Positions 1 through 64,000 of a DNA stretch of 64,000 bases are shown here, one piece after another. Within the stretch, counting starts at the first letter, position 1. Each line of letters opens with the position of its first letter. The notes below the pieces were generated by a model. It did not search any database, was not told where the DNA came from, and saw only the letters and a program-made list of their open reading frames with translations. Made by a program: the position numbers and the translations under genes. Source of the stretch: Yuukianura sp. NJ FZ-2021 (lineage: Eukaryota); the NCBI GenBank assembly GCA_046563655.1, contig CM102288.1, forward strand, positions 3,968,001 to 4,032,000, read 5' to 3'.

Positions 1-2612
1 ATCTTGCAAAAAAATAGATCGATATTGCCAGTGCTATTTTTGCAAAAATCGATTCCCCCGTGCCCCCCTCTCTCCCAAGCCAACCACCATCAAACGCCTC
101 TTCTCTTCCAAGCCCAAACATAGGCTAAAATTCGAAATAAGTCGCAATTTCCTAATCGCTTCGCCAAATCACCTATTTCAGCCAACTCATTTTTGCAAAA
201 ACAATGTACATTCAAAGTTCATTTCCAAAATAGGAAAATATTGAACTGAAAATGAGTCATCATCGCAAAATTCAATCGCATGTTAAGTTCCATAACTTTT
301 TCTTAGGTTAGGTCTATAAAAAGTAAGGTTTAGTTCACAAGTCTTACAAACTTTTTCCATTTACGTTTCAAATTCAATATTTTACTTATTTATATTATTT
401 AATTCAACTCAATCAAAAAAAAATATAATCGATAATCCACTGATTTCGCATATTTAGCGACAACATGTGCAAATTTCGCCAATTCTAATAAAAATTCTTT
501 AAATTACATTTGTGATGCAAAGGAGAACCTTCAATCCTAGGCTAACTTTATTCAAATCTGTTGGGTTTTGAGACCGGCATGGTTAGGTTGAGTTTTCTTG
601 TGATGTTTTTTGCACATTTGCAAAAAAAAATTGGGAGCATGGCCTATCCTTAGACTAAACTTGTTCCAAGGGAGTTTGTTGGAGACAAGTTGAACTCATT
701 TTGGTTGTTCTAAATTTAGAACATGTTTCTAGCGGAGGTCCGGAATCTAGAGCACTCTTCTTCCAGCCCCGTTTGTACTGCTGCTGCTTTCTAGTCTTCG
801 CTCACTCTCTGTTTGCACTTCGTAGTAAAAAAAATAGAGTTTCATCGACCGTTCGTCCTTGGAAAACTCACATCTCCCCAGCGACTCACTAACTTTCACC
901 ACAGACAAAATAGAGAGAGACTTGCGCATAACAGCAGCACAACTTTCTCCCTTACCAAAGTCCCACCCGACACCCACGGCCCACCAGCCCCCAAGAAACG
1001 AGGTCATCCCAAAATAGGACTCTGTAAACAACTTTAGGTCAACCTAACCTTTCACTTTTCACGTTTCCACCGACTGACGACTATTGCTTTCCCCGATTCT
1101 GACGATTCGTCTACCTCACCCATGGAAAATGTTTGTTAACTAAAAAACGATAACAAGTAATTAAAATTCAACAACCTAACAATATTGACCTCAATCTACA
1201 AATAGAATTCCTGGTCTTTAAAAAAAACGTTACTCACCTACATTAACTTTCCTTTTTATAGACTTTCACCTAAATTTCTCTTGCTACACTAATTCAAAAG
1301 AGTATTTTTTTTCTGAAAACTGGAAATCTATTTTTGTACTGTCAGCGTCACAGTTTTGCCGTTGAGGACACCTAAAATATTCAGAAATCAACAGACCTTG
1401 GGGTTTTCGGGAACGTCAGAATTTGTTTTTGCCTAGAACAAAAGAACAATGACAACAGAGAAAAGCGTGCTTTCTCCACCATTAACTTGTGTCTAAATTT
1501 TCTCCTTTTACAAAACCACAACATTCCAGTCATGTCAGAAAAAAAGTCGTCGAAAAAAGAACATGGCAAGGTGAAAGGCACTCCACTGCTGTGCTTCTCT
1601 TCCGTTAATTTTTAATTTCCATTAAAAACTGGCCAACTTTCTCCCGCTTTCACCAAAACTTATTACTCCGTCAAAAACCAAAACTATGTGATGTAACTTG
1701 GTTTTATGTAATACATTTTTATAGCATTACATTACACAATGTTTACATAAAACCTGAACCTACCTCAAACAACCCATGAATAAGCCAAGTTAACTTTACA
1801 TAACATCCATCACAAATTCTTTTCCAAATTTTCACAATTTCAATCACAACTTTCACTTTTCTAAATTCACAATTTCTTTCAAAACCCAACAAGTTTCCTC
1901 CGTTATCAAAAAATTTCCCTGGCTAAACTTTTTTTTATATAAAAAGTGCAGAAAATAATTGAGTCGTATCAAGTGGAGAAACTGCATGAGGGGAGACACG
2001 TTGCACAAAAATTGAAAACCTAAAATCTAAAATTGTCTTGAACTTTTGACCCAGTTGTGGTCCATGTCCCTGCAACGCATGAGTCTAGAAATCTCCAAAT
2101 TGGTTCAAGTGGTCATGAACTCTACAAAGATGCTGGATGCTGTTTTGAATCCTTGTAGAGAGTAATTAGCGTCTCAGATAAGAATAGAAGTGAGGGTTAT
2201 GCAACTATCTTCTCCTAGTACGTCCACTTGTAAACACATTTTTTGAAAAACTTAAAGCAGACGAGAGGATTTGTGAGTGATGAGGTGCGGAAACTTGTCC
2301 AGATGAATCCAGAATTCCAGTTTATCAATAGAGAAGGACAACTCTGGCCACCAGAGGACTCTCCTTCAAAAAACAACCTTCAAACTTACCATTTATTTTG
2401 GAACTATTTTTAGCAAACACAGCTCCACTCCTAAGCCAAGGTTTTTACACAACATACAATCTGAATCAACACTTCCCCGCTCTATCTTAGTCAAACAACC
2501 AATTTACACTGTACTTTTAAGTTAGTTTATCTCCAACCTAACATTAGGTTATGCTCAACCTGAGCAATAGTTTAGGTAAGAGAGTAATGAAGGGGCATTT
2601 ACTTACAATTAC

Positions 2613-5600
2613 CTTCAGTCTCTGCTGCAACTGCTTCTCATGGGCTTGGGCCAACTGCTGACGCTGGGCCTGGTAGCGCTGCAGTAAGAGTTGGTGCTGC
2701 AGCTCCTGCTCTTGTTTCAACTGTTTCAAAATTTAAAAAAATCGGTTATTTTCAAAAAAAAAAGGTATGTTTTTTAAAAGTCTTACCTGTAGTAACTGCT
2801 GCTGGAAGGAAGAATCCTGGACAAGTGGATCCATCATCTGGAAATCTGGAATCATTCCGTTCGTGACGCCACCACTTCCGCCGTTAGTTTCGTTCACAAT
2901 GCGCCGAAGCAGAAGTGGATTCCCTCCGCCAGACTCACCGTCCTCCCGAATCTCTGAAAAAATTGTTCAAAAATTATTCACAATTTTAAAAACTTCAAAA
3001 TTTCATCATATGTTTGTTTACTAAATATTATTCATACTCAAATCCTCCCCCATTAAACTTCGCTTCAACACTTCAGCAAAAGTTTAAGTTAGCTCCACGA
3101 ATCCGAACTTTTAAAAAATTTTGCTAGACGAAGTCTTATACTGCCTGAATTCCTGGTTTCAAAACTGAAATTTCCTGAAAAAGTGGTGTTATGTAAGATT
3201 CTATTTTGACCATAACTCCTCCATGACAAGTCTAAATTTAAACTGAAATGTATAAAATTAGATCTCTCTGTGGTGAGGTGTGAAAGGGGAGAAGTAGGTG
3301 GAGAGATGCGAATTTGTCCAGTTCAAATTCAGCACTGGAATTCCCCCTTCTCTAGTGGTTTTCTATTTCAATTTTTAGTTAAAACTCACAAGTTAAAACG
3401 TGAGTGTGAGTTATAAATAAAGTTCTCATGTGACACGGCGAGATTAGCTACCACCATAGTTAATTCTGTCCAATTAAAGTTAACTATAGTTAGTACCGAA
3501 GTTATCAAATCAGTTTTAAGTTATATTAGGGGCGTTTCGAGAATGGAAACCTCCCACAAATAACTAAAAGTTAAGTTGGGCATGCCAACTTTTTGGCCTC
3601 CACAATCCAAAGCCACAAACTGGACATGACCGAACCGGGAAATTGCCAAATTCTGTCAACTGTTTCCTTGAAATTTTGTACAATTTCGAAATAAAAAAAA
3701 GTTGATTTGAGTTGACAGAATTGGAGTGGCTGGAAGGAAATGTATAAGATGAGTTAGTACATGTCACTTCCTTGTCCATATCAATCAAAAGCTAAAAACT
3801 TTGGACCAGAAGAGGGGAGGATTTTAAGCAGGAAATGGATAATAAGTGACCATTGAAGCCAAAAATAAACTTAACACTAACACTCATAACATTTTAAAAA
3901 AAAAGAAATGCAAAATTAATAACAACTAAAAGTTCGGTACCAATTCAACGTCATAATTACAACTAATATTAAATTAGTTATGGAAAGAGAAAGCTCACTT
4001 TTTTGGTGAAAGTTTGACAGATTGTGACTCCCCATTTTTTGCGAAAAAAAAAGTTAAATTTTCACATCACTTTCACAGAGGGTAAAAACAGGATAAAATA
4101 CAAATTATTCGTGGACCTCTTGACCTTTTCAAAACTTTTTTTGAGTTGACCTTTTCAAAATTTTATTTTTCTAAAAAACAGGCCCTGTTTAAGTATAACT
4201 GATGTGGTCCAGTGCTCGTTGTGTACTGAATACAAAAGTGTGGGCCAACGCCAACAAAAGTTGGGAAAGACCTTCTTCCTCCTTTGACTTTTACAGCCTT
4301 GACGCCACTTCTTGGAAATACCGTGTGGTTCCAAACACAAAATTTCAAAATTTATATTTTCAAATTTCAAAATTCCACACACTGGAAACTACACTGTCAT
4401 AAGAAACATAAAGTAAATCCTTAAATGTTAATGTTAGATGCGGGTCAAATTTTGAAATTTGAAATTATTGAAAGGGGGGAGTACGAAAAAATTTCAAAAT
4501 TTGAGCAAAGTTTGGAAATTTACGGTACTGGAAGCATTAATCGGATCCACCCTACTTCGGAAGATGAATTGAGGTGGATTTGAAAGTATAAATAATTTTG
4601 AAGGCGCCCGCGTCCTACGCAACGTCATTTATTTTCTCCGATCCGCAACTTAATAATAAAATCTGTCACTTCCGACCAGAAAAATAAAGTTTCTCTCCAT
4701 TTTTTTTTGTTTTTCGGTTGAAAATAGGCGGAAAATCCAAAAAGATGAAATCATCAAACTCAAAAATTCAAACATATCAAATTAACGCTCAACATAACTC
4801 TTATTGCAGATCTTTTGGCACATACATCCTCTTTCCTAAAACTTTTTTGAAAACGACAATCTGTTCTAATCTTTCTTTTTTAAAACACAGTCTACCTTGA
4901 CACTTATCTCTCAATGTCACTTTTGTTACAAAAGTAAAATTCAAATTCGTTTTGAGTAAAAGCCAAAACCAAAGGCAAAATTTTACTTCGAGAAGCTTCT
5001 TCTATTTTCTTAGCCTCAATTGTCTAATTTAGCAGGTTCAAAACCTTGAAAAAAGTTGGTCAAAATCACTCCGAAAAAAATTAAAAACCAAAAAATAAAA
5101 TTCGGTGAAATGAGACATGTTTATGAATTTAAAAAAAAAACTTTACAGAAACAAAATTCCCACAAGGAAAATCTATGCTATAATTTTGATTTAAAACTTT
5201 TTCCTCAACTTCAAAAACCAAAACCGGACAAACGCGACCAGGAATAGAAATGATTAGATTTTATGAAAATCGTAAAAAAATACATTTTTTTTGAAGAGGA
5301 ATAGAGGATTTGTGTTGTAAATTTTTTGGAAGCACGTATGAACCTTAATAGGTTTGGATGATGCAAGTTAAGTAGGCGTGACAAGATTAGATTTGACTTC
5401 TATTTTGGTAATTTTCCTCTTGAACTCTGACCTCCAAGAACCACAATTAGCAAGCTAAGTTAAGATCAACTACAATTTTTTTTAAAATGCAAAACAAAAT
5501 TTTCAAAAATTCAAAATTCCGACCAATGGAAATTACGATCTAAGCATTGTTAAAAAAACGAAAACTCATCCCAAAAAACCTCAACGTTCTCCTTGGCGTG

Positions 5601-8600
5601 CAAGTTAGTTTTGTGTTTAAATCGCAGGCGCTGAAAGTTGCTTAAAGTGTTCGAGCCCTGCGATACTTTAAAGTTAACGCAGCTTTCACCTGGTGCAGAG
5701 TCACTTAAGCGATAAAAACCTTGACTGATAGTGGGCCCACTTCCCCTGCCATGGAAAACTACCAAATGCCTATTTATAATTCCTCATCTTAACTAACTAA
5801 TCTCACCTCTCAACCAGTTAACTAATTGCTCAAGTACACATGACCTCATGACCTTTAACACAAATCTCAACTAATTTAGTTGTAAAAAGGTTATATAAAA
5901 TATACTACAATTAGTTGTAAATCCTCCACATACAATATCACTACTTGATTGATTAATCTCACAAACACAAATTCTGGATAAATCAAAAAATAAAGCATTT
6001 GTATTTAATGAGGAATTAGGAATGCGTGGCTAAATTCAAGTCACGACAGTCACGAGCACAATTTTTGAAAAAACACATTTTAAAAAACGTAACACATTTT
6101 CTAAAAAATGTTGGAATCGATGAGTACAAAGTAAATCGTGTTAAACGTAAACAGAATTTAAAGTTATTTTTCGCGTTAATACTCGAGGTGAAAAAACAGC
6201 AGATTTTGCACATAATTTGTTCTTGTAAAATTTTCTGTTGCTGTTTGGTTCGCTCATTACACTTTCAAATCAAAGTTATTTTCAAAATTTCAAAAAATTA
6301 AACTTCATAATTTTTTAGGCCATAAAAGATATGCTTCCGACGTACAATTTTTGAGCTGCACATGTATCCGTTTCTTTTTAAATTTGAAAAGCAGACTTTG
6401 CTGAAAATGCCAACTTTGCTTAACTAGATGTGAAATTCAACTTTAAACTAAAAATATAACAATTTTAAACATACCAAGTCCATAATGCCTCATGCTTTGA
6501 GGAATTTGCTTCATCATTTGTTCATTTTACTAAAAAAAGAGAACTAAAAATGTTGAAAAGAAGCACGTCATGTTCTCCGTAACTAAAAAAGTGAACTTGA
6601 ATGATGATTTCTGAACGGGCGTTTTTTAATAAAATTCAATGACACGTGGAACTCAATGGCAAAAAAACACAGTTTTATAAAAACAGAAACACAGTGTTTT
6701 TCTTTTAGTATTATGAAAGTCACTTTCCTGTTTTCGCAAAAACTTTTTTGATTCTTTAGAATTTTCTATGTTTTTGTCTTTAAAACTGGTCAATTCCGGT
6801 TCCTCCTTCAAAACAACAACTCACTTCACGTCCTACTCAACTAAAATGTTTAACTTTTCGCAAAAGCTCTTTTCTGTTACACGATTAGATAAAAGTGGGG
6901 AAATTCCGCACTAAAAACTTAACATTGATTTTGTTAGGTTAGGCTTTCCGTATTTCAAACTGTTTTAAAGCGCTTAAAAGTGACACGCGTCACCTCAACA
7001 ATTCGTACTAAACTGGATGTTGTGGATGTGTCACGTCCAAAGTCCAATTTTCAAATGTTAGAAGTTTAAAATAAACTTTTTTGAAAAACACCATTTACGT
7101 CACCACTCACCGCTGATCCAAAAAATTATTGATGACGACACTTTTGTTTGTCCTGAAAATTGCAAACTCCAAAAGTTGTCTAAAATGGGACTCAAGTTTA
7201 CTAAAACTTGTAATGTTGAAAACTGTTGTCCAAGAACTAAATTCAGACCAAGGTTTTTTCTAGCTCCGAGTTTAGGAACAGAATTGACTTGCAAAAATGA
7301 AAAACTGCTCCACAACGAGAGTAACTAGGGAAGTAACTATAGCAAATGCAAAGTGCGAAAAACAACATGCGACTATAGAACTAAAGTGGTGCAATTTACT
7401 ATAGTGCAAAAAACTAGGATAGTTTAATAGCATAACCTTAGTATAGAAGTTTATTTTGGCACTAGGAGAGAGGATGGAAGTAAGTTGCGAGTTCGAATAC
7501 CACAGAACCCCACCCGAAAAAAAAACTCCTACTGGAACTCTCATAAAATACGTAATACGTAATTTAAAGTGGAAGTTTAAAACCAGAAATTGCATAAAAC
7601 AAAAAATCACAAGACACAACTTCCAAAGTTACACTTACGCTAACGTCACTTCTTAAATCTTCATCACTAAATGCTTAGCATTTCCATTTTTTCAAAATTG
7701 AATTGCTAATTTTCTGTTTCTACCTCTATACAAATCTAATGTTTCCAAAAACTGGTCTTCAAAAAAAAAGTTTGCGAGTTTAGCAACAAGAAAACTTTCA
7801 AAATTTTAGCCCAAAACTTTATTTCTTTTCGAATTTACCTGAAGATTCAAAAGTTTCTTCCTCCGAAATACTTCTGAAATTGTGCACTGCCTTGTCAGGC
7901 ATTGGAAAATTTCCGATTTTGCAAAAGTTTTTCCAATTTTTTCAACAAAACACAACCACTTTTAGTATTTTCTAAAATCCAAATTTTTCTTCTGTCCTCC
8001 CAGATCAAAATCCAAAGTTGAACTGACGCTTTTTCTGAAACTTCTTGTACACTGTCTACCCATTTAATTCAGGATTAATCGATTGGTAGACAATTGATTG
8101 TCGTTAAATTCTTAATTGACTTTTACACAACCCACAAAACACTCTTCGATTGTCAAAAAATGTCAAAACAGTTTATTTCTAGCACACAAGAAACAAACAA
8201 AAAATCAAAAAACTCGTTCTGGATTTCTCGACTTTCCAAATTCACTTTAGTAATTCCTGACGCAGTCAATTTAGTGACGTCAAGCGACTAGTTCAAAACA
8301 ACTTCTAAAAAGAACTAATCAAAATTCAAAATTTATATGAAAACAACACTAAACTTCCAGAACTTAGTTCAATTTACGTTTTGGTGATAAATTGTTACAC
8401 TACTGACCACTTCCAAGAAGTGAATGAAACACTCATGCTCATTTCATTTTCATTTTGGCATTTGTACTCAAAGTGGGGTGCAAGGGGACCAGCGATTTCG
8501 GGGAAAAAAGTTAAGTTTAGAATTTTGAAAAACGTTGTTTCCCTTGGCACGAAAACGAGGTGCTGCTAGTCTCTTTTAGGAACTTTACTGTTCAACCTAT

Positions 8601-11600
8601 AAAATTTTTCAAAAACGAAAAAAATAAGCTAAAATTAACTTTCCATTCAAATTCTATTTTTAAAAAATTTTACTCGAACCAGAGGGAACTCCTATTTTTA
8701 ACTTTTTCTCAAAAAGAGTTGAACAGAAGCAGAAACACAAAACAGATGCTTTTTAGAACAGAGATGAACTCGGTCCAAAAACTGTTTTTTCCCACGCTCA
8801 AACTCATTTTCTTTTCAGTTTCACAAAAAAACACTTTCCGAAATTATTTTTAGCCTAAAATTTTAAGAAATTCAAATTCCTAAAACAGGGGTGAAAAACT
8901 ATTCTGGTGAAAATCTTTAATTTAAAGTTGAACATGGAGTGTTCCTCTAAATAGTTCCTTGGTCTGGTCATGTGCACATATTAAACTCATTGTGTGCTGT
9001 CATAAAGTTCAATATGACTGTTTAGTTTTTGTGATTGATACAATTTGAATTGAATTGTTTTTTTGGTTCGTGTCAAAGATGTCTCGAAAAGTGTATCTCA
9101 CAGTTCCATTTATTGATTGCTCACTTATTCAAGTTCCAACAATGGACACTCTAATCACTCTCCAATTGAGGTTATGTGCAGCATCACTCACCAAAATAAG
9201 TTTCCCTTTCACTTTTCAAACTTTGTACAAAAAAAAATACAACAAAAAAGAAAAACAAAAACAAAACAAAAATTTATTACAAAAATAAATGAGCATGAAA
9301 AATTTAATTTTTAAAATTATCAAAAGCATTAAAAGCCTTGATTTTTAAACAAAAAAAAAACGAACACTCAAGTTCCACTACACCTACAAATCTCAAATAC
9401 AAAAATCTAACTTTTTCTTAAATTCTTTTCACCGGGGTGAAAGTCACTACAAAATTTTAGTCCGAAAAATGGAACTTGAGTTGAAAAATATTTCAGCGCA
9501 AAGTTCAAAAAGTTGCAATATCTGTTCGAAATGTTCTGAAGTGTATAACTATGGAGTTAGAAGAAAAGCAATGACCAATTTTCTGTGAGCAGACATGTAC
9601 TTTTTCATGAAACCTAAAAATAGTAACTCGCATTGTGTTGGGTTTTAAAAGTGAAAAGATTTCATTGGCCAGCCACAGAATGTTCCTACATCTTTCTAAA
9701 AAAAAAGTTTAGCTAAAAATAGAATCACAAAACCAAAAGAAAAATTACATCACAAAACTAGGTTTTAGACAAGCAGAAACAAAAAAAAAAGCCATAAGCA
9801 CTCTGCCTATTCGTTACACAACACAACAATAGCCTCTCTCTCCCAGGTTGGAATTGGATTTCGCAAAAAAAAGGTTTGCAAAAAATTAGCAACCTTTTGC
9901 AAAATGATATGCTCCAAGGTTTACTACTTATCAATATTTTCGGAACTAAACTTTTTTCTATTATCTATCAACCCGAAAGAAAAACAGGAAGATGAAAAAA
10001 CGTTTTTGCACGTGCAAAACCGCCCCCCGCGAAGAACTGGCTTTGAAGTGAGTGTTAATTGCTTTAAAAAGCGCAAGGGCTTTTAAGTTCCACATTGCAA
10101 AAATCATTGCAAAAAAATGGCAAATGCATTTACGAGATCAAAGATCTTAACGCCTCAAGTGTCAATCTCATCCTGCCGAATTCAAATCCTTTTTATAGCA
10201 TTTCCTTTTACGTATTTTCAAAGAAATCATTTACGCTTCAAAAAATTTACAAATTTACAAAACCAGTTAGCCGATTGAACTCTTAAACTTCAAATGTCGA
10301 AACATGCCACAAAATTAAAAGTTTTTGAAGGTTTTCTCATCAAACTTTGAAAATTACAAATCCTTTTTTTAGAATTTAATCTAAATGGAATTTCCTTGTA
10401 AAGATAAAATTGAGAGCAAAGTTGAGTAGAATTTTCCTATTTTTAGAATTTGATCTTCTCATCTCTACTGATGAAAGTCCTAAATTGTTAAGAGGATGAG
10501 AAAGAATTTGAACATTTCAAATTCTCAGAATTTTGTTGTATGAGCATGACATGCGCATGTTCAAAACTAATTTTGATCTGCTCCCACTTCCAAAATTACT
10601 AAAAACAAAGATTTTCTCCCGTTTCCATTCAACTTTGGTATAACAAGTAAAACCACCATGTTCTTTGGGAGTGAATTTGATGCGGGGGCGATTAGGCCAC
10701 AAACTTTAGTCTCTCTGACTCAAACCGAGACTAAAAATAGTCTCGAATGGCCACCCACACGCTTCCATTTAACCGATACGAATCAAAAACCTTCCAGGAA
10801 TTTATTTTTAGTTCAAAAAGTCAGTAATTCTGAAAAACAAAATTTCACCTTCGTATGAACTTAAAGGAAATTGTTTTCTCCGAAAATATTCCCGAAAAAG
10901 AAAAACTGGACAATGCTGAAACCAGGAATCAAAAAATCGCAATTGCGTAGCATCTTCGAGAACAATAAAACACAAATTGGCACTTAATTGTAATAGTTGC
11001 GTGGAGGTTTCTATTATGAAACAAAATCTGAAGAATTCTAAGAAATTGGCCATAGTTAATTTGGTTCAATATGGAGGTCTAAGAACACATTTTTTCCAGA
11101 TTACGAAAAATAAGCGTTGTATTAAATATGATAAGAAAGTTCCTGGGAAAATTCTACGGATAATAAAAATGCGTTTCCTGGTAACGTAAACCAGCAAATA
11201 AAAGAAAACAAAAAAAGTGAAAGTCGAAAAATATTTTCCGAAACCAGATTTTTTCTACAGGAGACGTAAGTTTTCTAAAGGTTTGTTGTGTTTTTGTGGG
11301 GAAAGTTCGAAAACAACAAACAAGGTAAGTTGGGATCAACGATGTGACAAGCACTCAGCATCACCTGAAATGCTTTTTTGCGTAAAGTGTCTTAAAATTT
11401 TACAAAAAATTCAAAATGTTCGAAATGAAGAAAGTTTTGCATCAATTTGGCAAATCCTGGTTTTACCTGGTGGATGACCAAAAACTTAAAGTTCACAACT
11501 GTAAGAATACGTTTTTTGAAAATCCATTTGAATTTCAATTTGGAAAAGTAAAATTCAAAGTGACACAGTGTTGCATAATTGACACTTTGACAGACATCTG

Positions 11601-13941
11601 TCCAAACACTGAACAACACGAAAAAACTAAACCAAAAAATCAATATTAAGAAAACCTGATTCAATTGAATTCTGATTTATTGATTCACCTTTCTCTTTCT
11701 CCTACTTTCTCAAAATTCAAGTCCTACCTAACACATCAATGTCCCAACATACAGCATACGCAACAGAAACAACATACGTTAACCTAACAAATACTTAAAA
11801 ACAACATAACCTACCACTTTACTCCACTTTCGCCTATGTCATTTCATTTCGAATGAGATGTAATTCAAAAACAGTTTCTAAAACTTCCAAAGTTTAAACT
11901 TTGCCTCAACTTCTATTTCCCAAAGAAAGTTCTAATTTTCTCCGATGAATGAAATGCAAAGAAAAAGCAAAGAGAAAGGCACCGACTCCCTCCGTTAAGC
12001 CTTTGCATTGATTCATTCGAAATTCGATATTCCAGAATTCGCGAGAAGGCCATTCAAAGTCAAGGTTTTTCCAAATAAATTCCCAACCTCTCTCTCTTTT
12101 CGCAAATTGATCCAATTCTCAGCTCTCATCTTATTACAATTGGCAATTCCATTAGCCTTTAGTAGCCCTGCTAGCTTCAAAGTCCCTAGCCCGTATGCAA
12201 TCTAATTAATTGGACCTTCGCAAAGTTTTCGTACAAAAAATTGAGTACTAAACTTTTGTAACTGAGAAGGAAGCACTTTTCAACAGACTTTATGTCAAAT
12301 TGACAAAATTCCAAAAATTTTGTCAAGAACCAAAAACTTCAAAAAGTTTCATTTCAAGTTAAATTCGACAATATAGTTGTACTGGTACTAGTTTTTAGAG
12401 AGCAAAAAACTAACATCAAAGGATATTGTAGAGTGACCTTGAACAAAAAGCTTCTTTTTTTTTATAGTCGCCTTTCTCCTAGGGGAAAGTAAACTTTTTG
12501 TTCCGTACTGACTCACCTATCGACAAAAATGAGAGAGAGAAAAAATCTCTTCTCCAATTTCGATAGCAAGACGAATTAAAAAGGAAAGTCCAAAAAACTT
12601 CAACAAAAATCCATAAAATTCAAAATTTTCGGTTCTTTAGTAGCTTTACGCAAAGATTTATGGTTTGTTGACCTTTCCCAATCCATTGTGCAGATTTTAA
12701 GCGTTGCAATTTCCGCTCTTTTTCATTTCAAATGTCAATTTAGCCAACTTTCTCCACTTTCTCCCTTTGCTTAATTTTCTCTCCTTTGTTCCTGCAACAA
12801 AGTGCTTCCTCTCCACAGAGAAAGCGACCGCGGCACACTTTGCAAAAAAATTGCAACTTGAAATTTTGAAAATGTCAGCCCACATTACATTTTCGATTTA
12901 GTCAGAACCATGCTCTACACACATGCAAAAGGAGTGAAAAAAAGAGGCAACTTTGCGCCAAATTTTTGGTCCTATATTCAATGTCACGTCACCTTTACCG
13001 ATGAGGACCGTGTGTCGTTTTTCAAAATTTGGCACGCTTTTTCGAAATCTTGCGTCATCATGCGTATGTATTTTTTAATTTTGAAGTTTGAAAAAAAGTG
13101 GTGAGTAAGTCTATTTCAAAAAATCTAGACCTGAACTTGGTACTAATGGATTTAAGCATGAGACAGGACCAGGATTCGAATAAGGTAGAACAAATTTCAA
13201 GTGCCAAAAATTTGTACTGACGTCAAACTTTCTTTAAAAAATTGACACTCTAAAAAAAGTTCAAAGTTACACAAATCACTTTATGAGAAAAAGAAAAACA
13301 TTCAAAATTAAATCACTCGTGTCAAAAAACAAGAATTTAGAACTTGGCTCTTTTTGAATTAAAATCCAACAACATCCGTTTTCTCCCTCTTACTCTAAAA
13401 ATCCCAAAAACAAATTTCAAGGTTGACTTTTTAAAAATTGACAAAATTTCGTAACACTGACTCAACGTCCAAATTTTGGAAGTATTTTGCTAAAATTAGC
13501 TTTCCGATTTGAAATTCATAGCAGAGTTGCGTTATGTGAATCCGTTAAATAAGTAAAAATTCACTTTTGGTTACGACTTGACAAAGTGACTGCATACGAT
13601 CTGAATAATCTTACATTTTCATTTTATGACATAAAGTTATCAAAAGTATCACTCTGACCTGTGACCTTTGACCCGTGACCTTTACACTAAAAATAAATAA
13701 AAATGTGGAGCTTACCTGTGAACTTGGAGTGAACAACTCGATGGGAAGCACTGGTGAGTTCCTGTTTGAGTGCGGAAGCTTTTGAAATAGATGGCGGAGT
13801 GTTGGAAGTAGCCAGTACAGGGCGTGACGATGCTGGACCAGCAGCAGTACTGCCAGTAGTTACTCCCTTCGTGACAGTCGCTGTGGTCGTAGTTGACCCA
13901 GCAGAAGTTTCTGGAGCCTCCGGAATAGCAACCAACATCAT
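2613..13941 (-). CDS. HDAC4: Class IIa histone deacetylase (HDAC4/5/7/9-like), 5' part; gene continues beyond the window start
   Basis: Exons 13941-13716 (MMLVAIPEAP...SKFT, phase 1), 2953-2787 (EIREDG...SSFQQQLLQ) and 2720-2613 (LKQEQELQHQLLLQRYQAQRQQLAQAHEKQLQQRLK) all have GT/AG ends and compatible phases. The last two exons match the glutamine-rich N-terminal helix of class IIa HDACs. The catalytic domain is not in the window, and linking exon 1 across the 10.8 kb intron is inferred from phase. Confidence 0.75.
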
Positions 13942-16027
13942 TCAAAACGGCCTAATTTCGATTCAGGTTCCTAACGATTTTTGGCAAAATTCAAAAATCG
14001 ATTCTTCCTTCTCGGTTCTTCTGGAGCTGAAAAACCAAAAAAGAAAGAAATGGTTACAACCGCATGGTGTTTGGCATTTTCTAAAAAAAATCACTTTTAG
14101 TTTAAAATTTTGAAAAGGCTGCACAAATGACCGGTGGCGGAAGTGGATTGGTGGATTGTGTTCTGGTAAACCCCAATTTTCTGTAAATAGAACTCTTTTA
14201 AACAGGTTTATTTTGGTGGAAAACCACCGAAAAATATAAATAATTTTTTTCAAAATTTCCTAAGAAAAACTAAATTTGAAAATTAAGCTTTTTGGGTAGT
14301 CAGTCACAGGCTAAAGTCAAAAGTAGACCTTTGACCTCAACCTGAAATGACCAGCTAAACAAAAGACCAATTTTCAAAAAGTTCAAAATTTGATCTTTTT
14401 GCACAAATTTTCGTAGTTTAAGCTGCGTATGTACGCACCCAACTAAACTGAACTTTTGAAATGGTGGTGCTCTAGTTTAAAATTAGCCGGGTTATTAAAA
14501 TTCTATTTCTGCCATCCATTGTTGCTTTTCAATAATGAAACGTGGCACTACCTTCAAAATTCTCAAAATCTAACGTCAAAAGTCCATTGTTATTCTGAGA
14601 AGTTTAAAATTTTAATTGTTCTTCAATTGCAGCGTTAATTGAAGTACAAATTGTTCCACCATAAGGTCAATAAATTGACTTCAATTGGTCCAATTCAACT
14701 GAAAGTTTACAAATTTTGTAACAGAAATGCACAAATTTTGAAAAACACAAAACGAAGCCAACCGCAAAACTTCGAAGGACAACTAACCTAACACAACTTA
14801 ACCCAATTTAAAGCCAAACTCACAAAAAATTGGAGCATTTAAAAACCAAAATTTGAAAACTTGCGATTTGAAAAGTTCTACTGTTCAAAATTGCTTACCA
14901 ATTCCAGTTTCAAAGTTGACGTTGTTCCGAAGTGGGAGTTGACCTTGGCATGATGCTTTTCTTTATCCACATTTCTAACACATTAGCACTTTTTAACGTG
15001 ACCTTTGACCCTGCTGAGTACACTATGTCCAGTATGTCCAGTCGTTGTTAGACTCTTCGCTGGAACCGCGTTTCAATCATCTCTCTTCAAGGTCTGGAGA
15101 GTGTCTGACAGCAGTCGTCTCTCCGCACTCTTTGCTTTATAAAAACCGAAAACCCCGAAATTCGGAGTTTTCTCTCCGACTCGGCAACAGCGTCGAACTG
15201 CTGCTGGAGAAAAGGTGAGCTTACACTTTCTCCTGGTCCAATTTACTCTTGGATTAGGCCGTAGAGTGCTCCAGTATATGTGAAGAACGAGGCTCACAGG
15301 GGCTGGAAATCGCTGAAAAGGAGCTGGAACTTTCCTAGAAATTTCCTAGACTCTGAGGAGTCCGTTGTCATGGTCACCATCTAATGAACACTCTTGTATT
15401 TTTCATCTTCTCAGGTTCCAGGTCAACTGTTTCTTGAATCCAGACTCAAGCAGCAGTTCAATTATCAACCACATCAGTGAACTGCCTCCACAAATGAGCC
15501 AAAACGACGAAAAATTATTGAGAAAAACGAAAATTATTGCCAAAAACAAAAACAAAATGACACTCTCATGAACTTACACAAATGGTGACTGGTGACCTCG
15601 ACGTGACCTCTGAACCTCTTCCTAGTTGCTGCAATTAAAAAGAAAAGAGATCAGACTAGGTCCATACTTTCACTATTTTTTTTCCAACAACAGAAATTAC
15701 GAAAATACGGGGGAAATAATTATTTTGCACAATTTCTTTTGTCTTTTGCACAATTTTGTCATAAAAAGTAAAAAGGAAGAAAGAAAATTTTCGAAAAATT
15801 TGACCAAAAAAGAGTTTTTTTTATGGGATCAGAAAAATTGTGCGTCCAATTTGAAATTTTCAAAAAAAAATGGTTTTTGGATCATTTTGCGTTGATAGTG
15901 TGAGAATGAGTTTGAAATGGGTTGAGACAACAAGTCAAAAAAAATTTCATTGGAACTGGGAAGATTCGTGTTCAAAAGTCTGTTGTCACAAATTTTGAGA
16001 GAAAACGAATGTTGATTGTTCAATCGC

Positions 16028-16137
16028 GGACTTACATCTTCTAATTAGTATTATGACATGATTGGCTACTGCAGTCACGGACTTACATCTTAGCATTAGT
16101 ATATGAAATGGTTTATGCAGTTGGGGACTTACATCTT
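16028..16137. repeat. Degenerate ~48 bp tandem repeat with exact core GGACTTACATCTT x3
   Basis: Cores at 16028-16040, 16079-16091 and 16125-16137. The second and third are preceded by TGCAGT. Confidence 0.75.
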
Positions 16138-18055
16138 TTCATTATAATAAAAGTTCATGCGTATTAGGGAAAAAAACGGAAAAAACTTAAATTAATAAAA
16201 GTCACCTTCAAACTTTTTTGTGATTGATCGACCACTTACTCTAAAATTGGTCCGTGTCCGAACGAATTCTACTAATTTTGTGGGCTAAACTTTTAAGCAG
16301 TAACTTTTTTTTCTACTTTTAGTTAGAATTGCGTTACATTTCGTTGTACCTAAGTCACTCATCACACCGTTAATTTTGATCCCGTGTTTATCAAAACACA
16401 AAACCACGAAAGAGTCTGTCATTGATTTGGCATTGTGCTTTTTCAGTTTTTTAGAGGCCGCACTGCACGTGCGACCTTCGACTTTTTACTACATATCACA
16501 GTTCCAGGCCCCTCTTCTAAAAATAACTACGTTTCGTTTTCAAAAACTTTTGTTTTTCCAAAAACTTACAAAACGCCCTACTGCTATGTATTTTGCCATT
16601 TCATAACTTTTGAAACTCAAGAACTCACTACTGAAATAGAAATTAATAAAAAATTTATGAAAGTGTAAGTCGCTTTTCTCAAAATAAAAACCCAGTTTCG
16701 AAATAACATCTAAAGATAGAAATGTTATGAAAATGACATTTTCCAAATGCCAACCTGGAGATCACCTTCCATGTTTTGATTGAACGTTCTCCCCAATTAA
16801 TCGTAAGCAGATTTTTATTTTTACCGCTCCCACTGGGAAGTGATTGCCCAACCAAACTACATTTCCAAAATCACATGATAAAAAAGCTCATGTTTCAAAT
16901 ACGCAATAAAAGTAAGAAAAAGGCAAAAAAAAAATTAGCAAAAAGAAAGCCGAAACGATTCGTCCAAAATAATTGGCAAAGGACTCAGATTTCCCAGCAC
17001 AAAATCAATTAAGTTGCGCAACTACCGGCAATAAGTCCGCAATTTTGGCCAATACTTCCAGAAAACAAATTCATAACCTAACAAACCCAACTAAAGTATC
17101 AAATCAATCCAATTCCCAAAAATAAGCAAAGTATTCTCAGAAAATTGGCTAAAAATCAAATTCTTAAAAGCTCCCTTATAAGAAAAGTTCCTTTGAAATT
17201 TAATTTTAAGATCGCATTAATTTTAAAAATCTGCTCAAAGTTCCATTATTTCGATTTTTTTTTGTTTTGTTATTCTTGTCTCGTTATTTTTTAAAAAGCT
17301 GCTCTACTTTCCCCGGAGTACTTTTGATGAAAAATGAAGTGAAAGCACAACAAAAAGAGAAAGTAGGCCACTCCAACCTTTCTCATTTGGAATCAATCTC
17401 AGCAGCCCATGGCGGGAAAATGAAAAAAAGACAGAATAATTTGATTTAAAAATTCTCGGAAACTGCGTCCCTCTTCCCAAAATAGAACTTAGAGATGGCT
17501 GGTTTCTCTGGAGATGTGATTTTGATGGAGAAAGGAGCTCGACATACTTTCCCGGGAGAAAGCCACAAATAGAACTTCCGCCAATTTTACATTTCAAATC
17601 ACGGCGCGTGTTACGAAAAATTTTTTTTATCAAATTTGTTTACAAACTCAACCCACTCGGGGGTAAAAAAGCTAAACAGGAAAAGCTTATCAATTTTAGT
17701 AAAGTGGTAGTACAAAATATCCGCTTCTGATAAAAATTCTTAGAATTATTGTCAACAATCAAACGTAGACGTTGTTACTAGATTTGAGTTGAGATATTTG
17801 TAAACCGATTTTTGTGAATTCTCATAATTCGGATGTATCCACTTCCTGTTTTGTATTTAGCGGGACTTCCTTAATCCATCCTCAATTTGTACAAAAATCG
17901 TTAAAAAAAAGTATGAAAAGAGTGCGAAGTTTGAAGTGAAGCAACAGGAAAGTCAGAGAGAGTTCCATCTAATCAGAAATCAGAACAGTGGAGTGACCGA
18001 TTTTAAGCAAAAGTTTTAAATTTTTTGAAAAACGAACGTACCTGATGCACTGTTG

Positions 18056-19426
18056 TTATCCTTTGACTGACGATGAGTTTAAGACATTTGGAGTCGGAGA
18101 TGTCATGAGGTCCAGTTTTCCTTTATCCAATTCTTTAAAGTTGGTGTTGAGGCGTTTTTGAAATATGTAGTTGGATAAGACGGAAAGTGACTCTGAAATT
18201 CACAAAAAGGCACAGATTAGTTTCAGAAAATTGTAAAAATGTAAGGAAAAGTTGCAAAGAATTTCATTTTCATGAAATCCATACCTTTATCATGGACGTC
18301 TCCCTTGAGAACTATATCAGCGATGTCTTTTGTCTAAAAACGAAATGGAATCAACTTTGGTTAAAACTTTTTGGAACTTTTCAATTTTTAAATGTTCAAG
18401 TTGTAAATGATTACGGGAAGGCAGAATTGAATGCTAGCAGGTTCAACAGTGTTGGCCCATTGCTTCAAAATGTGATCCACAGTCCTACCCCTCTCAGCTT
18501 GATCACGAATTACTAAAAAATCAGAACAAATTGTTACTCAACTGTACAAAAAGTTTGGTTAGATCCGCGAAACTTAAAGTCAATTGTACTAAAACTACAG
18601 TGATCTCTGTCACTTACTTCTACGGGTGAGACAACTATCCAAATCCATGTCAACGTAGATCTTCAAATCGTACAAGTTGCGGAGAGATTGGAAGTGAAGA
18701 GCCAGTGTTCCTTCTAGAATGATAAAGTCAAATGGCGGAGAGTAGTGTACAGTTCCCTGGACACTTCGGTCACAAGTGGAGTAATCGTAACCACTAATCT
18801 TCACTGTCTCCTTCCCTCCAATCAGCCGTTGTAGAGTGTCTTCCATCAACAGTTCGTCAAGGGAATCTGAACATAAACCAAAAAGTTCCGTCATTTTACA
18901 CATCGGACTCCAACAATCAATGGTCAAAACGTTTTCTGAAGAAATCGGAAGCATTGCTTATCTTACCAGGATGATCGAAGTTGATTTTTCCATCTACATG
19001 TAACTTGAATTCGTCAGGAGTAAGGGGTCGGTAGAAGACGTCCAATGACGTTCGCACAACGTTCAAAGTCTTCCCTTGGGATTCCTTAAATCGTTTCTCC
19101 AGATTCGATTGGATAACACTAGTCAGAATTGTCTGAAAACACAAGAACAGATGATCAGAAACTACTTATTAGCGCGGAAAGTTAGTAGATTTACGGGCAT
19201 AAATCCCTTAGCAAATGTAACTAATCTTAACCTTTCCACTTCCACTTGGACCTCCAACTCCAATAACAAATGGCCTTGGCCTTCTCCCTACAATGGATGC
19301 ATCCGCAGTTGACAAGGACCTTCCAAAATCAAACCCTACATTTCTTGACACTGGAACCGGTACCGGTGACTTGGCGGCCATCCTTGTCCAGGCACACTTT
19401 GTTGCCAGTAACAGAGTAGCCCTCAT
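18056..19426 (-). CDS. UCK: Uridine-cytidine kinase family protein (~297 aa, 6 exons)
   Basis: Exons 19426-19232, 19132-18967, 18866-18618, 18512-18415, 18333-18285, 18192-18056 (894 nt). Motifs: PFVIGVGGPSGSGKT (Walker A), SLDVFY, NFDHPDSLD, IILEG, DLKIYVD, RRIIRDQAERGR, FCLPTKDIAD. Confidence 0.9.
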
Positions 19427-22400
19427 GCTACTTCTTCCCACCTCGGATCTTAGTAACGTACAAAAGCAAACGTGTTAATTAACTTAATCGATTAACTAAG
19501 AATTGAAAACTTACTTACAAAACAAAGTGAATGGAAGCTTAAGCTTGTACTAACATGAAAAAAAATGTAAACAAACATTCACATGATCACATGTCATACC
19601 TGAAAATTTGAATTCCGGTTTCCCGCACTTTTCTCAACGCAAAGTAAAGTTGCAAAACTTTTTAAACATTTTCAAATCATTAGCAAACAATGTACATCTT
19701 GCATCTGCTACTTTTTAAAATTCGGGTTTTTACATCTTCCATCTTCTAAAAAACGAGAATAATAATTTTTAGAGTGTAATTAATCACAAGAAACTGCCAC
19801 TTGTTGGCCGGCAGCAGACAGAAGCACAAAACAAAGAACAAAGAAATAATTACTACCTTCGCTCTCGCTTTTTTAAATGTTCTGCCATTTGGCTGCTGCT
19901 GTTTTGTTCTGAATAAGTTTTAAGTCCCTTAAGTCCCCTCCACAACTTCTGTTGCACCAGAAATTATCCAGGCACGTTCTTTTTCTGTTTTCTTGTGCTT
20001 AGCAGATGTCTCGCTCATGGGATCATGAACCCCTTAAGTGTCCCTATCTTAAGCACTTCGGATCTTAAGATGGAGTCGCGTGCCTTTGTTACTCTGAATT
20101 GAGGAGGGGGCCCTTTAAATTTCATAACCTAGTGTTAAGTATCCATTTTCTGGAGGATGTTTTGAATTTACCACTCTCTTTCTTGTGGCCCATGAATTAC
20201 GGTTCACCGATTCCCGGGAATTTAGTGGTGGCAGCTGATACAGGACCGGAAGAAGAGCGGCACGGGCCAAGTAATCTTCCCCTCTTAACAATTTCCATTG
20301 TTAAAGATTCAAAAAGTTCATTTTCACCTGGCTCCAGAACAAACCACTGTCGATACACTCGAAGGACCAAGGAAATTCATCTGCCAAGGTCCATTTCCTT
20401 GACATCAGAATGGACGTCACGACCAATTCTTAATTTAAATGGCACTGGAACAACTTGACACAACAATGAACATTCTTTTATCAAACATTTCACATTTTCA
20501 AACACTCCGCCAACATTCTTTTCCAAAAAGAAACAAAGAAACGCTTGCTTTTCAATTTTGCAATTCCGAAATGCTGGACGTAATTCATGCATGGGTTCAA
20601 ATAATAATTTTCAAAATATGCTTGCTAATTTTATTTAAAATTCTTTGTTTTTTGGTGCAGAGAAGAATCGGCGGTTAATTGATGAGCGTCGAAGATATTT
20701 CTTAATTCATCCTGTTTTTTTTAAATTTGAATCTGTAGTTTCCATCATCTCGATTCAAGTGACTTCCTGCGCCTCCAAGTACCCTTTTGTATGGGGGGTA
20801 CTTAAATTACAGCAACAACAGAAGGGAGACGACTTCAATTTCCCTTGGTTTCAATCTAAAGGCTCCCCCGTCCCTTCATTTCCAACTTCCGCTCCGAAAT
20901 TCCTCAAACAAAAAAAAACGTTTCAGGCGAAAATCGTTTCAAAATGTTTTGTTTACGTTTTTATTCGATGAGTTTGGATTTTAATTCAAACTAATTTCGC
21001 GAATTCTCTTTGAAAAAAAAGAGAAAACTTTGAATTTGGGAATTTTTTCGGCTCGGTACAATAGCTAAAAAAAACCTCTTCACAAGATTATTTGAGAGGA
21101 AAGAATTTCAGAAATTAAACGAATTTGAAATTTAACACAGCAAAGTTTATGTCACAGTGTGGTTTTAGAGTTGAATCCACTGCATATGCTTTGACTTTCT
21201 TTTTCACAAACTGTAGTTTGTTATTCTTTCAAATTGCTAAACACTTTCAGTTGAAAAGTTTGAGATTGAGAAATTGCGTGTTTTGGAATTGTTTTCTCCA
21301 CCTGCAAAATTCGTCCTGATTTGGAGTAATTTACATTGTTGTTCCTTGCCACTTGCCCATTTTGAGACCAAGGACTTCAGCAATACTCCAAGTGACCTCC
21401 ACTTTTCAACTTACTACGCATGCTCCACTGCAACCTCCAAGCATCTCGGGTGGAGGTCACTGGATCTGCGCATGCGGCACTCAGAGTTCCAAACAAAAGA
21501 AAGAGTACAAGTTGATTGAGTGTAGAATTTAATTAAACTGGGCATAAACTACCATAAACTCCAAATAAGTCTCAACAACAAAAGATGAGAAATTTGAAGT
21601 TTCTCAACTTTTCGAAATTCCGAATTTCCAGTTTCCTCCTACGCTCAATTTTAAAATTCTGGAATGTGGCTTCCTAAACAGTCCATTTTGAGCAGAAAAA
21701 AGATTGTCGGAACAAAACATGCTGGAAATTAGCTTAGAATTTTGCCAAAAGGGATGTTTTTGTGCTAACCACTACTTAAGGTCATATGACTTTGCGTATC
21801 AAATGTAACAAAGCTGCTGAATTATAAGTTTTTGAAACTTTTTTTTTGAAATTCCTTCGTGTTTTGGACTAATTGAGGAAATCCACCCTCTGCATGTACT
21901 GTACGTGGACATGAAAACAAAACGTGTAAAATCAACCTAATCACCTTCATTCACACTTCACTTTGTATTTTCAAAAAAAAAGTACAATGGAATCCCATGA
22001 GAACTTCTGAAAATCATTTCGGATTTCTGAAATTATGAAATTAAACAATTTTTTCAAAAATTCGAATTCAAAAAATAAAAGAAAACTGTTTTTTGCTTTT
22101 TCGAAAAACTACCAAACAACTGAAGCGTACCTGTCGCTTTTCTAAGTTCAATTCAAATCAATTGCGAGAAATTTAATACGATGTTGAAGTGATTAGATTT
22201 TTGAAAAAGTTTCATTCTCGTTTTAGAAGTCGAAAATGTTGGTGAAAATTCTGAACATCAACATTTGCCACTTGCAAACAAAACGTTTTTCCGGAAGATT
22301 TTTGAAAAACGTTGCAAGTGGAAGGTTTTGTTTTTGTTAAATTTGGAAACACGATGAAACTTGTTCGTTTGTGTACGATTGGGAAGGGTACTTAAAGGGG

Positions 22401-23434
22401 ACCCTTAGCTTGGGTTAACTTGTAGGTGGACCCTTAAGGAAGTCGACTTGTGAACGTTCTATTTGCTCTTCCTGTATTGTTTGTAACTAGGTGTTTGGTG
22501 CGATGATAAGGGGTAGCCAGAGCCAAGGGCCCTTTGTTTACCGTAGCTCCAGAGGTCCAAGGGCCCATGAGCCCTTAGCAACACAGTGGAAACGAAAAGT
22601 AGCCCTGATCCTCCCCCTCCTTCACTTTTCCATTGTGTTCTCAACTGCATCTGCAGCAGAACTGATCATCTTCAATTCAGATTTCAAGACAGAAACACGC
22701 ATCCTCTGCTGGCTCCCGAGTTTTTAAAACAATAAAATCAGCACCAATTAAACACAAAGTGAAATTAACTTTTAAGTTAACTTAATTAAAAAAGTTAAAA
22801 ATTCAAAATTCAATTTAAAAAAAAACGAGACGAACTAAAACGCCAATCCGAAAATTTCCTGCAAAACAACACAAATTCGACTAAATGAGGTAAAAAATAA
22901 TAATTTTCTGCTGTTCAAGTTTTACTTCAATTTTTTAGTACTTTTTAGTCTAAAAATTCAAAAATTAGCACTAGTAGGTCAGAATTTTGAACTTTACATA
23001 AATTTAGATTTTTTAACGTTGAAGGGCGTTCAAAATGAGGACGCGTCCCTTAAACTTATATTGTTGTGTCAGGGATCCCTTAGAGCTCAAAATTAATAAT
23101 TCAAAATGTTCCAAAGAAAGCACACATGAAGGTGTGAGTTTACTTTTGAGATGAGCCAAGGGCCTGATAAGTCCATGAAACCAGGCATTATCCAAAAATA
23201 GGACCCCTTGAAGGGTCCTCTGGGGTCAAGGGGTCATGCCCAGCCAAAGTTAGTTTCATATCCTAAGGACACGTGTGTATCTCTTTTGAACACCATTTCA
23301 CACGTTTCCAGCCACTTTTTTGTTGTCTGGGCCCTTAAGGCTCCAAAGTGGTGGTGATTAGGACAAGTCCAGGGTTTTCCTAATGGATTAATAACAATGA
23401 AAACCTGGAAGTTAGGACAGGACCACAACAATCG

Positions 23435-23505
23435 AAAAAAAGTAAACTGCTGGAGGGGCTCGAACCCTGGATTTTGTTGGATGTTGTTGAACCACTGTCC
23501 AAGGG
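23435..23505 (-). mobile_element. Possible decayed tRNA-derived/Pol III (SINE-like) fragment
   Basis: Minus strand reads TGGACAGTGGTT (A-box-like) ... GGTTCGAGCCC (B-box) followed by a T-run. No full cloverleaf. Confidence 0.3.
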
Positions 23506-24298
23506 CTTCATGTTTCTTAAGCTGCAGAAGCTTTCACGGGACATCCAGGGTCAGGGTACACTTTTACTACAGTGCACTCCAGATCCAGCTACTTCCACGT
23601 GGTTTCATTTTTTTCCAAGTACCCCCCAGGGGGTCTCAAATTCAGCTTTTCTATTCTTAATTTATTCACCAGGGCTCACGAACAAGTGAGACTTAAGGCC
23701 TCTCTTTTCAAAAAACGAAACATCATCGGCTAACACAAAAAAAAACATAAACAAAAAGTTGTCTAGCATATCGTGTGTCAAAAATTGAACTTTGTGTTCA
23801 CTTTTTTGTGTGTTTCAGGATCCACTTATCAAGTTTACTACGATGATGCAGATGAAATTGTAATTGGTGGAAAGGTTCCAGCAGGATCCTGCAAAAACGA
23901 TTTTTTTAAAATTTGAAACATAAAAAATCTGAAGTCTCGCCCACACGCTTCTCCATCCGTATCGACGCCTAGGACTGACTAATCCTCAGAAGAGGCGGAT
24001 GAGTCCAAAGGGTCTCTGCATGAATAAATCGACAACAATCGAATAAAAACTGAGGTACATCCAAAGTACCTACTACGTTTTCTGGCACTTAAACTACCTT
24101 ATAACTCTCAAGTTACAAAAAAAAACATACTCAAAATTGAACACAACCAACAACTCCACATTTTGCAACAACAATTCAACCTAAAAACATCACAGTTGCA
24201 GAAATTATTCAGACGAAGAGGTACAACGACAGAAAATTTGAACTTTGACCTCTCCAAGAATACAACTTTCCAAAGTTTAGTAAAATTTTGAAACTGAA

Positions 24299-27200
24299 AT
24301 GCTCAAAAACATCAAAATGCCGCTTCCACTTACGCTCAACTACAATTTCAAACGGTAAGTGCAATTTTTTAGTTAATTAGTTAATTGACTTTAGATTTTT
24401 CTTAATTGTGGGAAAACTGAGATTTTTATGGAGTTTTATTCCTCTTTTTATAGTTTTGTTTGATGTGCTAAGTAAATTTTTTATTTGCTAGAGATTCTCT
24501 GATTTCTCTCAAATTACAACTTCAATTGTGAATTTTTAAATTTTTTTTTTGTGAATTTTGAAACTTTTTTTCAATTTTGATTTTGTTTTTGAATTTTAGT
24601 GACAGTACTGGTACGCACAGTACAGGTACGACGACTACTGGATCTGGATCGAGTGGTAGTGGACAGCAGTCGCCAGCATTTTCTCAGGTAAGTGATTTTT
24701 TGTAATCAAATTTTGAAAAAAGTGCCTCCTACTTTTCAAAATCTTAAATTCCACTTAACATTGTTGGCATTCTGAGCATGTCATAAAGTCAAGAGTGATT
24801 GTCATGTCAAATAACTCACAGATCATTGACAAATTCCAGAAGGATGAAGGATCCCTTGGAAGTTCTGGATAAGGGCCCTTCGATTTTGATTTCTCACAGA
24901 AGTTGAAGGGCCCTCCATTGTTTGATTTGAAATGTTTCATTTCCTCTGTATTGTGTTACATAAGCACAACAGTTGTGGCCAACTGGAGGTAGGCAGTTGG
25001 TTTTACACTTGGAGGGAGTAACTATGGATTAAGTAACCACTTGGTAGTAGTTGTTGCGCAACGATTCAAAAGAGTCCACCGGAAGTTCCTCATTTTTTAG
25101 TCAGTTTCCCTTCAAAACACACAACAACTTTGAAATGTTGAACTTCATTTTGAAAAAATACTTTTGTTACGTTTCATGTTATGGACTTACAAGGGCAGTC
25201 AATGAAAAAACTAAAAAATGTTCATGATTTCATCGTTTACATCATCATCTGCATTACAATTACTTCAGACTTCTTTTGTTTTTAACTTTTGCTAATTTTC
25301 AGTTTCACTTTTTCACTAAAATGCTGTAATTATAAAAATTTAGCAAATTGGAATTCATTTAAGTTTCAAGTGTGACGCTTGCTTTGAAGCTGAACTTTAC
25401 CGATTGCAATTCAAGTGAAGTCGCAATTTCCAAACAGGTTGTGGCAATCATCATCTTTTGTATCACTTTGACTTCAAGTGTGATGATGAGACAATCTTCC
25501 AATTTTTTTTATCTCGCAAATTCCTTGGCCAAACTTGATCCAAGTCGGCATTTTTGTTTTTGAAAAATTAGGAAACGACATTTTTTGAAAAGATTTGAGA
25601 TATGAAGATTAAACCAGTTTCTGCCTTGCAGCCAGGAAGTGGATAATTAACTGGTGGTTTTAGCCGCACACCTTTTAATTGCGGTTGCTGGCTCGTGGCT
25701 TCTCGGCTTCAACCTAACAAAAAAACTAACTTAATAACTTCAATTATTAATTAAAGTTAGGTTTTTAGAGTTGTTAAGGTGGTAAAATTCGAGCGGAAAT
25801 GAGGTACTAAGGTGAAACGAGAGTGACGGAATGCCAACATTTTGAAAAAAAGTTTGTGAAGCGGAATAATTTTCGGTTAGCTTCAAAATCAAGTAGCATG
25901 GAAAAACAGGAGTCGCAGGAATATAAAATTTCATGGGTCCTTATGCCCGGGAGCCCTTAAGCTTCTGCTTTTTGAAAAAAGTCGACTTCCGTAAGCCCTG
26001 TGTTAAACTTTTTGAAATTTGAGTATCACCGGATATCCTTCCGGTAAATTCCATTGACTGTTCTTAACTTTTAGAACTAGCGGAGGTACTTTGTGCAAAT
26101 TGGAATTTGCACAAACACAAAGTAAGAACATTTGCAATAATTTGCAAATAAAAATTAGCATAGTGAATGGCTTTGGCAACTCCCTTCCTGGCAGAACTTT
26201 GGAGTTCGCGGAAGGTGAAGATGAGATCATGCGTGACATTCCTTAAGTTGAAGTGACAACAATGAATGGGAAGTTTAGGCACTTCTTGACATCTTTACAA
26301 CTTCGTTTTCAATTGTTAAAAAAACAAAGTTGCAAAAAAAAAGTTTTTTTTTAATTTTGAATTTCGTTTTTTGCAGACTCCGAGTGATGAATCCGCATCT
26401 GAACAAGTCATCATGGGTTCCCTCGTGTTCTGTATTCATCACAAAGATGGCTGTGTTTGGTCAGATGAACTCAGAAAGCTAAAGGTCAGTCAAGGTCAAG
26501 GTCATTCACCCCCGGGGTAAAGTCAGTTTTTCTAAAAACTTGTTCTAAATTTGTTCTAAAAACTTTCCAGGGTCATTTGAATACTTGCCGCTACGACTCA
26601 GTTTCGTGTCCGTCAACATGCGGTGCTCTGATTCCGCGTCTCCTATTGGAAGATCATCTCAAATTTACGTGCAACCTCAGAAGAACAAGCTGCAAACACT
26701 GTTCCAAGATATTTACGGGGGAGGAGCTTGAGGTAAATTTACGATTTACGGATTTACGACTGATTCTGATTTGTAAATTTTTAAATCCTTTGACTTTGAT
26801 TTAGAACCACCATGGAAGTTGCGGGTGGGAACCGATTTTTTGTGAAAACAAGTGCGGAAACAGAGTTCAGCGAAGGAATGTCAAGCAGCATATGACCTCG
26901 GAGTGTCCAAAAAGACTCGTCAAATGTCCAAGTTGTCGCAAAGAGTTTCCGTCTGATACGTTACAGGCACATACGACGAGATGTGCGCGTGCGCCGGTCA
27001 ACTGCGACCGTTGCGGTGCATCTTCTATTCCGCGGGAAGAGATGGAAGGCCACCTCAAGGACAGATGCTTGGAAATGGTCTGTCCATGTCCATTTAAAGA
27101 CGCTGGATGCAAGTTCAGGGTAAGTTGAAAGGTCAAAGGTCAAAAAATGAAGGTCAAAGGTCAAACTTTTTTTGGTCATTGTCAGGGTCAAAAACGTTCA

Positions 27201-28210
27201 TTGGATCTACATGTAGAAGAGAACATGCGTCAACATCTTTCTCTCCTGTCAGAAGTAGTGAAGAAACAAAGCGGCCAAATTGTGTGTCTACGCAACGCTC
27301 TTGCCAAAATGTCGCTGGATCACAGTGGTGAGACATTGTAAAATTTTACATTCCAAAATTCAAAGAACGTTTTGAAACTTTTATTTTTGTGTCCTTTTAC
27401 GGCAATTATTGCTCACATTCCAAAAAAGTGACAAGTTTTGCAACTTGATTGCAAACAAAGTTGTTTTTCCCTTTTCGATTTTCTTTTGTCACTTTGTAAA
27501 AAATTTGAGCGTGGGTGGAAAACCGGAATTTTGAAACTGACAATTTTCGAAATCATAAAAAATGAAAAATGACAAAACGAATTTTTTAACAGGAACCATG
27601 ATTTGGAAAATCAGTGAATTTGCAACAAAGATGAAAGAGGCCAAAGAAAAAGAAGGAACGGAGTTGATCAGCCATCCGTTTTATACGAGCGAACATGGAT
27701 ACAAACTGCAAGTAAGTTAATTAACAACTAAGTTAATTAAAATTTTAACTAATTATTAAATTTTTTGTAGGCTTCCATATTTTTGAATGGAAATGGAGTT
27801 GGTGAGGGGTCACATGTTTCTGTGTACATCAAAATTCTCCCGGGTGAATTCGACTCTATCCTAAAATGGCCATTTTCTCACGCCGTCTCGTTCACACTTT
27901 TTGACCAACATTGTCACTCTGGAACCGAGAAAGTAAAAACCTAACTTTACATTTAACTTAACTAGCTTAGTTTTTGGCCAAATTTTAACTTTCTTTTGGA
28001 TTTTAGACGCTGAATATCGCTGAAAGTTTCAATCCAGACCCGAGTTGGAAAAATTTTCAGCGACCAAGTAAGGAACCGGACACTTTGGGATTTGGATTTC
28101 CACGCTTCGTCTCTCACGAAACTCTGAGCAAACGGAACTACGTCAAAGACGACACGATTTTTCTCAGAATCAAAATCGAGCCAGGAAAAATCGTCCCGAT
28201 TGGAAATTAG
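24299..28210 (+). CDS. Traf4: TNF receptor-associated factor 4-like (TRAF zinc fingers + MATH domain, no RING found; ~451 aa)
   Basis: Exons 24299-24354, 24600-24687, 26377-26484, 26571-26732, 26805-27119, 27186-27327, 27593-27711, 27771-27932, 28007-28210 (1356 nt). Contains SLVFCIHHKDGCVWSDELRKLKGHLNTC, repeated C/H zinc fingers, and MATH motifs IWKI, FYTSEHGYKLQ, FLNGNG, LKWPF, GFGFPRF, YVKDDTIF. The first two exons are less certain. Confidence 0.92.
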
Positions 28211-29324
28211 AAGTTACACAAAAGAAATCGAAGGACAAAATTGTTGCTAAAGATTGGTGGAGATGTTATTCAAATGGCAAACGATTCACTGCCTTGAAGT
28301 TTCAAAAAGGAAGAGATTCACTTCGTAAAAAAGTGGCAATTATTTGCCTTATTGTCATTTCATGTCTTTCATTTAGCTCTTAAGTGTAATTTGTTTTGAA
28401 ATGTTTGAATATTTAGACTCATAATTACAAATTCTTTAGATTCTTAGCAATTTAACAAAAAAAAATGTTTGAACGCCACTCAAAAAAAGTACTACGGTTA
28501 AGCTGCTATGATGTAAAAGAAGTGGAGGTTGGAGGTTGTCATTTCTGAGCAGAAACCTGGGTTAACATTTTTAAAGAACAGCACTTTTAAGTTAGTTTTT
28601 TCCGTAATTTTTTGGAAATTTTTGAATTCTTCATATTTTGTAAATTATAGTGCGACTTTATTTATTTTACATGTTCACTATGAATAAATTGAAGATCCAA
28701 AATCGACTGGAACTTGTTCCTTAGCAATTTCTCGTCAAAACGAGCTTTTGGGTATTCCTAAGCTGTAGGAAGAAATTTTTATGTATTCCTGGTAATTCAA
28801 TTTTTGAAATTTAAACTTTTTAAAGCAGATTTTAAAAGCGTTAGTCAGAATAGTTGGTTTATATAACGGAATGACTGACCAAAAGACGCTTTTTAGTTTG
28901 AAACGAAAAAGAGCGGGAAATCAGATATTACATAACAAGGAAAATTAAATCATGTGTTTAATTTTAGTCTGTAGGATTGTTTTTTTAATTAAGCTTTGGT
29001 TTAAGTTGTTTAATTTTGGTTATTTTTTTAATTAGGTTGAATTTAGCTGAAAGGTAAGGCCTATTTGAACAACTAAACACAATGGGAAACTACGAGAATG
29101 GGTTTGGATTTCTTTAGATCAAAAGTGAAAGTAAAGCAATTCCAAAATCCAAATTAGGGCAATGACAATGCTCAATGAGGAGCATTGCCCATTAGAAACT
29201 GGCGCTAATTAGTAACACATTCAATCGTGAAGTGGCATCTGGTTTTCATAAAAAAGCAGAGTAATATAAAAGATTGTTTTGTTTGATCCTTAGGTGCTAC
29301 GTTGATCTGATTCGTTTATCTAAA

Positions 29325-30691
29325 ATGAAGTACGACGAACTCAAACTGGGGAAAAAGCAGAATCCCAGTGTCCTTCCAATCTTGGCAGCGTCAATCATAT
29401 TTCCACTGTCCGTACTTTTCTGGGTTCTCAATTACTTTCTCAATATTGTTTCTGTCAAGGAAGATGAACTGGATGGTAGGTTCCTACACGTTATAGTATA
29501 CAGTTAATATGGAATCTTACTTAAATTATTTTCAATTAGAGCATAGCAGTGCGGGTCCAGTGAGGTGGATGTTTTCTGTCAGCGTCAGCATCTTGTTTGC
29601 AGTCTACGGTCTCCGGAAGAAGAGTCTCAGTCCAAGCGGATGCTTTTTGGGTAAGAAATGTTGACAAGTTGGACAGCATTTGGCAATTGATTTGTTCAAT
29701 GTGGCTAATTCTGTTTTTCTTATTGAAGCGATCCTGGTCGGGTTGTTTTTGAGTTTGAGCAGCTACTGCTTCATGTTCAGCCTTTTGGTCTTCTTTTTCT
29801 CGTCGTCTAGAGCCACAAAGTTTAGGCAGCATCTCAAGAAAAAGTTCGAAGAGAACTTCAAAGAAGGTAACCATTAAACTGAAAATTTTACCCGGTTAGC
29901 AATTTTACCCTGGTTTTTGTTTTAGGTGGCCAACGTGATTGGATTCAAGTTTTGTGTAATGGGGGAATGGCTACAGAACTTGGGATTTTGTACCTTCTGG
30001 ACGTGGGATACGGGGAACGACCAATTGACTTTCACTACGATTATCGAGCATCTTGGCTGGGAATAGGAATCCTTGGCAGCCTCGCCTGTGCTAACGGTGG
30101 GATCAATCAGAATCAACTAACTTTAAAGTTGATTTCAATTAATCAAACCTTTTATATCAGGTGATACTTGGGCCTCTGAATTGGGAACAGTAGTTACAGT
30201 GATTTCCAGCCAACCCAGACTCATCACGTCTTTCAAAAAAGTGCCGAAAGGGACCAACGGTGGAGTGACCATTGGGGGACTTCTGTTTAGCTTTCTCGGT
30301 GGCCTCGTTGTGGGGTTGACATACTACATTGTCATACTCTGCACAATCGACACAGCAGTGCTTAATCGAAGTCCGTCTCAGTTTCCCCTGATTTACCTCG
30401 GTGGAATCGGTGGATTACTTGGCAGTATCATTGACTCTCTACTGGGTGCTACTCTCCAATTCTCAGGTCACCCCGAATTGATCTTTTTCAAAATCCAAGA
30501 ATTTTCAAGTTTTTCTAACAAGCTGTTTTTATGTTTTAGGAATCGATCAAAATGGACGGATCCATGAAATTCCTGGCGGGAAAATTAAGCCAATCAGTGG
30601 CCTCTGTGTATTGGACAACCACAGCATCAATCTATTGTCCACAATCATCACCGGCATACTGCTTCCGCCAATTGCAGCTCAAATGATGTAG
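29325..30691 (+). CDS. TMEM19: Transmembrane protein 19 (DUF92 family; ~342 aa)
   Basis: Exons 29325-29475, 29540-29650, 29729-29866, 29926-30096, 30161-30466, 30540-30691 (1029 nt). Motifs RKKSLSPSG, FFFSSSRATK, EGGQRDWIQVLCNG, ANGDTWASELG, VPKGTNGGVT, DSLLGATLQ, LDNHSINL. Confidence 0.93.
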
Positions 30692-31156
30692 AACTTGACC
30701 TTTGACCGGTCAAGGGCAAACTGTTAAACTCAAAGTTGACCGTCCACTTTCTCAGACAAGGTTATATTCACTTTTCACTTCTAAAAATTTTCTGGACAAA
30801 GGTGACGAATATTTTTTTAATTCTAAAAGAATGACGTTCCATTTAAATGCTAAAATCGGTTGTGGCACATTTAGTTGAATTAATTAATTAATTATATTAT
30901 TATAATTACTTATATTAATTAACTAATTAGTTAATCATTGCAATTGCAATATCCTATGACACAAGAACAGTGTTTACGTCTAACGTTAACTAGAAAATAT
31001 TTTTGAACCTGACGATTTTAAAAACGAAACAAGTGACGTCATTTGAACAAAGAATTAGTAAAGGGAAGGGGGTTTCACGCGGGTAATTACAAAATATTTT
31101 GAACACTTTTTTGAAAAAGTGTTCGAAAATGAAAATTCTGGGCGCCATTTTCCTGT

Positions 31157-34100
31157 TCAATTTCGACCATGTCTACTATTCCCATTGATGGAGTCCACTC
31201 TGGTGGGAATTGGTGGTGGTGGATTATGCATTTTGGTTCCGAATCCATTATTTTGATGTTTCCCGCCATAAAGTCCACCGTCTCCATTCGTGACATGTTT
31301 GACCTCCCGATGACCTTGACCCGAGGGATGTCGCGATGGAACTTCTGGACTCTTGGGCCATGTCAACAGCAGTTTGTTTGGCCCGTCCTTGGAAAATGCC
31401 GGGACAGTTTCAGCTCCGCTGTATTGGACACGAATTGACGTCGATTTTTTGCCTAATTTACAGTCAACGTTCTCTGCTACACGAACTGTTATCTTGGCTC
31501 CATTGGATCTATTTTCAAAATTTCAAAATTTTAGAAAAAGTTTTTGAAAATATGAGGGGAGATCACGAGCAAAAACATCTAAAAAAAACCTACAATGAAA
31601 AAAAAATTTCCACGTCGACTTTCGTTTTTTTTGCAACTACTTTTTACACATCGACTTATTTTCCGCACCCACTTTTTTTTTCTGCAACGACTTTTCAGTT
31701 GCTTTAAAAAATTAAGTCGACGCAACAAATATTTCTCGTTACAGATTTTTTCGACTGTTTTTGCTAGTGATCTCCCCCCGTATGAAAATTGTTCTGAATT
31801 TTGATTTTTGCTTACTTTAGACACTGCTGGTAAAGCATCGTTATAAATTCTCCAATGAGGTCCGGTGGTGGACCTCCTTGAGGTGACGAAAGTACCCAAG
31901 AACTGACTCCCTGGATGGATCCACAGTGAAGGGCCATGACAATGTCACGTTGTGTGACCAAGTGGACTATGACAAGTTGGTCATTCCCTGGAGTAATCGT
32001 GACACCTCGGACACTTGACAAGGGGTACCCTGATTTAAGGGACTTGAAGGCCCCCTTGGGTCCATCCAGTTTGTAAATGGCAGTTTCTGTGACTAGAATT
32101 GATCTCTCTGCGAACTTCCCCCCAGAACCAGGAGTGGCCTTGAGAATTCTGGAAGAGAAGAGGACTTGCTTGAAGCGATCTTTCTGTTGAAGTTTCTGAA
32201 GACTCTGTTGATAGTCTCTGGCCTGGTTGAGTCCTTCGGACAACAAGTAGTCTCCCTTCCAGTCTCGGTTGAGACCCCAGTTTGATCTTTGACCTTTGAT
32301 CAAGTTGGTGTAGCAAATGACCTTGAGACGAAGTTGGGGCCAGTCTTGCTCTGGAACACGACGCAGGATGCACAGAGCCCACCATCTTCCATAAGCCGCT
32401 TGGATTAGTCCCACCACACGTCTCAGGGGTCCTAAGATTTAAAAAAAACGTTTGTAGAACGAATTTTAAAATTTAGCGCGAAAAGCTGAAAATCGTGATC
32501 TTACCTGGTGCCTTTGGCCAGTCGACATCCAGACCACAACTGGGCAGGGCCCTGGACACTCTATTTTTGTTGTTCCTCGGTGGGACATTGGAGATGACCT
32601 TTGGTTTTGACGAGGTCACTGGAAATCCAAGTACTTTTTGAACTTCGGCAATGTATGACCTTAGTTTGTACTTCCGGTAAACACCCATGATGAGATGGGC
32701 GGAGCGCAGGCGCTTGTAGTACTGTCGTGCCAAGTATCCTCGCCACATCTTCTGCAGAAAAATCACCAAGTTCGGAATCATCGCTGCACGGTTCTGAAAA
32801 TCCACCAAATTCAGAGGTTTAGTGTCACTCATTTTAAATTTTGGACACAACTCCAGCACACAAACGATCTTTCATGAAAGTTTATGTTTGGATCTTAGAA
32901 CTTTTACCTTTTCTAGTTTGAACAGCGATTGTGGTGTGCGCATGAAAATTTTGGTGTTGCCATAGACAACGTCATTCGTAATTCCCTGATCCTGGACGAT
33001 CGACGCCGTAGCGTCTTTGAGTGTTCCGCGTTTCGGATTTGGCCAAGTTCGGCTGGACAGCATCTTATACCTTAAGACAAATCGTTCATAGGGTGTCCTA
33101 TGTGCAAATCCAGCACGTCGCACTCGAACGTTCTCCAGAAGCCCCAAGTAGGCGACTTGGTGCTGGACACGTTCCCGGTCAAAGAGTTGCGGTGACTTGA
33201 CATCGTTTGGTTTAATACATCGGATGTAGAAAGGCTCTTTACTCTGAAGTGTCTTCACCAGCTCAATCATCGAATTCTTAAAAATGGTGCCAGCAGTCAG
33301 TGGTCGCTTCGTTGTACGCGTGATGTCCTGTGCTCCGTCTATCCACATTTTGCTTATGATCGAATTTTCAGAAGAGTAGAGCAGTCGCTTCATGTCCTGG
33401 AACAGCGTGTCCTTGTTCTTGTCCAGGAACGAATCGATCTTGTATGTCACTTCTCCGGCATAATGGCTAGAACAAATAGTAATTAAAGGTCAAATAAGAG
33501 GTTCAGAGCTCATATGTGGCGTGAGAGACAAAGAATGACAGTGCAGAAAACAAAGCACCGAGTGGGACTCGAACACACATCTCTGTATTCCGGGAGGAGC
33601 TCTAACCATTGAGCTACCAGGTTCTCCTCACAGAATGGAATCGGAAGGTACCACAACATTGTCCTTTCATACACCACTATCCTGTGTGGCCAAACGCCAC
33701 AGAAGGTCATGTTTAAGGTCAAGGTCACTTACAGGATACGGAAGTCCTGCGCATGTATCAAAGTCTTGTCGGATGGACTCAGCTGACGACTGGTATAATG
33801 CTTGTGACTCTTCAAGTTCCTGTCCATGGCTTCCAGAATAGTTTGGTCAGTGATTGACCCGACGGAGAGACAAGCTTCGTCAACAATTGAAATGATGCCA
33901 CTGTGAGGTCGTTCGACGAGGTCACAAATGATTTGGTTGTTGAAAAACTCTATGTGAGTCCACTGGATTCCTTCGCGTTTGTACTCTTCCTGTTCCTGTT
34001 TCAGCACAAGTTCTGAAAAACGAAAAGTTTTTGAATTTTTAGAAATCGTAGTTGAATTTTAAGGAATCGTCTTTAAGAAAACTTTACCAATGAAAAGTTG

Positions 34101-37100
34101 TTGTAGTTTTTCATTGCAGTAGTTGATGCAAAACTGTTCAAAACTATTGGTGTCCAGGATTTCGAATCCATAGATGTCCAGAACTCCAATGACAGTTCCC
34201 TTGTAACCTTTGACCTCATGTGGTTTGATCGCTTCATTGATCCTGGTGACCAACCAGTTGAAGACTCTTCCGTAAACAGCCTTCGCTAGAGCATCGCGAG
34301 CGTAAATGGCCTGTTCGGCTGTCAAAGTTTTCTTGACCACTTGACCTCCAGCAGCAATTGCTCGTTCACATAGAACCTTGGACAGGTCGGTGGCCTTGAC
34401 CCCCAGCAGTTTGGATGCTGACTCAACAGACCCCTTGGAAATTGAAGCAACTTTTGTGGCTTCACCGTCCGGTGACAGTGAAATGTTGCCGACATGAAGA
34501 ATGGCACCGATACTGCAAGGTTTAAATCAATTAAGTAAGTTGACTTTTCGCTTAACTTGACCTTTGACCTTACATGTCCCAAGCCGTTTTGGATTCGGGG
34601 TCACTGATACCAAGGACCTTCATGGCGGCGTTGACTGTTTGGAAATCGGACTTGTCACTGATGGTGTCCACACGGGTGACACCGCCCTGCTTTGCGTAGT
34701 GGTAACTGTCTGGGGACTTGGACAGGTCACGTCTCCGCAAATCCTGCTCTGACCCACCCAAAAGTAGCTGAAAACACAAAGGTCATGGTGAAAAACACAA
34801 AGGTCATGGTGAAAAACATAAAGGTAAAGGCGAAAAAAACACAAAGGTCAAAGGTCATGGTGAATTTGACCTCTTTTGGGGTGACCTTGACCTTACTTGG
34901 TAAAAAGCATGAAAGTTTCTTTCGTTCGCTTGTTGGTAGACAACGCGGGACTTTTCAAGTAAGTAATTTTCAATTTGACCTCCCAGAGGGTCACCTTTCC
35001 AATCAAACTGAATGTCCATGTACTTCCCAAATCGCGAACTGGAAAAAATGGAAAAATTTTGAAAATTTTTTGAGGATTTTTGAAAATTTTATGAAAATTT
35101 TGAAAAAATGAAGTACCTGTTGTCATTTCGACTCGTGCGTGCATTTCCAAATGCTTCCAAAATGCAGTTGGATTGAATCAGTACGTTTTTGACCCGTTCG
35201 ACTTCGACGTGTCCACTTTGATTTGTGACTGCAGCGATGTATCGCATGATGATCTTAGACGCTTCTGTTTTACCACTTCCAGACTCTAAGGAATTGGAAA
35301 GGTCAAAGGTCAAAGGTCATGGACTACAATTTTGTCATGAATTTTGAATTTTTACCGCCTGAAATCATAATGCAAGTGTCCTTCCCGGCTCTCCTCATTG
35401 TTCTGTAAGCTGAATCCGCAATTGCAAAAATGTGTGGCGCTCTCTCGAAAATTTCTCGACCTGAAACAAATTTGTCGACAAATTTTCAACAATTGCAGGA
35501 AAAAAAGTTCATAAACAGTTCGGAATCAGCCGCCCAGAACCTAATTGTCATCTATTAATTAGAATGTCATTGTGCAGAAAAATTCTCCTTTTTAAACAAA
35601 CTACCGTGACGAACCTTAGTAAATTTTTTGAGCAGAAAATTGCAACACAAATGAAGACACTACGCTTGCTTACCGCAAATGCTCTAAAAATGTCACGCAC
35701 ATTTTACGATTTTAGAAAGTTCATAACTCCCTCAATCATTTAAGACATTCTTTTCTAAAAAATTTCAAAATTCTAAACCTTGAAACATAATAGTTTGGCA
35801 GAGTTTCAAAATTTTGACTTTTGACTAATTTTGGAATGAAAAAAATAATTTTTTTACCTTTGTATTCATTGACTTGCTCTGTTCCGTAGATGTTGAGTGT
35901 TTTATAAGGATTTACAGAAACACACACTTCTCCGATGTAAGTGTAGATTCTACCAGCTTTAAATCTGAAATTTAAAAAAAAAAGTTCAAAAATACAAAAT
36001 GTCAAATTCAAAACAAAAACAAGTTAAAATTTTTTTCATAGTTCGAGTTTAGGTTGATTTTTTTAAGTGAGTGTAGCATTGGAGAAAAAAAAAGTTCCAT
36101 ATTTAGTCGTTTTCAGAACATGTTCCATTTTTAGCCACATGGAAAGCATCTGTCGGTACTAAAATGTGCTCAATCGCTTCCAAACGCTTTGAAATGTTTT
36201 TGAAAATGTTCTTTTGAAAAATGTTATTTTGAAAAAAATTATTTGAATTGGTTTCTTGTAAAATACTTGTGTGAAGTAATTGGCATCACATTAAACTCGG
36301 CTCCTTCCAACCATAAACACGGAAGCCACAAAAACCAACCACCACGTAAAAAGGCAATTTTTCAGGAAAAGTCAGTTAAAAGCTTGAGGTCATGCTAAGT
36401 TATTAGTCATGGCACACGGATGTTGACCTCTGACCTCCAAATTTCAAATTTCATATTGTTTCCCTCTCATTTTTCAAAATTTTACTTGTAACCAATTTGT
36501 CATGACAATCAGATCAATTTGCAAGCTTGTTTTCCAAAAATCTTTGCTACAACTGCTTGCGAGACGGAAACTTTTTCTTCAAGTTTTGCATGCGAAACGA
36601 TGTCACAGTCGAACGAGTCTCCGAGAAACTCAGCCCCACCACCTCCTCCGGCCCCACCGTTGCCGCCGGCCCCACCAAATTCCTCATTCCAATCAACTTC
36701 TTCAAGTTTTGCTGGAAGTGACATGGGCCAAAACGCAGCCAAAAGTGAGTCCCCGAGGTTGTCAAACGTTTCGTATTCTGAGGAATTCGACGAAAACAAT
36801 CCGGAACAGAAGATTTACCGAACCGAACTCACGGTACCGATCAACAATTTGTCAAAGAAAAGCATCCACAAAAGTAAGTTGCAACTTTTGAAAAATTTAG
36901 AAAAAGTGAAACAAGTTTTTTAAAGAGTTTTTTTAAGGTTCCGAAATCCTGGAGCGAGAGGAACGGATTCGGTCAGCTTCGCTACCGCGTGCTCCGACCG
37001 ACCTGATTCGAAATTCGAAACATCAGGACTGGAAACAAGATTTTCAGATTGAAAGCGGCGGAATTCGTTCGAAATTGAAATACTTTGAAGCTGAAATTGA

Positions 37101-39568
37101 AAAAGAGAATGAAGGAGTCGAGCGAAACCGAAAGCAAGCAGCTGACCTTGCGAAATACCGAAACCAACGTGAAAAAAGTTGGGAACCGTTTCGGCACGGG
37201 ATGTACTTCCAAGGAAAAACTTGCGGAGCCTTTTCATGTCAACGCGGCGGATGTGCTGGCGGGAAAAACCGAACTGAAACGATCAAGAAAAGTTCCACGG
37301 AAAATACGGAACGAAACGAATCTGCCGGTGTTGTACGAAGCAGCGGCGGATCAGCTGATCGTAATCGACGAGTCAGCGACGAATCGACTGCCACAACCCA
37401 ATCGCTGACTGAAGCTGCCGTCCGGAGTCAAGCTCTGCTCCAATCAAAAGCAGCAGGAAAAATCGAGGAAATCGAAGATGCCGATTCGTTTCGTCGCGTG
37501 TTGTCGGAATCCGGTCGAACTCTGGTTTTCGTGAAATTCTACACGCAGAAATGCTTGCCTTGTGAAAAAATGGCGAAAATTGTTCGTGAATTGTCCATTG
37601 CTCATCCTGATGTCAAATTCTACCAAATCGACGTTGACAAGGAGGGTGTCCAGACGGTTCTGGAGGAGGTGGACGTTGCACATATTCCGTCATTCTACTT
37701 GTTCAAAAATTCTAAACAACTTGCGAACTTGGAAGGCGAGGTGAACAAATCTGAACTTGAGGCTCTCATCTCACAAAATATTTGAAAAAATTCTACCAAA
37801 TGCATCAAAATAGTGTCCAAAACAAAACCTTACAAATATTTTCCAATATGAAAATAAACATTTCGATTTGCAAATTTGCAAGGTGAAAGTCTAGCTTCAT
37901 GTTAGTTTATGACTCATAAATCACTTTTGATTGGTGAAAATGAGCAAATTTTAAAACAAGAAGAAGTTAGAATGATGAATGGAAGAATTTGAAGCCTTGG
38001 TTTCTATGAGTCAGACCCACCTTTTTGCAAGTTGCAATTTTTTGCACATTTTTTCGCACGTTGTGCAGCCAAATTCGTGAAATCATCATCATCCCTCACT
38101 CTTTAATGGCCAAGAGCTAGGGTTTATGGAGGGTGTGATTTATGGAAATAGAAGTGATCTTATCATTTTGCAAAAATGAATTCGCACAAACCATTTAGTG
38201 GTACAACTGTGATGATGATGACTTTTGCAAAAAGACAGATTCATTTCCATTCATCTGCATCTTAATCCCTGAGTTACGTAACCTCGAGGTGCTAAAAATT
38301 TGCACATCGGAAAGAAAACAATAGAAGAGAAGATGACAAACCCTCCTAATGTCTTACGTAATCATCACAGTTTCACTTTTAAACATGACTGACCCACATT
38401 TCAAAAACTTCCATCATCAAAGTATCAACTTTGCAAAAATTCCGAGTTTGCAAATTTTTGGGGATAGAAGATTTTGCGAAAAGAAGAATTTTACCGCAAG
38501 GCAGAGGTCAAAACACGATATGTTTCAAAGTTTCAATAAAAATGGGTGTGGCGAGAACACGTTGCTCTTGGGGGGGTATAGAAGAGTTTTTGCAAACTTT
38601 TTGCATGAAATTTTTGCAACAAAAGATTATACCTCCAAAGTGATTGGACTGATTGGAATACTCCGCAGATTGGCTTAAGTGCATTGGTTTGCAATTTTAA
38701 TCGTGAGTACGTGCCTTTGTGACCTAATAAAAATTATTTGCTGAATTGCAAATTAGAACTTTGCGAATTGTTGCAGAAAATGAACTAACTGTACAGTACA
38801 GGACTATTAATTGGCCTTGAAAAGTGCCCAACTTAAAGTTCACTATATGTATACCTGTCAAAAATTACTAATTACCAGAATTTACAGACTTCTTAATTAA
38901 CATCCTCTCTCAGGCGTTCTCAAAATCAAATTCGAATTATTGAATTTGAATTTGAACAACGAATTCAAATTTAATTTTTTTTTTGCGTTCTTTTTTTTTC
39001 AAAAAGTTTAGAATCTCTCAAAGTTTTGTTTGTATCACAGAACTATCAGCCCATTTAACAATATTTCATTAAAAAATAAGAAGTAAATCGAATGGACAAT
39101 AACAATTAAACGTAATTTTGAATTTAGCCTTGGCGCAAGATTGCCAAATTTGAAAGTGCAAAAAAGAAGATAAGTGGAACAAAAAATGACATTGGAAGTG
39201 ACAATGGTCCAATTTGCACATTGAGCACTGATTAATCGATTAATCGCAAAAGCAGATTTCGATTAAGGTAAACCAGCACAGTAGTAGAAAGTGTCAACCT
39301 GCGAAACCTGATTTTCAATACACCAAATACAAAACATTGGCAAGTTGTAAATTTGCAAAGACAGACATATGGAAATTAGCAACTTTGAAATACAACGGAA
39401 ATGATTTGTGCGTCATTCTAAAAGTAAACTTGGATTTTGGAGGAAAAAAGTTGCATTTTTGTTGTTGCAATTTTGTTACCTTGTTTGCAAGTTGTCAACG
39501 AACTGGTCCATGCCAATTTTGTCCAAGAGAACGAAGTCTCCCACACCAACGTTATCATGGAGCGCCAT
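31157..39568 (-). CDS. Myo1D: Unconventional myosin ID (Myo31DF/MYO1D-like; ~1108 aa, 12 exons)
   Basis: Exons 39568-39480 ([16 protein letters not shown]), 35964-35858, 35460-35356, 35285-35117, 35038-34897, 34767-34574, 34512-34088, 34012-33733, 33466-32908, 32793-32505, 32431-31816, 31508-31157 (3327 nt). P-loop [58 protein letters not shown] motif ([11 protein letters not shown]), TH1 tail. Confidence 0.95.
33555..33624 (-). pseudogene. tRNA-derived pseudogene or SINE head inside a myosin ID intron
   Basis: Minus strand GAACCTGGTAGCTCAATGGTTAGAGC...GTGTGTTCGAGTCCCACTCGGTGC. The A-box and D-arm (GCTC/GAGC) are intact, the B-box/T-loop GTTCGAGTCC is present, the acceptor stem is mismatched, the anticodon arm has collapsed, and a T-rich tract follows. 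Confidence 0.65.
36600..37785 (+). CDS. Thioredoxin-domain protein with long Pro-rich/disordered N-terminus (~373 aa), nested antisense in myosin ID intron 1
   Basis: Exons 36600-36873 ([26 protein letters not shown]...; A|gtaagt) and 36938-37785 (aag|GT), in frame (1122 nt). The C-terminal ~105 aa look like a Trx fold: [17 protein letters not shown]...VKFYQIDVD...IPSFYLFKN. Confidence 0.8.
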
Positions 39569-41984
39569 TTTTGCACAACTGAATTCGCAAACTTCGAAAA
39601 GTGGACTGAACGTAGTAAAAAACGGCTAAAACTGTCACTTTCACTATCACGTTTCACCTGGATCCACAATTTGATAAAAACTTTTGTACAAAAACCGTTA
39701 ATTCCAAGCTTTTCCTGTTGTTCTGTGTAATCTCTTTCTGTGTTTTAGTGGACTGTAAAAATTTACACGGGCGATTAAAACTTCAACTTGAAATTTTTGC
39801 GAATTTGAAATTTGGTATTGAAGTGGTTTGATGATTGATTGATAAGTGAACTGACATTGGAGCAGTTCTCAGTACGTCCGCATACTAATTCCAAAAACCG
39901 CAAAAGAGGAAGACTGAATGTGTTAGCAGTGCAAATAAACCTTGCAAAAAATATTTGCAAAACCCAGTGACGCCACTCCCCTCCTTCCACGGATGGCGTT
40001 CCAGAAATTTTGCAAAATAGTCACTCTCTGATTTTACGTGAAACAGAGTTCCGTTTTGAATGTAAAATTTTGCAAAAATGGACAAACGGACTTTGCTATG
40101 CGTCAGCTTTGCACATTTTCTTTGCAAAATGTTCCCCCTTGTTACATTTGTTTTTCAAGTTCACTGTCTATTGATCTTGAAATGGAAAGATGGGTGATAG
40201 GTGTACGTCGGTTTGTAGCTTAACGCCAACTGACACATCAAGGGAAAACGGCATGAGTCAACTTCCCCTCGTTTTTAGTTCTTACACGCCACTTGCCAAA
40301 AATAAACATTCACTCATACCAACTTACCACAAGTTTTAAAAATTTTAAATTTCAGTTTTTGTTTAAAAGTATGAAAGTTATGAAAGAAGTAGAAAGAAAT
40401 TCAAATTCAAGCTTTTTTGAAACAGTTATTCAGATTTAGACAATTTTGAACAATTTAGAACTTTTGAAACTATTGCAATTTGCAAAAGCATGGTTAAGTA
40501 TAAAAGTGACGCTTTTGACTCGGCTGCCTCCTCGTTTCAAGTTACAATTTTTTCTAAACTTGAGTTTTAGCGGTTGAAATTTTGAGAAAAGAGATGGCGG
40601 TACAATTCAAAATTGGAAAAAATAAAAGTCAATATTTTTAGCACGATGCCCAGCTATGCAAGGGCGATTTTTTTGCAAGTTAGGAGGAATCGTAGGTTTT
40701 AGGTGAACCGATGCACTGATTTTTTTTTATTTACTGTTGTTCTTTTTGAAGGTTTCAGTTGGTGATTTGAGTTTGAGTGGAGATGTGTGCCAATTACTGT
40801 TAATCGTTCCAATCTTCCAATTAATTAATTCACCACGTCCATCAAAAACCCATCTGTGCTGCTCAGCTACACCTAGTAAGTATATGGTCCGAGTTCTTGA
40901 AAAACTGACAGTACTCTTGCGGGTCTCACTCTTTCTGTTAGTAGTTACTTTGGAATTAGTTTGACCTTTGACATCTCATTCGTCAAATTACACCACAAAT
41001 TAGGTAAATGCCGGAATGAATTGAAACTAATCTAAAGACCGCACCATTCTTAAATTTTGTTTTTTGACCATCTAGGAGTAGGAGTGGATGCAGACTTAAT
41101 CATTTCCAATTCCAGTGTTGTGGTTAACTACACAACTTGTGGACGCGAATGGACAAAACATCTTGTACTGGTAGTGTACGGTATCAAAGTTCGTGATTAA
41201 CAATTTAGGTCAAGGCATAGGCAATCAAAAATCAAATGTTCAATTCAGATTCAGTTTGGACTTGGATAGATCAATCTGCACTTCGACGTGGAATACAACG
41301 AAAATAAACTACTGGGTCATTCACCGCTCATTTTCTTACATACGTCTTCAACTGTACTTACCGGTAAGCCTTAAGCCAAAGACTAAACTAATTCAACATA
41401 GGTTAATTGTTGCCTTTTGTCTTTTTGAAGTTGACAGCGAATTGGAAATTTTGAGACATGCAGTACATACTAACAATTTAACAATTGGGAATTGTAATTT
41501 GTATACTATAAAAGGATTGATTTCTCTTTTTGAAAAATGACGTTAGTTCAATAGTTCAATTGGTACGTTGGTTGGTACATCGGGACAGTTAGTTGAGTAA
41601 TAATGCTGATTGTTTCATGGTTTCATGTGTCACGTGGTTATGCTTTATCATTTATCAAATGTTCTTGAAATGGACTTATAATCGCAAATCATTTGACACT
41701 TCGACTGACATTGTGAGGTTAAACTCCATCTTATCTCGCAGAATTCCACGGACGTCCAACAGTCCTTATAAAGTTATCAGGAAAATATTGGCCAAGTTGC
41801 CTTCGCCTGTCTTTGTTGATTTTCAAAACTAATTCCATTCTCTTTAACTACTTAATCCCAAGATTAATCTTTAACTTAGGAAGAGCTCTTCCTCTTCCTA
41901 AAAACTACAATAGTATTCTAACTAAAGTCGTTTTTGCCTTTTGTAGATTTGTTAATCGTCGGATGTGATCAGTTGACGCCCACT

Positions 41985-46853
<4,869 letters not shown>

Positions 46854-47446
46854 ACGGAAAAAAATTGGACGAAATTTAGAAAAACTGAGTTTAGGGTTTA
46901 AAAAATAAGTTTAGAAAACGTTATATTTAAAACCATCCCGTGTTTCCCTTCCAAAAGTTAACCTCGCCTGTTGTAATCATACGGAACACTTAAATTCGAA
47001 ATATAATTTAGCATAGAAAGTTAGCGGCGAATCACAAACTGTTCAACCTGAATACTTAAAATGGATATTTTTGTTTAGAGTTTTTTAGAATTTAGTTAAC
47101 AAAACTAACTTTTTGTTTAATTTATTTGTTGATCTTGGAATGTTTAGGAAATTTGTAAAATGCATCACAGAATGAGTCCATGTGATTTGCCGGTCTGACA
47201 GAAAGGATCTCACAATCTAAATTCAACACTTCTGCTGGTTTCGTTATCAATTAAAATGTGTCACTATTTGAAAAAAAAAATGAACTTTTCATCACTTAAC
47301 TTGCAAGATTTTTTGGTCTTGAAAAGCTCGAGTATGAAAAGTTGACTTTTTCACAGATAAGATTGGAGGTCAAGTGTAAAAAGCTCGAGATTGTCGACAT
47401 CCTAAATGTCAGAAGTTTTAGTTGTGCAATTTTGAAATTTCGAAAA

Positions 47447-48479
47447 ATGTCCCCATTTCGTGAAATTTTGGAGGAAGAATTTGACAGGCTTGAAAATATG
47501 CTGGAACGACGGTTACCACAATCCAGCCGCGTAAGTTCAAATTTGAATTTACGTTTGGTTTAATTTTAGATTATAAATTGTTCCAATTTATCTTCAGGTT
47601 TTCAATATTTTGAGAATCAAAAGGCTCAACTGTCTTCCTTCAAAACTGAAAACGAAGTTTTTCGGTTTTACTCAAAACGGGTTTTCCGACATGTCGTTCG
47701 TTTTGTCCATGCAATATTTTGAGGTATTAAAAAAAAAAAAATAACAATTTTGTGAAACAGGTGAAATGGCATTGTCATTTTGAATATTTTTTGTTCAGAA
47801 TTTCGAAGGTGGTTTCTACATCGTCTTTTCAGCGTTCGAAGAAGCAAGCGTTACGCCAGCACTTCTGGATGGACTGGAATCTTTTTTAGATTGGAACCAA
47901 ACGATGCGCTTAGATTTGCCAGAAAATCAGCTTCTGATTGACTTTTTCAAAAGAATGGAACAGAAAAACAGCACTGGTCCAGTGAAACCAGTTCTAAGCA
48001 TCCACGAATCCTATGGTTTCATCATGAACCTCAACGAAACGAACATTGTGCCGACCGCCGAAACAGTACCGGTTGGGATTCGAACCGGATCGCTGGAAGT
48101 GAAACGCTTGGAGTCGGAGCAAGACATTACCGAAGTGGACTCCTATTGGATCAGAGAATCGAAGTTACGGGAAACCGTTGCCGTTTCGATTTCGTCTCTG
48201 CCGTCAACTGGTGTATACCACAAGGGAAATCTGGTCAGCTTCACTCTAACGGCATTTCATGGCTGTGTCAATGCTCTGTTTACGCATGATGACTATCGGG
48301 GTCAAGGATTGGGTCAATGGGTCACAAGAGTCACGGCTCAAGGTCAACTTAAGTTAGGACTTATACCTAGTGCAAGGTCACTGCGACACAATGTCACTGC
48401 TCATAGGGTGCTGGAGAAAGCTGGACTTGCCAAAACACACAAGACAGTATGGATTGACTATGTTGTTGCACAACCTTAA
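47447..48479 (+). CDS. GNAT-family acyltransferase (glycine N-acyltransferase-like/FR47-like C-terminus), copy 1 (~296 aa)
   Basis: Exons 47447-47530, 47598-47723, 47799-48479. Acyl-CoA-binding motif A (ALFTHDDYRGQGLG) and NVTAHRVLEKAGL. Confidence 0.82.
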
Positions 48480-48656
48480 TAAAAATTTGTGCAATTTTGG
48501 AAATTCTGACATATTGGCAATTTTAAGATTCCAAACTGTATTTTTTGCTTTTTAGTATTCGTTAATGTTGGCTATCGATAGTTTTTGGTACAATTTTTCT
48601 TGAAGGCTTGAAGATTTTGAAACTTATTAAAATTCATGACTTTAGAGTTGACCCTG

Positions 48657-48916
48657 TTAGGTCTGAAGGAACTGCTGACTTTGGAAGTTCGGAAAATTTG
48701 GTTGACCTTGAAAGGTCTGCGCATAATACTGACTTTGGAAGGATTGAGAATACTGCTGACCTTGAAAACTCTGAAAATACTGTTGACCTTGCAAGGTCTG
48801 CTGACCGTGGAAGTATTGAGGATACTGCTGACTTTGATAAGTTTGGGCATACTGCTGACCTTGATATGTTTGAGCGAAGTGTTGGAAGGTCTGAGGACAC
48901 GGCTGACCTTGACCCA
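48657..48916 (-). pseudogene. 5'-truncated duplicate of the last exon of the neighbouring Q-rich gene
   Basis: Encodes LGQGQPCPQTFQ...QQYPQYFHGQQTLQGQQY... matching 50397-50683, but is cut at the duplication junction (~48917) and lacks the original acceptor and upstream exons. Confidence 0.75.
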
Positions 48917-49203
48917 GAAATGCATCACAGAATGAGTTCAATGTGATTTGCCGGTCTGACAGAAAGGATCTCACAATTCAAATTCACCACTTCTGCTGGT
49001 TTCGTTATCAATTAAATGTGTCACTATTGGAAAAAAAAGAAAAGAATGAGCTTTTCATCACTTAACTTGGACGATTTAGTGGTCTTGGAAAGCTCGTGCA
49101 TGAAAAGTTGTCTTTTCCACAGATAAGATTGGAGGTCAAGTGTAAAAAGCTCGAGATCCTGAATGTCAGAAGTTTAGTTGTGCAATTTTGAAGTTTCGAA
49201 AAA

Positions 49204-50230
49204 ATGTCACCATTTCGTGAAATTTTGGCGGAGGAATTTGACAGACTTGAAAATGTGCTGGAACAACGCTTGCCACAATCCAGCCGCGTAAGTTCAACTT
49301 TGAATTTACGTTTGATATAATTTTTAAATTGTTCCAATTGTTCTTCAGGTTTTCAATATTTTGAAGATCAAGAGGCTCAACTGTCTACCGTCAAAACTGA
49401 AAACGAAGTTTTTCGTTTTCGCTGAAAATGGGTTTTCCGACATGTCGTTCGTTTTGTCCATGCAATATTTTGAGGTATTCAAAAAAAATGACAACAATTT
49501 TGCGAAACAGGTGAAATAGTGAAACTGTCACTTTGAAACTGCTTTTTTTCAGAATTTGGAGGGCGGGAACTACATCGTCTTTTCAGCGTTCGAAGAGTCC
49601 AGCATTACGCCAGCACTTCTGGATGGGCTGGAGTCTTTTTTAGATTGGAACCAAACGTTTCGCATAGATTTGCCAGAAAATCAGCGTCTGATTGAATTTT
49701 TCAAAAGAATGGAGCAGAAAAACATCGTAGGTCCAGTGAAACCAGTTCTCAGCATCCACGAAGCCTACGGTTTCATGATGAACCGGAACGAAACGAACAT
49801 TGCACCTACTGAAACGGTACCTATCGGGATTCGAACCGGAACGCTGGAAATGAAACGCTTGGAGTCGGAACAGGATATTACCGAAGTAGACTCGAATTGG
49901 ATCAGACCATGGAAGTCACGGGAAGCCGTTGCCGTTTCGGTTTCGTTTCTGCCGTCAGCTGGTGTGTACCACAAAGGAAATCTGGTCAGCTTCATTCTAA
50001 CGGCAATTCATGGCAGTGTCAATGCTCTGTTTACGCATGACGAATATCGAGGTCAAGGATTGGGTCAATATGTCACGAGGGTCACGGCTCAAGATCAACT
50101 TAAGTTAGGACTTATACCTAGTGCAAGGGCCCTGCGACACAATGTCACTGCTCATAAGGTGCTCGAAAGAGCTGGACTTGCCAAAACGCACAAGACGGTA
50201 TTGATTGAATATGTTGTTGCACAACCTTAA
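49204..50230 (+). CDS. GNAT-family acyltransferase, copy 2 (~295 aa)
   Basis: Exons 49204-49287, 49349-49474, 49553-50230, with the same structure as copy 1. Motif ALFTHDEYRGQGLG. One codon shorter (IAPT-ET vs IVPTAET). Confidence 0.82.
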
Positions 50231-50394
50231 TAAAAATTTGATTAATTTTCAAATTCTGACATAATTTTATTGGCAATTTTAAGATTTGACAGTATTTTTT
50301 GCTTTTTTAGTGTTCGTTAATGTTGGCTATCGATAGTTTTTGGTAGAATTTTTGTTAAAGCCTTGAAGATTTTGAAATTTTTGAAAAATCGTGA

Positions 50395-50683
50395 CTTTAG
50401 AGTTGACCTTGGTAGGTCTGATGATACTGTTGACTTTCGAAGGCCTGAAAATTTGGTTGACCTTGAAAGGTCTGCGCATAATACTGACTTTGGAAGTATT
50501 GAGGATACTGCGGACCTTGAAAGGTTTGATAATACTGTTGACCTTGCAAGGTCTGCTGAGCATAGTACTGACCGTGGAAGTATTGTGGATAGTGCTGACC
50601 TTGATAAAGTTGTTGTTGACCTTGATAGGTTTGAGCATAGTGTTGACCTTGGAAGGTCTGCGGACACGGTTGACCTTGACCCA
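50395..50683. repeat. Degenerate ~21-27 bp coding minisatellite (ACTG(C/T)TGACCTTG(G/A)AAGGT-like units)
   Basis: Roughly a dozen TGACCTTG/TGACTTT-anchored units. A second array lies at 48637-48916. Confidence 0.8.
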
Positions 50684-52767
50684 AGGTCACTGGCGCCGTG
50701 CGTCGAAAGAGCCGTTGACAGAAGCTGTTTGGAGTCTGCTGTGAGAAATTGCGTACGTCCTTGATGTGTCGACTCCAAACGTCGTGTGTCAACGGCCCGT
50801 AGATTCTTTCTGGTGCGCTTTTTGCGTCTTTGAGTTGATACATCCTGAAATGTCCAAAAATATATAAATTATATAAAACAATAATTAAATACAGTTAATT
50901 ATAATTAATCATATTTTACTAGCTCTTACACTCCGTTCACCACGATGGTTCTCGGGTAAATGTTTTTCCCGTAGGAAAGGAAATTTCCGAACTTGACTCT
51001 GATCGGACAATTTTAAAATATCAATTAACACAACATTAACTTTAATTAATTTCTTTAATTTTAATTAATTAATTAAAGTTGTTAATTTTACGCGAAATTT
51101 TTGAGACTTCCAAGACCAACTCCCAAGACCGGAACTTTTGCAAACGTTTTTTTCCAACCGTAAGACGAACTGCTTGGTTTGAAGAGTCCGAAATTCTTGA
51201 ACGAACTTTTTCAAAAGAAAAATTCAAAATTCAAAAAATGTTTTTTAAAAAAAATCTTTTAAATCACCTAACCTGGTATTGATTGAGCTGAAGCACATCG
51301 GAGGAGGTCGGTAGTCTTCACAGAAATGTGTTTCCGATTCGGTTCGGATCGGCGAAACTCTGACCGGTGTGTTTCGGTATGTTCCGGTGAACGGGTAACG
51401 GCGATCCTCAAAGTCAATAGTCAAGCCATCAATTTCATTGGTCCATTCAGCTTTTTGTCGTGCAGCAGCATTAGCTCGGGCAACTTTTTCAAGCTACACC
51501 AATCAAAATTTGGCATTCCTTTGGCGCCAAAATTCGTATACCAATAATCTTTTAGCGCCAATTTTGAAATTTATACTTACGTATTCGATTGCACTGTTCT
51601 CAGTGATGCCCGGATACAGATCACCAAAGGACACTGGAATGCTGGCTTTCACTTCTAAACTGAACTTGCGCAGTTCTTCCGTTTGCTTGTACCGTTCCAC
51701 TCTCTTTTCCAGTTCCGTTTTCTCCAGCATTTTGTGCTTGAGCAGTTGCTGGACTGTGCGGACTTGCTGGTCAGCTTCAATCAACGACGTTTCTGCTTTC
51801 TTGTACGCTGCTTTTCCAGCCTCGAGTGCCTTCAGTCGCTTTTCCTTTGATTTTAAACAACTTTGGATCTTCTGCTCAACTTTCTTGAGTTGCCGACGTT
51901 TGATTTCCGTTTTCTTTCGGGCCGCGGTGACCTCAGCGGTGAAAGCAATTCGATTTTGACGTAAAGTGATCACGCGGTCTGTGAGATACTTGATGTCTTT
52001 GTCCAGAACTTCTTTTTCTTCTAGTGCACTTTTCAATTCAAACGAAATCTTATGCCAATCACAGTTCGGCACACAAGCTGAATCCAAATCACCGCCATCT
52101 TGAAAAGTTTTGGCGCCAACTTCTGGGTTTTCAACATCCTTGGCCTCAGCTTGATTCGAACTCACGTCCGGTCCACCTTGGGCAACTGGAATCTCGCCAG
52201 TGTTATCTCCTGCTCCAGCGTCATTTGTGATGGTGTCACCTAATTTAAAATTCGACTTGAAAGTTTGAAAATTTCGAAAGCGTGTTTTTTGAAAACCGCG
52301 GTGATACCTTCTTCGCCCTCCTGTACGCTTTGGCATGTGCATTGACTTTGTTCCAGTTTTGATTTGAGCGCTGCTTCTTCTTCGACTGTTTGCTTCAAGT
52401 CGATTGTTTTTTCTTGAACAGCGTCACTTAAAAATCCAATCCTCTCTTCAGTTGCAACTGTGAGACGATTGTTCCAGCGTTTCTGGACTTTGAGAAGGCC
52501 ATCAATGTCTTTTCGCAGCGATTCTGCCACCAAGCGATGCTCTTCCAGCGTTTCGTCAGCCTCGTCTACTTCCTGTTCCAGGTCTTTCAAGGCTTCATAC
52601 CGCTCAACTCGAAGGCGTCCGGCCTTCAAGCGATTGGATTGAGCGAGGCCCACGTTGCGCTTGAGCACTTCGATTGACTCCTTCACAACTTCCAGTTCCT
52701 GCATTGGAGTCCGTGGCAACAAGTTGGACATTGTGGACGACGGGCCAGGAACGGGGGATGACGCCAT
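50397..52767 (-). CDS. Unrecognised coiled-coil protein with C-terminal Q/Y/F/G-rich repeat (~656 aa, 6 exons in best model)
   Basis: Best model exons 52767-52308, 52239-51581, 51493-51273, 51205-51092, 50998-50930, 50844-50397 (1971 nt, frame-consistent). Two E/K/L/Q-rich heptad regions and a tail of QT(F/Y/L)QGQQY-type repeats. Exons 4-5 and the reading frame of the last exon are less certain. Confidence 0.65.
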
Positions 52768-54909
52768 GCTTTATGGCATTCTTTGTGGTAACAAATTTTT
52801 GAAAAAATTTCTGTCTCCAAAAAATTTGAACTTTTTTGAATTTGTCAATTCAAAAGATTTTGGTACTCTGTGCTCAATCTGCTTTTTCAACCTTTGAAAA
52901 GTCCCAACATTTAGTTATCCTAGAAACAAACCAAACTTTTGCGAAGAGTTTAAGTTGCCATGGAAACCTGAATCTCATGAACCTAAAACGCTTGAAAAAT
53001 TGGATTTTTTCATAATTTTGAAAACTTTAATGAATTTTGTGATGTTGAGTTTAGCTTTTAGCATGACATGCAGCTTACAAACTATTTTTGGAATGAAATT
53101 GCACGTTTTTTGTGTGAAATTGGTGAGCAAATTGTTCTTCTATTATTGCAATTGGTTCCATTGTGCAAATACTGAACAATGGACAATCGTGACAATTGGA
53201 TCGCTTGGCATCGCCTGAGGTGGAATTAAGTACTTGATGAGTTGTGACGAGGTTAGGCATAAATTATGGCAACTTCAGTGATGACGAGGTCACAAATTCC
53301 CACCTCCCAACACACGACAATTACTTTAGTTTGGATAAGTGAGGGAGCATCCCATTCACTTAACATGCCAAAATATTCACCAACCTCACTTTTCACATAT
53401 TTTTGCAATAATCGCAAACATTCGTGCAATTTTTTGTTAACTTTTTTCCCTTCAACGGAAAATCGTGTTTCAAACTAACCACAAATTCCATGGACATGGA
53501 CGAGTGCCTTAGTTCTGGACAAAAGTGTGATTGTTCACACCTTGCAAAGTGATTGTTCACACCTCAACTCACAGTCAAAATTAAGTAAACTGTCACGACT
53601 GTCAACGTTCAAAAGAATATTGAAATCTGTGGAGTGTGATATTCTAAAATCCAGGCTGAACTAAAAGTAATTATGGAGTGCAAGAAGTAATTAGGCTTAA
53701 TCTGGCCATTTTGGGGTAATGTGAGATAATTGAAATTTTGTAATTACTACGCTGTAACTACTTTAGGCAGTTTACATTCAGTAATTACCTATTCACAGAG
53801 GAAAAAAGTTCGTGACGATGACACTGCCACCCTCATTGTCAACCGTATCAAAGTCAGTTTCCTGTTTCAAAATTTCAAACGAATTTTGAAACAAAGTGTG
53901 AAACAAGAATTTCAAAATGTTTAAATGTTTAAAATCAGTTTAGCATTGTGATTGTTTAGTTGTTGAGTAAGGAAGAGGCCAAAGGTTGCCGCCTGTGGCT
54001 GAAGTGCTTTCTATTTCTATTGTTTTCCTTCACCTTCTTTAATCTCCAACACAAGTAAGAAGTGATTGTGCCTTTTCTAAATGAAGGTTCCACTTTTGTT
54101 CCACTTTTGTTCAAACAGAATTCACATTGAATTCCACTCGAGTGGAACGACCTCCACTCGTCACTTCATTGTCACCACAATCACGAAGATCCATCCAGAA
54201 GCATCAGCATTCCTCTGGAACAAGCAAAATTAGCAACACAAAACCAAGTTGTAAGCGAAAAGGACAAAAAGTGACAACGAGCTTCGCTAATTCTAAACAA
54301 TGGTGTTGTTTTTGCATGAGTAACAAAAGTGAATTTGCAAAAAGTGTTTGTGAATTTGCAAAAAAGTGTTTGACAAGTGGATTTCATTGGAATTGGATCC
54401 AGGATTAGTGAAGGGGCTAATCACAGAACGAGATCAGTACTTGGCTGATAGGGAAACTGAACAAGTTAATTTGTCAGTTCAATTTGTGCTCAAAGCAGGC
54501 ATCAGTCATTTCAACTTGTAGTAAAGTGCGACGAAATTGTTAAATTGTATTTATCAACAAAAGTGCTACACAACAATGCACTTTCCTTCAAGGTTTTTTT
54601 GAAATTTGACATTTGTTGACTTTGACTTTTCGGCGAAATTCAGCGCTGGAGAAAGTTGTGCTGAGATTTTGAAAATGCCATCAGTCACGTATGATTGACT
54701 GCAAAAATTTTTTCAAGTGACCTCATCTCCACTATGAAACTGTGATTGTTTTGTTTTCGCAGAATCTGAAATCAGGAATTCCAGATCAGTGCAAAACGTA
54801 AAGCTAAAAGTTAGTAGTGAATGTAACAGCGTGAAACAGTTGAACAAATTCACTCATCCAAAATTTGAAAAAGTAAATTTTGGAAATTCATAATTGAAGA
54901 AAGCCAGAA

Positions 54910-57900
54910 ATGGACGATAAAGTGCCAGGTAAAAACAAATCTAGCGATTTCAATATGTTTTAATTCAGTTAAATAGGATAGTGGAGCCTATGATTTTAAC
55001 AGTTCTTAAAAATCTTCGGATTCATTCAAAATTTCAGTTGAAAAAAAAATCAAAAATTGAAAACCCATTTTTTCGACATTGCAGGACTGGGTACTGGAAG
55101 TATCCATCCCTTGTCATACGTAAACAGTGGTTTCGTGGGTGGTGACGATGACGAAGTAGGAAAGCGGAGAAAGTCCAACTACGAAATGTTTCCTCTGGCG
55201 TCACTCCACTCTGCCGATGGTAACCTACTTTCTCTTTTTAACAATGGTTGATTATGACATAAAAGTGAAAGTCAAAAGTTACATTAAGCACATCAATCCC
55301 TTTCATACTTTTCTTTGTACCCGACAAAGGTCAACTAGGTCATCACACAAAGTTTCACTTTGAAACTAGGTCAAATTAAACCCCCTTTCACCAAAAGTCT
55401 CTGCAAATGAAATTCTGGACACTTGAGTGATGGACGTAATAAAAACACGTCATAAAGTTAAGTCCAATTACGTGTCTCTGGAATTCCACTTACCGTCAGA
55501 AAACACATTTTTTAGCAAAATTGCAAATGCTGGCAAATATTTTGCGAAAAGATGACCTTGAATCTTGTTCTTTGTTCCGTTTTTAATAAAACAATGACGT
55601 CAAAGGCGGAAGACCATATTTCATATTTTATTGAAAAGGTTTCAAAATCGCCTACTTTCTGCTTTCTTCCCACACTGACCTTGGAGACAGTAGACAGTGA
55701 AGCCATTTTCCCAATTCCAAAAAGCGACAGTTCTTTCAAAATAGTTTTTGTAAAGGAAGTTCTATCATAAAGATGGTAGAGATTAGTAGATTTCATTTTG
55801 ACAAAGAAAAGAAACGAACTTTGTGCGCATGAGGAGTAATGGATCTTGCCTCTGCTTTCATTTTGTGCTTTCACCAAGAAAATTTCTAGAAGTTCAGATT
55901 CATAAGCGTCTTTCCCAAGAAACAACTCAAACACTCACGGAAATTCCCACACTTACATTACTTTCACAAAAAGAAAAACTTTTTTTTTCATCAAAATAAA
56001 ATTTAAAAAAAGAAAAAAATTTTCTTGAAAAATCCAAGAACCAGATTATTTAAACCTTCCAGCAAACGCTTATGTTGCTGCGCTTCCGCTGTTTGGAGAA
56101 AGTATAATGGACTTCCAATATAAATAGACACTAAAATTGTGTTAGCAAATTTTTTAGAGAGGTTATTTGTGTCCATGTTTGGATATGTGTCCATTTTTGG
56201 ACATTTTTGACATTTCTGGACATACGGAGAAAGTTGTTTTTGTGATTAGACCAAGGACAGACCAGGAGTAATAAAATGAAGACATAAAAAATCATTTTTT
56301 GCGACTTTCCCTGTTGGTTTTATCGGATTCCTTGGAACACCCGCCACTCCTGTGGTTGTCGTATTTGCCCAATTGGTTCGAGTGACTGAGAGTGTATGGG
56401 CTGTGTGCAAAAATTTATTTGGTCCCCTCCGTGACTATTTTTTGCACAACCAAGGTGGAATCCAATACACTTCCAATAACGTCTCATCTTATTCCCCGAA
56501 TTTCCAGACAGGAACTCCGAAAACCCCACGAATCCCTCCGAACTTTCCTCTGCCCCTGGATCCATTGAGCACCATATGCCAAAATATGGACACAGTTAAC
56601 ATAGCCTCCCACCCTACTCTCACTTCTGCTAAAAATTTTGGCACAAAGTACTATCGCTGCTGCTACTCGCGTCAACAGCGTCTTCAGTCGATTTTAGTCT
56701 TTTGAGCAAAGCAGTAGTCTCTCTGTGCTGCGGAGTTTTTACAAAAACGTGGTTCAAATTGAAATCTTGCCAAGAAGGTGCTTGTTGCTTAAAAAGCAAG
56801 TGAAAGTTGGGTTTCCGGAAATTGCAAAAGTCCAAAATTTTGAAAACTGAAATTGAATTGTTTTGAGTTTAAATTGATTTTTGTTCTGCATGAGTTATTT
56901 GGTTGAATTGATTTTTTGGAAACTTTGGAGAAATTCAAAATCCTGGATCCAAAATGTCACTTTTACAACCCAATTGGGAGACTGTTGAAAGTTGTACTCT
57001 GAGTAGTAGTGAAGAAACAATAAGTTATTCCTACGATATACCCATTGACCCACCAGCCGATGACCCCGTGACCCCTGACTTTACTTCACTTGACCTCTTG
57101 CTCAAAGAAAGCGTCATTTTGCCTTCAAATGACGTCGTGACCTCTCGTCTCTTTGAGCAAGTCCGCTACGACTGGCTGCTGCCAAAACCAGGAGGGTGAC
57201 AACTCCAACGACTGTTGACCTTCCACAGGAGTCGTTTGCCCCAGTTGACCTTTGACCCCGCCAACTCTTTCCAAAAATTAACCTATCCCGGTGACCGTTC
57301 AAATTTTAGAAGTTGGGGTAACTCGAGAAAAGTGAAGTTAACTTTAGAGAATTACAGCCACTTAAGATAGCATTTGCCCACTTTTTAGAAAACTTTGACC
57401 TTTGACCCCTTAAATGTCTCCAACTGCAAACCCAATGCTTCTGTTGAGTGACACTGGAAGGCCTCTGGAGGAGGTGAAAGTGGTTGGCTTCGGAAGTGAC
57501 GTGATAGGAATTGACATAGAGGAGGTGGGAAGTGATGCTGGCAGTACTTCTCACGAGCACTTCCAAGTATCGTACTCTGCGTCTGTCCGAGACAGAGTTC
57601 GCAGAATGCGCATGACTAAGAGTGACATTGGGCTTATGACGAGTCTGCGTCTCAAAGTGGCTGATTGGTGGGCCAGTGTCTTTCGCAGAACTGGCTACGA
57701 CCAACGACGAACCGACACGAACATTCGGTTCGCCGATCAAGAAATTGAACTCATCCGAGGTAACATCAATTATTCCGGTTTCAAAATTTCAAAAATGAAA
57801 TGTGCAATTGACGAGAATGATGACAATAAACTGAAATTGAGACCAAACGGTTCCACTCATCTGGGAAAATTTTGAGTGGCGGTTAAGCCTAAGTATTTGT

Positions 57901-60900
57901 GTTACTCTATGATTAATTCTTGATTTGTTAATTACAGGAGATAAGCATGGTGCCTCAAATGGCTCTTCTGGACAAGACAAGGACCGTGTCAAGGGCCCCC
58001 AGGAATCTGTGCCCTTTGACCCTACGAAGGAGTACTTAAACTTAGGTGAAGAAGATCAGATGGAAATCGAAGGCTACGAGAGGTCAACTTTCAAAACGCT
58101 GCTGACCTGGACATTCATACTGCTCACTGTTGGACTCCTGCGACTCGTTTTTCATTGGTGGCCACAACTCATGCTCTACTCAACGCATCGTCCAACGTCC
58201 ATTTCCAAAGCTGACACCATCTTGGTCATCGTAAGTCACAATGTTTGACATTTCTCAAAAAAGAAAAAAAAGAAGCTTTTTGTCTTGTTTTGTTTGATTT
58301 TAAGTCACAATTTTTGACATTTCTCAAACAGTGAAGCTCTTTGTCTTGTTTTGTTTGACTTTTTTTGCGCAACAGGAATCGATTTGTCCGATATTTGTCA
58401 TTTTGTTCCACTTTTTGAAACATTTTTTGTTGCTTCATCGCTTTTTGCGAAATCGTGTGTTTTATTGATCAATCGATTGACGACAGGAGTGGCGAATTCT
58501 GTGAATTCAACGGATAAAGTGTATGGAAAACAGTTGAAACTTGAGAAACAACTTGACACTTGAAAAAGTGCTGACTCAATTTTCCTAATGGGCACTTCTG
58601 GAACCCAGCATCTCATGGACATAGGACAGAGTGACAGAGTTGTCGCATCACTTGTCACTCTCTTTTGTGACAAAGGGCACGAGCCATCGTTAAACTTCGC
58701 AAAAAAATTGCAATGTTTTATGTTTGTGTCCAACCGTGACAATTTGCGCAATTCATTGCAAAATTTATGACTTGGTTTTATTTGAATTTTGTTTTGTTTC
58801 TAGGAACACTACAAACAGAAATACAAAAGATACTATGTCAAGTCAGTCTTCATTCTCTCAAAAGATTTGTTCAAGTAAGTTTGCAAAAAAAAAAAATTAC
58901 AAAAATTTATTGCAAAATTTTATTAGTATTTGACTCATGCCATTAATTAAGTTATCCATCAAGGGGCATTTATGGTAGCAACACAAATCTTACCCGGAAA
59001 GCATTTCCGTTTCCAAATTTTATTGAAATTGAGTTTGTCAATTTGCGGTTTTGCAAATTGGAAATTCATTGCCAATTGCAAACTCGTAAGCTTTTTGTAA
59101 CAAGTTTTTAGTCTGGGCGAATCCGGCACGATTTGGTTTTAATCAAAAAGTCGAATTGGCGGTTTTTTGACCGCAACTGACAGGGGCTTTGAAGAATCAA
59201 AGTTTAATTTGACGCGCCAAAGGGATCAAGGGCACAGGGAAAGAGCACTGATAAAAAGTTAGTCATGTGCAAAAATTTGCAAAGTGTTGCGAATTTGCAA
59301 AAGTGTCTGATTCATTGAACTGCAAGAACTGCGACTTCTCCGGTATCAAATGGCAAATATTTGCCACCTTTTGCAAATTCACAGCAGTCGTGAAGGAAAT
59401 TAAACTACAGAATTGAATCATGAGATGAAAAATGAAAATATTGCTGACGCCAGATCCACTTGACTCTTTGAATAAGAATCAAAATGGAATCAATTTGAGA
59501 TTTGAGTCACGTTGTAACGATCTTTTAATTCTGGTCGTAAATTCAATTGAAAAAGTTCGAATTTCAAAGGAACGCGTGGCGACACTTCATTTTGTATGTG
59601 ACATTTGTCTGTCCTTAGTTCCAGTTTCAATTGCATGAACTTTAAACTTTTCCAGAGAAAGTATTGAAACAATAAAGTTACGGTTCTGAAATCGCAAAAG
59701 TATTTCAAATTCATAACTACTTTCTACTAACAAAAAACAAAAAGAAAATTTTTCAAAATTTTGAAAAGTTTGCAAAAATCGTACAACTTCCTAATTGAAT
59801 TCAACAGAAATTCAATTCCTATTCTTGGCCACCCGGGTTTTCACCCGGAAAACTCTGGAAAGACAAAAGTTAGAATGTCAAAAAATGTTTTCTTGGAAAA
59901 GTTGCAGGAATTGTGCTTTCCCTTGCCTAATTTAACTTTTTCAAAAAAAAATTGTTTTTCATGTTTGACAAATTAAAGTTTTAATTGATTTTTGAAATTA
60001 ATGGATTATAGTTAAAGTGGCTTTGAGTTAAAGTGAGGAGCTTAGGCTTGTGACGTTGAGTGATGTTTTCCTGGAAAGTTTCAAATTAAAAGAAGCGGAA
60101 ACAGCGCAGAAGCGTCTAAACGTCGCTGCAGCCTCGAAATTCGCAATTTATGGGTTCGATAGTGCGAATTGACACTAACGATCATTTGAAAGTGTCCCGC
60201 TTTTTAAGTGCTTTGCACTTTAGAATCTCCAGTAGCTTCAAAGTGTCAAATGACATCAATTTCAGCTCAATATCGCTGAATCGCTCCATCCAAACGCTTC
60301 CTTTGTCAACGCAAAAATGGAAATTGCCCGCCATAAAAGTTGACCTCATTTGACCTGACAAGAAGAAACCACGTTTGCAAAAACCTTTTACAAAGAAAAT
60401 GTTCTAAAATTTTTGGTTTTTTGAAAATTTGTAGCAGTCCAAATTTGTTTCCAGCGACTGGGAATTCAGCAGATGAGAAATCTGCTGAAATAAAGTCTCG
60501 TCAGGAACAACTGGAAAACACACTCCGTTCCATTCCCACTCCAAAACTGGTCATTCCGAATTCAGATGGAACAATTACTGGTAAAATTCATTTTTTGAAA
60601 AGCGTTTTTGAAAATTGAAATTTCCAAAATTTTGGTTACAGAAACTGACACTATTCGTTTCTTCAACTGCAAAAAGCTAAAGTACATTTGGAACGAAGAG
60701 AGAGGAACGTTCGCGAAACTTCCAGGATTCGATCACGCAATCACTTCCAACCTACACAAAGCCCAGGGATTGTCGACCTTCGAACAATGTCAAAGGTCAG
60801 TGACTTAACAAACCTAATCTTAGCCTAACGTTAACCTAATGTATAAGAATCTAACACTAACCTAACATTTTTCGAAAGGTTGCTCATCTACGGTAACAAT

Positions 60901-63718
60901 GAAATCGTCGTAGAAGTTCAGAGTATCGTAAAACTCCTGTTTCTGGAAGTGCTCAACCCATTTTACGTCTTCCAAATATTTTCTGTCACTTTGTGGTACT
61001 CTGACAACTACGTGGCCTTTGCCACGGCCATTGTCATCATGTCCATGTTCGGTATCACCTCAACCATCATTCAAACCAGACAGGTAAGGTCAATGACCTT
61101 TGACCTCTGAGAGCAATGACCTTTGACCTCTGACCAGATTTTAATAGCTGTGAGGTTACGTTTTCAGAATCAGAAGAAGTTGAAGACGACCGTACAATCA
61201 GCTGATATCGTGACAGTTCTACGCGGGAGTGGCGACTTTGAGTCCATTCCGACTGAGCAGTTGGTTCCTGGTGACCTCATTGCAATTCCTGCGCATGGCT
61301 GTACCATGCAATGTGACGCTGCTCTACTCGTAGGGTCATGCATCGTCAACGAAAGCATGCTCACTGGTTAGCAATTCATGTCACGTTACAAACTTTTCCA
61401 CAAAGTTTTCAAGAAAGTTCTGTTTTCATGAATTTTGATTTCGAATTTTGAACACTTTAGGTGAAAGTGTGCCGGTGACCAAATCAGCTCTGCCGAATCG
61501 GAGTGACGTTCAATACGACACAAAGGAACATGCGCGACACACTCTCTTTTGTGGAACGCATATCATGCAGACTAGGTACTACGGAAATGAAAAAGTACTG
61601 GCAGTAGTACTCCGAACAGGTACTTTCCAAAATTAAAAAAAAAGTTAGAATTTTTGAAATTTCGACCTTTGACCTCTAGGGTTCTTGACCTCGAAGGGCA
61701 GTTTGGTTCGATCCATCATGTACCCGCCTCCAGTTGACTACAAATTTGAAAACGATTCGTACAAGTTTGTGGCTGCTCTTGCCGCTTGTGCCGGAATTGG
61801 ATTCATTTTCAGTGTTTTCATGAAGGTGAGAAATGTTTTTCAAAATTTTGAACATCTTTTTCTGAAATTTGGATTTTGCAGATTCGGTTTGGCGAATCCG
61901 TTCGGAATATCATCGTGGACTCTCTTGATTTGATTACAATCGTCGTCCCACCAGCTCTGCCGGCAGCTATGACCGTCGGCCGCTACTATGCCCAAAGACG
62001 CCTTCAGAAACAGGATGTATACTGCATCAGTCCAAGAGCCATCAACGTCTCGGGGTCAATCGACTGCGTATGCTTTGACAAGGTAAGGCTAACCAACATT
62101 CTAAGTCAAATGACCTCCATTTGAGCTCAAACTGAACAAAATGAGGTCATATGACAAGCTTAAAGAAACGGCGCCAGAGTCCAATTACTATTTCCTGGAA
62201 GTGGAAGAGCAAAATTAATTGGAAGAATTCTCGCAAAACACGTTTTTTTTTTCAATCAGACTTTCACTTTTGGGAAGAAAACGAAAGAGACTCTTCAAAG
62301 TCAATTCGAACACAAGTGGAACACGAAAGTGGAGAAAGTTCGGGAAAAATATAATGTATTTTTTGTTCTTTTTTTTTTGAAAGCGACCTCCTTTGATGGG
62401 AAAAATGTGTTTTGTTGGAAAAGTGAAAGTTGTCGAGGCAAATTATTTGTGTTGTCAATCAAAACCGAAATTGGAGAGCTGATACGACCGTCGTAACTGC
62501 GCAAAGGAAGTAATTTGAGCTAACTGCGCAGCTCGTCATTTTTAACAAAAACTAATTGAAGCTGGTGCTGGAGAAAGTGGAAAGCCGCAAGCCGTTTTCA
62601 GTTTCAATTTGAATCAACACGCCTTCATTAAGCCCAAAACTTTCACTTTTACGCCAAGCTTCAAAGAAAACGTTACGTCAAGCGTCAAACAAAAACCTTG
62701 AGAAAAGCTTTATGTTCTGTTCAAACAAGCATGTCTCGTCTCTTTTGAAAAATATGAAAAAAACATATTTTTTGAAAGTGTTTGAATGGCGAGGCGTTTT
62801 TCGAATTTGAAAAATTTTCCACTTCAGTTTCAATTTAGAAAGGAGTTTGAACGCAGCAGGGACTGGAGGATGAAAAACAAGTTTGAAAAGGATTTGGTTT
62901 TTGTTACAAGTTTTGAGTAACAATGGGATTACACTTTGTCATTTCAATTTGACACTGTCAAGTTCCATGATTAAGCCCCCTTGTCATATGGAAAACTGCG
63001 TTTTTAAAAAAAGTTTTTTGAAAATGGGGGTTCAAGGTCAGAGATAGAGAAAGTTCAAGGTCAAAGGTCATCAAACTCTTTCAAATCCTTCGTTTCTGCC
63101 AAATATTTGCCTTTCAGTTGAATAAGTCCTGAAATGGGATTTCACTTTCACTTTGTGTTTCACAAAAATAAGAGAAAGTGAGCGGAACAGGATATTCTCC
63201 TTATCTCTTTCTGTTTGAACAGCGTTGTTTGAACAAAACCCAAATTTGAAAATACTTAACTTTTTTTCAAAAAGTGAAATTCTGTACTTTGTGTTCTGCT
63301 TTTAGACTGGGACTTTGACAGAAGAGGGTTTGGATTTGTGGGGAGTTGTTCCACTTGAACAAACTTTGAACAGCAGAGAAAGTTCTACTAAGAAACCGAT
63401 TTTTGCTGAGCCAATCAGAGACGTTTCTAGCCTCACTTCAAGGTCACTCATGGTAGGCATGGCTGCGTGTCACTCTTTGACTAGAATCGAAGGTGACCTG
63501 ATCGGTGACCCTCTTGACCTTAAGGTAAGACTTGCTTAGAATTCAAACTTTTGGAGGTCGTTGACCTTAAAACTTGTCACTTTCAGATGTTTGAGTGGGT
63601 TGGTTGGACTCTGGAAGAACCGGGAGTGGCTGACAGTGAAAAGTTCGATATCCTCGCACCCACAGTTGTACGACCGAAGAGAGAAGTAAATGACAACATA
63701 CCGGAAGGAAACAAACAA
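54910..63718 (+). CDS. ATP13A3: P5B-type ATPase (ATP13A2-5 family, putative polyamine transporter), 5' part; continues beyond the window end
   Basis: Exons 54910-54928, 55085-55219, 57938-58230, 58804-58874, 60435-60580, 60642-60795, 60879-61083, 61168-61366, 61461-61619, 61680-61825, 61882-62082, 63306-63524, 63587-63718. Motifs [54 protein letters not shown] (P5B), CFDK|TGTLT, GDPLDLKMF. The exact paralog name is uncertain. Confidence 0.92.
57414..57759 (+). CDS. Probable alternative first coding exon of the P5B ATPase
   Basis: ATG-initiated, 115 codons + 1 nt, ending G|gtaaca in phase 1. This matches the phase-1 acceptor at 57938. Composition is coding-like within an otherwise AT-rich intron. 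Confidence 0.55.
58232..58360. repeat. Two-copy ~65 bp intronic tandem duplication starting at a 5' splice site
   Basis: TAAGTCACAAT(G/T)TTTGACATTTCTCAAA...GAAGCT(T/C)TTTGTCTTGTTTTGTTTGA occurs at 58232 and 58301. Confidence 0.75.
61087..61099. promoter_or_regulatory. Perfect IR1 palindrome AGGTCAATGACCT (nuclear-receptor/EcRE-type), followed by TGACCT direct repeats
   Basis: Exact AGGTCA-n-TGACCT directly after the donor at 61084, then TGACCTTTGACCTCTGA twice. Function not shown. Confidence 0.35.
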
Positions 63719-64000
63719 GTGAGTTGTGACTTTTTTAAATTCAAAACAGGAACCTCATTTAGAAAATTCAAACAGGGGCTCCTCATTTAGAAAACTTCAA
63801 TTCGAACAATAGACAAAGTTGGAAATGTCAGAGACTTGGCTCGAGGCCACTTGGAAAAAATCCAGTTACCTTTTCCAAATTGATTTCACGGTTGAAGTAA
63901 GGTGTAATGGCATCATTGTAGCCGTGTGTAACCACACAGGCCATCTTCAGTGGCTACATACAATGGGTGGCTACATACTGCGGCAACTTATGTTGCCACT

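Follow-up and report, generated by a model that had tools for sequence, protein, structure and literature searches.

The window that we studied is a 64-kb stretch of DNA whose genes have springtail proteins as their best named matches. Copies of a heptamer, (A)AGGTCA, are scattered through it; we refer to a copy as a sense unit if the transcript reads AGGTCA and as an antisense unit if it reads TGACCT. Splice junctions were taken from protein-to-genome alignments with homologues, and the sample consists of 35 introns from five genes in this one window, of which three genes were chosen because the initial annotation had flagged them. All of the junctions quoted in that annotation were recovered: the Myo1D donors at 34573 and 34896, the Myo1D acceptors at 35286 and 34768, the exceptional Myo1D donor at 33732, the TRAF donors at 26485 and 27120, and the ATPase donor at 61084 and acceptor at 61679. 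The HDAC4-like gene has a weak identity, namely a single sub-threshold Pfam match (HDAC4_Gln, E = 7.4e-4). The DUF92 profile matches up to position 211 upstream of the donor and at 218-250 downstream of it (E = 0.022). The array-bearing sites are as follows, with a slash for the splice junction.

34867..34896, minus strand: 5' end of Myo1D intron 5 (34896..34768, 129 nt), GTAAGGTCAAGGTCA and then a third sense unit (spliced alignment of two springtail-like Myo1D proteins)
34780..34857, plus strand: 3' two thirds of Myo1D intron 5, four units, TGACCT in the transcript (Tandem Repeats Finder and intron map)
34558..34573, minus strand: donor of Myo1D intron 6 (61 nt), GTAAGGTCAAAGGTCA (spliced alignment)
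35300..35319, plus strand: Myo1D intron 3 (70 nt), three perfect units, TGACCTT in the transcript (Tandem Repeats Finder, spliced alignment)
33704..33732, plus strand: donor of Myo1D intron 8 (266 nt), GTAAGTGACCTTGACCT...TGACCT, an antisense exception (spliced alignment)
36424..36436, minus strand: Myo1D intron 1 (3.5 kb), AGGTCAGAGGTCA, adjoining the start of a nested plus-strand thioredoxin-domain gene
26483..26504, plus strand: TRAF intron A (26485..26570), donor AAAG/GTCAGT inside the first unit, then AAGGTCAAGGTCA (alignment to P0383)
27130..27163, plus strand: TRAF intron B (27120..27185, 66 nt), GTAAGT and then two plus two sense units (alignment)
30465..30470, plus strand: donor CTCAG/GTCACC of the DUF92 gene (intron 30467..30539; Pfam DUF92 profile)
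60794..60799, plus strand: P5-ATPase donor AAAG/GTCAGT (intron 60796..60878), in two of three homologue alignments
61087..61129, plus strand: P5-ATPase intron 61084..61167 (84 nt), GTAAGGTCA and then four antisense units (homologue alignment)
61663..61679, minus strand: 3' end of P5-ATPase intron 61620..61679 (60 nt), CGACCTTTGACCTCTAG up to the junction (homologue alignment)
63562..63567, minus strand: P5-ATPase intron 63525..63586, a lone TTGACCT that ends 19 nt upstream of the acceptor
60341..60356, minus strand: poorly modelled ATPase intron, TGACCTcattTGACCT, about 80-95 nt upstream of a candidate acceptor
63035..63070, plus strand: long ATPase gap (62083..63305), three sense units
57216..57408, minus strand: TGACCT and TGACCC units (plus-strand reading) 5' of the ATPase coding start
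13655..13681, minus strand: HDAC4-like gene, four sense units, AAGGTCA, CGGGTCA, AAGGTCA, and CAGGTCA (Tandem Repeats Finder; weak gene identity)
14999..15011, minus strand: putative 5' UTR exon of the HDAC4-like gene, assigned by eye alone, GGGTCAAAGGTCA, sense
15593..15609, minus strand: 5' region of the HDAC4-like gene, AGGTCAcgtcgAGGTCA, sense, directly 5' of a GTAAGT
4121..4152, minus strand: long intron of the HDAC4-like gene, two sense units at a spacing of 26 nt
5841..5854, minus strand: long intron of the HDAC4-like gene, AGGTCAtgAGGTCA (period 8), sense (Tandem Repeats Finder)

The motif is present at every coordinate that had been reported for it, and it is in clear excess within the 64-kb window: AGGTCA and TGACCT occur exactly 128 times, as compared to 29 expected (29.19 ± 5.41 in 100 dinucleotide-preserving shuffles, with a maximum of 46, so that 128 was reached in 0 of 100). 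Relative to base composition, AGGTCA is enriched 4.95-fold, which ranks it second among hexamers behind poly-A, and AAGGTCA is enriched 9.4-fold in the window. (Thirteen of the 128 matches fall in two coding tandem repeats with a period of 27 nt, which we treat as a separate matter.) If RGGTCA is allowed, the window has 166 units; they form 103 clusters, 34 of which contain at least two units. The units run head to tail: of the neighboring pairs at most 30 nt apart, 36 have both units on one strand and 5 have them on different strands. Of the 32 same-strand spacings left once the two coding repeats are set aside, 11 equal 7 nt and 3 equal 6 nt, and arrays with a period of 7 were called by Tandem Repeats Finder at 13655, 27128, 34557, 34842, 35298, 57393, and 61117. 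Arrays have merely 2-4 units and occur about once per 3 kb of the window. They are also found in long introns, UTR-like sequence, coding exons, and DNA without an assigned compartment.

The claimed pile-up in short introns held. The 26 homology-supported short introns (2,048 nt) contain 26 units against 0.60 expected, or 43 times the prediction from their own composition, and their density of 12.9 units per kb is about seven times that of any other compartment in the window (coding sequence, 1.97; long introns, 1.76; all else, 1.53). Nine of the 26 contain one or more units, as compared to 8.4% of 79-nt background segments (P = 1.8e-4), and if the number of short introns is taken as about 35, the probability of at least 9 is still 0.002. 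A control motif, TTCAAAA, is just about twofold enriched in short introns. On the other hand, none of the nine introns of TNK contains an array, and about eight extra short introns predicted ab initio contain no unit, so the feature is not needed for splicing. The presence of the heptamer is gene-specific, which counts against a general "code." Unit density in exons differs sixfold between Myo1D and TNK (p = 0.013). Coding sequence contains 16 units versus 4.24 ± 1.9 in synonymous shuffles (16 was reached in 0 of 2,000), and every compartment has a 4-5-fold excess of the heptamer. Ranked against synonymous shuffles, GGTCAA is 2nd and AGGTCA is 5th of 4,096 coding hexamers, both in the sense orientation; other coding hexamers have comparable z-scores.

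At 5' splice sites, the units are in a fixed register. At six of the 35 supported donors, a unit and the splice site are physically fused: all three occurrences of GTAAGGTCA in the window are supported donors (P about 2e-8), and AG/GTCA serves as the donor at 26485, 60796, and 30467. Dispersed transcription-factor sites would leave this register unexplained, which supports the initial annotation on this point. Near acceptors, antisense units lie mainly 12-45 nt upstream (4-45 nt in six introns), which is branch-point distance, and TTGAC fits a branch-site pentamer, as had been noted. Among yTnAy pentamers in the interval 12-45 nt 5' of the 3' splice site, TTGAC and TTGAT occur most often (all 34 introns, including those without units). 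For example, the units of Myo1D intron 3 end 28, 21, and 14 nt upstream of the acceptor at 35286. In Myo1D intron 5, the sense units are located at +3, +9, and +24, and the antisense units, which lie within a 21-nt repeat, end 84, 77, 33, and 12 nt upstream of the acceptor; contigs from three runs contain a variant in the copy number of the 21-nt unit (44 nt, 34790 to 34835).

The polarity of the units by intron end is only suggestive. Across the 5' and 3' halves of short introns, sense units are split 11:2 and antisense units 5:8 (Fisher p = 0.041, with units of one array being non-independent). Counting each intron end once gives 9:2 versus 1:6 (p = 0.013), but arrays of at least two units alone give 5:2 versus 1:4 (p = 0.24), so the claimed strand polarity stands at p = 0.01-0.04 if single units are included and not for arrays by themselves. 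Nor is the donor of Myo1D intron 8 at 33732 the single exception, as had been claimed. The ATPase donor at 61084 is a second donor-side exception: it is followed by a sense unit, as reported, but by only one, and the next four units are antisense. These branch-like units adjoin the donor, 38-68 nt from the acceptor, and lie in a 23-nt duplication in which AGGTCAATGACCT is a perfect inverted pair. TRAF intron B also does not conform, as it is mostly occupied by sense units, which reach as far as 22 nt from the acceptor. In Myo1D intron 8, one TGACCT ends 20 nt upstream of the acceptor (33487), and the intron includes a multi-copy tRNA-like insert of roughly 100 nt (33517-33616); minus the insert, its antisense units would fall about 50 nt or less from the acceptor. 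The HDAC4-like array does have the sense orientation and follows its donor, but it begins 32 nt past that donor, at 13713, and extends to 58 nt. The body of this gene has a 16:4 sense bias (p = 0.012 by units and 0.12 by clusters). Overall, the splicing interpretation in the initial annotation is partly supported.

Our best explanation, to which we assign a probability of roughly 45%, is that the heptamer is a dispersed, unstable repeat that is kept where it resembles, and maybe assists, 5' splice-site and branch-site signals. This would be mimicry of signals by a simple repeat, rather than a separate code or pairing of intron ends. Short tandem arrays of (A)AGGTCA would be born locally via small duplications and slippage (periods of 7, 6, 21, and 23 nt), would travel without a recognizable transposon, and would survive, and probably accumulate, chiefly in short introns. 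We propose that they survive there because each orientation resembles a splicing signal. A sense unit on or just past the 5' splice site (AG/GUCA or GUAAGGUCA) might act as a real or pseudo donor that matches the U1 pairing consensus weakly. An antisense UUGACCU(U) would provide a yUnAy branch-site pentamer and pyrimidines 12-45 nt 5' of the 3' splice site. Given these resemblances, the orientation of units near each intron end would be filtered by compatibility, and some units may serve as auxiliary splice-site or branch-site sequence.

Several observations count against this explanation. Pure slippage does not account for why one heptamer is 4-5 times enriched in all compartments or for the sixfold gap in exon density between Myo1D and TNK, and arrays of 2-4 units are short for growth by slippage. 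Also, the polarity of arrays alone has p = 0.24, and ATPase 61084 and TRAF intron B do not fit.

Alternatively, the heptamer could be a dedicated, lineage-specific splicing element that defines short introns. AAGGUCA would be an enhancer (within introns, or as GGUCAA within exons) to which U1 or a specific RNA-binding protein binds, and UUGACCU would be a preferred branch site. We know of no protein that binds the heptamer in this way. The 43-fold excess in short introns, the fixed register on 6 of 35 donors, the 5th and 2nd ranks of sense AGGTCA and GGTCAA among 4,096 coding hexamers, and the 16:4 bias in the HDAC4-like gene are consistent with such an element. But just 9 of 26 supported short introns have units, TNK has no arrays in nine introns, about eight predicted introns have no unit, the copy number differs between contigs, and other coding hexamers reach similar z-scores. 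Judging from these sequences, we consider a dedicated element unlikely.

A neutral simple repeat that has nothing to do with splicing seems rather unlikely as well. The hugging of splice sites would then reflect a small and partly pre-selected sample from a compact genome whose non-coding DNA is mostly intronic. Three of the four modelled genes were indeed flagged beforehand, arrays are also present in long introns and in UTR-like and unassigned DNA, their copy number varies, and their polarity has p = 0.24. Neutrality does not explain why the density in short introns is seven times that in long introns and other DNA of the window, why all 3 of 3 copies of GTAAGGTCA are donors, or why P(at least 9) is 0.002 even with about 35 short introns.

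We think it quite unlikely that these are clusters of nuclear-receptor response elements that act at the DNA level and mark genes regulated by HNF4-, USP-, or FTZ-F1-type receptors. AGGTCA half-sites make up the DR1, DR0, and IR1 response elements, and AGGTCAAAGGTCA is a textbook DR1. Here, the half-site is exact, period 7 corresponds to DR1 and is the dominant spacing (11 of 32), period 6 corresponds to DR0 (including TCAAGGTCA), and AGGTCAATGACCT at 61087 forms a perfect inverted pair. The observed enrichment on both strands and in all compartments, including coding sequence, also fits, as does the gene-specific density (Myo1D is rich in both exons and introns and TNK is poor in both). However, DNA binding predicts neither the GT-donor register nor an orientation that depends on the transcribed strand and the intron end, and the strict head-to-tail order (36 versus 5) is an outcome of duplication. 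Hormone-response elements are known to be far sparser than one per 3 kb or so, let alone dozens of near-identical arrays elsewhere in the genome. Among the matches listed, the published uses of AGGTCAAAGGTCA are receptor elements.

It is very unlikely that the arrays are remnants of mobile elements or introner-like insertions whose terminal or subterminal repeats brought their own splice sites. TRAF intron B and Myo1D intron 5 are nearly all array, and the units of the latter are sense at one end and antisense at the other. Direct repeats of six bases run across the two junctions in TRAF B (CAGGGT) and in ATPase 60796 (AAAGGT), but AG/GT-type repeats are expected at any protosplice site. Among metagenome loci with three-unit arrays in other organisms, 69 of 122 belong to 13 flank-sharing repeat families. 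Nineteen arrays of the window were compared and have no flanking sequence in common, and a search for terminal inverted repeats around arrays found none beyond the units themselves. At 27128-27165, contig depth is about 28,000, as compared to 200-400 nearby, and the flanks of dozens of contigs agree at only 0.36-0.42. Because the flanks are unrelated both in the window and across dozens of other genomic copies, we rejected a transposon origin. The higher-order duplications are of 21 nt (Myo1D intron 5) and 23 nt (P5-ATPase 61084).

Finally, pairing of AGGUCA with UGACCU arrays to join intron ends, as the complementary repeats of teleost introns do, had been suggested and is highly improbable as a general mechanism, because just 2 of 9 motif-bearing short introns have both orientations (the other 7 have one): the minimum-energy fold of Myo1D intron 5 (34768-34896) does have its 5' units paired to the final antisense unit, but with z = -1.73 only, and of 16 introns folded, 13 have no excess stability and 2 have z below -2.5, namely ATPase 61084 (-2.65) and Myo1D intron 6 (-3.19), whose stem would itself bury the donor.

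Parts of this pattern are familiar from other systems. As in micro- and minisatellites, the units are head to tail with unrelated flanks, many loci, and copy-number variation; however, the arrays have just 2-4 units, one heptamer is also in excess in coding sequence and as isolated copies, and short introns are strongly preferred. The arrays have the same half-site and spacings as the DR1, DR0, and IR1 elements, but they also have a GT-donor register, depend on strand and intron end, and occur about once per 3 kb. Introner elements, as reportedly described by Gozashti and colleagues (2022), give introns at unrelated loci a common repeated sequence, which may supply splice sites. Introns at unrelated loci in our window also have a repeat in common, but we detected no common element body, no terminal repeats, and no target duplications in these arrays, and the likeness does not extend beyond the heptamer. 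Further systems for comparison are pseudo-5' splice sites, intronic decoys that bind U1, and G-run intronic enhancers. Sense repeats just past real donors look like pseudo-5' splice sites or U1 decoys, but here the reversed heptamer is at the other end of the intron, and any factor binding would be putative. In the (AC)m-(GT)n introns of teleosts, a single intron contains both of the complementary repeats, which function through base pairing (Lin et al. 2016, Genome Res, PMC4691745). As in those introns, simple repeats lie at intron boundaries with 5'/3' polarity, are lineage-specific, and occur in a sizeable share of genes. Unlike them, 7 of the 9 motif-bearing introns here have a single orientation, and the units themselves are donor-like or branch-like.

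The hexamer AGGTCA, counted together with its reverse complement TGACCT, occurs 128 times in the window. The mean in shuffled sequence was 29.2 ± 5.4 and 0 of 100 shuffles reached 128, which confirms the observation made in the initial annotation. AGGTCA is 4.95 times as frequent as base composition predicts, which places it second only to poly-A among hexamers, and the heptamer AAGGTCA is over-represented 9.4-fold. The units tend to stand head to tail (neighbors up to 30 nt apart form 36 same-strand pairs and 5 opposite-strand pairs), and Tandem Repeats Finder also calls arrays with a period of 7. Thirteen of the 128 matches are separate from the intron pattern that we discuss below: they lie in two coding repeats with a period of 27 nt, in which CAAGGTCAG gives the codons for Q-G-Q in a minus-strand Q/G/Y-rich protein. 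A different word, TTTTGAA/TTCAAAA, is equally over-represented in the window (210 copies vs 22 expected, or 9.5-fold). It forms its own tandem arrays of 10-11 nt (e.g., 35051-35107, 36188-36244, and 31511-31550), fills intron 4 of Myo1D, and is joined to AAGGTCA arrays in other contigs.

Our preferred reading, to which we give a probability of about 0.45, is that this is a dispersed and unstable heptamer repeat that may have been kept, and perhaps put to use, at places where each of its orientations imitates a splicing signal. We call a unit sense if AGGTCA is on the transcribed strand and antisense if TGACCT (UGACCU in RNA) is. We mapped the genes of the window from Pfam matches on open frames and from protein-to-genome alignment.

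Genes of the window.
1-15.6 kb, minus strand: gene with a weak match to the HDAC4 N terminus (Pfam E = 7.4e-4, under the curated cut-off)
~18.4-19 kb, minus strand: uridine kinase
26.4-28.2 kb, plus strand: TRAF zinc-finger gene
29.9-30.7 kb, plus strand: DUF92 gene
39568 to 31160, minus strand: Myo1D, with 11 introns
42.0-46.8 kb, plus strand: TNK/ACK kinase, with 9 supported introns
ORFs in 47784-48980 and 49523-50900, plus strand: two FR47 acetyltransferase genes (Pfam)
~58.0 kb to the window end, plus strand: P5-type ATPase, with 8 introns backed by at least two of three alignments

Among the myosin exons, the longest is nearest to unconventional myosin ID from two springtails, Folsomia candida (72%) and Allacma fusca (71%), and the kinase exon is nearest to Orchesella dallaii (83%); on this basis we take the source to be a springtail or something closely related. 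Homologues of the P5-type ATPase are distant and their alignments conflict at 58.2-60.6 kb and 62.1-63.3 kb; introns in those regions are left out of our counts. All of the splice junctions that had been quoted from the sequence alone were recovered by protein-to-genome alignment. Two other features of the map are worth recording. A thioredoxin-domain gene (Pfam E = 3.4e-15; 36427-37782, plus strand) is nested, on the opposite strand, within the 3.5-kb first intron of Myo1D. Also, the two FR47 loci are tandem copies of a two-gene unit, in which the plus-strand FR47-like acetyltransferase ORF is followed by the minus-strand Q/G/Y-rich protein with its 27-nt repeats (e.g., ...YQGQQYAQTYQ...); several frames are open on both strands there.

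The strongest result of our analysis is the fixed register of the unit at 5' splice sites. All three copies of GTAAGGTCA in the window are alignment-supported donors (34896 and 34573 in Myo1D and 61084 in the ATPase). Given the base frequencies of the other donors, we would expect about 0.005 such donors in 35 (P about 2e-8). Three further introns have their donor within a unit, in the form AG|GTCA: TRAF 26485, ATPase 60796, and DUF92 30467, where the Pfam profile carries on across the intron. In-frame alignment to homologues backs the GT junction at 34896, 34573, 61084, 26485, 60796, and 30467. In all, fusion to a unit is seen at 6 of the 35 supported donors, in one of two fixed registers, and all 13 of the sense units in short introns begin no more than 40 nt into the intron. 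Three of the 35 supported donors (26485, 30467, and 60796) are GTCA donors, which have C at +3, and to our knowledge this frequency is unusually high for animals. A third AAGGTCAGT is found at 55674-55682, 3' of a minus-strand open frame, and may be a further GTCA donor (55680). The ATPase intron at 60796..60878 (83 nt) consists mostly of a degenerate AACCT/TAACC run (60811-60870), complementary to the telomere repeat of arthropods, TTAGG.

Antisense units are found before acceptors at the following positions.

Antisense units near 3' splice sites (ATPase introns are named by their starts).
Myo1D intron 3: units end 28, 21, and 14 nt before the acceptor
Myo1D intron 5: units end 33 and 12 nt before the acceptor
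Myo1D intron 8: unit ends 20 nt before the acceptor
ATPase intron 63525: unit ends 19 nt before the acceptor
ATPase intron 61620: unit ends 4 nt before the acceptor
ATPase intron 61084: units end 45 and 38 nt before the acceptor

Across the 34 introns, including those without units, TTGAC and TTGAT are the top yTnAy pentamers at 12-45 nt before the 3' splice site. This makes UUGACCU a plausible candidate, judged against the consensus, for a branch site that is followed by pyrimidines.

The initial annotation had also proposed a strand polarity, with sense units after donors and antisense units before acceptors. Our counts are suggestive of this by units and by intron ends but not by arrays. 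Comparing the 5' halves of short introns to the 3' halves, we counted sense units at 11:2 and antisense units at 5:8 (Fisher p = 0.041, although the units of one array are not independent). If each intron end is counted once, the ratios are 9:2 vs 1:6 (p = 0.013), and for arrays of at least two units alone they are 5:2 vs 1:4 (p = 0.24). The gene body with long introns at 1-15.6 kb has 16 sense and 4 antisense units (p = 0.012 if units are counted and 0.12 if clusters are). There are three exceptions to the polarity: Myo1D intron 8 starts with GTAAGTGACCTTGACCT; ATPase intron 61084 has one sense and then four antisense units beside its donor; and the second TRAF intron with units (intron B) has sense units up to 22 nt from its acceptor. 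Myo1D intron 8 also contains a tRNA-like piece of ~100 nt that is multi-copy in the genome. We infer that without this insert the intron would be ~55-60 nt long and its antisense units would be at an ordinary distance from the acceptor. The tRNA-like piece (33517-33616, minus strand) has a good A-box and B-box by eye, a depth bin of 3468 vs about 300, and loose ends at 33517, 33547, 33595, and 33616. Neither ARAGORN nor Rfam gave a call for it, so it is not a callable tRNA, and it is probably a tRNA-derived repeat or pseudogene.

A stronger claim, about which we are doubtful, is that AAGGUCA/UUGACCU is a lineage-specific, bipartite element for intron definition. The sense form would recruit U1 or a dedicated RNA-binding protein at the donor and shortly downstream of it, as well as within long introns and exons, and the antisense form would provide the branch site and pyrimidine tract. 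If so, between a quarter and a third of short introns would have both of their ends supplied by one expandable DNA repeat, which could also seed new introns. As for a dedicated splicing element more simply, the fixed donor registers argue for it and the lack of arrays in TNK argues against it, and we consider it unlikely.

A somewhat less likely alternative, against which the density of units in short introns speaks, is that the repeat is neutral and that its pattern arose by chance. Of the 34 introns with homology support, 26 are short (150 nt or less; 2,048 nt in total), and these hold 26 exact units, vs 0.60 predicted from the introns' own composition. Nine of the 26 have at least one unit and six have at least two. 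Short introns carry 12.9 units per kb, compared to 1.97 for coding exons, 1.76 for long introns, and 1.53 for what is left of the window; a control word, TTCAAAA, is about twofold denser in short introns. As 8.4% of background 79-nt segments contain a unit, finding units in 9 of 26 short introns has P = 1.8e-4. The sample of introns is a biased one: the first reading of the sequence had already flagged three of the four modelled genes. The unflagged gene, TNK, has a single unit and no arrays in its 6 short introns, and no arrays in any of its 9 supported introns. Ab initio scoring of introns (at a threshold of 45) recovered 19 of the 26 known short introns, along with many false introns in known exons. 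It suggested about eight further plausible short introns, none with a unit, which is a rough denominator given the false calls inside exons. With the denominator widened to about 35 short introns, P is still 0.002.

We rate clusters of nuclear-receptor sites as slightly less likely than a neutral repeat. By sequence, the arrays match DR1, DR0, and IR1 elements exactly, and the commonest of the 32 spacings between units are those of direct-repeat half-sites in DR1 (7 nt, 11 cases) and DR0 (6 nt, 3 cases). About half of the spacings are neither 6 nor 7 nt. The coding sequence is also relevant: it contains 16 units, vs 4.24 ± 1.9 in shuffles that leave protein and codon usage unchanged, none of which (0 of 2000) reached 16. 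On the sense strand of coding sequence, GGTCAA ranks 2nd and AGGTCA 5th among the 4096 hexamers, although a few unrelated hexamers have scores like these. The density of units is gene-specific, with 12 units in 3,324 coding bases of Myo1D vs 2 in 3,141 of TNK (p = 0.013), and the introns of these two genes show the same trend. The coding excess and the gene specificity are not explained by slippage or by splice mimicry taken singly, which leaves room for a reader of the motif, either at the RNA level (an enhancer) or at the DNA level (nuclear receptors). GGUCAA may resemble the SELEX consensus for B52, an SR protein of Drosophila, and we gave this no weight.

It is improbable that the arrays are remnants of transposons or introners. 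A transposon origin had been raised as something to check, and the flanks argue against it for this genome. When we compared the flanks of 19 arrays in the window, we found no real match to one another, and we found no terminal inverted repeats around the arrays besides the units themselves. The genomic copies have unrelated flanks as well: at the array at 27128-27165, the contig depth is about 28,000 vs 200-400 nearby (four DNA runs), and the contigs there have dozens of different flanks, with a consensus agreement of 0.36-0.42. The heptamer arrays matched no Rfam family and no tRNA (ARAGORN). Introners would share an element body across unrelated introns, and we do not see one here; six-base junction repeats are present at two introns, where they overlap the AG|GT protosplice consensus. 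On the other hand, the AGGTCA word can ride on mobile elements in other organisms. Our metagenome scan for three-unit arrays gave 122 loci (L001-L122), of which 69 fall into 13 repeat families with shared flanks, and these loci are from other, more GC-rich organisms and have no bearing on polarity in the present genome. The largest of these families (there are at least 13) has 12 members, e.g., L022, L047, and L052. Separately, Myo1D intron 11, the last, contains a 38-nt inverted repeat (31550-31587 / 31746-31783; 82% complementary, 158 nt apart) and a second, inner pair (31613-31638 / 31697-31722), and the whole resembles a small palindromic insert of the MITE type.

What we see is closer to a microsatellite, with head-to-tail units of fixed period at many loci with unrelated flanks. 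In Myo1D intron 5, a 21-nt higher-order repeat has an allele that is 44 nt shorter in contigs from three runs, including one with a second organism label; this length variant concerns the 21-nt unit and not the heptamer arrays themselves. ATPase intron 61084 has a 23-nt internal duplication.

Pairing of RNA to bridge the intron ends, as the initial annotation had suggested, is very improbable and is ruled out as a general rule, as just 2 of the 9 motif-bearing short introns have both orientations and one of these, Myo1D intron 5, folds with z = -1.73 relative to shuffles. Of the 16 introns that we folded, two are clearly distinct from shuffles, ATPase 61084 at z = -2.65 and Myo1D intron 6 at z = -3.19, and the 13 besides these and intron 5 range from -1.96 to +1.37. 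Two arrays in Myo1D, at the donor of intron 6 (34558-34571) and in the middle of intron 5 (34844-34857), are perfect complements over 14 nt. They flank a 194-nt exon and could loop it out in the pre-mRNA.

We found no paper on intronic AGGTCA arrays, none on springtail introners, and nothing relevant on introners and arthropods. The accessible part of the Folsomia genome paper (PMC10087712) does not mention such a repeat. If the pattern that we attribute to a retained heptamer repeat holds genome-wide, it would be a natural system for studying how repeats that come at little mutational cost are taken up as splice signals, what defines very short introns, and whether such repeats can create or shift splice sites. 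If it is not confirmed, this would be a species-specific repeat. Even so, its GTCA donors would need attention when genes are predicted, and the false nuclear-receptor sites that it produces would need attention in scans for motifs.

In one vertebrate lineage, simple repeats at intron boundaries take part in splicing. The closest published analogue that we know of is the (AC)m-(GT)n class of introns in teleosts, which works by pairing of the repeats (PMC4691745). In that class, complementary repeats are at opposite ends of one intron, whereas here 2 of 9 introns have both orientations and pairing does not appear to be the mechanism. Ours would be an arthropod case that works differently: a single heptamer would mimic the donor when read one way and the branch site when read the other way.
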